Positions 1 through 32,000 of a stretch of 32,000 bases of DNA are shown here, in pieces; the first letter of the stretch is position 1, and every line of letters begins with the position of its first letter. This stretch comes from Trichlorobacter lovleyi SZ (lineage in GTDB: Bacteria > Desulfobacterota > Desulfuromonadia > Geobacterales > Pseudopelobacteraceae). The stretch covers positions 1,200,001 to 1,232,000 of the forward strand of contig NC_010814.1 in assembly GCF_000020385.1 (NCBI RefSeq), in the 5' to 3' direction. The notes under the pieces are model-generated. The model was given only the letters and a program-made list of their open reading frames with translations. It made no database searches and was not told the origin of the DNA. Both the position numbers and the translations under genes were made by a program.

Positions 1-294
1 TACAACGCTCATCATTATGCATGGTGATGCCGTCCGGCGTCTTGAACATCGCCTTGGGTTTCACCGGGCAGGCCTTGACGCAGGGGGCGTCACTGCAGTG
101 GTTGCAGAGCACCGGAATCGCTGAAAAGTTTACCTTGGGGAATTTCCCCTCTTCTTTGTAGATGAAGTCGGCCCAGTTAAAGGTCTGGCCGTTTGTGCGG
201 GCCTGAGTGTTGTTCTCGGTCTTGCAGCCCAGGGCGCAGGCGCCGCAGCCGACACATTTTTGCAGGTCTATGACCATTCCGTATTGTTTTGCCA
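1..294 (-). CDS. arrB: 4Fe-4S ferredoxin subunit of a molybdopterin oxidoreductase (ArrB-like). N-terminal part only; the gene runs off the left edge.
   Basis: My reverse-complement translation from the ATG at 292-294 gives MAKQYGMVIDLQKCVGCGACALGCKTENN...LCNHCSDAPCVKACP, with two classic CxxCxxCxxxCP ferredoxin motifs. A GGGGGG RBS lies upstream, 20 nt after the stop of the ArrA-like gene. The gene is not in the ORF track because it is truncated. Confidence 0.7.
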
Positions 295-314
295 TCTATC
301 AGATCCCCCCTTTC

Positions 315-2885
315 CTAAGCTTTCTCGATCTTGACGCCGGTGAAACCGCCGTTACGTGCCGTTGCGCCGCTCAAACGGTCAAAGTCTGACGGCATCAGTT
401 CGTTGTTGTTGCCACCCAGGGGTGTCTTGCCGTACTCCTTGGCAGCTACACGGCCGTAGGCCCAGTGACCCTGGCCATAGCACTTGGCCACCGTACCCTG
501 CCGCACGCCCTCCCAGAGACGGGCCTTGCAGGTGATTGATCCGGTGGTGGAGGTCAGGCGGATGGTGTCGCCATCCTTGATCCCCAGCTTTTTGGCATCC
601 AGCGGGTTGATCTTGGCCACGTCATCCCAGCTCTTGTCCCCCACATCCACCTTTTTGAATTCCTGGTACCAGACCGTATTGGCGGAGCGGCCTTCACGGT
701 TGAGGCGTGATTTATGGTCAATAAAGGTGAAGGGATATTCTTTTTCACTGCCGTGACGCTTGGGCGACTCGTAGTGCGGCACAAAGACCAGTTCGCCCTG
801 GGCCTCATAGCCACTGGCCTTGAGGATGTCATCAATGCTGGTCTTGTGTTTGGCAGCGAACAGGGTCAGGGTTTTTTTCAGGGTCTCGCTGTAGAACTCG
901 AACTTGTGGGTAACAGTCTTGAACTTGCCCCAGTTCTTTTTGTAGGCATAGGTCTCGGTGTTGTAGATCCCTTTTTTCTTAAACTCGGCCCAGCTGCTGA
1001 GTTTATCGCCCTTCAGCTTCTCCTTGCCGTTCCAGGCCTTCTGACTGGAGATTTTTGCGGCGATCTCACAGAACTGCGCAGCATTGGTCGGCTTCTGCTT
1101 GGTCTCTGGATCTTCAAAGGAGGCATAGTAGTCATACTGGTTGGCAAAACCCCTTGCCTTGAGTTTTTCGGCCAAAAGCCACATCACCTCGGTCTCTTCG
1201 GCCTTGACGTTCCAGAGCGGTTTGGCGACCTGTTGCTGGATGGAAAGGTGGCCATGCAGGTTGGCCATGTTGGAGATAACCGAGAGCTTTTCAGTCGGCG
1301 CAAAGGTGGCCGGCAGCACGATGTCGGCAAACTGGGTCATCTCCGAGGCATTGGTGACCATATGCACAAAGAACGGTACCTTGGCCATGGCCTTGTCCCA
1401 ACGCTGGGCACCGGTGGCGGAGAAGTTGAAGTTGGACCAGGTGCTGATGAAGATCTGGCAGGCGGCCGGATCTTTCAGGATGCCGTCGGCCACTGCGTTG
1501 GTGACCACGTTGGCCTTGGCGCTTTCAGTTACTTTGCCATCCTTGTCTTTCTTGGAATCAAAGCCACCCATAATAGCTGGCATGTCCTTGGCGCCTCGAC
1601 CGTCCAACTTCTTGCCCTTGCTGCCTTTCTTGGCAAGCTCATCAATAAAGATATCCTTGATTTCAGGAAACTTCGTGCCTGGTGCGCTGGAAGACTGGAA
1701 TACCCCACCCTCGGTCTCAATTGATCCGAGGATACCGTTTAAGGCATAGACGGCCATTGATGCGTAGGTGCCCCGCGGGGTCATGGCCACACCAGGCCCC
1801 ATCCACACCGCACAGGCAGAACCGGCTTTGCCCATGGCTCGGGCAACCTTGATGATCTGTTCAGCCGGGATCAGGGTCTTCTTGGCAGCCCAGGCCGGGG
1901 TCTTGTCCTTCAGTTCAATGTTCCAGTACTTGACGATCCCGTAGGTCTGCTTCTCGGCAAAGGCTGCTTCATCAACCGTGGCACCGGCCTTGAACAGGTT
2001 TTTGCCGTCCTTGAAATCACCCACAAACTCTCTGCTCCAGAGACCTTCGGTCAAAAGCAGATGGGCAATGGCTGAGGCCAGTGCGCCGTCTTCGCCCGGT
2101 TTGATCGGCAGCCACTCATTGGCCTTGGCGGCAATGGAGGAGAGGCGGGGGTCAACAACAATGACGGTCCCCCGGTCAAAGATGTCGCCCAACTTGTTGA
2201 TGGCGTTGGGTACCTGACGGTTGGAGGAGAGCGGGTCACAGCCCCAGGCCACCAGGCATTTGGTCTTGGCCATGTCGTAGTCGCGGTAGCCGAAGAAACC
2301 CTGAGTGTAGCCCGGCCCCATCTTTTCAGCCTCGGCACAGATAGCGCTGTGGGAAAAGTAGTTGCCGGTTCCGTAAATCTTGGGCAGGGTGCCGTACAGC
2401 AGGTCGGTGGAGGTCGGCGAGTAACGGCCACGCATGTAGGTCAGCTTTTCAGGGTGGCCTGTCTTGCGCAACTCGATCATCTTGTCGGCAATGGTGTCCA
2501 GCGCTTCATCCCAGCTGATCGGCACGAACCTGGGGTCGATGCCCTTGCCTTTTTGGGGGTTGGTCCGCTTCATCGGTACCTTGATCCGATCCGGATCATA
2601 GGTCTGCTGGATCATCAGGTGACCACGGGGGCAACAGTAGCCGTTGTTGGCCTTGGAAAGCTGGTTGCCGCGTACCTTGACTATCCGGCCTTCCTGGACA
2701 TAGAACTCAACCGGACACCAGGCCGTGCAGCCCTGGCAGGTAGAGGGCAGCCACTCACCCTTGGGGGCGTTGCCTGCCTTGGCATCATGACCCGCGGCAA
2801 AGGCATTCAACTTCGGCAGTCCCACGGCGGCGACAGCACCGGCTGCGGCGGTAATCTTGAGAAAATCTCTGCGTTTGATCTCCAT
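315..2885 (-). CDS. arrA: Mo-bisPGD oxidoreductase catalytic subunit, a respiratory arsenate reductase ArrA-like (or ArxA-like) enzyme exported by the Tat pathway
   Basis: 856 aa. The N-terminus carries a twin-arginine signal (MEIKRRDFLKITAAAGAVAAV...AFAAG). There is a [4Fe-4S] motif CQGCTAWC-X26/27-CC (CX2CX3CX27C). Size and layout are typical of ArrA/ArxA. Context includes the downstream ArrB-like ferredoxin, an upstream XSR-type sensing system, and arsR-acr3 nearby. Confidence 0.65.
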   Translation of the reverse strand: MEIKRRDFLKITAAAGAVAAVGLPKLNAFAAGHDAKAGNAPKGEWLPSTCQGCTAWCPVEFYVQEGRIVKVRGNQLSKANNGYCCPRGHLMIQQTYDPDRIKVPMKRTNPQKGKGIDPRFVPISWDEALDTIADKMIELRKTGHPEKLTYMRGRYSPTSTDLLYGTLPKIYGTGNYFSHSAICAEAEKMGPGYTQGFFGYRDYDMAKTKCLVAWGCDPLSSNRQVPNAINKLGDIFDRGTVIVVDPRLSSIAAKANEWLPIKPGEDGALASAIAHLLLTEGLWSREFVGDFKDGKNLFKAGATVDEAAFAEKQTYGIVKYWNIELKDKTPAWAAKKTLIPAEQIIKVARAMGKAGSACAVWMGPGVAMTPRGTYASMAVYALNGILGSIETEGGVFQSSSAPGTKFPEIKDIFIDELAKKGSKGKKLDGRGAKDMPAIMGGFDSKKDKDGKVTESAKANVVTNAVADGILKDPAACQIFISTWSNFNFSATGAQRWDKAMAKVPFFVHMVTNASEMTQFADIVLPATFAPTEKLSVISNMANLHGHLSIQQQVAKPLWNVKAEETEVMWLLAEKLKARGFANQYDYYASFEDPETKQKPTNAAQFCEIAAKISSQKAWNGKEKLKGDKLSSWAEFKKKGIYNTETYAYKKNWGKFKTVTHKFEFYSETLKKTLTLFAAKHKTSIDDILKASGYEAQGELVFVPHYESPKRHGSEKEYPFTFIDHKSRLNREGRSANTVWYQEFKKVDVGDKSWDDVAKINPLDAKKLGIKDGDTIRLTSTTGSITCKARLWEGVRQGTVAKCYGQGHWAYGRVAAKEYGKTPLGGNNNELMPSDFDRLSGATARNGGFTGVKIEKA

Positions 2886-2907
2886 CCCATTCCTCCTTTA
2901 CGTGGTA

Positions 2908-3210
2908 TTATTTGTGGCAGTTCTTGCAGTTGGCCTTGACCGTGAAGGCGGTCTTGCCGTTGTGGCAGGCGCCGCAGGATTTGCCCTGTTGCATCTGTTT
3001 CATGGTAACGGTTTTGTGCTGAGCTTTGCTGGTAAACAGACCGGCGTGGCACTTGGTGCATTCCAGGCCCATGCCGACGTGGCTGTCGTGACTGAAGGTG
3101 ACCTGTCCTTTGGGATAGGTAATGACAACGTCGCCGCCGCCTGTGGCGGCAAAGGCCAGCGTGTTTACCAGCAGGGAAAGAAATGCAGCTGCTCCGATGA
3201 TCTGCTTCAT
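2908..3210 (-). CDS. Small periplasmic triheme c-type cytochrome (c7/c3-like)
   Basis: 100 aa with a signal peptide (MKQIIGAAAFLSLLVNTLAFA) and three CXXCH motifs (CTKCH, CGACH, CKNCH). An AAGGAGG RBS lies upstream. The gene ends 22 nt before the arrA-like start. Confidence 0.85.
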   Translation of the reverse strand: MKQIIGAAAFLSLLVNTLAFAATGGGDVVITYPKGQVTFSHDSHVGMGLECTKCHAGLFTSKAQHKTVTMKQMQQGKSCGACHNGKTAFTVKANCKNCHK

Positions 3211-3257
3211 GATTGCTCCTCCTTAATCTGATTCCGATGGTGACTCACGATAATGCT

Positions 3258-3286
3258 ACCATAGCGCAGAGTTGAAAAACGCGCAA
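3258..3286 (-). promoter_or_regulatory. Candidate sigma70-type promoter for the cytochrome/arrA-like operon
   Basis: The minus strand reads TTGCGC-17 nt-TATGGT, about 45 nt upstream of the cytochrome ATG. An AT-rich tract lies just upstream. This is a pattern match only. Confidence 0.3.
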
Positions 3287-3446
3287 CACTATATAATTAT
3301 TGATATTATTTGTGTTACGCGAGCGGATCAGCAGGTGCTGGCTGTGTTGTTGATGGAGCTGTTTATAGAATTAAATCTCTTTAATGGGTCATGCTGGATG
3401 CAGGTACAACAAGCCTTTGCAGCTTTTTGAGGATAGTGCTTTGGGT

Positions 3447-4853
3447 TCAATGGTCTGTTACGATGTCGTAACAATCGGTTTTGGCCGTATCTTCACTGTG
3501 TTCCGGTTCCTGTCGCTTCAGTTTTTCCCAGAGTACCTTGCGGGATATTCCCAGCACTTCGGCAGCCCGGCCCTTTTGGCCACCCAGGCTCTCAAGTACA
3601 CGCAGGATATAACGTCTTTCAAAATCTGCGACCGCATCACGCAACGGGATTCCAACCTGAATCTTTTCAAACTGGCTACCAATATGCAGCGGGGCATCTT
3701 CAAGGGGAGGGAGCTGGTGTTCCCGTATCCGTTGACCGGGATACAGGACGGTGAGCTGTTCGATCAGGTTGCTCAACTCCTGCAGGTTGCCGCTCCAGGG
3801 ACGCAGGAGCAGGGCGTCAAGCAGGCCGGGGGTGAGCCGGATCTGCTGTTCTCGTGTGGGGGCAAAACGTTCAACAAAGTGGGAGGCCAGCAGGGGGATA
3901 TCTTCACGACGCTCCCGCAGGGGCGGTATCGGCAAGGTAACGATGTTGATCCGGTAGAGGAGATCCCTACGGAAGCGGCCATCGGCGGCCAGCAGCTTCA
4001 GGTCGTGCCTGGTGGCACAGATCAGGCGGATATCGAGGGGATGTTGGCTACTGCCGCCGATTCTGGTGGTGGATTGCTCTTCAAGCCGCTTGACCAGACC
4101 TGCCTGGATGTTGAGCGGCAGCTCGGCAATCTCCTCAAGAAAGAGGGTGCCTCCGGTCGCCTTTTCCAACAGTCCTGCCCTGGCCCGGTCTGCTCCCGGC
4201 AGGGCCCCCTTTTCAACGCCAAACAGCTCTGCCTCAATCAGCTGGGTCGGCAGCGCCAGGCAGTTTACCCTGATAAAAGGCTTGTCCTTTCTGCTGCTCA
4301 TGCTGTGGATGGTCTCAGCCAAAAGCTTTCTGCCGGTACCGGTTTCTCCCTGCAGCAGCAGGGGCACCTCGCTGGCGGCAACAATGGTCATGGTGTCCAG
4401 TATGGTACGCATGGCCGGTGAACGGGTAATGATGGTTCTGCTGGTTGCGGTGTCTTCAGACAACGCCTCCAGTTGTTTTTCCAGCCCACGATACTCCAGC
4501 AGACGTTCAAGCTTCAGCATCAGGACATCCACGGAAAACGGCTTGGTAATAAAGTCAAAGGCCCCCAGTTTCATTGCCCGTACTGCCATCTCCACCGTGG
4601 CCTGGCCGGTCATGACCAGAGCGTGTACGGTAGGTTGTAACTGTAGCAGATCAGCCAGCAGGTCAAGACCGTCAACATCGGGCAGTCTGACATCCTGCAA
4701 CAACAGATCAAAGGATTCGTCACTGGCCGCACCCAATGCCTCGGCACCGCTTTTTGCCAGCCGTACCTTGAATCCTTTGCCATGCAAAGCCTCATACAGG
4801 GCTTCACCGAGCAATGGATCGTCTTCAACGAGCAGGAGTTTAAAGGAGTTCAT
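3447..4853 (-). CDS. NtrC-family response regulator (receiver, AAA+ and Fis-type HTH domains) with a non-canonical GAFTGA loop
   Basis: 468 aa. The receiver has DD...D54 (LLLQDVRLPDVDG). Walker A is GETGTGRKLL. The C-terminal HTH reads RAAEVLGISRKVLWEKLK. The sigma54-contact motif reads GALPGA (4191-4208) instead of GAFTGA. Confidence 0.9.
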   Translation of the reverse strand: MNSFKLLLVEDDPLLGEALYEALHGKGFKVRLAKSGAEALGAASDESFDLLLQDVRLPDVDGLDLLADLLQLQPTVHALVMTGQATVEMAVRAMKLGAFDFITKPFSVDVLMLKLERLLEYRGLEKQLEALSEDTATSRTIITRSPAMRTILDTMTIVAASEVPLLLQGETGTGRKLLAETIHSMSSRKDKPFIRVNCLALPTQLIEAELFGVEKGALPGADRARAGLLEKATGGTLFLEEIAELPLNIQAGLVKRLEEQSTTRIGGSSQHPLDIRLICATRHDLKLLAADGRFRRDLLYRINIVTLPIPPLRERREDIPLLASHFVERFAPTREQQIRLTPGLLDALLLRPWSGNLQELSNLIEQLTVLYPGQRIREHQLPPLEDAPLHIGSQFEKIQVGIPLRDAVADFERRYILRVLESLGGQKGRAAEVLGISRKVLWEKLKRQEPEHSEDTAKTDCYDIVTDH

Positions 4854-6327
4854 TGCCGTTCTCCGTCGGTGTCAAGGGAAGGCTGACCGTAAACACGGTT
4901 TTCCCCGGACGGCTGCTGAAGGTGATCGTGCCGCCATGCATTTCAACAATGCTTTTGCAGATGGCAAGCCCGATGCCGGTCCCTTCGCCAGCATGCTTGG
5001 TGGTATAAAAGATGTCAAACACCGTCCGTTGTGCTTCCGGCGGGATGCCGCTCCCCTGATCCTCGACCTCAAGCTGGTAGTAGCCGGGGGTGAGTTGCGC
5101 TGATAAGCGGATTATCCCTCTGAGGGGTGAAGCCTGGGCAGCATTGAACAGCAGATTAAGCAGCACCTGCTGGATCTTGCCTTTGTCCAGCTGCAGCATG
5201 AGCGCTGGGGCGCAGCGGTCTTCAGTCACAAGCTCTACATCAAAGCGCTTGAGCGCCACACGGCTGAATTCGGCACACTCGCTGAAGAAACCCTCACTGG
5301 CAAGGGGCTGTAACTCCAGCGAGGCGGTGCGGCTGAAGTCGCTCAGCTGGCGTACGATCCGCTCAATCCGCTCCACGCCCTGTTTGATTATTTCCATGTT
5401 ACGCAGCTGGTTGCCGCTTTTCTGCTCCAGGTTGTAGATGGAGGCGTTGATCGCTCCCAGCGGGTTGTTTACTTCATGGGCCACACCGGCCACGATCTTG
5501 CCCAATGAGGCCAGTTTTTCACTCTGGACCAATTGTGTTACGGCACGTTTCCGTTCAGCTTCACTCTGCCGCAGACGTTCGAGCATGGTACGGAAGCTTT
5601 CCTGCAGTTTGCCGATTTCATCGGGGCGATCAGGGGGGAGTTCAACCAGCAGGTTGTCGGTGGATACTGAGGCCATTATCTCGGACAGCCGCTGCAGGGG
5701 GCGGGCCATGCTGCGTCCGATCAGGTACGAGGCTGCCATTCCCAACAGAAAAAAAGCCAGCGAGGTTGCTGCGATACGTTTGGCCAGCCCCTGGAGCTGT
5801 GCCTCAAGCGGGGCGGTGGAGACCACAACCCGCAGGGCCCCCCAGCTTTTTTGGTAGATATGCAACGGCATGGCCATATTCAGCAGGGTACCGGACTGTC
5901 CCGGCTGTTTTTGCAGCGAGGCCTGGTAACGTCCTTCCGTGATAGCGGTGCGGGTCAGGAGATCATCGTACTGCTTGCCGTACTCGGTATACTGGTTGTG
6001 GGCCAGGACTTTGCCGTTCTGATCGGTCACGAAGGCAGAGACCACCTTGAGAGTGCTGTTCTTCATGATCTCTTCAATAAAATTGTCCAGCAGGCCACCT
6101 TCCTCAATCACTCCCATTTCTTCGTACACCAGGGCATTAATGATCGGCGAGGAAAGGGAGGTCAGCATCTGGCGCCCTTCATTTTCCAGGTTGCTGTACA
6201 GCAGATTTCGTTCGGTCTTCCAGGCAAAAACGCCCCACAGTGTTGACGACAGTGCCACCATCAGCATGGCAATCAGCACAAACTGCGTCTTGATGCTGAT
6301 AAAGCGGCGGGTCATTTGTGGTGGCAT
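4840..6327 (-). CDS. Membrane sensor histidine kinase (two TM segments, a periplasmic sensor domain, HAMP, HisKA and HATPase domains)
   Basis: 495 aa. TM1 lies at about residues 15-35, followed by a periplasmic loop of about 150 aa, then TM2 and HAMP. The H-box is GVAHEVNNPLG and the G-boxes are DQGSGI / GTGIGLAICK. It overlaps the regulator start by 14 nt. Confidence 0.9.
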   Translation of the reverse strand: MPPQMTRRFISIKTQFVLIAMLMVALSSTLWGVFAWKTERNLLYSNLENEGRQMLTSLSSPIINALVYEEMGVIEEGGLLDNFIEEIMKNSTLKVVSAFVTDQNGKVLAHNQYTEYGKQYDDLLTRTAITEGRYQASLQKQPGQSGTLLNMAMPLHIYQKSWGALRVVVSTAPLEAQLQGLAKRIAATSLAFFLLGMAASYLIGRSMARPLQRLSEIMASVSTDNLLVELPPDRPDEIGKLQESFRTMLERLRQSEAERKRAVTQLVQSEKLASLGKIVAGVAHEVNNPLGAINASIYNLEQKSGNQLRNMEIIKQGVERIERIVRQLSDFSRTASLELQPLASEGFFSECAEFSRVALKRFDVELVTEDRCAPALMLQLDKGKIQQVLLNLLFNAAQASPLRGIIRLSAQLTPGYYQLEVEDQGSGIPPEAQRTVFDIFYTTKHAGEGTGIGLAICKSIVEMHGGTITFSSRPGKTVFTVSLPLTPTENGNELL

Positions 6328-7223
6328 CCGATGCCGCAGCCGGTTGGTATGGCACGGATCATACGGAAGATGTCGGCATAATCCTGCTGACGGGCTGTGG
6401 CAAAACCGTTGTTGAACTCATCATCCCAGTTTTTCATAATCGCCTTGTGCCGGGGGGTGGTGCGATCCAGCTTGAGGAGTGCCCGGGTAATTGCCTCCAC
6501 CACCTCTGGCGGCGTGTCCCGCCTGACCACCAGCGGCACGGCCGGGATCGGTTTGGACCAAGCCAGGATTCGCAGGCCGTGCGGTTTGTATTTTTCGGCC
6601 ACCACATCCTTGACGGCGCCGGCATCAAACTGACCTTTCAGGATCGCCTTGGCCACGGCATCGTGGTGCTGCAGGTTGGTGAAGGATTTCAGATCCTGCA
6701 TGCGTACCTTGTTGTCCCAGAGCAGATAGCGCGGGATCAGGTTGCCTGAGGTGGAATGCGGTGAGCCGAAGGCCATGGTCTTGCCCTTTAATTCTGTAAT
6801 GCTCCTCAATGCAGAGTCGTTGCGGACAATGATGGCGCTGCGGTAAAAGGGAACACCCTCTTTGTTGAGCGGTTTCAGGATCGGCATGGCCTGGTAGCGC
6901 AGATTGGCTTCGGCAAAGGTCACATCCCCCAGTGAGCTGATCTGGGTTACCCCCTGTTGCAGAAAACGGACCGCCTCAGGGTAGTCTTTGCTGATCTTCA
7001 GTTCAAAACGGTAGGGGGTTTCGGCGGTCAGATAATCCATGATCGGCTGGTAACGCTTGTACATGACCAGCGGGTTATAGCGGGGAATCACACCAAAGCG
7101 GATCAACGGCTTTCCGGCAGCTTCGGCCGCCGGCGGTACACACAGCAGAAAGGTGCAGAGCGCCACTGCTGCTGCAAACAAGCTGCCTGAAAGGCCGAAC
7201 CGTTGTAGGGGGAGTACAGTCAT
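6312..7223 (-). CDS. PhnD-family periplasmic substrate-binding protein, a candidate oxyanion-sensing partner (AioX/ArxX-like) of the adjacent kinase
   Basis: 303 aa with a signal peptide. PhnD-type motifs are present (IRFGVIPRYNP..., GSPHSTSGNLIPRY). It overlaps the kinase start by 16 nt, so it forms a three-gene X-S-R unit. The C-terminus is unusual: CGIGCHHK. Confidence 0.75.
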   Translation of the reverse strand: MTVLPLQRFGLSGSLFAAAVALCTFLLCVPPAAEAAGKPLIRFGVIPRYNPLVMYKRYQPIMDYLTAETPYRFELKISKDYPEAVRFLQQGVTQISSLGDVTFAEANLRYQAMPILKPLNKEGVPFYRSAIIVRNDSALRSITELKGKTMAFGSPHSTSGNLIPRYLLWDNKVRMQDLKSFTNLQHHDAVAKAILKGQFDAGAVKDVVAEKYKPHGLRILAWSKPIPAVPLVVRRDTPPEVVEAITRALLKLDRTTPRHKAIMKNWDDEFNNGFATARQQDYADIFRMIRAIPTGCGIGCHHK

Positions 7224-7241
7224 GATTTTCTGCTTGACCTC

Positions 7242-7257
7242 ATCCGCTTATGCGGAT
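7242..7257. promoter_or_regulatory. 16-bp palindrome ATCCGCTTATGCGGAT, a candidate ArsR operator in the divergent arsR / X-S-R promoter region
   Basis: It is an inverted repeat imperfect only at the central dyad (TT AT), lying between a TTGACC -35-like hexamer (7234-7239) and the arsR ATG (7270). A near-identical copy sits upstream of acr3. Confidence 0.5.
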
Positions 7258-7269
7258 ATTTGTTTTGAT

Positions 7270-7611
7270 ATGAAACAGGTTGCCTATCTCTTCAAATCCC
7301 TGTCGGAAGAAACCAGGCTCCGCATCCTGGTGTTGCTGCAGGAGCATGGCGAACTCTGCATCTGTGACCTGATGGCGGCACTGGATCTGCCACAGTCAAC
7401 GGTCTCCCGGCATGTGGCCTATCTGAAAAACGCCGGCTGGCTGCAGGACCGGCGCGGTGGCGTCTGGATGTACTATTCGCTGGCAGCCGGTCTGGGCCGG
7501 CAGCCGGCAGACCTGCTGTTGCTGGTGCGTACTATCTGTGCCGCGCTTCCCGATGTGGCACAGGATCGCCTGCGTTTGCAGGAATACCGTATTGAAAAGA
7601 ACTGTATCTGA
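7270..7611 (+). CDS. arsR: ArsR/SmtB-family metalloregulator
   Basis: The sequence MKQVAYLFKSLSEETRLRILVLLQEHGELCICDLMAALDLPQSTVSRHVAYLKNAGWL contains a winged HTH and the ELCxCD metal(loid)-site motif. The start was chosen at the internal ATG downstream of the promoter-like elements. The ORF-track start (7153) and an ATG at 7222 are alternatives. Confidence 0.85.
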   Translation: MKQVAYLFKSLSEETRLRILVLLQEHGELCICDLMAALDLPQSTVSRHVAYLKNAGWLQDRRGGVWMYYSLAAGLGRQPADLLLLVRTICAALPDVAQDRLRLQEYRIEKNCI

Positions 7612-7641
7612 TTTTTTGTATATATTTTTTGCTATATGTCC

Positions 7642-7657
7642 ATCCGCTTAAGCGGAT
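7642..7657. promoter_or_regulatory. 16-bp perfect palindrome ATCCGCTTAAGCGGAT, the second copy of the candidate ArsR operator, upstream of acr3
   Basis: It is identical to the 7242-7257 site except for one central base. Both copies share a flanking C on the left and an A on the right (CATCCGCTTAWGCGGATA). It lies 58 nt upstream of the acr3 ATG and overlaps a GATAAT -10-like hexamer. Confidence 0.5.
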
Positions 7658-7714
7658 AATAGATGATGAAAATGCTGCTTGGGAAGATATTTTTTTAGTG
7701 GGGAGGTTTGCGTC

Positions 7715-8755
7715 ATGTCTGAACAGATTACATCACGTCTTGCATTTCTCGACCGCTGGCTGACGCTCTGGATCTTTGTTGCCATGGCGCTGGGGGTCGG
7801 GCTGGGGTATCTGGTCCCCGGTACCGAGGCACTCATCAACTCCTTTCAGGTCGGCACCACCAACATCCCGATCGCCATCGGCCTGATCGTGATGATGTAC
7901 CCGCCCTTTGCCAAGGTGAAGTATGAGGATATGCCGGAGGTGTTCCGGAACAAAAGGATTCTGGGGCTCTCGCTGCTGCAGAACTGGCTGATCGGCCCGG
8001 TGCTGATGTTTGTGCTGGCGGCCCTGTTGCTGCCGGACAAACCGGAGTATCTGGTGGGGCTGATCATGATCGGTCTGGCCCGCTGCATCGCCATGGTGAT
8101 TGTCTGGAACGAACTGGCCAGGGGAAATACCGAGTACGCTGCCGGCCTGGTGGCCTTTAACAGTATCTTTCAAGTCCTGTTTTACAGTGTTTATGCCTGG
8201 GTTTTTATTACGGTGCTGCCGCCGCTGGTGGGGCTGCAGGGAATGGCGGTCAAGGTAGGCATCGGCCAGATTGCCGAGAGCGTCTTCATCTACCTGGGGA
8301 TTCCTTGTATTGCCGGAGCACTGACCCGCCTGATCGGTGTCAAGCTGCTGGGAGTGGAACGGTACCACCGCGAGGTGGTGCCCAAGATCAGCCCCCTGAC
8401 CCTGATCGCCCTGCTGTTTACCATCGTGGTGATGTTCAGCCTGAAGGGTAACCTGATCGTGCAGTTGCCGCTGGATGTGGTACGGATCGCCATACCGCTC
8501 CTGATCTATTTTGTGGTGATGTTTCTGGTCTCGTTCTGGATGGGGAAAAAGCTGGGGGCAGACTATTCCCGAACCACCACCCTGGCCTTTACCGCAGCCA
8601 GTAACAACTTCGAACTGGCCATTGCAGTGGCGGTGGCGGTATTCGGCATCAATTCCGGGGCAGCCTTTGCAGCCGTGATCGGGCCGCTGGTGGAGGTACC
8701 GGTCATGATTGCCCTGGTACATGTGGCGTTCCGTTTTCAGCGCAAGTGGTTTTGA
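7715..8755 (+). CDS. acr3: Arsenite efflux permease, ACR3 family
   Basis: The N-terminus ([24 protein letters not shown]) and the conserved [16 protein letters not shown] motif are present, with about 10 TM segments. The start was chosen at the ATG after a GGGGAGG RBS; the ORF-track start at 7679 is less likely. Confidence 0.9.
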
Positions 8756-8946
8756 GCGGTAACGGCTCAGAACTGTAGTAAAAAAATGACGTGAGTCAAA
8801 AAACGTTATGTTTGTAAATATTAAATAAAATTAAGCAGCTATAAAGTGTTGCGAGGCTGTCTGGTGTCGTGTATCGTTCCGGTCGTGATGTGAATACTGC
8901 CCGGGATCGTACCGGGTCAGATATCGAAATTGTACCGGGATTGGCC

Positions 8947-11526
8947 ATGTTCCTATTTAAAAAGTTTGTTTCGTTTACCGCTGCTACCCTCAAACGTTTT
9001 ATCTTTACGGCAACCCTGATTGTTTCTGCGGTTACCTTTGCCGTTGTCATCACAATTGTTTCCTTCCTTTTTCTGAAGCAGGCCCATGACACCAAAACCC
9101 ACGAGTCCGGCCTTATCGCCCGGCATATCCTTGCGGCGATCACTGAAGTCATGGAGCAAGGGGGCACGATTGCCGAGATCGAGCACACCCTTGATGACTA
9201 TCGCCGGCTTTTCCCCAGGCAGACCATTACCATCCAGACCCCCCGGAACGGTACCGTTGGCTGGCAGAGCGATGAACCGGCTGTCGCCGATGTGCTGCGA
9301 ACCGGGAATGCGGTGCATCGTCACACCCCGTACACTTCGATCAATGTCTTTCCTGTCAAGGCTGAAACCAGCTGCCGTAGCTGTCACCCGGCATTTCAGG
9401 CCGGTCAGGTCCAGGCAATCCTCGCCATTAAAGAGGATATCAGTCAGGCCAGCTTTACCCTGCTTAACCGGGCGCTCTCCAGTTTTCTGCTGCTGCTGCC
9501 GTTTCCGCTGCTGATGGCTTTTCTGGTCGCACGTTTCGTCAATCACCATCTTGGTGATGCCGTATCGAAGTTGAACAGCAAGGTGCATTCCGTTACCACC
9601 GTCTCAGATCTGACCCTGCTGGGGCAGGAGCTTGAGTCGGAAGGTGAGACACTGAAATTTGGCGAGCTTGAGGCGATTTTCGGCGAATTCAGCGGGTTAG
9701 TGACCAGGATTCGTGACGTTGCCGTGGGCAGGGAGATGCTGGAATTTGAGATCAAGGTGCTGGAGCGTTTTATCATTACCTCCGAGGCGATCCGGGACTG
9801 GAAGGAGCGGGTCGGCTACCTGCTGAACGAGGTCAACAAGGTCATGCCGGCCTATGCCCTGTTCTGCGTTTTTCAGGTGGAGGAAGATGGATATGATATA
9901 GAAATTTTCTGGTCTGCGCCGCCGACAGCGGCAACCCGCAGCACCATGGAGCTGATTGTCAGGCAGCAGATCAAGGATGAGAAGCTGCGTTGCAGTTCTG
10001 AGGCGGCAATCATGATCATCCACAATATTACGAATGAATCTGCTCCCCTGTTGGAACTGGCCCGTGATGAGATTGAGCTGGAGACCAAGTCGCTCTATCT
10101 GGATATGCCCCAGATCGGCGGCGTGGTGGGGATCGGGGTGCAGTCCCAGATTATGGCCGACCCGATCCGTTCGCTGGTGATCAACAGTATCCTGACCACC
10201 CTGCTGAATGTGATCGGCTCGATCAAGGCGATCTATAAATACACCAAGGATCTTGAATACTACGCGACCCGTGACCCACTGACCAACCTGTTCAATCAAC
10301 GGGTCTTCTGGGAGCTGCTGGGGTACGAGATCGGTCGTGCCGAGCGGCATCACCAGCAGTTTGGGGTGCTGGTGATTGACCTGGATAACTTCAAGCATAT
10401 CAACGATACCTACGGCCATCTGGTGGGTGACAAATATCTGGTGCAGATTGCCGACACCATTCATGCAAGTCTGCGTTTAGGGGATATCCTGGCCCGTTAC
10501 GGCGGCGATGAGTTTGCCATTGTGCTGCCCGATGCTGATCATGAGCAGGTGCATATGGTTGCCAACCGGATCAGGGAGGCCATGGAGGCGATGACCCTGG
10601 TGACGGCCGACGGCAGCAAGATCCGCGGTACCGCCTCCATCGGCTATGCGGTCTGCCCTGATCACGCCACGACTGCCAAAGATCTGTTTCTGTTTGCCGA
10701 TAACATGACCTACAAGGCAAAATCGCTGGGTAAAAACTGTATCGTCGTGCCGACCAATGATGATGTGGTGGAGGTCTTCCAGAAAAGCAGCGACATGTCG
10801 CGGCTGTTGCTTAATGCGCTGGAAGAGAAGCAGGTCGTTCCGTATTTTCAGCCGATTGTTACCAGCGATGGACAGGTGGTGGTCTGTAATGAAGTGCTCT
10901 GCCGGGTGCTGGTCGGTGATCAGGTCATTCCAGCCTCAGAGTTCATCGAGATTGCTGAAAAGCTGGGGGTGGTCAGCCGCCTTGATGCCATTCTGATGGA
11001 AAAGGTCTTTGCCCAGGCCCAGGCTGATGCGTACGATGGGTATCTGTTTATTAATCTCTCTCCCAAGTCGTTGATCCTCAAAGAGTTTGTTCCTTCCGTG
11101 ATCAAGCTGTCCAACCAGTATCAGATTGCCCATGACAAGGTGGTTTTTGAGATTACCGAACGGGAAACCGTGAAAAACATGACGTTGCTGGAACAGTTTG
11201 TCCAGGATCTGAAGTTGGAGGGATTCAAGTTTGCGATTGATGACTTCGGTTCAGGTTTTTCTTCATTCCAGTATATCCGCAGGCTGCCGATTGACTTTGT
11301 CAAGATTGAGGGGATGTTTGTGCTCAACATGCTGAACGATCCCAAAGACAAGGCCTTTGTCAAGACCCTGGCGGTGCTGGCCCGGGAGTTCGGCATCAAG
11401 ACCATTGCCGAATATATCGAAAGTGAAGAGTTGTTGCAGGCGGTGCGGGAACTGGGGATAGATCTGGCTCAGGGCTACTACACCGGCAGGCCTGAGGCAA
11501 CCATCAGAAAGACAACAAAAGGGTAG
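8947..11526 (+). CDS. Membrane-bound GGDEF-EAL c-di-GMP signalling protein with a periplasmic loop carrying a CXXCH motif
   Basis: TM1 (VSAVTFAVVITIVSFLFL) is followed by a loop of about 150 aa containing CRSCH, then TM2. The GGDEF motif is intact (RYGGDEFAIVL). The EAL domain carries EVLCR, DDFGSGFSS and QGYY motifs. Confidence 0.9.
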   Translation: MFLFKKFVSFTAATLKRFIFTATLIVSAVTFAVVITIVSFLFLKQAHDTKTHESGLIARHILAAITEVMEQGGTIAEIEHTLDDYRRLFPRQTITIQTPRNGTVGWQSDEPAVADVLRTGNAVHRHTPYTSINVFPVKAETSCRSCHPAFQAGQVQAILAIKEDISQASFTLLNRALSSFLLLLPFPLLMAFLVARFVNHHLGDAVSKLNSKVHSVTTVSDLTLLGQELESEGETLKFGELEAIFGEFSGLVTRIRDVAVGREMLEFEIKVLERFIITSEAIRDWKERVGYLLNEVNKVMPAYALFCVFQVEEDGYDIEIFWSAPPTAATRSTMELIVRQQIKDEKLRCSSEAAIMIIHNITNESAPLLELARDEIELETKSLYLDMPQIGGVVGIGVQSQIMADPIRSLVINSILTTLLNVIGSIKAIYKYTKDLEYYATRDPLTNLFNQRVFWELLGYEIGRAERHHQQFGVLVIDLDNFKHINDTYGHLVGDKYLVQIADTIHASLRLGDILARYGGDEFAIVLPDADHEQVHMVANRIREAMEAMTLVTADGSKIRGTASIGYAVCPDHATTAKDLFLFADNMTYKAKSLGKNCIVVPTNDDVVEVFQKSSDMSRLLLNALEEKQVVPYFQPIVTSDGQVVVCNEVLCRVLVGDQVIPASEFIEIAEKLGVVSRLDAILMEKVFAQAQADAYDGYLFINLSPKSLILKEFVPSVIKLSNQYQIAHDKVVFEITERETVKNMTLLEQFVQDLKLEGFKFAIDDFGSGFSSFQYIRRLPIDFVKIEGMFVLNMLNDPKDKAFVKTLAVLAREFGIKTIAEYIESEELLQAVRELGIDLAQGYYTGRPEATIRKTTKG

Positions 11527-11587
11527 GCGATGGCACTCGATCATAGTGACAGCTGGGGCAGGGTTGCGCCGGGCGGGCAGGTCATTA

Positions 11588-12181
11588 ATGCATAAGCGCT
11601 TGTCTGACATAACCGGGGTGGTGCTGGTGGGGGGCAAGAGCCGCCGCATGGGGCAGGACAAGGCGTTCCTTGCCGTTGAAGGGGTGCCGGTGATCGAGCG
11701 GATTCTGTTGGCCCTGCAGGGGTGTTTCGAGCATCTGCTGCTGGTGGGGGACCGGCCGGAGCGTTTTGCAAGGTACCGGCTGCAGGTTGTGCCGGACAGC
11801 TATCCCGGCAGTTCCCTGGGAGGACTGTATACCGGCCTGCAGCATGCTGAAACGGATCTGATCTTTGTCAGCTCCTGCGATATTCCTTTTCCCGACCCGG
11901 AGCTGATCCGCCTGATCTGTGCCGCTTCAGCTTCCTGTGATGCGGTCGTCCCGGCCACTGCCGGCGGCCCGGAACCGCTGTTTGCCCTCTATCGCAAGTC
12001 CTGCCTGCCCCTGATGCAGGCAGCGCTTGAGGCCGGTCAGTACCGGATCAACGCCGTGCTGGGGCAGCTGAACGTCAGAACCATTGCTCCTGAACAGCTG
12101 GCAAAGCTCGATCCCGGCGGCAGGGCGTTGCTGAATATCAATACTCCGCAGGAGTACGCGGCCTGCAGACTGGAAACCTGA
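11588..12181 (+). CDS. mobA: Molybdenum cofactor guanylyltransferase
   Basis: The GVVLVGGKSRRMGQDKAFL motif is typical of MobA. Its stop overlaps the mobB start (ATGA). An upstream alternative start lies at 11546. Confidence 0.85.
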   Translation: MHKRLSDITGVVLVGGKSRRMGQDKAFLAVEGVPVIERILLALQGCFEHLLLVGDRPERFARYRLQVVPDSYPGSSLGGLYTGLQHAETDLIFVSSCDIPFPDPELIRLICAASASCDAVVPATAGGPEPLFALYRKSCLPLMQAALEAGQYRINAVLGQLNVRTIAPEQLAKLDPGGRALLNINTPQEYAACRLET

Positions 12182-12687
12182 TGAGCAGACCGGCTGTTGT
12201 CTCTTTTGTAGCCCATTCCGGTACCGGTAAGACCACCCTGCTGGAAAAACTGATACCGATCCTGAAGGAGCGGGGCTACCGGGTCGGCGCGATCAAGCAT
12301 GATGCCCATCGCTTCGAGATCGATCATCCCGGCAAAGACAGCCATCGCCTGACCGCAGCCGGTGCCGACAGTATGCTGATCTGCTCCGGTGAGAAACTTG
12401 CCCTGGTGCGCCGGCACCGGCAGGCCCCGGCCATTGAGGAACTGCTCAGGATCTGCGGCCCTGACCTGGATATCATCCTGACCGAGGGGTTCAAGCAAAG
12501 CAGCCTGCCCAAGATAGAGCTGCACCGGGGGGGTCTGGCCAGAGAGCTGATCTGCCGCGGGAACAGCCATGATCCAACCCTGCTGGCCATTGCCAGCGAT
12601 ACGCCGCTTACGGTTGATGTCCCGCTGCTGGATCTGAACAACCCGGCGCAGCTAGCTGATTTTATTGAACAAAGGCTGTTGCGATGA
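12181..12687 (+). CDS. mobB: Molybdopterin-guanine dinucleotide biosynthesis adapter protein
   Basis: P-loop SGTGKTT, followed by GAIKHDAH.FEIDHPGKDSHR, which is typical of MobB. Confidence 0.9.
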   Translation: MSRPAVVSFVAHSGTGKTTLLEKLIPILKERGYRVGAIKHDAHRFEIDHPGKDSHRLTAAGADSMLICSGEKLALVRRHRQAPAIEELLRICGPDLDIILTEGFKQSSLPKIELHRGGLARELICRGNSHDPTLLAIASDTPLTVDVPLLDLNNPAQLADFIEQRLLR

Positions 12688-13676
12688 GCGGGCAGGCCCC
12701 CTTGCGGGATACCTATAACCGCCGGATCAACTACCTGCGCCTGTCGGTAACTGACCGCTGCAATCTGCGCTGTTTCTATTGTATGCCTGCCGAAGGGGTG
12801 CAGGATGTTGGCCACTGTGGCGTGCTTTCCTTTGAAGAGCTGCAGATGATTGCGGAGTGCGCCGTGCGGTTGGGGATCGAGAAGATCAGGATCACCGGTG
12901 GAGAGCCGACCGTGCGGGCCGGTCTGGTTGATTTTCTGGCAAAACTCTCAGCCATTCCGGGCCTGCGTCACCTGGCCCTGACCACCAACGGCCTGTTACT
13001 GGAGCAGATGGCCGCTGATCTGTACCGGGCAGGTGTGCAGCGTCTGAATGTCAGCCTCGATTCGCTTAATCCTCAGCGATTCAGGGAGATCACCCGCGGC
13101 GGCGATCTGCACAAGGTGCTGGCCGGGCTGGATGCTGCGTTGGCGGCCGGGTTCCCGCACCCCAAGATCAATGTGGTGATCATGCGGGGGATCAATGACG
13201 CGGAGATCCTCGATTTTGCCGAGCTGACCCGGACGCGGGGCTGTCCGGTCCGCTTTATCGAATATATGCCGGTGGTCAGGGAAGAAGGCTGGCATCGGCT
13301 CTGCTTTTCCGGTCAGGAAGTGCTGCAACGGATTGCCGAAAAGTACCGGCTGGAACCGATCGACAAAGGGGCGTTCAGCGGTCCCTCCCAGGATTTCCGT
13401 ATCCCCGGTGCCATGGGCAGCATCGGTATCATTACCGCCGTATCCGGCCACTTCTGCAACGACTGCAACCGGATCAGGGTCACGGCGCGGGGGCAGGCCA
13501 AGGGCTGCCTGTTCAGCGATGAGAAGACCGATCTGCTGCCGTTTCTGCGGCCACCGGACTGCCAGGCGCTCTGTGCCGCCCTGCAGCGGATCGTGGCATC
13601 AAAGCCGGAAGGGCATGCCATCAAGTGCGGTGAGTATGCCCACAGTAACTTCAGCATGGCCCAGGTAGGAGGGTAG
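12684..13676 (+). CDS. moaA: GTP 3',8-cyclase (radical SAM, Moco biosynthesis step 1)
   Basis: Contains CNLRCFYCMP (CX3CX2C), a GGEPT motif and a C-terminal second cluster CNDCNRIRVTARG. It overlaps the mobB stop by 4 nt. Confidence 0.9.
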   Translation: MSGQAPLRDTYNRRINYLRLSVTDRCNLRCFYCMPAEGVQDVGHCGVLSFEELQMIAECAVRLGIEKIRITGGEPTVRAGLVDFLAKLSAIPGLRHLALTTNGLLLEQMAADLYRAGVQRLNVSLDSLNPQRFREITRGGDLHKVLAGLDAALAAGFPHPKINVVIMRGINDAEILDFAELTRTRGCPVRFIEYMPVVREEGWHRLCFSGQEVLQRIAEKYRLEPIDKGAFSGPSQDFRIPGAMGSIGIITAVSGHFCNDCNRIRVTARGQAKGCLFSDEKTDLLPFLRPPDCQALCAALQRIVASKPEGHAIKCGEYAHSNFSMAQVGG

Positions 13677-13680
13677 AACG

Positions 13681-14469
13681 ATGGCAGAGGTGATTGCAGT
13701 CTGTATCAGCGAAAAAAAAGGTGAGCGCAAGAAGCCGGTACCGGCGGTTGAACTGCGGGTGGACCACGGCATTGTCGGGGATGCCCATGCCGGTGACTGG
13801 CACCGTCAGGTCAGTCTGCTGGCCCAGGAGAGCATCAACAAGATGCGTGCCCTGGGGCTGGATGTCACCACCGGGGATTTTGCCGAGAACATCACCACCA
13901 GCGGGATTGAGCTGGTCTCCCTGCCGATCGGCAGCCGCCTGCAGATCGGTGAAACCCTGCTGGAGGTGACCCAGATCGGCAAGGAATGCCATACCCGCTG
14001 TGCCATCTATCACCAGGCCGGTGACTGTGTCATGCCCAAGGAAGGGATCTTTGCCAAGGTGATCCGGCCGGGCAGCATCAGGCCGGGGGACCGGATAGCA
14101 ACTGTTGCAGCGCCGATCCGGGTTGAATGGCGGCATTATGACAAGGCCGGTGCAACCTGTGAGCGATGCGGTGACACCGGCGCCAACCTGGAGCAGGTGA
14201 TAAGCGAGTATGCCGGGCGAGGTGTCGAGATTGAACTGCAGGAAACCCTCCTGAACGAAGAGCGGATCAGTGAATCAAACCTGGTGCTGATCAATGGCGT
14301 ACCGTTGGAGGAACTGCTGGCTGCAACCGCCGGGGAGTCCGATTGTCCCTCCTGCAGCTGCCTGACCGGTTCTGCAACCAGCTGTCGTACCGTGCAGTGC
14401 GATGGTGAGGTGTTTGAAGAACTGACGCCGGAACTGATCAGGAAAGGGATTGAGGCGGTGCTGGGGTAA
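13681..14469 (+). CDS. MOSC-domain protein fused to a C-terminal Cys-rich domain (recalled as DUF2703-like)
   Basis: The N-terminal 150 aa or so look like a MOSC beta-barrel (HGIVGDAHAG..., LLEVTQIGKECH). The C-terminal 110 aa or so read EWRHYDKAGATCERCGDTG...SDCPSCSCLTG...CRTVQCDG. Confidence 0.7.
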   Translation: MAEVIAVCISEKKGERKKPVPAVELRVDHGIVGDAHAGDWHRQVSLLAQESINKMRALGLDVTTGDFAENITTSGIELVSLPIGSRLQIGETLLEVTQIGKECHTRCAIYHQAGDCVMPKEGIFAKVIRPGSIRPGDRIATVAAPIRVEWRHYDKAGATCERCGDTGANLEQVISEYAGRGVEIELQETLLNEERISESNLVLINGVPLEELLAATAGESDCPSCSCLTGSATSCRTVQCDGEVFEELTPELIRKGIEAVLG

Positions 14470-14555
14470 CTTGCGGTGATTCCGCTTCCATTTCAAGGCG
14501 TTCTCTTCGTTGGCTCGTTAGGGACGGCCACAGATGTCCTTGCATAGAGCAACTG

Positions 14556-14587
14556 ATGCGGGCCTGACAATTACGTCAAGCCCGCAT
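14556..14587. terminator. Hairpin between convergent genes (a possible terminator for the MOSC operon)
   Basis: ATGCGGGC-c-TGAC-aattac-GTCA-a-GCCCGCAT, an imperfect 12-bp stem. There is no strong T-tract. Confidence 0.4.
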
Positions 14588-14604
14588 TAAACTGAAGAAT
14601 CGTT

Positions 14605-14639
14605 AAAAGGTCACTGTCTGATCTGTGCCAACCAGTGAC
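14605..14639 (-). terminator. Candidate intrinsic terminator after the rhodanese gene
   Basis: On the minus strand a GTCACTG...CAGTGAC stem is followed by CTTTT, immediately after the stop at 14643. Confidence 0.45.
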
Positions 14640-14642
14640 TAG

Positions 14643-15587
14643 TTACTTTTTTGGTTCTTCCTTCTTGACCGGTTTAGGGGCATCCCACAACCAGATCTGA
14701 CCAGCCATTGGCAGGGCTACCATATTTGCCCACTCTACCCAGCCACCTTCATATACTTTTACGTTTTTGTAGCCGAGCATATACTTGAGGATAACATAGG
14801 TGTGTGCCGAGCGGTCACCACTGTGGCAGTAGGTATAGATCGTACGATCTCCGTTGACATCTTTTGCCTCATACAGCTTCTTGATGTCTTCAAGTGACTT
14901 GAACAGCTGGCTGTCTTTTTCATTGGCATCGGAACTGGTCACCAGTACCGCTTTGGGTAGATAACCGCCACGGATGGCACGGATATTCTGGGCCTTGAAC
15001 TCGTTTTCCGGCCGGGAATCCAGCAGCAGTACCTCAGGCTTTGCCCCTTGGGCCACATCACGGTAGATGTCACTCCAGGTGACAGTCATGTCAGTTTTTG
15101 TCTTAGCAATCTTGTACTTGCTTTTTTTGATTTTAGTTACATCATCCGTTACCTTATTACCGAGTTTCTTCCAGTTGACAATTCCGCCGTTCAGCAGCTT
15201 CAGCTTGGCTGGGTCGTGGCCAAACATCTCCAACAGAAACAGCAAGCGGGTAGCAAACAGACTTGACTTGTCGTCGTAGGCAACAATCACGGAACCGTTT
15301 TCGATTCCCGACTCAGAGAGAAATTTCTCAAACTGCAACTTGGTTGGGTAGGCGGTGGCTGGATAACGATCAGTGTTGGAGAGATCAAGATAGCGTTTGA
15401 CCTGGATAGCTCCGGGGATATGCTCCTTGTCAAAGGCATTCGGCTTGTCAGCCACATCCATGATCTTGACGTTCTTGTTGTTCATGTTCTTCTTCAGCCA
15501 GTCGGCATCAACCAGGCTGATTGCCAGTGCTGCGCTGTTCATGCTGAACAGAGTGATCAGGGCCAGTGCAAAGATTTTCAATTTCAT
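14643..15587 (-). CDS. Periplasmic tandem-rhodanese sulfurtransferase
   Basis: The start was chosen at MKLKIFALALITLFSMNSAALA (signal peptide) after an AGGAGG RBS. The longer track ORF would overlap the psrC-like gene. There are two rhodanese domains. The first is inactive (AYDDKSS). The second has the active-site loop YCHSGDRS. Confidence 0.85.
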   Translation of the reverse strand: MKLKIFALALITLFSMNSAALAISLVDADWLKKNMNNKNVKIMDVADKPNAFDKEHIPGAIQVKRYLDLSNTDRYPATAYPTKLQFEKFLSESGIENGSVIVAYDDKSSLFATRLLFLLEMFGHDPAKLKLLNGGIVNWKKLGNKVTDDVTKIKKSKYKIAKTKTDMTVTWSDIYRDVAQGAKPEVLLLDSRPENEFKAQNIRAIRGGYLPKAVLVTSSDANEKDSQLFKSLEDIKKLYEAKDVNGDRTIYTYCHSGDRSAHTYVILKYMLGYKNVKVYEGGWVEWANMVALPMAGQIWLWDAPKPVKKEEPKK

Positions 15588-15637
15588 TATGTTACCTCCT
15601 TCAGGATAGTGCCCGATGGGCAGTGAAAAGTAGATTG

Positions 15638-16609
15638 TCAGACCAGTTTGCTGATCTGTCCGGCGTAGACAAAGGTTAGACGGATCACCAGACTTCCCAG
15701 CAAGACCAGTCCGGCGCTCAGATTCATCTTGAGGATGTCGCTGCTGCAAAGTGTTTCATGGCACTCCTTGATCTCGGCCAGTTTCATCACCAATGCCAGA
15801 GGGAAGATGACGCCGATAAACAAGAGTGAGGCGGTATACCAGAGATATTCATGGTTTAAGCTGAAGAACGGCATGATCGAAAGCCGCTGTGATTCAGAGG
15901 AAACATACTGACCGTAGAAAAATAGCGGGATGATGATCATCTCGGCAATGATCAGGCCGATGTCGACCTTTGTGTAAAACAGTTTTACACACTGATCCTT
16001 GGCCAGCACGATCATCAGGGCTGCCCCTGCTGACATGGCTGAACAGAGGAACAGCATCGGCAGGATGGCGGTGTTCCAGAGTGGGCGGGCCACAAAGGCG
16101 CTCAAGAGCACACCGGTGTAGATGCCGATGAAGACCCCCATTGCAGCATTGGCCAGTGCAAGATACTGCATGCGTGGCTTTACCCAGGTGGCCAGATCAT
16201 CCATGAACGGCAGGCGGTACAACCACTCTCTGCGCTGTTCCGGCAGGGTGCCGTAGGCGAACAACAGGCTGATCGGGGTGAACAGCAGCAGCCCCCAGGA
16301 ACCCCAGGACATGGGGGAGAGCGGCTGTATCGTCAGGTAGAACCAGAACACATTCAGCTTGCGGTCCAGGTCCAGAAAGATAAAGAACATACCGATCCCC
16401 AAAATGACCGGTACCAGCCAGGGGGCTACCATGAAGACGGTTTCACCCGCCGGAATACGGTCTTCCTTTTTCTGAAGGTGCATCAGTGAGCTCATCACCG
16501 CCAGGCCTGCAGAAAGGCCGCCCAGAAACAGGTAGAGCGAAACACGCCAGTCCCAGATATGCAGGACCGGATTGGTCATGGCGTTGGCGCCGGTAATAGT
16601 CAGTTCCAT
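15638..16609 (-). CDS. NrfD/PsrC-family integral membrane quinol-interacting subunit
   Basis: 323 aa with about 8-9 TM helices and an NrfD-type N-terminus (WDWRVSLYLFLGGLSAG). A GGGGGAG RBS lies upstream. The gene directly follows the ferredoxin subunit. Confidence 0.85.
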   Translation of the reverse strand: MELTITGANAMTNPVLHIWDWRVSLYLFLGGLSAGLAVMSSLMHLQKKEDRIPAGETVFMVAPWLVPVILGIGMFFIFLDLDRKLNVFWFYLTIQPLSPMSWGSWGLLLFTPISLLFAYGTLPEQRREWLYRLPFMDDLATWVKPRMQYLALANAAMGVFIGIYTGVLLSAFVARPLWNTAILPMLFLCSAMSAGAALMIVLAKDQCVKLFYTKVDIGLIIAEMIIIPLFFYGQYVSSESQRLSIMPFFSLNHEYLWYTASLLFIGVIFPLALVMKLAEIKECHETLCSSDILKMNLSAGLVLLGSLVIRLTFVYAGQISKLV

Positions 16610-16621
16610 AGATGCTCCCCC

Positions 16622-17179
16622 CTATTCCGTGCCAAACCGGCGGATGTAATAGACCCGTGGCTCGGTGCCGGCGCTTTTCATCGGCAGTTCGGCATGGTGC
16701 CCCTTCAGGGCCAGCCGCACCGGGCTTTTCGGGTCATTCAGATCACCAAAGATGCGGGACTTGCCGATACAGGTGGCTACACAGGCCGGCTCCTTGCCTT
16801 CCTTGATCCGGTGGTCGCAGAAGGTGCATTTGTCGGCAAACCCCTTGTTGTGGTCAATGTAGCGGGCGTCATAGGGGCAGGCAGCCACACAGGCCTTGCA
16901 ACCCACACAGCGTTTCTTGTCCAGCAGTACCAGGCCGCTCAGGCGGCTTTTGTAGGAGGCGCGGGTAGGGCAGTTGTAGACACAGGGCGGGTTGTCACAG
17001 TGGTTGCACAGCTCGGAGCGCAATTCAGTGCGCAGATTGGGAAACTGTCCTTCAGTTTTCTCCAGCACCCGTGTGCGAAACTGCTCGGGCGGTACGTTGT
17101 TCTCCGCCTTGCAGGCGACAATGCAGGCCATGCAGCCGATGCAGCGCCGTTGATCGATTACCATTGCATACTTCGGCAT
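16622..17179 (-). CDS. Four-cluster 4Fe-4S ferredoxin subunit (PsrB/PhsB/DmsB type)
   Basis: 185 aa containing CIGCMACIVAC, CNHCDNPPCVYNCP, CVGCKACVAACP and CTFC...C...C motifs. Confidence 0.9.
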   Translation of the reverse strand: MPKYAMVIDQRRCIGCMACIVACKAENNVPPEQFRTRVLEKTEGQFPNLRTELRSELCNHCDNPPCVYNCPTRASYKSRLSGLVLLDKKRCVGCKACVAACPYDARYIDHNKGFADKCTFCDHRIKEGKEPACVATCIGKSRIFGDLNDPKSPVRLALKGHHAELPMKSAGTEPRVYYIRRFGTE

Positions 17180-17180
17180 A

Positions 17181-19373
17181 TCAGGCCCCCTTTACCAGTT
17201 TTACAAAGGTACAACGCATTCCGGTGCCGCCGCAGATCGGATCAACCGGATAGCTGCTGATCAGCTGCTGATCATCCGCCCCTCTGCGGAAAGCCTTTGT
17301 CAGACCTTTTGATTGTTGGCCAAAGCCATGCACCATGTAGACACAGTCTTCTCTAATCCGTTCCGTCACCTTCAGGCGTACGCGGTTTGAGGTGATCCCT
17401 TCCTGATTCTGCAGCGCCACATACTGGCCATCAGTCAGCCCCATTTTTCTGGCCTGTACGCTGCTCAGCCAGAGTTCATTTTCCTTGTACAGCTCGTTCA
17501 AGGCAGGGTTGTTTACCGTACGACTGAAGGTGTGTACCGCACTGCGACCATACAGCAGACGATAGAACCCTTGTGGCGGCTCTTCATTCTTCTCGTAGGC
17601 GGGTATCGGTTCAAACCCCAGCTCTTCAAGTTCCTTGCTGTACAACTCAATCTTGCCTGACTTGGTTTTGAAGACCGGCTGATTGTCGGCGGTGATGAAC
17701 GGCTTTGCCGTGTCAGGGAAGGAAATGACCCCCTTCTGTTTCAGTTCGTCATAGTCGATGTTGTAGGTCAGGCAGAGTTCATTCAGACGATCTTCGAAAT
17801 TTTCCCAGGGGAAGTAGTCTTCCAACCCCAGTTTTTTGGACAGCTCCTTGGCGATCCACCAGGCCGGTTTTGAGTCGTACATCGGCGCTACTGCAGGCTG
17901 GCGGATACTTGCGGACAGAGCGCGTCCCTTGCCGATGATCAGGCCGTCATGCCGCTCCAGGTAGGTGCATTCAGGCAGCACCACATCGGCGTAGAGCGAG
18001 GTGTCAGAGGGGATAACATCAACCACCACCAGCAGATCCAGCTTGCTGATCGCCTCGATGGTCTCTTTCTGGCCCGGCATGGCAGCCAGCAGATTGGTAC
18101 CGGTAACCATCCAGGCCTTGACCGGGTACGGTTCGCCGATACTGGTGGCCTCACGGATGGCGTTGGTGACCCCTTCGGCGCCGCCTAACGGGAAGCCCCC
18201 TTTTTTCAGGGTGGGACGGTTTGAGGCGGGAAAGCTGGGTGGTGGCACTGCCGGGAACGATCCCCTGGTGGCCAGGTAGGCACCCCCTTCTCGTCCCCAG
18301 GTGCCGAGGATGGCGCCCAGAATGGCAATTGCCCGTGAACGTTGTACATCCTTGCCGTCCCAGGTAACGTGGCGGCCGGGATGGATGCAGACTGCCGGGC
18401 GGTGCAGGCCCATCTCGCGGGCAGTGGCCATGATCTGTGCTGCCGGGATATCGGTCTCTTTTTCCGCCCACTCCGGTGTGTACTGCTGTACTGCCGCTGC
18501 AAGCTTATCAAAGCCGTGTGTGTATTTGGCAACGTACTCCCGGTCGTACCAGCCTTCACGGATGATGATATTGATCCAGGCCAGGATCAGGGCCATATCA
18601 CTGGCCGGTTTGATCGGCAGCCAGTGGTGTGCTTTGCCCGCAGCTACCGAAAAGCGGGGATCAACCACGATGATCTTTGCGCCGTTGCCGATCGCATCGG
18701 TAAACTCCTGCACCTGTGAGTTGTGCATGTTCTCGCCCAGGTGAGAGCCGATCAGCACCACCACCTTGCTGTTGGCCATGTCCAATCGTTCAGGTGAACC
18801 GATGTCGTCACCGTAGGTCAGCTCATACCCCACTACCCGTGGCCCACGGCACTGGGCAAAGGATGGCATGGCAAAGTTATTGCTGCCAAACCCCTGTAAC
18901 AGCGGCATGAAATGCTCGGTGGGGGAACCGTGGGTAAACAGGGCCAGTGATTCCGGACCATGCTCTTCCTTGATTTTTTTCAGCTTGTCGGCAATGTGGG
19001 TCAGTGCCTCGTCCCAGCTTGCCTTGCGAAACTGCCCCTCACCCCTTTTGCCGGTTCTGATCAGGGGATGTTTGAGCCGATCCGGGTCGTACAGCAGGCC
19101 GATACCTCCGTTGCCCCGTCCACAGAGCTTGCCTTTAGCGGTTGCAGAGAGCGGATTTCCCTCCAGCTTGACCACCCGGCCACCCACGACGGTGGCAATG
19201 GCGCCGCATTTCCAGAAACACATCTCGCAATAGGTGGTGATTTTTTCTGTCTTGGCCAGCCCCTTTTCACCGGCCCAGAGCAGAAACTGGTCAGGCAGAT
19301 AGGTGGCGGCAATTGCGCCGGCGGTACAGATTCCTGAAGTTTTAAGGAAGGAGCGTCTGCTCATAATCGGCAT
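17181..19373 (-). CDS. Mo-bisPGD oxidoreductase catalytic subunit of the polysulfide / thiosulfate / selenite (Psr/Phs/Srr) reductase type, exported by the Tat pathway
   Basis: 730 aa. A Tat signal (SRRSFLKTSGICTAGAIAA) and a CEMCFWKC-X-C [4Fe-4S] motif are present. The gene order A-B-C plus rhodanese supports the family. Substrate cannot be assigned from the sequence alone. Confidence 0.8.
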   Translation of the reverse strand: MPIMSRRSFLKTSGICTAGAIAATYLPDQFLLWAGEKGLAKTEKITTYCEMCFWKCGAIATVVGGRVVKLEGNPLSATAKGKLCGRGNGGIGLLYDPDRLKHPLIRTGKRGEGQFRKASWDEALTHIADKLKKIKEEHGPESLALFTHGSPTEHFMPLLQGFGSNNFAMPSFAQCRGPRVVGYELTYGDDIGSPERLDMANSKVVVLIGSHLGENMHNSQVQEFTDAIGNGAKIIVVDPRFSVAAGKAHHWLPIKPASDMALILAWINIIIREGWYDREYVAKYTHGFDKLAAAVQQYTPEWAEKETDIPAAQIMATAREMGLHRPAVCIHPGRHVTWDGKDVQRSRAIAILGAILGTWGREGGAYLATRGSFPAVPPPSFPASNRPTLKKGGFPLGGAEGVTNAIREATSIGEPYPVKAWMVTGTNLLAAMPGQKETIEAISKLDLLVVVDVIPSDTSLYADVVLPECTYLERHDGLIIGKGRALSASIRQPAVAPMYDSKPAWWIAKELSKKLGLEDYFPWENFEDRLNELCLTYNIDYDELKQKGVISFPDTAKPFITADNQPVFKTKSGKIELYSKELEELGFEPIPAYEKNEEPPQGFYRLLYGRSAVHTFSRTVNNPALNELYKENELWLSSVQARKMGLTDGQYVALQNQEGITSNRVRLKVTERIREDCVYMVHGFGQQSKGLTKAFRRGADDQQLISSYPVDPICGGTGMRCTFVKLVKGA

Positions 19374-19396
19374 GAAGTAAATCTCCTTTCGGGTAC

Positions 19397-19430
19397 AAAA
19401 AACGCCCTCCGATTAAGAATCGGAAGGCGC
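19397..19430 (-). terminator. Strong intrinsic terminator between the small -GC protein gene and the psrA-like gene
   Basis: On the minus strand, GCGCCTTCCGATT-ctt-AATCGGAGGGCG is followed by TTTTTT. This is a stem of about 12 bp with one G-T pair. It ends about 15 nt before the psrA-like RBS. Confidence 0.7.
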
Positions 19431-19440
19431 CAGGTTGCTA

Positions 19441-19767
19441 TTAGCAGCCAGCAACAACCTCAGTGCCGGTACCCTTGGGAGGCTCGCTCACCGACAGGGT
19501 CATGTTCTGTTTGATCTTGGCGGCCTTGGCCTTGCTGAATTTCAACGTTACCTGCTTTCCCTGCACATCTACCACCGTGGGCATACCGCCGGCTGCAGAC
19601 AGCACTGATCCCTTCTTTACCCAGGTTGGTCCGCCTTTGGCCACTTCCAGGGTGACCCGTTCGCCGTCATTTTTGGTTACCTTGCCGGAAAAGGAAGCGG
19701 CCATGGCGCCACTGCTCAAGGCCAGTGTCGTGAGTGCAACTGCAACCAATGTGATCATCTTTTTCAT
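19441..19767 (-). CDS. Small secreted protein ending in -AGC, a paralog of the 26769-27050 product
   Basis: 108 aa with an AGGAGG RBS and a signal peptide (MKKMITLVAVALTTLALSSGAMA). The mature part aligns with the ExtJ-like protein (GKV..V.DG..V.LE.....KKG......G....V.V.G..V.LK.S.A.A..IK). Both end in Gly-Cys followed by the stop codon. Confidence 0.7.
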   Translation of the reverse strand: MKKMITLVAVALTTLALSSGAMAASFSGKVTKNDGERVTLEVAKGGPTWVKKGSVLSAAGGMPTVVDVQGKQVTLKFSKAKAAKIKQNMTLSVSEPPKGTGTEVVAGC

Positions 19768-19821
19768 AAGTTTTTCCTCCTGATAGTGGGATGTTTACGT
19801 GAAATCGATGGAGGTGACTTA

Positions 19822-19837
19822 AGCAAGTGCGGTGCCA
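19822..19837 (-). promoter_or_regulatory. Sigma54 (-24/-12) promoter
   Basis: The minus strand reads TGGCAC-CGCAC-TTGCT, a perfect match to TGGCAC-N5-TTGCW. It lies 54 nt upstream of the ATG at 19767 and directly downstream of a sigma54-dependent regulator gene. Confidence 0.8.
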
Positions 19838-19946
19838 ATAGGTAACACACTTAAATTATTGAAATGTGGCGGCATATGGTTGTTTCAAAATGAAACGATC
19901 GTGCAGATTGAATGAAATGAGAGGGGGTTAATGGGGGTGGGCTGAC

Positions 19947-21290
19947 TTACAATCCGTACTGTTTTACTTTTCTCCAAAGTGAGGCAAGACTGATGCCAAG
20001 CAGTTTTGAGGCCTTGCCCCGATGCCCTGCGGTGGCTTTGAGTACGCGGATGATATGCCGTCGTTCCACTTCAGCCATTGGAAGCAGTTCCTGGTCGGAT
20101 GAGGATGAAAGCGGGGTGTCGGATACAGAAAAGCGCGGCAGGTACTGCGGCTGCAGTTCGTTTCCATCAGCCATAATCACAGCCCGTTCAATGATGTTTT
20201 CCAGTTCACGCACATTGCCGGGCCAATGATAGTTGCGCAGACTCTGCAACGCCTCTGGAGAGATGCTGGACAGCTGCACTCCGTATTGCCTGGCGTAGCG
20301 GGTCAGAAAGTAGTGGGCCAACAGGCCGATGTCACCATTGCGTTCACGAAGCGGCGGCAGTGTAATCGTGACCACGTTCAGGCGATAAAACAGATCACTG
20401 CGAAATCTCCCTGTCTGGACCTCCTTTTCAAGCGTTGTGTTGCTGGCGGCGATCACCCGCAGGTCAACCGAGCGCGGTTCGTGGTCACCAACCCTGATGA
20501 AGCTCCCTTCCTGCAAAACCCTCAGTAACTTGACCTGAAAGGCTGGAGAGGTGGTGTTGATTTCATCCAGAAACAGGGTGCCATGGTCTGCAGATTCCAG
20601 CAGCCCTTTCTTGTCTTTGTCAGCACCGGTAAAGGCACCGCGGGCATGGCCAAACAGCTCTGATTCCAGCAGTGTTTCAGGCAGGGCGCCACAGTTGATC
20701 GGCAGGAAACGCTGGTCACGACGCTGGCTCAGGCGGTGAATCATTCGTGCCGCCAACTCCTTGCCGGTTCCGGTTTCCCCCTGAATAAGGACCGTGGTAT
20801 CAAAAGGTGCGATCCTGGTGATCAGCGCCTTCAGTGTAGTCATCTGTTTGCTGGCGCCCAGAAGCTCGTCGGCTTGGCATCCGGCTACCTGCTGGCGTAG
20901 CTGGCGATTTTCATCCTGTAGACGCAACCGTACCAGTGCCCGTTGCACCACCAGCAACAGTTGATCCGGCTCAAACGGTTTCTGCAGATAGTCGTAGGCG
21001 CCGTTTTTAATTGCCTGTACTGCCGACTCAATTGAACCGTATCCGGTAATCACCACCACCAGGCAGTCAGGGTTAGCCTGAAGGGCCAGGTTCAGCAGTT
21101 CCATGCCGTCTATCTGTGGCATCATCAAATCAGTGATGATCAGATCTGTTGTTTGGCGTAACACCATTTCTGCAGCCTCAGCGCCGTCACTGCAGAGGAC
21201 TGCATTGATACCCTCACTTGCCAGAGTATCCCTGATCAGTTGCCGCATCCTCAGGTCATCATCGACAATGAGAATAAGTGGATCAGGCAT
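19947..21290 (-). CDS. Sigma54-dependent response regulator (NtrC family)
   Basis: 447 aa. The receiver reads DDD...DLMMPQIDG. Walker A is GETGTGKEL. The GAFTGA motif is canonical and ESELFGH is present. The C-terminal HTH reads [19 protein letters not shown]. Confidence 0.9.
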
Positions 21291-22938
21291 CGACCGACTC
21301 CTTGCAGGGCAGGATTACAACAAAGGTCGTGCCTCTGCTGTCTGACTTGACAATATCGATATTGCCGCCGTTCTCATTCACAATTCCTGCGCAGATGGAA
21401 AGTCCCAGCCCGGTTCCTTCCCCAAACGGCTTGGTGGTAAAAAATGGGTCAAAGATGCGGCTTCTTACTTCATCCGGGATGCCGGGGCCGCTATCCTGCA
21501 CCTCAAGTCTGACCCCTTCTGGCTGACGTCTGACAATAATACGGATCTCTCCCTGACTACCAATCGCCTGCAGGGCATTCATCACCAGATTCAGCACTAC
21601 CTGTTCAATTCCCCATGGGTCGGCGCAGACCTTCGGGATCAGCTCAAGGTCAGTGGTCAGGATGATCTTGCGTTTGCTGAGTTCAGTGGTAAGCAGGCAA
21701 AGGGCATTTTTAATGACACTATTCAGGTCACATGCGTCCAGGCGACACTGGGTTGGTTGGGCATGGCGGGAGAAGTTGAGCAAGGCCTGGATGATGGTGC
21801 CGCTCTTTTTGGCCTGCTCCGCAATCACTGCCAGCTGTTCACGCTGCTGTTGGGTCAGGTTCTCCTGTTTCAGTAACAGCCGGGCGTATCCCAGGATGCT
21901 TCCCAATGGGGTGTTCAGTTCATGGGCAACACCGGCAGAGAGCTGCCCGATTGCCGACAACTTTTCAGTGCGGTGATACAGTTCCTGCTGTTTCTTCTCT
22001 TCGGTAATGTTTCTGAAGGTGATCACACGGCCGATCCGTTTCATTTCATTATCCAGCAAGGGGGCCATGTTGAGTGATAGGTGGCATTCGTTTGCACGAG
22101 CCTGCGTGCAGGTTAGCTCAAGTCCTTGAATGATTTCCATCGGATCAGTCAGCTCAACGCTTATGACAGGAAAGAGGTCCGTAAGAGCCAGGCCAATCAG
22201 CTCCGCTTCATCACGTTGCAGGATCATGGTTGCAGAACGGTTAACCGAAAGGATCCGGTCATTGGTACCAGCCACCAGTAATCCCTCTGACAAGCTTTCC
22301 AGTACTGTTGCCAGCTTTGACTTCTCTGTCAGGTAAAAATCACGTTGCTCTTTTTCCGATTGTTCTGCCATCTTTTTTTCTGTGATATCAAGTGATACCT
22401 CGATGACGGTGGTAACCTTGTTGTTTTCATCACGTGCAAACGGCGTGGTGGCAACCTGAAAATACTTGCCTCGCTTGACAATCTCCCGCGCAACGGCCGG
22501 TTGACCGGTGGCAAAGGTGTATTTGGCCGGACAATGCTCCACCGGTGCATTGCGGTTGCCGTAGGCATCAAAGCAATAACAGCCTGTAACATCTTCAGCT
22601 TCCGGCGCCAGCAGCAGGGTGCGTTGTTTTTCGTTGCAGCGCAGGATACGGAAGTTGCGGTCGATGATTGAAATTCCTACCCCGGTGGCATCAAAGATCG
22701 CCTGCAGTTCATCCTTGGCTACCTGTAATTCATTGATGGTTTCATTGAGATACTCCAGTATGTGGCCGAATGACTGGGCAATCGTGCCGATCGGATCAAG
22801 CTCGATCAGAGCATGATCGTCCAGCTCTTCCTCCTGCAGCGGCTCGGTGCCCATAACTCCCAGCAGTTGGTTGGTCTTTTCCCTGATGTAGCGAACATAG
22901 GCAAGACAGTTTTCCTGTTGCTTGGGGCATCCGCTCAT
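21283..22938 (-). CDS. Cytoplasmic PAS-PAS histidine kinase
   Basis: 551 aa with no TM segment. There are two PAS-like regions, the first carrying a GCYCF...HCP cysteine cluster. The H-box is GVAHELNTPLG and the HATPase motifs are DSGPGI / GTGLGLSIC. Its start overlaps the TusA-like stop (ATGA) and its end overlaps the regulator start. Confidence 0.9.
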   Translation of the reverse strand: MSGCPKQQENCLAYVRYIREKTNQLLGVMGTEPLQEEELDDHALIELDPIGTIAQSFGHILEYLNETINELQVAKDELQAIFDATGVGISIIDRNFRILRCNEKQRTLLLAPEAEDVTGCYCFDAYGNRNAPVEHCPAKYTFATGQPAVAREIVKRGKYFQVATTPFARDENNKVTTVIEVSLDITEKKMAEQSEKEQRDFYLTEKSKLATVLESLSEGLLVAGTNDRILSVNRSATMILQRDEAELIGLALTDLFPVISVELTDPMEIIQGLELTCTQARANECHLSLNMAPLLDNEMKRIGRVITFRNITEEKKQQELYHRTEKLSAIGQLSAGVAHELNTPLGSILGYARLLLKQENLTQQQREQLAVIAEQAKKSGTIIQALLNFSRHAQPTQCRLDACDLNSVIKNALCLLTTELSKRKIILTTDLELIPKVCADPWGIEQVVLNLVMNALQAIGSQGEIRIIVRRQPEGVRLEVQDSGPGIPDEVRSRIFDPFFTTKPFGEGTGLGLSICAGIVNENGGNIDIVKSDSRGTTFVVILPCKESVDA

Positions 22939-23195
22939 GATTTACCGCCGATACTGATCTCGTACCAGGTTTCCACCTTGCGGACTTCGACAGCCAGCCC
23001 CATCTTTTGAGCAGAAGCAGGAACCGTACGGGTAGTGTCACGATGATCGGTACGCACCAACAGCCGTGCGGTATCATTCCTCAGGCGTTCCCGATATTGG
23101 TTGATCTGCTTGAGTACTACCAACAGGCAGGCTGGGCAGACCTGGCCGAGGATATTGAGTTCTATTGTTTCAACTGAGCGCTCATCATTGCTCAT
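22935..23195 (-). CDS. TusA/YedF-family sulfur(selenium)-carrier-like protein with a CPAC active-site variant
   Basis: 86 aa, starting at MSNDERS after an AGGAGG RBS. LNILGQVCPACLLVVLKQ aligns with TusA LDALGLRCPEPVMMVRK. The C-terminus (WYEISIGG) resembles TusA (YRYLIRKG). Confidence 0.7.
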   Translation of the reverse strand: MSNDERSVETIELNILGQVCPACLLVVLKQINQYRERLRNDTARLLVRTDHRDTTRTVPASAQKMGLAVEVRKVETWYEISIGGKS

Positions 23196-24024
23196 CTGTT
23201 TTACCTCCTGAATGTTTGACGCTGACAGCTGTCGGGTGGGCAAGCCGGAACCCAAGGCCACTGAAACGCCCGTTGGGAGCAAACCAGTAGCGAATGGATG
23301 CGCGGATGCATTTGGGTTCGCAATCCCAGCAGCCACCCCGGACGGCCTTTTCAGAGGATGTAGTGGGGCCTTGAGGATTCATCCTCGGGCTTTTGCTATA
23401 ATAGCTCGTATCAAACCAGTCCTGCACCCATTCCCACACATTGCCGCTCATATCATAGATGCCGAGTCCATTAGGCTTTTTCTGTCCAACTGGATGTGGT
23501 CTGCCATCGGAATTGTCATGGTGCCAGGCCAGAACATCAATGTCGTTACCTCCACAGAACTTCTCCTGTTTACCACCGCTGCGACAGGCGTATTCCCATT
23601 CAGCCTCGCTGGGGAGACGGAACTGTAGTCCGGTTTGTCTGTTCAGGCGTTGGATAAACTGTTGAACCTCATTCCAGCTGACCTGCTCAACCGGGCAGCT
23701 GTCGCCGCAATCCCTGAAGTTGGATGGCCTATTGCCCATGAACTGTTTCCATTGCCCCTGCGTGACCTCGTATTTGGCAATCATAAAGTCTGATACACAG
23801 ACCTCATGAACCGGCTTCTCGTCGCCAGCGCTTTCAAGAATGAATTCACCCATCTGAAAGCAGCCCCCTTTTACCGGGACAAGTTCGATGTCGCTGCGTT
23901 GTCTCAGCTCATCAGGCACCAACAGTGCATCATGAGCATCACAGATCACTGGCAACAGCAGTATGGTCAACCAGGTGAGGGCTGAAAGGGTGTATAGATG
24001 CTTTTTAATCGAGGGAGTACCCAT
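23185..24024 (-). CDS. Secreted FGE-sulfatase (SUMF1/EgtB/PvdO) domain protein
   Basis: The start was chosen at MGTPSIKKHLYTLSALTWLTILLLPVI (signal-like) after a GGAG RBS. Family motifs are present: YEVTQGQW, RLPSEAEWEYACR, GNVWEWVQDW and RGG.W. The longer track ORF would overlap the yedE-like gene. Confidence 0.85.
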   Translation of the reverse strand: MGTPSIKKHLYTLSALTWLTILLLPVICDAHDALLVPDELRQRSDIELVPVKGGCFQMGEFILESAGDEKPVHEVCVSDFMIAKYEVTQGQWKQFMGNRPSNFRDCGDSCPVEQVSWNEVQQFIQRLNRQTGLQFRLPSEAEWEYACRSGGKQEKFCGGNDIDVLAWHHDNSDGRPHPVGQKKPNGLGIYDMSGNVWEWVQDWFDTSYYSKSPRMNPQGPTTSSEKAVRGGCWDCEPKCIRASIRYWFAPNGRFSGLGFRLAHPTAVSVKHSGGKTDEQ

Positions 24025-24068
24025 GCAGGTCTGTCTCCTGGGACAGCAAAGGAAGAAGACTGTCCTGT

Positions 24069-25175
24069 TTAGCCGCTGTCTTTTGTTTGAGTAATCACCA
24101 GTGGTAGTATCTGTGCGCCGTGCCATGCCCCAAGCAGCATACTCATGACAAACAGCAGTGCCTCAATTGATAAAAGCGGCAGGCCTCCCAGCAGAAATTT
24201 GATGTTGCAGCCATTGGCCAGTCGAGCACCTAGTGCGATCAGAATTCCTCCAGTGAAGGCAGTCAGTCCCTGACGCCACGGGGGTAGTCCATATACCCTG
24301 AACTCTTTCAGAAAAAGTGAGGTAAGCAGTGCTCCGCCCAAAATGCCGGCCATAAAGGGCAACTCGGTCAATAGGGTAGGATCAGACATTGTTCCGGTTG
24401 GGGATGTTGTGGTCAATCCAGTCTGCTGAAGCAGTTGTTCCAAGTGCAAGACATGTGCTGAAAAGAGTTGTGACTCAAGCCATAGTCCGATGCGGAGGTA
24501 GGCTGTTGAGATACCCAGAGGCCAGCCGTTTATCAGGTAGGCCGATAGATTGAGCAGGGCAAGTCCGATGGCAATCTTCCAGGGCTGCAGGTATCCATTG
24601 GCTGCCGCAACTATCTGTAAAAGCCCGCCACGATACCAGCGCAGGGCGAAGAAAAATGTTAGCAGTATCACTATAATGTTGATTGTTTCAGCAGTAAGAG
24701 GCCAATGCTGGATTAGAAGCTTATTTTCGCTTGCACCTCCAGTTTGGAGTAGCTCTTTGAACAACGGCTGCAGTTCGGCATAGAACACACTACCTGTAAC
24801 GATGCCGACAAAGGCGACACCGTGGGAAAGGTTGCCACTCCCCATCTTGTACAGTGTGCTTATCACACAGCCGCCAGCAAGAACCATTCCGATGCCAAAC
24901 AACCACCCACCTGTCATAGAAGCGATGGAAGGCAACCCAAAGGTGGGTGGAGGTGTTGCTGATACTAAGCCGATATAACGAGCAAGGGTGAATAGTGACA
25001 GGGTTAGTCCCACAGCCAGCAGCAAGGGGCGCAAGAGGGTGCGATCCTGAAATAAAAATTGATCACGTAAAATGCCGGCAATGCAGAAATCCCCACGATA
25101 GAGCATGTTCCCCAGTGCCAAGCCAATGACCAGGTTGAAGCCGATAGTAACCCATGGGGAAAGAGTGATCGTCAT
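24069..25175 (-). CDS. YeeE/YedE-family membrane protein (a putative thiosulfate or selenium-compound transporter)
   Basis: 368 aa and polytopic. The family's Cys-containing motifs are repeated: GDFCIAG, GGCVISTLYK and ANGCNIKF. Confidence 0.8.
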   Translation of the reverse strand: MTITLSPWVTIGFNLVIGLALGNMLYRGDFCIAGILRDQFLFQDRTLLRPLLLAVGLTLSLFTLARYIGLVSATPPPTFGLPSIASMTGGWLFGIGMVLAGGCVISTLYKMGSGNLSHGVAFVGIVTGSVFYAELQPLFKELLQTGGASENKLLIQHWPLTAETINIIVILLTFFFALRWYRGGLLQIVAAANGYLQPWKIAIGLALLNLSAYLINGWPLGISTAYLRIGLWLESQLFSAHVLHLEQLLQQTGLTTTSPTGTMSDPTLLTELPFMAGILGGALLTSLFLKEFRVYGLPPWRQGLTAFTGGILIALGARLANGCNIKFLLGGLPLLSIEALLFVMSMLLGAWHGAQILPLVITQTKDSG

Positions 25176-25270
25176 CGCTATCCGTTTCTAGTCTGCTTTT
25201 GATAAGTGTTTTTATAAGTGTTGCAAGTATAACTGCTGTTACAGTGCAACGCAACATGGCCATTGAGCAT

Positions 25271-25299
25271 AAAAAAAGCCGGCGGTTTGAGCCGCCGGC
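25271..25299 (-). terminator. Intrinsic terminator after the cytochrome gene
   Basis: On the minus strand, GCCGGCGG-ctcaaa-CCGCCGGC is followed by TTTTTTT, about 50 nt after the stop at 25351. Confidence 0.75.
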
Positions 25300-25350
25300 A
25301 CCACATGAAGGAGGGATAGGTGAGTATCCCTGTGTTGCTTGTTTTGCCGG

Positions 25351-26691
25351 TTATTTTCCGGTAGTACTGATTTTTACGGTCTTTTTGAACTCTTTCCAGA
25401 GGAACGGATCATCATCCATGGTGCCGAACGGCAGATACCAGAGCCTGACTTCCAGATCCAGGGTGTCGCTGCTGATGCTGCTTACCTTCTTGCCATCCTT
25501 CTCCTCTGTCTTGACCGGGAAGAAGATGTCATGGGTTGTGGTGATCGTCCTCAACGGCGGCAGGCTGGTGTCTTCCAGCATACCGCTCTTTTCGTAAGGA
25601 CCACGTCCCATCCGGTCGCCTTTACCCAGTTGCTGAGGAATCGGCATGAATATACGTTCTGCGTTGAATACTTCCTTGCCACTCTTGTCTTTTGCTTTTA
25701 CCGACAGAACCAGTCGGTTGGGGGTCGGTCAGCCATCGGGTATGCCGTGACCGGCCTTGTTGGTCAGCTCAATCCGTACCGCTGCCTTGGGACGGATAGT
25801 CGTGTTATCCCGCCAGTAGACCGAGTTGGTTTCCACATGCATCTCAACCGCCTTTTGAGCCATCTCCTTGGAGCGGTAACTCTGCATGTTATGGCCCAGC
25901 TTGCTCTCACGCATATGGCACTGCTGGCAGCTCTTGTTGCCCCCTTCCGGTATATAGGCCATCAGGTAGCTGGCATAGCCGGTTGCACACTGGGTCGGGT
26001 TTTCCTGATCAAAGTTGGGGCCCTGTCCGTGACACTGGCCACACATGATCGATTCAGACATGATCTGCCCTTTGGCCATTTTGGTGAACTTGCCATCCAT
26101 ATGCTCGCCTGACTTGCTGCCGTAGACCGTATCCTTTTTGGGGTAGCCTTCAGACCACTTGTGGGTAATGGCATTACGGTTGTGGCAGATCAGGCAGTTA
26201 ATATTAAGTGAGGAAAGGGTCTTCTCAAGTTTTTCTGCCTTGTCGGTATCTTCCTTTTTAATGGCGGCATCCCAATCCCAGAGCGTGGTCACGATTTCCT
26301 GAGCAACCTTGTCGGTTGCATCAGCCAGTTGGGGCAGGTGACACTTGGTACAGCCCTGCAGGTGTTCAACCTTGACATCCTTGGGTGACTTGACACCGGA
26401 GGCGGGCCAATCCATTGCGCCGTTGATGATAGCGGTCCTGAAGGTGGCTGCAGTACGTCCTGTGCCAAAGATAGAGCGGGCGTGGATCGATTTTGCCCAT
26501 TCATCATGGGCCTGCTGATGGCAGCCGATGCAGGAACTGGAGTCATAGCGTGCCACCAGTTCGGCAATACTGTTGGCCTTGGGCTGCGAAGCAAGGGTGG
26601 CGTCGCGGCCAACACCGACAGGAGCGGCAAGCGCAAAGGTTACCCCCGCCAGCAGCACAATAGCTGCCAGTGATAATATTTTTCGTATCAT
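25351..26691 (-). CDS. extKL: Periplasmic pentaheme c-type cytochrome with an in-frame UGA at codon 321, a probable selenoprotein (ExtKL-like)
   Basis: The start is at MIRKILSLAAIVLLAG (signal peptide) after an AAGAGGA RBS. Five CXXCH motifs are present (CIGCH, CTKCH, CLICH, CGQCH, CQQCH). The track splits the gene into 25729-26730 and 25351-25647, but I checked that the frame is identical. No other stop occurs across ...NKAGHGIPDG-TGA-PTPNRLVLSVKAKDKSGKEVFNAERIFMPIPQQ... . A hairpin follows the TGA. Confidence 0.7.
25700..25731 (-). other. In-frame UGA plus a candidate bacterial SECIS hairpin
   Basis: The minus strand reads UGA, then 10 nt, then the stem ACCGAC / GUCGGU (25700-25705 pairing with 25713-25718) with the loop UGGUUCU. 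The loop begins 17 nt after the UGA and has G at its second position. Confidence 0.5.
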
Positions 26692-26725
26692 GGGTGAAGT
26701 TCCTCTTGTTAAAGGAATGGCGGAG

Positions 26726-26758
26726 GCCATGAGGGGGGCATAAACTCCCCCTCATGGC
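26726..26758 (-). other. Very stable intercistronic hairpin (12-bp GC-rich stem) with no T-tract
   Basis: GCCATGAGGGGG-9 nt loop-CCCCCTCATGGC. It starts 10 nt after the TGA stop of the ExtJ-like gene and ends about 35 nt before the cytochrome ATG. Confidence 0.6.
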
Positions 26759-26768
26759 TCGATGGTGA

Positions 26769-27050
26769 TCAGCAACCCTGCATAGAGGCCATTTTGTCAA
26801 CCTTGACGGTGTCGCCAGCCTTCAGGTCGGCGGCGTTGGAGGCCTTGATGGTCAGCTTGGTGCCATCCACGGCTGTTACCTTGCCGGCCTTGCCGTTCAG
26901 CTTGACCCCGGCGCCTTTTTTGAACTTGGCATCAGCGCCCATTTCAACCACAGCCTGGCCATCGGCAACGGAAACCACCTTGCCCTCGGCAGCAAAGGCA
27001 GCAGTGGCGGCAAAGAGGGACAGAGTCAGCATAACGAGAATCTTCTTCAT
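26769..27050 (-). CDS. Small periplasmic protein ending in -QGC (ExtJ-like), a paralog of the 19441-19767 product
   Basis: 93 aa, starting at MKKILVMLTLSLFAATAAFA after an AAGGAG RBS. The sequence has a Lys/Gly/Val-rich beta-type composition. The C-terminus is Gly-Cys followed by TGA. Confidence 0.7.
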   Translation of the reverse strand: MKKILVMLTLSLFAATAAFAAEGKVVSVADGQAVVEMGADAKFKKGAGVKLNGKAGKVTAVDGTKLTIKASNAADLKAGDTVKVDKMASMQGC

Positions 27051-27078
27051 GGTATAACTCTCCTTTGTGGTCCTCAAG

Positions 27079-27414
27079 TTAGTCGGCTATCGGTTTTGCA
27101 TTCCACATAAAACGCGTATTTGACTTTTTGTCAGAAATCTTGCTGTCTGGCTTCTTGGTCTCTTTGACCGTTTCTGCAGCAGCCTTGGGCGCCTCCTGGT
27201 GGGGAGCCGGTTGCTGTACAACCGGTTGCTGCTGTGGTGTTGCAGCGGCTGTGCCACCAACAAACTGCCAGGAGTTAATGGTGGTGCTCGGCTCATCCAG
27301 CGAAACGGTCTGAGTCTTGCCGGAGCGGTAGGTGATCACCAGGGTGTCGGCAAAGCAAATGTTGGCACAGACCAGGGTGAGTAGTGCAGCGGTAATAAGA
27401 TTCCACTTTTTCAT
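27079..27414 (-). CDS. Small secreted protein with a Pro/Gln/Ala-rich linker and a Lys-rich tail
   Basis: 111 aa with an AAGGAG RBS and a signal peptide (MKKWNLITAALLTLVCANICFA). I recognise no family. Confidence 0.6.
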   Translation of the reverse strand: MKKWNLITAALLTLVCANICFADTLVITYRSGKTQTVSLDEPSTTINSWQFVGGTAAATPQQQPVVQQPAPHQEAPKAAAETVKETKKPDSKISDKKSNTRFMWNAKPIAD

Positions 27415-27473
27415 AGGTGTTACTCCTTGGCTGTTGGTTGGCTGCCGAGGTGCCCCGGCAGCCGTGAGGTGCC

Positions 27474-28943
27474 CTAGAATACCACCTGCAGCATCATACG
27501 GAAAGTGTCGAACGAGTTGACGTCTTTAACGTAGCCTGAGGCAACACCGGGCGTACTGGCACCCGGTACCACAAACGCCATTTTCTTGGAGAAGTCTGTT
27601 TTCAGATATTCAGCGGTCAGACGGACCCGCTGGTCGCCGGTGATGTAGTAGTTGAGGCCACCACCGATCTGCTCAATCCGTTGACCGTCAACCCCCAACA
27701 GGTGGGCAAAACGCCAGTTTTCATACAGAGCGTAGGGTTGCAGCTTGCCCATACCGCCGATCTTGAACGGCAGGATATGGGCAACCTTGGTGTAGAAACC
27801 TTCCTTCTGGCCGTTCATGCCGGAAACCACTGCCAGTTTATCACCGGATGAGGCTGTCAGATAGGCATCTTCAAAATCTACTTTCAGATATTGTGCGGTA
27901 ATCGTGGGGACACCAAAAGCGGTCGGGTATTCAAACATGCCGTCAACCGCAATTGCACTGTAATCAACCGTACCTTTGCTGGTGTTGGCCATTGTTGTTA
28001 CTTTGGTTACCGAGGATGTCGTTGCAGGTCCTGGGGCCGTGGTGGAGGAAGTGCCGTCTGACAGCCAGTAGACGTTCTGGGTATTTTTGTAGGCTGCCTG
28101 AGGCTGAAACGCGCCGCCGACGCCGATGTTGAGGATTTTTTTCTCTCCGAAATAGGTGCCTTGATAACCGGAACCGCCTTCTGATTCGAGGAAGTCAAAG
28201 GTCAGGCGCGCGACATATTCAAGATTGGTTTTTGGGGCTGTACTGGTAGTGGCAGGAGCCCCCATGATTTTGTTCGGGGCGCCGTTCGGATAGTTGGGGG
28301 CATAGGGAATAGCCGTTTGGCTGGTCCCTTCTCGTCCCTGAAAGATACCGGCAAAATAGGTCAGTCGGTCATTAAAGAAACGTCCCACTGCCACGCCACC
28401 CAGGTCACGGCTGAATTTGGCCGGTGAGGATCCGTAAGCTGAGTAGACAAACATGGAGCGGTCCTGTGACAGCGGTGCGAAACAGTCATCCAGATTGGCA
28501 CGGCTTAAAGGAATCTTGGTCAGACCGACCTTCAGGTTGATATGCTCGTTGAAATTTGCAATGGCGTAGGCGTCAATGATCCGTATATCACGGTCGTTCC
28601 AGTCGGTATCCTGCTGTGAAAGCGTGTACATGAACGGGTTTTTGGTGGTGCCGGTGTTACCGCAGGTCTGGAACTTGTAGCCCCAGGTCTCATCCAGCAT
28701 GCCGGTCAGACCCAGGCGGTTACGCATGAAGTGCAGGTCAGTCCTGTTTTCCTTGCCGTCGTTTCCACCACCTAAACTGGTATTTTCCAGATAAAACTGC
28801 CCCTTCAGATCAATCTGTACAAAACCGCCATCATCGCCAAACTCGATTCGCGGTCCTGCCTGGGCAGCCCCCGCGCACAGCATGGTGGCTGCCAGTGCAA
28901 CAGCGCAATACTGCAGATTCCGCTTGCTGCTTTTCTTGCTCAT
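27474..28943 (-). CDS. extI: Outer-membrane beta-barrel porin (ExtI-like / OprO-P-like)
   Basis: 489 aa with a signal peptide ending AQA. The sequence shows an alternating beta-strand pattern rich in Gly, Tyr and Thr. The C-terminus is ...RMMLQVVF, a terminal Phe typical of OMPs. It is the first gene of the porin / small proteins / cytochrome operon. Confidence 0.75.
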   Translation of the reverse strand: MSKKSSKRNLQYCAVALAATMLCAGAAQAGPRIEFGDDGGFVQIDLKGQFYLENTSLGGGNDGKENRTDLHFMRNRLGLTGMLDETWGYKFQTCGNTGTTKNPFMYTLSQQDTDWNDRDIRIIDAYAIANFNEHINLKVGLTKIPLSRANLDDCFAPLSQDRSMFVYSAYGSSPAKFSRDLGGVAVGRFFNDRLTYFAGIFQGREGTSQTAIPYAPNYPNGAPNKIMGAPATTSTAPKTNLEYVARLTFDFLESEGGSGYQGTYFGEKKILNIGVGGAFQPQAAYKNTQNVYWLSDGTSSTTAPGPATTSSVTKVTTMANTSKGTVDYSAIAVDGMFEYPTAFGVPTITAQYLKVDFEDAYLTASSGDKLAVVSGMNGQKEGFYTKVAHILPFKIGGMGKLQPYALYENWRFAHLLGVDGQRIEQIGGGLNYYITGDQRVRLTAEYLKTDFSKKMAFVVPGASTPGVASGYVKDVNSFDTFRMMLQVVF

Positions 28944-29110
28944 GGTTTCCTCCTTAGGGAAGTTGTTGCCCCCAGACCTGGCTCATTCCTTGTCCAGTGG
29001 CTATTGCAGACGATTTATATTGTCTATATCCGAACAGGCAGGTAGATTAAAAACGAATGATTCGCATAACCCTATGAGACGTATGCAGTTTTAAATATAT
29101 GGAGGTTTGC

Positions 29111-30004
29111 ATGGAGTTGGTCTACCTGCGGACGTTTGTGGAGTCGCTTGAGGCAGGAAGTTTCTCAAAAGCAGCTGATGCGCTGTGTGTTACCCAGTCT
29201 GCAGTCTCACGGAGAATCAAGTTTCTGGAGGATCAGTACGGGTATCCGCTGCTGGACCGGTCCGGTCCGGTATTGGTGGCGACTGAAGCGGGAAAAATTG
29301 TGCTGGATAAGGCCCGTCAGCTGTTAAGCATTGAAGATGAACTATTGAAAGGCCTGAAGGGGATTGGCAAACGGGATGGACTCTCCTTCTGCTGCACACC
29401 GGGCTTTGGTACCGCCTTTCTGCCCCGGGTTGTCAGAGAGCTGCTCCAGACCAGCAGTGAGATGCACAATATGCAGTTCTTTCTGGATATGCCGGATCTG
29501 GTGCTGGCCGGGGTTCAGGACGGCCGGTTTGACATCGGTCTGCTGGAACATTGCGAACAGTTTGATTTCAGTGAGCTGCAGGTGTTGCAACTACCTGATG
29601 ACGATGTCCTTTTTGTCAGTTCTCCTGCGCTTGATATACCTTCAGGTGAGGTGACTGTTGCTCAACTGGGACAACATACCCTGTTCTCCCGCCGGGCCGA
29701 GTGCTGTTCAACCAAATTCCTTTCCTTTAACCTGAAAAAGATCGGTCTGGATGAAACGGCATTTCCGTCAAGGGTTGTGTATGACGATCTGCACCAGATT
29801 ATTGCCTCCACCGTGGATGGTCTGGGGATTGCCTTTACTGCGCGTTCCCTGGTTGCTGAACAAATCGCCGCAGGAAAGCTACGCTCACACCAGGTACAAG
29901 GGTTCATGCATGCCCGGAGACGCTCGCTTGTATTCAGGCCCTGTTTTGTCAGCAATCCTCTGGCTGATCTGTTGATACAGGAAGTTCAACGCTGTTTTGA
30001 ATAG
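29111..30004 (+). CDS. LysR-family transcriptional regulator
   Basis: MELVYLRTFVESLEAGSFSKAADALCVTQSAVSRRIKFLEDQYG is a canonical LysR HTH. A GGAGG RBS lies 5 nt upstream. The gene is divergent from the porin operon. Confidence 0.9.
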   Translation: MELVYLRTFVESLEAGSFSKAADALCVTQSAVSRRIKFLEDQYGYPLLDRSGPVLVATEAGKIVLDKARQLLSIEDELLKGLKGIGKRDGLSFCCTPGFGTAFLPRVVRELLQTSSEMHNMQFFLDMPDLVLAGVQDGRFDIGLLEHCEQFDFSELQVLQLPDDDVLFVSSPALDIPSGEVTVAQLGQHTLFSRRAECCSTKFLSFNLKKIGLDETAFPSRVVYDDLHQIIASTVDGLGIAFTARSLVAEQIAAGKLRSHQVQGFMHARRRSLVFRPCFVSNPLADLLIQEVQRCFE

Positions 30005-30032
30005 ACAGTTCTAAATCCGGACTTCGCCTTCC

Positions 30033-30060
30033 CCATGCCGGTTATGCGTAACCGGCATGG
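30033..30060 (+). terminator. Perfect 12-bp hairpin after the lysR-type gene
   Basis: CCATGCCGGTTA-tgcg-TAACCGGCATGG. There is no T-tract, so it could be a terminator or a regulatory structure. Confidence 0.4.
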
Positions 30061-30158
30061 CTCCTTGCAAATGTTTCACCACCTCTCTTCTGATACCTGC
30101 GCTAGACTGCTCACCAATTGTTTTTCTCTTCCATCTAAAACCACCAAGGAGGAATTGT

Positions 30159-31610
30159 ATGAAGCTGTGCCGTTCGTTGTTGTTGCTGGCCGGACTGCTA
30201 CTGGCTGTTTCAAGCAGTGCCATAGCCGGTGTTGACCACTCTGATTTTGTTAAGGGTCCTTTCAAGGAAGGCCGTGACGTAACCAGGCAGTGTCTGGAAT
30301 GCCACGAAAAACAGGCAACTGATGTCATGAAGACAACTCACTGGACCTTTGCCGGTACTCCCAACCATATCAAGGGGATGGAGAAAAGCACCAAAAAATA
30401 CGGCAAGGCCAACATGATCAACAATTTCTGTACCACTGCTTTTAACGGCCCGGACGGAGTTGTCCACGAATCATGCTTTAAGTGCCATGCCGGTTATGGT
30501 TGGACCCGTACCAAGTTTGACCTGACCGACAAGAGCCGGGTTGACTGTCTGGTTTGCCATGCCCAGAAAGGTAACTACGATCGCGCTGCAGCAGGTTGCG
30601 ATGTGAACATGGGAGCGATGGAGAAGGGTTCCATGGATCTTGAAAAGGCAGCCAAGAGTGTTGCCAAGTCAACCCTGCAGAACTGTGGCTACTGCCACTT
30701 TAACGGTGGCGGCGGTGATGCGGTTAAAAACGCCGGTCTTGACTCGACCTTGCTTGCTGCTGATAAAAAGCAGGATGTCCATATGGCCAGGAAAGAAAAG
30801 GGCGGCCTGGGGATGATGTGTCAGGATTGCCACAAGACCAAGGATCATAGCGTTGCTGGTGCTTCTTCCCAGATGGCCCATTATGACAGCCGTACCAGCT
30901 GTGAAGATTGCCACAGCGGCGCAAAGGCACCTCACCAGAAATCCAAAAATGCGGCTATTCTTGCAAAACATACCGCTTCGGTGGCCTGCCAGACCTGTCA
31001 TATCCCGGTCTTTAACAAGGGCCAGGCCACCAAGATGATGTGGAACTGGTCTGATGTGGGCAAAGATATCAAGGCAGAAGAGGAGTTTGACCAAGAGACC
31101 TTTGCCAAGCGTAAAGGTTCCTTCAGATGGGGTAAAAACGTGGTGCCGGTCTATGCCTGGTACAATGGCAAGATTGAGCGCTATATGGTTGGTGACAAGA
31201 TCAAAGATCCTTCCAAGCCGGTTAACATCACCAAACCGGTTGGTGATATCAAAGACAAGACTGCCAAGATCTATCCGTACAAATACTTTACCGGTACACA
31301 GCCAATGGACAGCAAATTCAAGTACCTGAACACTTTCCAGCAGTACAAGGAACTGTGGATCAATTTTGACTGGGAAAAAGCGTTGGTAAACGGGGCCAAA
31401 TGTACTGACAACTGCCTGCCCTACAGCGGCAAGCACCAGTTTGTGAAGACGGTTTCCTATATTGCTGCCCAACATGAAGTTTCACCAAAAGAAGATGCCC
31501 TGCAGTGTGGTGAATGCCATATGGGTGGCAAGCGGATGGATTGGAAAGCCTTGGGGTATAAAGCTGATCCGATGAACGTTGGCGGACGGTTCAGCGGCAG
31601 AAGGAAGTAG
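30159..31610 (+). CDS. Octaheme c-type cytochrome, tetrathionate-reductase (Otr) family
   Basis: The start is at MKLCRSLLLLAGLLLAVSSSAIA after an AAGGAGG RBS. Eight CXXCH motifs are present (CLECH, CFKCH, CLVCH, CGYCH, CQDCH, CEDCH, CQTCH, CGECH). The N-terminus (DHSDFVKGPF...CLECHEKQA...THW) matches my recollection of Otr-type proteins. Confidence 0.8.
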   Translation: MKLCRSLLLLAGLLLAVSSSAIAGVDHSDFVKGPFKEGRDVTRQCLECHEKQATDVMKTTHWTFAGTPNHIKGMEKSTKKYGKANMINNFCTTAFNGPDGVVHESCFKCHAGYGWTRTKFDLTDKSRVDCLVCHAQKGNYDRAAAGCDVNMGAMEKGSMDLEKAAKSVAKSTLQNCGYCHFNGGGGDAVKNAGLDSTLLAADKKQDVHMARKEKGGLGMMCQDCHKTKDHSVAGASSQMAHYDSRTSCEDCHSGAKAPHQKSKNAAILAKHTASVACQTCHIPVFNKGQATKMMWNWSDVGKDIKAEEEFDQETFAKRKGSFRWGKNVVPVYAWYNGKIERYMVGDKIKDPSKPVNITKPVGDIKDKTAKIYPYKYFTGTQPMDSKFKYLNTFQQYKELWINFDWEKALVNGAKCTDNCLPYSGKHQFVKTVSYIAAQHEVSPKEDALQCGECHMGGKRMDWKALGYKADPMNVGGRFSGRRK

Positions 31611-31786
31611 GTTGTAGCCGGTTGCACGCCTGCTGGCACCGGCAGAGCCCGGAACCCCTTTCCCGGTTGTGCCAGCGGGTGTGCAGTTGATCCACTATGT
31701 TATTTGCCGTTGACTCCTGAAGTAAAAAGAGAGTATATGAGTATTTAGTCATATTGTGTATACCTCTGGCTGAACGGAGTCATCCC

Positions 31787-32000
31787 ATGATCAAATCATT
31801 TGCCGATTACCTGACCTTCACCCTGATCGGGCTACAACCCGGTTCCCACCTGGGCGAGGCACTCAATTTCTTTGTCTATGACACCCTCAAGATCTTTCTG
31901 CTGCTGACGGTTATTATTTTTTGTGTTGCGGTTATCCGGTCCTGGTTTTCTCCGGAACGGACCAGGCGCATTCTGTCCCACAACCGTGAGTACGTTGGCA
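31787..32000 (+). CDS. COG0701/ArsP-type permease, N-terminal fragment; the gene runs off the right edge
   Basis: My own translation gives MIKSFADYLTFTLIGLQPGSHLGEALNFFVYDTLKIFLLLTVIIFCVAVIRSWFSPERTRRILS. A GGAG RBS lies upstream. The pattern matches my recollection of the N-terminus of permeases often found in ars loci. Confidence 0.55.
   Translation, partial: MIKSFADYLTFTLIGLQPGSHLGEALNFFVYDTLKIFLLLTVIIFCVAVIRSWFSPERTRRILSHNREYVG

Follow-up and report, generated by a model that had tools for sequence, protein, structure and literature searches.

Genes for an outer-membrane porin, a selenocysteine-containing cytochrome, a YeeE/YedE-family transporter, a sensor pair and a molybdoenzyme lie side by side on the minus strand of Trichlorobacter lovleyi SZ, at positions 14643-28943 of the 32,000-nucleotide stretch analysed here (the window). 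Which compound does this assortment serve? An earlier note on the same DNA had proposed four units making up one regulon that respires and traffics selenium, or alternatively sulfur, oxyanions. Its parts list proved correct: every gene that it named is present at its place, with the identity it had been given. The grouping needs revision, since two of the four units form one operon, leaving three in total: extI-orf111-extJ1-mccSep, flanked by a divergent LysR gene; yeeE-fge-tusA-kinase-regulator; and extJ2-psrABC-rhodanese.

The sulfur alternative turned out to be the better reading. Overall, the locus is probably composite and serves the respiration of elemental sulfur and polysulfide in Trichlorobacter (Geobacter) lovleyi. 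Elemental sulfur respiration rather than selenium is its most likely purpose, because two unrelated polysulfide-reducing enzymes are joined here with a pore, sulfur-handling helpers and a sensor. A statement on the genus Geobacter in PMC4909783, which cites Sung 2006 (the description of G. lovleyi strain SZ), lists elemental sulfur among the electron acceptors.

The ext unit and its selenocysteine cytochrome

29099-30004, plus strand: LysR-family regulator, divergent from extI (Pfam HTH_1 and LysR_substrate)
27474-28943, minus strand: extI, outer-membrane porin (NF040900 porin_ExtI, 282 bits against a cutoff of 150; Pfam Porin_O_P)
27079-27414, minus strand: orf111, small secreted protein of 111 aa, no family match
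26769-27050, minus strand: extJ1, small secreted beta-barrel protein with a Gly-Cys end (NF040942, 62.4 bits against 52.5)
25351-26730, minus strand: mccSep (extKL), periplasmic pentahaem selenoprotein polysulfide reductase (NF040886, 604 bits against a cutoff of 250)
25694-25733, minus strand: SECIS-like hairpin starting at the UGA (MFE -14.1 kcal/mol, z = -2.0)
25278-25299, minus strand: intrinsic terminator at the end of the extI-mccSep operon (8-bp all-GC stem, then T7)

The likeness to the G. sulfurreducens ext cluster that had been noticed before was borne out, as the NCBIfam equivalog models for ExtI, ExtJ and ExtKL were all passed. The porin was also rightly said to lack an upstream rhodanese; ExtH is absent there. 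The divergent LysR gene recurs at this position in loci L084-L092, and in Oryzomonas (L003) a LysR gene likewise lies beside the ext genes. Its product is likely the regulator of the extI operon. Homologues of orf111 occupy the equivalent place in L003, L084, L103, L104, L106, L107 and L121, and orf111 is a conserved, unnamed member of ext clusters. ExtJ1 and the T. lovleyi protein P0145 are 100% identical.

The start of mccSep is likely the ATG at 26691. An in-frame TGA at 25729-25731 encodes Sec and is followed by 126 further in-frame codons. The SECIS-like hairpin is unchanged in sequence in L084, although the locus there is only about 90% identical overall, and the terminator is conserved in L084 too. 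MccSep carries five CxxCH motifs and is 61% identical (631 bits) to the crystallised enzyme (PDB 9WT8/9WT9), with the equivalents of R83, H122, C239, U325 (Sec325) and K372 all conserved. Work from 2026 established this cytochrome (ExtKL) as the polysulfide reductase with which Geobacter respires sulfur; the enzyme is S0-induced and required for growth on S0. It also reduces selenite in vitro, roughly sevenfold less efficiently: polysulfide has a fivefold lower K0.5 and a sevenfold higher Vmax/K0.5. The enzyme does not act on thiosulfate, selenate or tellurate, and G. sulfurreducens does not respire thiosulfate (all PMC13510729).

These data bear directly on the idea of dedicated selenite/tellurite respiration with selenium trafficking, in which ExtI would import, MccSep and an Srr-like enzyme would reduce, and YedE/YedF-like proteins would move selenium. 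A G. sulfurreducens ExtI mutant does reduce selenite and tellurite less well (PMC5877670), the NCBIfam family is named 'selenite/tellurite reduction operon', and MccSep does act on selenite. However, the enzyme prefers polysulfide and answers to S0, and sel genes are absent from the window. We regard a dedicated selenium system as distinctly improbable; selenite reduction is likely a side activity of the locus, not its purpose.

Transporter, sensor pair and molybdoenzyme

25226-25254, minus strand: putative sigma70-type promoter of the yeeE operon, TTGCGT-17-TATACT, read from the sequence
24069-25175, minus strand: yeeE/yedE-family membrane transporter for a sulfur compound (Pfam Sulf_transp, 155 bits)
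23185-24024, minus strand: secreted FGE-sulfatase-domain protein (Pfam FGE-sulfatase, 172 bits)
22935-23195, minus strand: TusA-family protein with CPAC for CPxP (Pfam TusA, 41.5 bits against 28.6)
21283-22938, minus strand: soluble double-PAS histidine kinase (Pfam PAS_4, PAS_9, HisKA, HATPase_c)
19947-21290, minus strand: sigma54-dependent response regulator with receiver, AAA+ and Fis HTH (Pfam)
19882-19896, minus strand: palindrome GTTTCATTTTGAAAC, candidate enhancer site for the regulator, from the sequence
19822-19837, minus strand: sigma54 promoter TGGCACCGCACTTGCT (TGGCAC-N5-TTGCW, zero mismatch)
19441-19767, minus strand: extJ2, second ExtJ paralogue, 108 aa, secreted, Gly-Cys end (NF040942, 62.8 bits against 52.5)
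19401-19431, minus strand: hairpin (14-bp stem) and T-run between extJ2 and psrA
17181-19373, minus strand: psrA-type Mo-bisPGD catalytic subunit with TAT signal (Pfam; 691 bits to 2VPW)
16622-17179, minus strand: psrB, four-cluster ferredoxin subunit (Pfam Fer4_11)
15638-16609, minus strand: psrC, NrfD-type membrane quinol subunit (Pfam NrfD, 120 bits)
14643-15587, minus strand: periplasmic tandem rhodanese (Pfam Rhodanese, two stretches)

The putative yeeE promoter lies within a GTTGCA...TGCAAC inverted repeat and is conserved in L084. The selenium link drawn earlier for the transporter is not supported: YeeE reaches 98 bits on the selenium YedE/FdhT model (cutoff 350), which also counts against selenium trafficking, and does equally poorly, below cutoff, on both TsuA models. 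With corrected gene starts (FGE at 24024, TusA at 23195), fge and tusA overlap by 11 nt, tusA and the kinase by 4 nt, and the kinase and regulator by 8 nt. The kinase has 14 Cys and, by hydropathy, no membrane segment. L125 has an orthologous module, with YeeE (58%), TusA, kinase (75%) and regulator (72%), next to a distantly related MccSep cluster (57%); the CPAC motif of TusA is retained there and in L084. The L125 module has no FGE gene. The FGE protein here is 100% identical to T. lovleyi P0241, and a 62% homologue, P0251, has an unrelated gene context. The FGE gene is an insertion into the yeeE-tusA module that is specific to this lineage, and the scheme proposed below assigns no part to its product. 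As precedents for the transporter, PMC13047784 cites YeeE and YeeD as a pair characterised for thiosulfate uptake, and SoxT1B, which is YeeE-like, acts in signalling (PMC11582611).

The sigma54 site TGGCACCGCACTTGCT, 55 nt upstream of extJ2, is the only perfect TGGCAC-N5-TTGCW match in the window; its L084 counterpart is TGGCATCAGCCTTGCT. The palindrome GTTTCATTTTGAAAC falls in a block that is near-identical in L084, while the remaining spacer has diverged. The first gene product, described before as a small secreted protein with a C-terminal Cys behind a sigma54 promoter, fits that description and is in addition an ExtJ paralogue. In the AF2 model of ExtJ2, residues 25-94 form a beta-barrel (pLDDT mostly 80-92), and the low-confidence tail (95-108) is predicted to be disordered. 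The hairpin before psrA, a putative internal terminator or attenuator, keeps its structure in L084 with a different sequence. No room is left after it for a separate psrA promoter, and extJ2 through the rhodanese gene is a single, sigma54-driven operon. The notion of one regulon is thus not supported: the three units are under different predicted control, namely the divergent LysR for the extI unit, the sigma70-like promoter for the yeeE unit and, for extJ2-psrABC-rhodanese only, sigma54.

PsrA aligns over its full length with the T. thermophilus polysulfide reductase (2VPW, 691 bits), including the Mo-ligand Cys and Arg. The rhodanese has its active-site loop, CHSGDRS, in the second domain and a Lys-rich tail without a terminal Cys; it scores 90.7 bits on the ExtH model, under the cutoff of 200. 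A 368-aa ORF with a TTG start proved to be an artefact, and the rhodanese gene starts at the ATG at 15587. Thiosulfate or selenite are also possible substrates of the molybdoenzyme, because PsrA, PhsA and SrrA cannot be separated by sequence; they are intermixed in trees (PMC12949373, PMC7331816, PMC13047784). Srr, with its rhodanese partners, belongs to the same lineage and could favour selenium, but the srr operon has the extra genes srrD, srrE and srrF, whereas a single NrfD gene is found here.

Could the locus be a thiosulfate system, with a Phs-type reductase, YeeE/TusA as a TsuA/TsuB importer and the rhodanese as thiosulfate sulfurtransferase? PhsA is the best NCBIfam match of the 730-aa PsrA, but at 541 bits it stays under the 694 cutoff. 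The known uptake pair offers a model for the transporter, but both TsuA models fail. Some Psr enzymes reduce both polysulfide and thiosulfate (PMC13047784); MccSep, however, is inactive on thiosulfate, and ExtI, ExtJ and ExtMNOPQS are partners of the polysulfide enzyme. We therefore hold a thiosulfate system to be improbable and retain polysulfide as the predicted substrate.

Conservation and origin of the block

All parts occur together in L088/L089 (99.7-99.9% DNA identity) and, in the same order, in the sister lineage L084-L086/L102 (about 90%), in agreement with the co-conservation expected earlier. In L084/L102, the yeeE-to-rhodanese block lies between mccSep (extKL) and extM, with extMNOPQS after the rhodanese. 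The block is an insertion, not a replacement, because a closer relative, L103 (MccSep 88% identical), does not have it. The former suggestion that its genes replace the downstream ext genes is thus contradicted by the sister lineage, where extMNOPQS are retained. In the window copy, extMNOPQS are not adjacent and no electron donor to MccSep was seen.

MccSep and Psr adjoin in this lineage only: in none of the 82 Psr-anchored loci and in one of about 28 MccSep-anchored loci. Psr of this clade nevertheless recurs in other phyla with ExtJ, ExtI, rhodanese, YeeE and ExtMNOPQS, partners that are common across sulfur-cycling taxa, which again speaks against selenium. Among the 82 Psr loci, a rhodanese occurs in 48 and YeeE in 33. 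The gene order in Acidobacteriota is ExtI-ExtJ-PsrAB-ExtMNOPQS. PsrABC occupies the MccSep position in Geomonas, Oryzomonas and Geobacteraceae MAGs, where its neighbours are an ExtJ-like protein, a rhodanese resembling ExtH, and ExtMNOPQS.

The locus might also be a mosaic whose pieces do not work together, made up of what is left of an ext cluster, a psr island from elsewhere and a cassette of transporter and sensor genes, in a variable region beside arsenate-respiration and Moco genes. Each unit has its own promoter and terminator, the MccSep-Psr adjacency is confined to one lineage, and the left and right contexts vary among relatives (MOSC or extM after the rhodanese). Yet gene order is retained over about 10% DNA divergence, the same accessory families recur with the Psr clade in several phyla, and the orthologous YeeE-TusA-kinase-regulator module independently adjoins MccSep in L125. 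A mere mosaic is unlikely.

Proposed mechanism and comparison with known systems

Gene identities, catalytic residues, operon signals and synteny are observed here; substrate, carrier role and sensing route are predictions. For an elemental-sulfur locus, we propose that the ext cluster is the ancestral core. S0 and sulfide would form polysulfide outside the cell, ExtI would admit it to the periplasm, and the haem/selenocysteine enzyme MccSep would reduce it to sulfide. A mobile block inserted after mccSep would have brought a second, unrelated reductase: PsrABC, a menaquinol-linked molybdoenzyme accompanied by an ExtJ paralogue of its own and a periplasmic rhodanese, the whole operon being transcribed from the sigma54 promoter. 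The conserved hairpin after extJ2 would probably leave ExtJ2 in excess of the enzyme. The block also carries YeeE-(FGE)-TusA, translationally coupled to the Cys-rich kinase and the sigma54 activator; we infer that YeeE and TusA may import a sulfur species, which in the cytoplasm would be the cue for turning on extJ2-psrABC-rhodanese. ExtJ1, ExtJ2 and the rhodanese may hold sulfane sulfur on cysteines and pass it to both reductases; in ExtJ the carrier would be the cysteine of the invariant Gly-Cys end, which sits on a flexible tail.

This ending is present in 120 of 120 ExtJ homologues, found with a search profile that included it and thus slightly favoured such matches. At MccSep loci, it is found in ExtJ (24/24) and ExtH (16/17). 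ORFs ending in Gly-Cys number 70 of 2047 near psr versus 11 of 6713 elsewhere. Many Psr-linked rhodaneses share the ending, but the one encoded here does not. The pattern suggests terminal-cysteine sulfur carrier arms in ExtJ, ExtH and Psr-linked rhodaneses, a previously unreported feature. SoxY is a sulfur carrier with a C-terminal GGCGG swinging arm. ExtJ may be its functional analogue only: both are small periplasmic proteins with an invariant Cys at a flexible C-terminus next to enzymes acting on bound sulfur, but the folds are unrelated, ExtJ being a small beta-barrel (no significant match in the PDB) with Cys as its very last residue.

The closest known system is G. sulfurreducens extHIJKLMNOPQS (MccSep, PDB 9WT8). 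ExtI, ExtJ and MccSep have orthologues in the same order, and the Sec codon, SECIS-like hairpin, five haems and all catalytic residues are shared. In contrast to that cluster, a LysR gene replaces the upstream ExtH, orf111 is extra, and mccSep is followed by 11 kb of inserted DNA that runs from yeeE to the rhodanese gene. PsrABC resembles the enzymes of T. thermophilus (2VPW) and Wolinella succinogenes in its three subunits, TAT signal, Cys-ligated Mo-bisPGD and NrfD-type anchor, and the W. succinogenes enzyme likewise has a periplasmic rhodanese partner, Sud; the present enzyme differs from both in its coupling to an ExtJ paralogue and a sigma54 promoter and in its setting within an ext cluster. 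The Bacillus selenitireducens Srr also has a rhodanese gene in its operon, whereas here there is one NrfD-type gene, one (tandem) rhodanese and a Gram-negative host with porin and ExtJ. YeeE/YeeD (TsuA/TsuB) share the Sulf_transp membrane protein beside a TusA-family protein and three conserved Cys-containing loops, and SoxT1B shares the link to regulators; unlike YeeE/YeeD, the present pair fails the TsuA and YedE equivalog models, has CPAC instead of CPxP, and sits in an operon with a PAS kinase, a sigma54 activator and an inserted FGE-domain gene. MccSep and PsrABC in one locus place two unrelated polysulfide-type reductases side by side, so far in this lineage only.

Gene content and the selenocysteine cytochrome

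Pfam and NCBIfam scans of the window identified 14 closely spaced minus-strand genes between positions 14643 and 28943. The gene description in the earlier note proved right at its coordinates, and the parts it listed were all present, although three gene starts had to be trimmed. One identity had been missed. The small secreted protein of unit c, encoded upstream of psrA, is a second ExtJ paralogue (62.8 bits). A search of the window with Rfam and for tRNA returned zero matches.

Genes of the locus (bit scores are given with the model cutoff)
27474-28943, minus strand: ExtI porin (NF040900, 282 bits against 150)
27079-27414, minus strand: orf111, 111-aa secreted protein, no family match
26769-27050, minus strand: ExtJ, extJ1 (NF040942, 62.4 bits against 52.5)
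25351-26730, minus strand: pentahaem cytochrome, mccSep (NF040886, ExtKL, 604 bits against 250)
24069-25175, minus strand: YeeE
23185-24024, minus strand: secreted FGE-domain protein
22935-23195, minus strand: TusA
21283-22938, minus strand: PAS histidine kinase
19947-21290, minus strand: sigma54-dependent response regulator
19441-19767, minus strand: 108-aa secreted protein, extJ2 (NF040942, 62.8 bits against 52.5)
17181-19373, minus strand: PsrA
16622-17179, minus strand: PsrB
15638-16609, minus strand: PsrC
14643-15587, minus strand: periplasmic tandem rhodanese

Many ext clusters carry orf111 at this place, flanked by extI and extJ; the published extHIJKL naming does not cover it.

The mccSep reading frame meets a TGA stop at 25729-25731 and then continues for 126 further in-frame codons. 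The read-through product matches PDB entries 9WT8 and 9WT9 ('multiheme cytochrome c selenoprotein MccSep') with 631 bits and 61% identity. It carries five CxxCH haem motifs (residues 67, 127, 179, 230 and 268), and its selenocysteine (Sec) site, GHGIPDG-TGA-PTPNR, follows the family pattern GH(S/G)IPDGUPTPNR. R83, H122, K372, the Sec position and the distal Cys ligand of haem 2 (C239) are all aligned and identical. A hairpin 3' of the UGA (-14.1 kcal/mol, z = -2.0) is unaltered in sequence in L084, a relative with about 10% divergence elsewhere. By sequence, the cytochrome belongs to the MccSep/ExtKL family and is a predicted Sec-containing polysulfide reductase.

In G. sulfurreducens, MccSep is a periplasmic homotetrameric polysulfide reductase that is induced by S0 and essential for growth on it (PMC13510729, 2026). 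Selenite is a weaker substrate than polysulfide (K0.5 0.99 vs 0.19 mM), and the enzyme is inactive on thiosulfate, tetrathionate, sulfite, selenate and tellurate (PMC13510729). Elemental sulfur appears among the electron acceptors in a statement on the genus Geobacter that cites the description of G. lovleyi SZ, Sung 2006 (PMC4909783). The earlier reading had allowed for respiration of either selenium or sulfur compounds. The identity of MccSep favours the sulfur (polysulfide) half of it, and the locus is best read as serving polysulfide respiration, with selenite only a side substrate. Database names that cast these genes as a selenite/tellurite system are corrected accordingly.

Gene order and transcription units

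The FGE-domain protein and ExtJ1 each match a Trichlorobacter lovleyi protein at 100% identity, and three metagenome contigs (L088, L089 and L092) share 99.7-100% DNA identity with the window, which therefore derives from T. lovleyi (formerly Geobacter lovleyi) or a strain almost identical to it. In a sister lineage (L084-L086 and L102) the whole gene order is retained, with extMNOPQS located 3' of the rhodanese gene; the four units are thus co-conserved in related genomes, which the earlier note had set as a condition. Adjacency of MccSep and Psr was confined to this lineage in our scans. Among 80 PsrA-anchored loci from GTDB species genomes, none had MccSep within 10 kb of Psr. In a scan of JGI metagenomes anchored on MccSep (52 loci), Psr was present only in L102, whose MccSep is 94% identical to that of the window and whose gene order is that of L084-L086. 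Locus L103, with MccSep 88% and ExtJ1 94% identical, reads extI-orf111-extJ-mccSep-extMNOPQS and lacks the genes from yeeE to the rhodanese. Comparison of these block-bearing and block-free loci indicates that the block from yeeE to the rhodanese was inserted into an ext cluster of canonical layout. The YedE, FGE, TusA and two-component genes therefore do not replace the downstream ext genes, as had been proposed; these follow the inserted block in the sister lineage. The window itself lacks extMNOPQS, including directly after extKL. The statement that no rhodanese precedes the porin holds, since a divergent LysR gene is found there and the sole rhodanese of the window scores below the ExtH model (90.7 vs 200).

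In the window and in L004, L095 and L096, the rhodanese gene is followed by Moco genes and an arsenate-respiration cluster. The Moco genes (mobA, mobB, moaA and a MOSC-DUF2703 fusion; 11546-14469, plus strand) are convergent to the psr operon and sit between two molybdoenzyme clusters, at the position occupied by extMNOPQS in the sister lineage. An 885-aa GGDEF-EAL protein (8869-11526, plus strand) separates them from the arsenate-respiration-type cluster at 315-8755, which encodes an 856-aa ArrA-like subunit (1018 bits over its full length, below the cutoff of 1600), a sensor kinase with a sigma54 regulator, a binding protein of phosphonate type and an SBF/Acr3-like permease on the plus strand. 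An arr operon was described earlier from G. lovleyi SZ (PMC2500031). On the other side, a 517-aa multihaem cytochrome with a Cytochrome_cB domain (30057-31610, plus strand) lies downstream of the LysR gene. Beyond these two genes, just right of the window end (L088, 1-6900), follow an ArsP_1 permease, a ferredoxin, two thioredoxin-type proteins, DsbD, DUF4405 and a rhodanese, possibly a periplasmic thiol-reducing system. This gene set also occurs in L125, a locus with a more distant MccSep.

The earlier note had further inferred one regulon for all units. We found three transcription units with separate signals instead. A strong terminator lies 3' of mccSep (25299-25278), and yeeE is preceded by a putative sigma70-like promoter with an inverted repeat. 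The sole perfect sigma54 site of the window (19822-19837) is located 55 nt before extJ2, and extI has the divergent LysR gene upstream and no sigma54 site. Taken together, these signals argue for three units and against any single demonstrated regulon. Looser sigma54 matches with 1-2 mismatches are at chance level in the window (28 found, 26 expected), and none of them precedes extI or yeeE. The palindrome GTTTCATTTTGAAAC lies some 45 nt upstream of the perfect site, within a block conserved in the 90%-identical relative L084 while the remaining spacer diverges. A 14-bp hairpin with a T-run (19401-19431) lies between extJ2 and psrA and leaves no space for a further promoter. These features make extJ2-psrABC-rhodanese a single operon under sigma54 control, attenuated internally by the hairpin. 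The hairpin structure is kept in L084 with a different stem sequence, suggesting that selection acts to keep ExtJ2 and PsrABC at different expression levels.

The YeeE module and the C-terminal Gly-Cys tails

The YeeE protein scores below the TsuA thiosulfate transporter models (102 vs 400 and 67 vs 645), the selenium YedE/FdhT model (98 vs 350) and TIGR04112 (45 vs 200), and exceeds the cutoff for the Pfam superfamily only. There is precedent for a signalling role of a YeeE-like transporter in SoxT1B (PMC11582611). TusA (Pfam, 41.5 vs 28.6) carries CPAC in place of the usual CPxP motif of its family, a variant shared with L084 and L125. The soluble PAS kinase has 14 Cys and no membrane segment. 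The genes overlap by 11 nt (fge/tusA), 4 nt (tusA/kinase) and 8 nt (kinase/regulator).

L125 (11429-20800) harbors a distant MccSep cluster (57% identical). Orthologous genes for YeeE (58%), TusA, the kinase (75%) and the regulator (72%) come next, with the FGE gene absent. We considered a conserved YeeE-FGE-TusA triad and rejected it: the next-closest informative FGE homologue (62%) lies in an unrelated context and the L125 module does without FGE, so we treat FGE as a lineage-specific addition. A sigma54 site in L125 (16043, plus strand) faces a Cys-rich ORF with a TAT signal and two CxxCH motifs. Farther on, the locus encodes a rhodanese, a CcdA/DsbD-like protein, thioredoxins and an ArsP permease.

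A C-terminal Gly-Cys recurs among the small secreted proteins. ExtJ1 and ExtJ2 both end in this dipeptide, as do 120 of the 120 ExtJ relatives listed from a profile search that found 2792; in 108 of these 120 the terminal Cys is the only one. At MccSep loci the ending is found in 24/24 ExtJ and 16/17 ExtH. It extends to rhodaneses adjoining Psr (33 ending in GC, 6 in GCS) and to Lys-rich mini-proteins of 68-90 aa beside Psr. Near psr, 3.4% of same-strand ORFs end in GC, compared with 0.16% elsewhere. The rhodanese of the window does not have this end. Secreted proteins with Gly-Cys (in a few cases Gly-Cys-Ser) ends beside Psr or MccSep occur in many phyla (window 19441-19767 and 26769-27050; loci L001, L003, L005, L007, L008, L022-L030, L034-L078 and L102-L148) and comprise ExtJ, ExtH, single-domain rhodaneses with Lys-rich tails and the mini-proteins.

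By analogy with SoxY, we infer that the terminal Gly-Cys of ExtJ may act as a sulfane-sulfur carrier arm. The AF2 model of ExtJ2 displays a small beta-barrel and a low-confidence C-terminal tail. A Foldseek search against the PDB gave zero significant matches and only generic small beta-barrels such as the F1-ATPase crown domain, so we do not claim a SoxY-like fold. In the searchable literature, all mentions of ExtJ describe a small protein with no assigned function, and our queries there on ExtJ, on C-terminal Cys with polysulfide reductase and on psrABC-rhodanese-YeeE retrieved no description of Gly-Cys tails. A wider proposal, tentative enough that we lean somewhat against it, is that the C-terminal Gly-Cys, invariant in ExtJ and shared by ExtH, many single-domain rhodaneses and the Lys-rich mini-proteins beside this Psr clade, marks out a class of periplasmic arms carrying sulfane sulfur, undescribed so far and spanning phyla. 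They would take up polysulfide sulfur and insert it into MccSep and PsrABC, terminal reductases unrelated to each other, and ext clusters would be modular sulfur-respiration machines made of an access module, a reductase and the ExtMNOPQS electron-input module.

PsrABC and comparison with known systems

The 730-aa PsrA aligns end to end with the polysulfide reductase of Thermus thermophilus (691 bits). The Mo-ligand Cys (C175) and nearby Arg and His are conserved with that enzyme, and C49, C52, C56 and C84 are invariant. All marks of the PsrA/PhsA/SrrA lineage were found, namely a TAT signal, an N-terminal 4Fe-4S Cys motif and a Cys Mo ligand, together with a four-cluster B subunit and an NrfD-type C subunit as partners. 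PsrA scores below the PhsA thiosulfate reductase equivalog (PRK15488, 541 bits vs 694). PsrA, PhsA and SrrA intermix in trees, and their substrate is unreadable from sequence (PMC12949373, PMC7331816, PMC13047784); placing the 730-aa subunit in a tree, the main test suggested earlier, therefore cannot decide.

Similar accessories surround Psr in other lineages. MAGs of Geomonas, Oryzomonas and Geobacteraceae have, in this order, an ExtJ-like protein, an ExtH-like rhodanese, PsrABC, a Lys-rich mini-protein and ExtMNOPQS, with MccSep absent. MAGs of Thermoanaerobaculia and Geothrix place ExtI and ExtJ next to PsrAB, with ExtM/ExtO-type genes near, and the Thermoanaerobaculia locus has the complete order ExtI-ExtJ-PsrAB-ExtMNOPQS. 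Acidobacteriota loci (L054, 7973-18932; L030, 9959-18962) read ExtI-ExtJ-PsrA-PsrB with ExtM/ExtO-type genes near, and in L054 full ExtMNOPQS follows directly. An NrfD-type PsrC was not detected in either of them, a hint that a Psr enzyme can draw on the Ext bc-type module. Steroidobacteraceae, Ignavibacteriaceae and Vicinamibacteria MAGs carry an operon PsrABC-YeeE-rhodanese, and Marinifilum and Usitatibacteraceae loci have much the same order. Overall, 48 of 82 Psr loci contain a rhodanese and 33 a YeeE. These patterns, together with the L125 module, argue that the units are functionally related. They argue as well that Psr and MccSep are alternative modules for the reductase position, with one set of accessories serving either.

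In the mechanism we propose, polysulfide derived from S0 would enter via ExtI and be held on cysteines of ExtJ and the rhodanese. Electrons for its reduction would reach MccSep through periplasmic cytochromes whose genes lie elsewhere, and menaquinol would supply those for PsrABC. YeeE and TusA may import sulfur species sensed by the soluble Cys-rich kinase, upon which the regulator would switch on the sigma54 operon.

Most worth following appear the Gly-Cys tails and the idea that ext clusters are modular. Two gaps remained after the 2026 MccSep study, the route of polysulfide across the outer membrane and the partners that transfer sulfur to MccSep; ExtI, the Gly-Cys-tailed ExtJ and ExtH, a rhodanese and the YeeE-TusA-kinase sensor are candidates to fill them. 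This locus and its relatives show the molybdenum enzyme Psr and the selenium-haem enzyme MccSep as interchangeable or stackable modules within the same accessory framework, with relevance for sulfur respiration in Geobacter relatives and several other phyla.

The Srr selenite reductase operon comprises srrABC plus srrD, srrE and srrF (PMC12949373). In the window, a single NrfD-type gene accompanies one rhodanese gene. The locus is a lineage-specific variant in which the known ext/MccSep system is joined to a known type of Psr.

Follow-up and report, generated by a model that had tools for sequence, protein, structure and literature searches.

The window analysed here, 32,000 nt of the Trichlorobacter lovleyi SZ contig NC_010814.1, contains two short genes of the ExtJ family, which we call copies A and B (Table 1). 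The original prediction had placed two small products ending in Gly-Cys here; their coordinates and GC ends are real, and the strand is minus. Read on the plus strand, the same coordinates hold no open reading frames (ORFs) and give interrupted or meaningless translations. Paralog A begins with MKKMITLVAVALTTLALSSGAMA, continues after the cleavage point as ASFSGKV and ends in EVVAGC at a TAA stop codon that is followed by TAG; paralog B begins with MKKILVMLTLSLFAATAAFA, continues as AEGKV and ends in ASMQGC at a TGA stop codon. A longer, TTG-started ORF covers B and reaches 27077, but this start is unlikely because an RBS-like GGAG precedes the ATG at 27050 and the homologs begin with MKK. As had been proposed, both proteins are predicted to be secreted, each through a typical, cleavable Sec signal peptide with an A-x-A cleavage site. 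Neither signal peptide contains a Cys that could form a lipobox, so we reject a lipoprotein reading.

Table 1. Features of the window around the two extJ genes, in order of coordinate.
Feature	Position	Strand	Remarks
Secreted two-domain rhodanese	14643-15587	-	Active-site CHSGDRS loop; last gene of the Psr-like operon
PsrC/NrfD-like membrane subunit	15638-16609	-	Pfam matches on orthologous genes in L002
PsrB-like 4Fe-4S subunit	16622-17179	-	Pfam matches on orthologous genes in L002
Tat-exported molybdopterin subunit, Psr/Phs clade (polysulfide/thiosulfate reductase)	17181-19373	-	Immediately downstream of A
Terminator-like hairpin with T-run	19401-19431	-	-23 kcal/mol, z -5.1; conserved in L002-L005
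ExtJ paralog A	19441-19767	-	108 aa, end AGC; NF040942 match; signal peptide ~1-23, beta-barrel 25-94, disordered tail 95-108, Gly-Cys-COOH end; sole Cys
Sigma-54 promoter consensus TGGCACcgcacTTGC	19823-19837	-	Only exact match in the window
Sigma-54-dependent response regulator	19947-21290	-	Upstream of copy A
PAS histidine kinase	21283-22938	-	Upstream of copy A
TusA-like protein	~22935-23195	-	Between the two modules
FGE-sulfatase-domain protein	23185-24126	-	Between the two modules
YeeE/YedE-type sulfur/selenium transporter	24069-25175	-	Between the two modules
ExtKL = MccSep, pentaheme cytochrome selenoprotein	25351-26730	-	NF040886 447 bits
Strong hairpin without T-run	26723-26760	-	-28.8 kcal/mol, z -4.9
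ExtJ paralog B	26769-27050	-	93 aa, end QGC; NF040942 match; signal peptide ~1-20, beta-barrel 21-86, tail 87-93, Gln-Gly-Cys-COOH end; sole Cys
111-aa secreted protein between ExtI and ExtJ	27079-27414	-	Conserved
ExtI-type outer-membrane anion porin	27474-28943	-	First gene of the operon; NF040900 282 bits versus 150; Porin_O_P
LysR-type regulator, divergent	29099-30004	+	Upstream of nearly all ExtI-ExtJ cassettes (PMC6148476)

Against the NCBIfam equivalog model for ExtJ (NF040942), copies A and B score 62.8 and 63.3 bits, above the curated cut-off of 52.5, which bears out the earlier guess that these proteins may be ExtJ. A Geotalea ExtJ paralog covers model positions 1–77 of 77, C-terminus included. 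The kinship claimed for the two window proteins also holds, with three methods agreeing that they are paralogs: besides the shared family match, BLASTP aligns A with B at 31% identity over 96 residues (E = 1e-3), and hhalign aligns the A and B subfamilies over their full length, including the QGC end, with a probability of 98.2% (E = 6e-14). A mixed A and B alignment holds no conserved stretch of 7–10 residues, and the search for related loci was seeded with an A-type alignment. It is copy A, 50% identical to one ExtJ (P0012) in a canonical extHIJKL-type locus, that lies closest to canonical Geobacter ExtJ, and not copy B. In this window, the divergent B subtype occupies the canonical ext position, whereas A, although canonical-like, is relocated ahead of the Psr-like operon.

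ExtJ corresponds to GSU2938 of the Geobacter sulfurreducens extHIJKLMNOPQS cluster, which the window proteins equal in size and in carrying a signal peptide, and its transcripts have been detected at levels that co-vary with those of extH and extI. The family is thus already named. In the papers we found that name ExtJ or GSU2938, the protein figures only as a ‘small periplasmic protein’ or as a ‘hypothetical protein’ with no function assigned, and in this literature we found no report of the terminal Cys, of the pairing with a porin or of a function.

All full-length homologs found in searches with the window proteins end in (Q/A)GC. More broadly, an xGC end occurs in around 170 ExtJ homologs, some of them very distant, and the terminal Cys is the only Cys in 160 of 171 (94%); Geomonas ExtJ has a second one in its tail (ECEGDELQGC). 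This tail is 6–23 aa long (median 7) and rich in Ala, Gln, Ser, Met and Gly. Because QGC was included in the profile used for searching, some of the GC conservation in the weakest matches is ascertainment, an effect that is mitigated, not removed, by re-scoring the hits of a representative search of 1.84 billion proteins with a profile of the barrel only, signal peptide and tail left out. After this re-scoring, GC is the end of 54 small proteins; another 4 carry a Cys among their final 4 residues, and the remaining 5, which lack one there, appear truncated or frameshifted. Judged from these sequences, a terminal Gly-Cys is present far above chance, and the conservation foreseen by the original prediction extends to nearly all of the small re-scored matches. 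We describe ExtJ, by a criterion derived here and previously unpublished, as a secreted protein of ~90–110 aa ending in xGC, a description that fits both A and B.

AlphaFold2 models both copies as a six-stranded beta-barrel followed by a disordered tail, with pLDDT near 90 in the barrel and below 50 in the tail, in keeping with the beta-rich character ascribed to them beforehand. Foldseek searches of the PDB with both models returned generic barrels only (riboflavin synthase, the N-terminal domain of F1-ATPase alpha/beta and the barrel domain of AlaRS), with best E values of 2.4e-4 and 4e-3 and no known sulfur carrier among the matches. The Pfam families DUF6799, KOW, MSSS-SH3 and CT_A_B scored under gathering thresholds and mirror the barrel shape only.

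Copy B occupies the canonical ext location, after the ExtI porin and before ExtKL, with a divergent LysR regulator. The genes run in the order ExtI–small protein–ExtJ(B)–ExtKL–YeeE–FGE–TusA, all on one strand. The 111-aa small protein consists of a short N-terminal beta segment and then a low-complexity region; it has homologs in six related loci (L001, L009, L013, L019, L022 and L024) and occupies the same slot in L037 and L038. A hairpin sits between the TGA stop of extJ-B and extKL, and similar ones are found 3′ of extJ in most loci. The extKL gene, whose likely start is the ATG at 26691, contains an in-frame TGA (Sec) at 25729-25731, beyond which the frame runs on. Its product matches the MccSep crystal structure (PDB 9WT8) with E = 1e-130, and R83, C239 and U325 are aligned and conserved. 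Work published in 2026 established ExtKL (MccSep) as the polysulfide reductase in sulfur respiration and also as a selenite reductase; the enzyme is essential for S0 respiration and needs no ExtJ to reduce free polysulfide and selenite in vitro (PMC13510729). The same August 2026 paper states that neither the route of entry nor any periplasmic component for sulfur transfer is known (PMC13510729). Selenite and tellurite reduction are impaired when ExtI is lost (PMC5877670).

Copy A lies outside the ext operon slot, an arrangement shared with loci L002–L004. It heads a sigma-54-driven operon encoding a PsrABC-like reductase and a rhodanese, 7 kb from copy B in the same gene array. The promoter is located 56 nt upstream of the copy A ATG and just downstream of the gene for the sigma-54 response regulator. 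Between the extJ-A stop and the psrA start, a hairpin is likely to act as a leaky terminator or mRNA stabiliser. The molybdenum subunit matches Thermus thermophilus PsrA (2VPW) with E = 1.7e-206. Gene order thus confirms that one copy sits in the porin–cytochrome operon and the other directly before a Psr-like reductase.

Across other genomes, the steadiest neighbour of ExtJ is an ExtI-type porin; rhodaneses, YeeE, ExtKL and Psr/Phs-type molybdoenzymes are also found. Reductases are less constant partners than the porin. Geobacter, Geomonas and Geotalea have the order ExtH rhodanese–ExtI–ExtJ–ExtKL, and metagenome-assembled genomes of Syntrophaceae and Thermodesulfobacteriota have rhodanese–ExtJ–ExtKL with the porin absent. 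Further cassettes read ExtI–ExtJ-like–PsrA-like, PhsABC-like–ExtI–ExtJ-like and YeeE–ExtJ-like–rhodanese, and the RR54–ExtJ–PsrABC–rhodanese operon seen at copy A recurs in other genomes. Some B-type cassettes (LysR, then ExtI–small protein–ExtJ) have no reductase within ~10 kb on either side and sit in arsenic or metal-resistance neighbourhoods. Several distant homologs lie on contigs of only 0.9–1.6 kb, in which partial flanking ORFs were scanned.

We propose that ExtJ is a periplasmic swinging-arm thiol that takes polysulfide or selenite from ExtI and delivers it to two reductases, a reading to which we give about an even chance of being correct. The terminal thiolate would trap thiophilic anions leaving the porin, candidates being selenite and tellurite as well as, in sulfur respiration, polysulfide, or would receive sulfur from a periplasmic or outer-membrane rhodanese. 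The resulting adduct may be Cys-S-Sn- (or Cys-S-Se-). Because its Gly-Cys end is small, the arm could enter a terminal reductase through the substrate funnel; the chalcogen that it carries would be reduced there and the ExtJ thiol regenerated. Copy B would serve the haem/selenocysteine polysulfide reductase ExtKL (MccSep), and copy A would serve the PsrABC-like molybdenum reductase with which it would be co-induced from the sigma-54 promoter. The hairpins 3′ of each extJ stop would probably hold the carrier in excess over its enzyme.

Several features of the context strengthen this carrier role: ExtKL as a polysulfide/selenite reductase, the PsrA homolog, the rhodaneses, YeeE and TusA, and the anion porin. 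That both adjoining enzymes are, by homology, polysulfide-type reductases also counts in its favour. So do the invariant xGC end, the disorder of the tail, the variable stop codons that place Cys at the true C-terminus, gene orders that recur in distant lineages, the place left for a sulfur-transfer component by the MccSep work, the link of ExtI to selenite, and the expression data together with the exact sigma-54 promoter of copy A.

Known carriers offer both likenesses and differences. SoxY has a GGCGG C-terminal arm, DsrC has a Cys on its C-terminal arm, and Sud feeds polysulfide-sulfur to Wolinella Psr. Like ExtJ, SoxY is a small, periplasmic, all-beta protein with one Gly-flanked Cys on a flexible C-terminal arm, and this reactive Cys ferries sulfur adducts between enzymes, as we propose for ExtJ. 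SoxY, however, adopts an Ig-like sandwich fold, carries a Tat signal, ends in GGCGG and has SoxZ as its obligate partner; ExtJ is instead a predicted six-stranded barrel that bears a Sec signal and has Cys as the last residue of its xGC end. Neither copy matched SoxY in the Pfam scan or its fold in Foldseek, the GGCGG motif is absent from both (their ends being AGC and QGC, with Cys last), and the window proteins scanned, a subset of the ORFs, gave no Sox match.

DsrC/TusE likewise has, close to its C-terminus, a conserved Cys borne on a flexible arm, with two tail Cys in Geomonas ExtJ as a further parallel, and DsrC becomes, when persulfidated, a protein substrate of a terminal reductase. However, DsrC is cytoplasmic, with an alpha/beta fold containing a helix-turn-helix and two Cys spaced by 10 residues, Cys being penultimate, whereas ExtJ has a signal peptide and, in most members, a single Cys; A and B had no DsrC/TusE match in Pfam, NCBIfam or fold searches. 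The closest functional parallel for copy A may be Sud of Wolinella succinogenes, a periplasmic protein with a single Cys that hands polysulfide-sulfur to Psr and lowers its effective Km, which by analogy would be the role of copy A. Sud has a rhodanese fold with its Cys in the active-site loop; by contrast, ExtJ is no rhodanese, A and B having no rhodanese match in Pfam or NCBIfam and barrel-shaped models, and the copy A operon encodes a secreted rhodanese as a distinct protein.

Other observations weigh against the carrier role. MccSep is active in vitro without ExtJ, and ExtJ is therefore not obligatory for catalysis. With nothing to keep it reduced, a single thiol in the periplasm could become oxidised. 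Further, the ExtJ fold resembles generic barrels and no known sulfur carrier, and reductase-free B-type cassettes exist.

A more far-reaching version, which we regard as tentative and rather unlikely, is that sulfur and selenite respiration in Geobacter-type bacteria runs on a protein-bound substrate, ExtJ-Cys-S-Sn-, alongside a general porin and terminal-Cys ‘thiol trap’. The adduct would arise where the ExtI porin opens into the periplasm, and the terminal Gly-Cys-COO- would thread into the channels by which MccSep and Psr admit substrate; in MccSep, its alpha-carboxylate might dock on Arg83, which binds anions. The pair of porin and terminal Cys would then be a widespread two-part device importing polysulfide, selenite, tellurite and perhaps arsenite, reused with various reductases across Desulfobacterota and Proteobacteria, its carrier having a fold unrelated to SoxY, DsrC or rhodanese.

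Among the alternatives, an assimilatory relay is improbable yet fares best. Here, the ExtJ thiol would pass selenium or sulfur from ExtI to the inner-membrane YeeE/YedE and cytoplasmic TusA, the purpose being uptake, for instance of selenium for the Sec of MccSep, rather than respiratory delivery. Such a relay fits the copy B gene order in the window, the distant ExtJ homolog between YeeE and a rhodanese, and locus L002, where YeeE–TusA also lies ahead of a copy-A-type operon; a 2019 paper cited in PMC13510729, going by its title, reportedly ties ExtI to selenite uptake and to ExtH localisation. It fits less well with most ExtJ loci (in Geobacter, Geomonas and the distant porin–GC cassettes), which have no YeeE nearby, and with the ExtJ copies that lead operons of reductases or electron-transfer proteins.

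Somewhat less probable again is that the terminal Cys acts as a redox partner or resolving thiol, engaging the reductases or rhodanese in thiol-disulfide or selenenylsulfide exchange, for example at the Sec-Se-S-Cys of MccSep or in re-reduction of ExtH, with ExtJ itself perhaps recycled by DsbD/thioredoxin. The proposed mechanism of MccSep does include a U325-Se-(S/Se)-S-C239 intermediate, an ArsP–thioredoxin–DsbD–rhodanese cluster recurs beside ExtI–ExtJ cassettes (L030, L037 and L038), and the second tail Cys of Geomonas ExtJ would suit such exchange. Yet haem-derived electrons alone sustain MccSep turnover in vitro (PMC13510729), ExtJ also accompanies molybdenum enzymes that need no external thiol, and most ExtJ proteins have one Cys only.

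The resistance neighbourhoods described above raise a third option, quite unlikely in our estimation, in which ExtJ is a metalloid chaperone or sink whose thiol, together with the porin and possibly as an oligomer, binds arsenite, antimonite or tellurite. B-type and distant cassettes adjoin genes for ArsR, ArsC (LMWPc), Acr3 (SBF), ArsD/ArsA, ArsP and a methyltransferase. Against this, As(III) is held weakly by a single thiol, ExtJ is found most often beside sulfur and selenium reductases, and proximity to ars genes could be island co-location only.

A purely structural role, in which the terminal Cys links ExtJ into a covalent homodimer or anchors it to an envelope protein such as the porin, making it a plug or assembly factor, is more doubtful still. 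ExtJ tightly adjoins the ExtI porin at most loci, and ExtI influences where other envelope proteins localise and how stable they are; however, porin-free ExtJ copies, including copy A of the window, lead reductase or cytochrome operons, and cursory inspection revealed no obviously conserved partner Cys in ExtI.

Finally, stop codons across the extJ family are TGA (the commonest), TAA, TAG, TGA-TAA and TGA-TGA, and this variation makes Cys the true C-terminus, with no Cys-Sec pair. The idea that the copy B TGA is read as Sec, giving a Gly-Cys-Sec end like that of thioredoxin reductase with the 3′ hairpin as SECIS, draws on the GC-TGA of copy B, the strong hairpin ~10 nt further on and the frequency of TGA, but has a negligible chance of being right for copy B and is refuted for the family by its TAA, TAG and double stops, copy A itself ending in TAA-TAG, and the hairpins after extJ differ in sequence, several having T-runs and resembling terminators.

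The reading of ExtJ as a periplasmic thiol carrier bears on a long-standing gap: to our knowledge, how insoluble sulfur gets to the periplasmic reductases of Geobacter and Desulfuromonas has for decades been an unsettled question. ExtJ is encoded between ExtI and MccSep and before Psr-type enzymes, and it has a terminal thiol arm; it is therefore a testable candidate for the missing component. If the proposal is correct, ExtJ would be a third class of swinging-arm chalcogen carrier, structurally unrelated to SoxY and DsrC, and would explain the selenite and tellurite phenotypes shared by ExtI, ExtH and ExtKL mutants. The porin–ExtJ cassette would then serve as a genomic marker for polysulfide and selenite handling in metagenomes.

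On profile scores, the two small secreted proteins of the window, copies A and B, belong to the catalogued ExtJ family, and in that sense their genes are already known. Copy A reaches 62.8 bits and copy B 63.3 bits against NCBIfam NF040942 ('selenite/tellurite reduction operon protein ExtJ'; curated cut-off 52.5), bearing out an identification first offered only as a possibility. Their pairwise similarity is modest (BLASTP, 31% identity, E 1e-3); profile–profile comparison of the two subfamilies gives a probability of 98.2% and an E-value of 6e-14 over the full length, and with both scores above the ExtJ cut-off the proposed homology holds. The coordinates in the original prediction are correct, but both genes read on the minus strand, plus-strand translations being broken or meaningless. 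Each product carries a Sec-type signal peptide of classical form, with a basic N-terminus, a hydrophobic core and an A-x-A site but no lipobox, and each has a single cysteine, its C-terminal residue. In a profile search of the six-frame ORFs of the window, these two ExtJ copies are the only ones found.

As predicted, the terminal cysteine is kept in homologs. Every full-length relative of copy A (12 homologs, 46–94% identity) and copy B (98 homologs, 59–100% identity) closes with QGC or AGC. A two-subfamily profile searched against 1.84 billion representative proteins gave 115 matches, and nearly all of those of ~70–130 aa end in xGC (QGC, SGC, AGC, TGC, EGC, GGC and others), with a few small ones ending in CG, CGT or CGM. 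Because this profile itself included QGC, we re-scored the matches with a barrel-only profile that omits the signal peptide and tail; at a library-scale E ≤1e-3, 54 small proteins end in GC, 4 have a cysteine within the last four residues and 5, which look truncated or frameshifted, do not. Among 171 small homologs, the C-terminal tripeptide is QGC (125), AGC (22), SGC (11), TGC (5), VGC (3) or others (5), and in 160 the terminal cysteine is the sole cysteine of the mature protein. Their tails, rich in Ala, Gln, Ser, Met and Gly, extend 6–23 residues (median 7) beyond the last strand.

Two variants of the tail were seen. ExtJ of Geomonas spp. (L011, L012, L014–L017, L021) ends in ...(T/S)ECEGDELQGC, with a second cysteine eight residues ahead of the terminal one, recalling the two-cysteine arm of DsrC. 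P0110, a 54-aa natural deletion variant of ExtJ-B on a 20-kb metagenome contig, keeps the N-terminal half of the protein and runs, across a shared FKK/TTCAAAAA-type junction, into the final residues of ExtL (...FKKTVKISTTGK), which implies that the ExtJ tail and all of ExtK have been lost in that population.

A strong hairpin (−28.8 kcal/mol, z −4.9) follows the TGA of copy B, and we therefore considered a Gly-Cys-Sec end. This was rejected: copy A closes with TAA followed by TAG, homologs stop at TAA, TAG, TGA-TAA or TGA-TGA, and the hairpins after extJ differ in sequence from locus to locus, several bearing T-runs like those of intrinsic terminators. Judged from these stop codons and hairpins, the cysteine is the true C-terminus. 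Among the latter is the copy-A hairpin, conserved in L002–L005. A strong stem-loop directly 3′ of extJ is near-universal across loci, even where co-directional genes lie downstream, and may serve to keep the extJ transcript more abundant than those of the enzyme genes downstream.

AlphaFold2 predicts one shared fold for copies A (mean pLDDT 75, pTM 0.59) and B (mean pLDDT 78, pTM 0.62), a six-stranded β-barrel with pLDDT near 90, in keeping with the β-rich protein anticipated, and a C-terminal tail with pLDDT <50. Foldseek against the PDB returns only generic barrels with marginal E-values (riboflavin synthase domains and the N-terminal crown domain of F1-ATPase α/β). Neither this search nor Pfam/NCBIfam reveals kinship to SoxY, DsrC/TusE or rhodanese, and the copies, which lack the defining domains and folds, fall outside the SoxY, DsrC/TusE and rhodanese/Sud families. 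The representative-protein search also found the barrel tandemly repeated in a few very large proteins (P0154, P0162, P0171, P0186, P0192, P0197, P0210, P0212; 7–11 barrels, 539–2727 aa). These have no terminal GC; the barrel is thus a more general module, and it is the tail cysteine that defines the small-protein family.

Features of the window, with the gene array in order from 30004 down to 14643
Feature	Position	Strand	Detail
LysR regulator	29099-30004	+	divergent
ExtI porin	27474-28943	-	
Conserved secreted protein	27079-27414	-	111 aa
ExtJ-B	26769-27050	-	93 aa, MKKILVMLTLSLFAATAAFA / AEGKV...KVDKMASMQGC
ExtKL	25351-26730	-	in-frame TGA 25729-25731
YeeE/YedE-type transporter	24069-25175	-	
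FGE-domain protein	23185-24126	-	
TusA-like protein	about 22935-23195	-	
PAS histidine kinase	21283-22938	-	
Sigma-54 response regulator	19947-21290	-	
Sigma-54 consensus	19823-19837	-	TGGCACcgcacTTGC
ExtJ-A	19441-19767	-	108 aa, MKKMITLVAVALTTLALSSGAMA / ASFSGKV...SEPPKGTGTEVVAGC
Hairpin after ExtJ-A	19431-19401		
PsrA-like molybdoenzyme	17181-19373	-	
PsrB-like subunit	16622-17179	-	
NrfD/PsrC-like subunit	15638-16609	-	
Secreted two-domain rhodanese	14643-15587	-	CHSGDRS active-site loop
MobA, MobB, MoaA, MOSC-DUF2703 genes	11546-14469	+	
Second Mo enzyme region	315-7223	-	
Tat-exported molybdopterin oxidoreductase	315-2885	-	856 aa

The array confirms that copy B sits in the porin–cytochrome operon and copy A directly before a Psr-like reductase. 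By alignment, the extK–extL product is orthologous to MccSep, a selenoprotein that reduces polysulfide (9WT8 and related crystal structures, E 1e-130), with R83, the haem-ligating C239 and U325 all aligned. The two genes form a single frame through the in-frame TGA (...GHGIPDG-U-PTPNRLV...), which mechanical ORF calling cuts into pieces of 333 and 98 aa; the hairpin just 3′ of it is weak (−11.5 kcal/mol, z −1.5). The molybdenum subunit after copy A matches Thermus thermophilus PsrA (2VPW) at E 1.7e-206. The only exact sigma-54 −24/−12 consensus in the window lies 56 nt upstream of extJ-A, ahead of the psrABC–rhodanese genes and adjoining the NtrC-type regulator gene, which predicts enhancer-dependent induction of the operon by the adjacent PAS kinase. 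Three further features were noted. Between YeeE and TusA lies the inserted gene for the FGE-sulfatase (SUMF1/EgtB/SenA-like) domain protein; L002 and L003, collinear in other respects, lack it, and there TusA directly follows YeeE. The second molybdenum enzyme region has its own sigma-54 response regulator, sCache/HAMP histidine kinase and phosphonate-binding-type periplasmic protein. The molybdenum-cofactor genes are convergent with the Psr-like operon and meet it at its end, an arrangement that fits local provisioning of the two molybdenum enzymes.

In other genomes, canonical ExtJ (Geobacter, Geomonas, Geotalea, Geomobilimonas) is A-like and 104–108 aa long, in the order LysR, ExtH rhodanese–ExtI–(small protein)–ExtJ–ExtK–U–ExtL; Geotalea has a second copy heading an ExtM–N/O–P–S operon. 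Syntrophaceae and Thermodesulfobacteriota MAGs carry HK–RR54–...–rhodanese–ExtJ–ExtKL (HK, histidine kinase; RR54, sigma-54-dependent response regulator), without the porin. The copy-A operon, RR54–ExtJ–PsrABC–rhodanese, recurs with ExtM–ExtN–Rieske following. B-type ExtJ occurs in Rieske–cytochrome–rhodanese–ExtI–ExtJ, without ExtKL, or in a bare cassette (LysR, ExtI–small protein–ExtJ) flanked by ArsR, ArsP, thioredoxin, DsbD, rhodanese, Acr3 and ArsC genes. Distant members (about 30% identity or less), here called GC proteins, lie in LysR, PhsABC-like–ExtI–GC protein; ExtI–GC protein; ExtI–GC protein–Tat PsrA-like; and YeeE–GC protein–rhodanese. Across the surveyed loci, an ExtI-type porin directly upstream thus emerges as the most constant partner of ExtJ, with rhodaneses, YeeE and polysulfide/thiosulfate-type reductases as further partners.

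Many loci encode, between ExtI and ExtJ, a conserved secreted protein of ~104–135 aa matching no Pfam or NCBIfam family (L001:7023-7334, L009, L013, L019, L022, L024, L037:9660-9974, L038:9659-9973, and the 111-aa protein of the window). It combines a short β segment (...V(I/V)xYRSGKxQT(V/I)xL(D/E)EPST...) with a long stretch of low complexity and, at the C-terminus, a conserved R(F/I)xW motif, and may represent one more component, as yet unnamed, of the porin–ExtJ module. Beside LysR–ExtI–ExtJ cassettes on unrelated contigs (L030:10804-14090, L037:4000-8466, L038:3668-7016) recurs a cluster of ArsR, an ArsP-type permease, two thioredoxin-like proteins and a DsbD/CcdA-like membrane protein, joined in L030 and L038 by a single-domain rhodanese. 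Such a cluster might furnish reducing equivalents in the periplasm for maintaining or recycling the ExtJ thiol.

Published descriptions of ExtJ go no further than a small periplasmic or hypothetical protein whose function is unknown (PMC5877670, PMC6148476), and we found nothing on its terminal cysteine in the literature on ExtJ/GSU2938. extJ transcripts are detected and vary together with extH and extI, and cells that lose ExtI are impaired in reducing selenite and tellurite (PMC5877670). The anatomy of ExtJ, a small exported domain with a disordered arm and a glycine beside the sole cysteine at its very end, matches that of swinging-arm chalcogen carriers, and its neighbourhood holds an anion porin, sulfurtransferases and two unrelated polysulfide-type reductases. 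ExtJ would pick up polysulfide, or selenite/tellurite, at or after the ExtI porin, or alternatively receive sulfur from rhodanese; the cysteine-bound chalcogen would then be offered to MccSep by copy B and to the Psr-like enzyme by copy A. We give such capture and delivery, for which we infer the chemistry, partners and direction of transfer alike, about an even chance.

An assimilatory relay from ExtJ to YeeE/TusA, both encoded in the array, is improbable, if the best of the alternatives. Slightly less probable is that the terminal cysteine acts as a resolving or redox thiol, and less again that ExtJ is a metalloid-binding chaperone, a role to which the ars gene neighbourhoods would point. 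Least likely of these is a structural role in which ExtJ tethers or plugs the porin.

The two copies may work like SoxY, DsrC/TusE and rhodanese/Sud despite non-membership. A carrier of this kind, with a thiol on a swinging arm but a new fold, would be unsurprising in principle. We found no literature report of an invariant terminal Gly-Cys on a disordered tail, of an ExtJ superfamily reaching well past Geobacteraceae, of the porin–ExtJ pair as a conserved core, or of paralogs paired, within a single gene array, with two distinct polysulfide reductases. In August 2026, ExtKL (MccSep) was reported as a Sec- and His/Cys-haem-dependent polysulfide reductase that is essential for S0 respiration and also reduces selenite; the authors, who do not mention ExtJ, left open both how polysulfide enters and what further components of the periplasm or membrane might transfer sulfur (PMC13510729). 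For that sulfur-transfer question, ExtJ is a concrete and immediately testable candidate.

Follow-up and report, generated by a model that had tools for sequence, protein, structure and literature searches.

The 32,000-nucleotide stretch of Trichlorobacter lovleyi SZ DNA analysed here (NC_010814.1:1200001-1232000, hereafter the window) very probably carries a single extKL gene for a periplasmic five-haem cytochrome, in which the UGA at 25729-25731 is decoded as selenocysteine (Sec). Judged by its sequence, this gene is an ordinary ExtKL/MccSep orthologue, ExtKL/MccSep being a five-haem selenoenzyme of Geobacter. The features on which this reading is built are the following.

25351..26691, minus strand: extKL (mccsep), 446 codons, from the ATG at 26691 to the TAA at 25351-25353
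26626..26691, minus strand: predicted Sec-type signal peptide, MIRKILSLAAIVLLAGVTFALA/AP (hydrophobic N-terminus with an ALA/AP site, assigned by eye)
25729..25731, minus strand: predicted Sec codon TGA, U321 (U325 of G. sulfurreducens MccSep), from 13 loci, the PDB alignment and Cys homologues
25700..25718, minus strand: putative SECIS core hairpin ACCGAC-UGGUUCU-GUCGGU, invariant in 12 sequences and the RNAalifold consensus
25354..25728, minus strand: C-terminal 125 residues (the former "ExtL"), predicted Ig-like beta-sandwich domain, conserved in frame right after the TGA and assigned from the structure of the orthologue

On the minus strand, the frame running from 26730 to 25351 spans 460 codons and has the TGA at 25729-25731 as its sole internal stop. 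This confirmed the first-pass annotation, which had read two separately reported ORFs as one frame joined by a single TGA. The likely start is the ATG at 26691 (MIRKIL...), with AAGAGGA just 5' of it, and it is also the start chosen by gene callers on identical metagenome contigs. The claim that the product is a pentahaem cytochrome was borne out by five CxxCH motifs (CIGCH at residue 54, CTKCH at 114, CLICH at 166, CGQCH at 217 and CQQCH at 255), all of which align with the PDB chain of MccSep. The mature apoprotein would have a mass of ~47 kDa, or ~50 kDa with five haems, and the predicted signal peptide is consistent with periplasmic export.

The TGA could instead be a true stop, with extK (320 aa) and extL (~98 aa) translated separately, as GSU2937/GSU2936 were first annotated. 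Automatic calls on the identical contigs do yield two products, of 320 aa and 98 aa, genes in the window commonly end with TGA, and no Sec machinery was found there. Against separate translation, the C-terminal 125-residue part opens with 27 codons that contain neither a start codon nor an RBS; its first ATG, at codon +28 from the TGA, lacks a close Shine-Dalgarno sequence, as the first-pass annotation had reported. These 27 codons are as conserved as the rest of the gene, with PTPNRLVLSV invariant in 12 loci, and the translated peptide crosses the junction as GHGIPDG-*-PTPNRLVLSVKAKDKSGKEVF, which agrees with the smooth GHGIPDG-U junction proposed earlier. Moreover, the Cys-type homologues described below are single ORFs. 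For the orthologue, a single ~49 kDa band was seen with an antibody against the downstream part, the junction peptide was detected by mass spectrometry (MS), and the residue at the Sec position sits in the active site of the crystal structure (PMC13510729). We consider two separately translated genes to be very improbable.

We have then compared the gene with related loci, obtained from a scan of one genome per species. The 13 close loci belong to Geobacter, T. lovleyi, other Desulfuromonadales-type MAGs, a Fibrobacteraceae MAG and a Vicinamibacterales MAG. All 13 have TGA as the codon that follows ...PDG. In 12 of them (69-87% identity) the frame runs ~125 codons past the TGA, with the PTPNRLVLSV peptide directly after it; in the 13th (L007), the TGA is followed by the contig edge. 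These data bear on another explanation, namely that the gene is a pseudogene or that the TGA is a sequencing or assembly error for a Cys (TGC/TGT) or Trp codon. The TGA is indeed one base away from TGC, TGT and TGG. The same TGA is nevertheless present in 13 independent genome assemblies, and gene callers report the 320-aa product that ends there on 17 metagenome contigs, independent of one another and drawn from several samples, with 99-100% nucleotide identity where aligned. The downstream frame is also under protein-level purifying selection, with synonymous change free outside the hairpin. A pseudogene or an error is effectively refuted already by this conservation, and its probability is close to nil.

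Open stretches joined by a TGA are not rare as such. In the window (54% G+C), 30 pairs of long open stretches are linked through a single TGA, and almost all of these lie in non-coding frames. Since such stretches are common, and since the energy of the hairpin is no better than that of shuffled sequences (see below), the case for Sec rests on comparative evidence. No other selenoprotein gene was found in the window, the stretch of extKL being the only one of the 30 that lies in a real coding frame. One candidate site, the TGA at 7733-7735 on the minus strand, was rejected as an antisense shadow of a plus-strand ACR3-type transporter gene. The YeeE and octahaem Otr genes, whose families include selenoprotein forms, are both uninterrupted here and match their family profiles end to end.

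When the joined sequence was used as a protein query, 986 homologues were obtained. Of the best 120, nearly all have a length of ~320 aa (283-336 aa), which fits gene calls that end at the TGA, and among five homologues that were retrieved, P0001, P0013, P0036 and P0114 end in ...GHGIPDG. The fifth, P0037 (420 aa, 96% coverage), seemed a full-length homologue lacking Sec and was discarded as a frameshifted read-on, with junk sequence after RIELTNIA. Cys-type homologues were recovered when the C-terminal 125 residues served as the query in an exhaustive HMMER search. Two full-length, single-ORF proteins, P0124 (GHGFPDG-C-PTPNRLVL; GHGFPDGCPTPNRLVL) and P0134 (GHPLPDG-C-PTTTRLIL), have Cys at the column of the TGA, which answers the proposed check on the U position in full-length single-ORF homologues. 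The presence of Cys in aligned full-length homologues is the classical selenoprotein criterion. P0124 (438 aa) and P0134 (455 aa) share the architecture of ExtKL, ~45% identity and the G-[C]-P-T motif at the TGA, and they are single uninterrupted ORFs because Cys replaces Sec. Three more distant relatives (L015-L017; 23% identity), which have an H-x-x-P-T/E motif and neither Sec nor Cys, were not retained as family members. Given the Cys homologues and the conservation described above, the in-frame TGA at 25729-25731 almost certainly encodes Sec.

A third explanation would be that the UGA is read through, not as Sec, but by near-cognate suppression (Trp or Cys) or through a lineage-specific change of the code. 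No sel genes were found in the window, as would suit this explanation: selA, selB, selC and selD were missing from the 32 kb and from the related loci, and ARAGORN revealed no tRNA-Sec, either in the window or among the 21 loci that it covered, a negative that carries no information on this point. A global reassignment is contradicted by the window itself, where 11 of the 27 genes stop at TGA; hence, the code is not reassigned and recoding must be site-specific. Two further observations argue against insertion of a standard amino acid. The hairpin after the UGA has bacterial SECIS geometry and is conserved at the nucleotide level, and the orthologue contains 0.96 Se per subunit, its U325C variant being almost inactive (PMC13510729). 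Therefore, insertion of Cys or Trp would yield a dead enzyme. Non-Sec read-through is, in our view, highly unlikely, and decoding as Sec is the reading retained.

The hairpin has a 6-bp stem (A11-C16 paired with G24-U29, numbering from the first base past the UGA), a loop of 7 nt, UGGUUCU, and a dG of -9.1 kcal/mol. According to bSECISearch-type criteria, the loop of a bacterial SECIS lies ~16-37 nt from the UGA and has a G in its first positions. Here the stem starts at +11 and the loop, which contains GGU, at +17 with G at its second position. The first-pass annotation had described this hairpin and its SECIS geometry, and both were found as described and invariant in 12 sequences.

The codon-level analysis took in 249 codons in these 12 sequences. 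The amino acid was invariant and degenerate in 96 columns, of which only 6 were mono-codon, a single codon being used by every sequence, and five of the six were the hairpin codons +4, +5, +6, +8 and +9 (permutation p < 5e-6 for mono-codon columns in the hairpin). Restricting the columns to those at least four-fold degenerate (n = 60) left 4 mono-codon columns, all in the hairpin. The third positions of the Pro-Thr-Pro codons just 5' of the hairpin are free to vary. These data supported RNA-level constraint on the hairpin, with synonymous sites frozen only there, in codons +4 to +9.

The RNA fold proposed as a check in the first-pass annotation gave a divided result. The RNAalifold consensus structure of the 12 sequences is the ACCGAC-UGGUUCU-GUCGGU hairpin, whereas single-sequence folding around the UGA was no better than that of shuffles (z = +0.49). 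The minimum free energy structure of the single sequence pairs the first ACCGAC copy instead; such a pairing is broken in L002, L005 and L012, and the invariant second hairpin was preferred. Because all 6 pairs are invariant, the hairpin shows no compensatory covariation. An Rfam scan of the window at gathering thresholds returned no SECIS or other RNA family match. In SECIS elements of the E. coli fdhF type, the stem-loop lies ~11 nt after the UGA and its apical loop contains GGU. The extKL stem-loop shares both traits, whereas its predicted stem is shorter (6 invariant bp) and has no Rfam match.

The family assignment agreed with this reading. The joined protein matched the NCBIfam equivalog NF040886, "multiheme c-type cytochrome (seleno)protein ExtKL", with 604.5 bits (cutoff 250), residues 11-441 covering positions 4-422 of the 423 in the profile. 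No difference of substance separates it from the family, and current NCBI rules would name the gene automatically. Against PDB entries 9wt8/9wt9 (MccSep), residues 6-446 aligned with residues 10-450 at 61% identity (E ~1e-188), and the TGA fell opposite residue 325, which is the Sec replaced in the U325A entry. Thus, the earlier proposal of Sec-UGA read-through in an equivalent of Geobacter ExtKL is upheld.

MccSep is ExtKL, GSU2937-GSU2936 of G. sulfurreducens (PDB 9WT8, 9WT9 and 9WTA-C; Mihara et al., Sci Adv 2026, PMC13510729), and was described in bioRxiv in November 2025 and in Sci Adv in August 2026 (PMC13510729). The selenoprotein had been proposed in silico, and the cluster named, in earlier papers (PMC5877670), and a 2026 review places ExtKL among the known prokaryotic selenoprotein families (PMC13188914). 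The cluster is documented in G. sulfurreducens, whose selenoprotein genes number at least 8, and in T. lovleyi. Each subunit of MccSep holds 4.9 Fe and 0.96 Se, and the protein is one periplasmic product of ~49 kDa, cleaved after residue 25; Sec325 was identified by ESI-MS in the junction peptide VEMTNHAGHSIPDGUPTPNR (PMC13510729). At 1.75 A, the structure is that of a homotetramer that has a cap binding the haems and a C-terminal, Ig-like stem; H122 and C239 are the ligands of haem 2, and U325 is 3.6 A away from the Cys sulfur (PMC13510729). It acts as a methyl-viologen-linked polysulfide reductase, for which kinetics were measured, with weaker selenite reductase activity (PMC13510729). Activity is lost in U325A, U325C and C239H, the U325C variant being severely impaired and almost inactive, and the mccsep deletion mutant has a growth defect on S0 (PMC13510729). 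In the proposed cycle, the selenolate attacks the substrate to give a Se-(S/Se)-S-Cys intermediate, which is reduced through haem 2 (PMC13510729).

The first-pass annotation had regarded the role of Sec beside the haems as unstudied, a view made out of date by the Se content, MS, structures, mutants and physiology in that work. Two of the roles it had offered, a redox-active Se site and a chalcogen-binding site, proved right (PMC13510729); a third, Sec as a haem ligand, was wrong, because the haem-2 ligand is Cys239 and not Sec (PMC13510729).

The protein of the window resembles MccSep in its 61% full-length identity, the five CxxCH motifs, the Sec context IPDG-U-PTPNR, the predicted signal peptide and an Ig-like domain at the C terminus. 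It differs in C240, which is Ala here; this residue is non-conserved and C240A is active (PMC13510729). Residues R79, H118, C235 and K368 correspond to R83, H122, C239 and K372 of MccSep, and all four are present and invariant in the alignment with distant homologues. Lys368 sits in the C-terminal 125-residue domain, and the two putative haem-2 ligands are placed as follows.

25987..25989, minus strand: Cys235 (C239 of MccSep), predicted distal ligand of the active-site haem 2; invariant, role taken from the crystal structure of the orthologue
26338..26340, minus strand: His118 (H122), predicted proximal ligand of haem 2; aligned position, role taken from the structure of the orthologue

Ligation of haem 2 by His118 and Cys235 is therefore what we infer from the orthologue for this ExtKL. 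Similarly, Sec insertion, activity and localisation of this copy would be those of the 61%-identical orthologue. As every catalytic residue is conserved, the MccSep mechanism was provisionally assigned to the ExtKL of the window. For the recoding, a SelB-type elongation factor carrying Sec-tRNA(Sec) would bind the ACCGAC-UGGUUCU-GUCGGU hairpin 11 nt past the UGA, and with the factor bound there translation would proceed into the 125-residue Ig-like C-terminal domain. By orthology to MccSep, the product would be a polysulfide reductase, and secondarily a selenite reductase, in elemental-sulfur respiration. Electrons would pass along the haem chain to the His118/Cys235-ligated haem 2. The S-S (or Se) substrate near Arg79 would be attacked by the Sec321 selenolate, giving a Sec-Se-(S/Se)-S-Cys235 intermediate that would then be reduced via haem 2, and Lys368 may assist in catalysis.

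Likenesses to other enzymes, named in PMC13510729, concern the mechanism. TsdA and SoxAX, which have a His/Cys-ligated haem, share the Cys-ligated catalytic haem and S-S chemistry, and selenoprotein thioredoxin reductase shares the selenolate nucleophile and a mixed Se-S intermediate. In sequence and fold, all three are unrelated to ExtKL, so that the resemblance is one of mechanism and not of membership.

The genes that surround extKL partly follow the known cluster. The unit upstream of and including extKL is delimited by these features.

25278..25299, minus strand: strong intrinsic terminator (8 G-C pairs, then T7) that begins 52 nt past the stop codon of extKL
26769..27077, minus strand: extJ, small exported protein (NF040942, 62.4 bits, cutoff 52.5)
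27079..27414, minus strand: 111-aa exported protein between extI and extJ, with no family match
27474..28943, minus strand: extI-type outer-membrane porin in a divergent 489-aa form (NF040900, 282 bits, cutoff 150; Porin_O_P)

The terminator closes the extI-orf111-extJ-extKL unit, and the same hairpin follows the stop codon in several related loci. ExtJ is 58-87% identical in related loci, and the 111-aa protein is matched in L004, L005 and L010 by proteins of 31-36% identity that occupy the equivalent position. The 489-aa ExtI shares ~30% identity with the ExtI of other Geobacter loci and 49% with that of the Vicinamibacterales locus. As in G. sulfurreducens mccsep, extI and extJ are immediately upstream and a SECIS-like hairpin directly follows the UGA. 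The extHIJKLMNOPQS cluster of Geobacteraceae likewise has the extI porin and extJ just before extKL, whereas here extH is not adjacent and extM-N-O-P-Q-S, which in the canonical cluster encode 12-haem, 10-haem, Rieske, cytochrome b and other proteins, are not found downstream. At 14643-15749, the sole ExtH-like rhodanese of the window reaches 89.8 bits, below the cutoff of 200. Downstream of the extKL terminator, the order is a YeeE/TsuA-like sulfur transporter, an FGE-family protein and TusA, and after tusA come a PAS histidine kinase with a sigma54 response regulator, a PsrABC/PhsABC-like molybdoenzyme and a rhodanese. Upstream of extI lie a divergent LysR gene and an octahaem cytochrome of the tetrathionate-reductase family.

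The metagenome contigs revealed a second arrangement of the same genes. The exact 320-aa N-terminal product is found on 17 contigs, some of which are the window locus at 99.7-99.9% identity. Three others (L020, L025 and L028) have the canonical context, with a 403-aa ExtI, a small ORF, ExtJ and ExtKL, then ExtM onward, and match the window only over 27066-25272 (1.8 kb), at 99.05-99.94% identity. A 1.8-kb extJ-extKL cassette therefore occurs in two genomic contexts, the one seen here being beside yeeE, tusA and psrABC. L020 and L018 overlap in the same orientation, the far end of the former with the start of the latter, which suggests two direct copies of the cassette ~20 kb apart on one chromosome. 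Tentatively, the extJ-extKL-terminator cassette of the window could be a second copy, recently duplicated or gene-converted, that came under the 489-aa ExtI (ExtI') by the sulfur-trafficking island; we regard this as possible without favouring it. Strain variation or chimeric assembly may also lie behind the two contexts.

Because the enzyme class, Sec site, structure and mechanism have already been published, the reading of this gene as extKL is correct and not new, and no open question is newly opened by it. Its value is mainly that of an annotation correction: what gene callers report as a cytochrome of 320 aa and an orphan of 98 aa should be one selenoprotein. The residual novelty lies in the alternative neighbourhood (yeeE, tusA, psrABC) and in the apparent two-copy cassette. 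For the organism, extKL marks a likely respirer of elemental sulfur or polysulfide that needs selenium. If the cassette is truly present in two copies, the selenoenzyme would be a portable module used in two electron-transfer or sulfur-import settings, and the two settings would offer candidates for the route of polysulfide- or thiosulfate-type substrates to or from MccSep.

The gene cluster around extKL, the pentaheme cytochrome gene with the in-frame TGA, looks mosaic when its proteins are compared one by one. It comprises, upstream and including extKL:

27474-28943 (-), ExtI porin, above the cutoff of NF040900, the NCBIfam ExtI profile
27079-27414 (-), exported protein of 111 aa, its middle part rich in Gln, Pro and Ala, between extI and extJ
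25272-27066 (-), extJ-extKL-terminator cassette

ExtJ and ExtKL were 58-87% identical to their Geobacter counterparts, whereas ExtI shared only ~30% identity with ExtI of other Geobacter loci and 49% with the extKL-adjoining ExtI of a Vicinamibacterales MAG (L013, Acidobacteriota). These differing identities suggest the mosaic composition. The 111-aa protein had no family match, and the published ext cluster has no named gene for it; counterparts with 31-36% identity occupy the equivalent position in three related genome loci (L004, L005 and L010).

The 1.8-kb cassette was found in two gene contexts, with 99.05-99.94% identity between the window and the metagenome contigs (L020, 1-1736; L025, 569-2362; L028, 1738-3503; L018, 1-1280). 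In the window it lies between a 489-aa ExtI' and yeeE, whereas the other context is the canonical one, extI(403 aa)-...-extKL-extMNOPQS. L020 and L018 share an overlap, with the last part of L020 matching the first part of L018 in one orientation; on this basis the cassette would be present as two direct copies ~20 kb apart. The ends of four contigs (L020, L021, L030 and L031) fall at window positions 26999-27029, at most ~70 nt from the repeat boundary at 27066. Alternatively, the two contexts may represent strain variants or assembly chimeras.

Downstream of extKL, positions 14643-25175 (-) hold a sulfur-metabolism island:

24069-25175 (-), YeeE/TsuA-like transporter
23185-24126 (-), FGE/EgtB-like protein
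about 22935-23165 (-), TusA
19947-22938 (-), PAS histidine kinase and sigma54 response regulator
17181-19373 (-), PsrA/PhsA-like molybdoenzyme
16622-17179 (-), 4Fe-4S subunit
15638-16609 (-), NrfD/PsrC subunit
14643-15749 (-), tandem rhodanese, ExtH-like but under the cutoff

Of the 13 related loci from other genomes, not one has a yeeE gene 3' of extKL.

Elsewhere in the window lie:

30057-31610 (+), octaheme tetrathionate-reductase-family cytochrome (TIGR04315, 516 bits)
11546-14469 (+), molybdenum-cofactor genes mobA, mobB, moaA and MOSC-DUF2703
2908-3210 (-), cytochrome c7
315-2885 (-), second molybdopterin oxidoreductase, TAT-exported, adjoining the cytochrome c7 gene

The octaheme cytochrome gene adjoins a LysR regulator gene divergent from extI. 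Its family is listed as including selenoprotein members (2026 review, PMC13188914), but the ORF of this copy is uninterrupted. A candidate second selenoprotein at 7733-8722 (-), of 329 aa with a TGA-joined extension (junction CKT*C), was rejected as a shadow ORF lying antisense to the gene for an ACR3-type membrane transporter at 7679-8755 (+).

Three multiheme cytochromes that do not belong to the MccSep family, the distant relatives L015-L017 (23% identity), retain the N-x-x-x-H-x-x-P motif ahead of the Ig-like domain and carry Thr, Tyr or Glu at the G-U/C site of MccSep. Judged from these sequences, the Sec/Cys site is probably a MccSep-family-specific innovation upon a wider scaffold. The molybdopterin oxidoreductase/cytochrome c7 pair and the molybdenum-cofactor genes are consistent with a Mo-enzyme-rich respiratory island, and the sulfur island fits the polysulfide role of MccSep.
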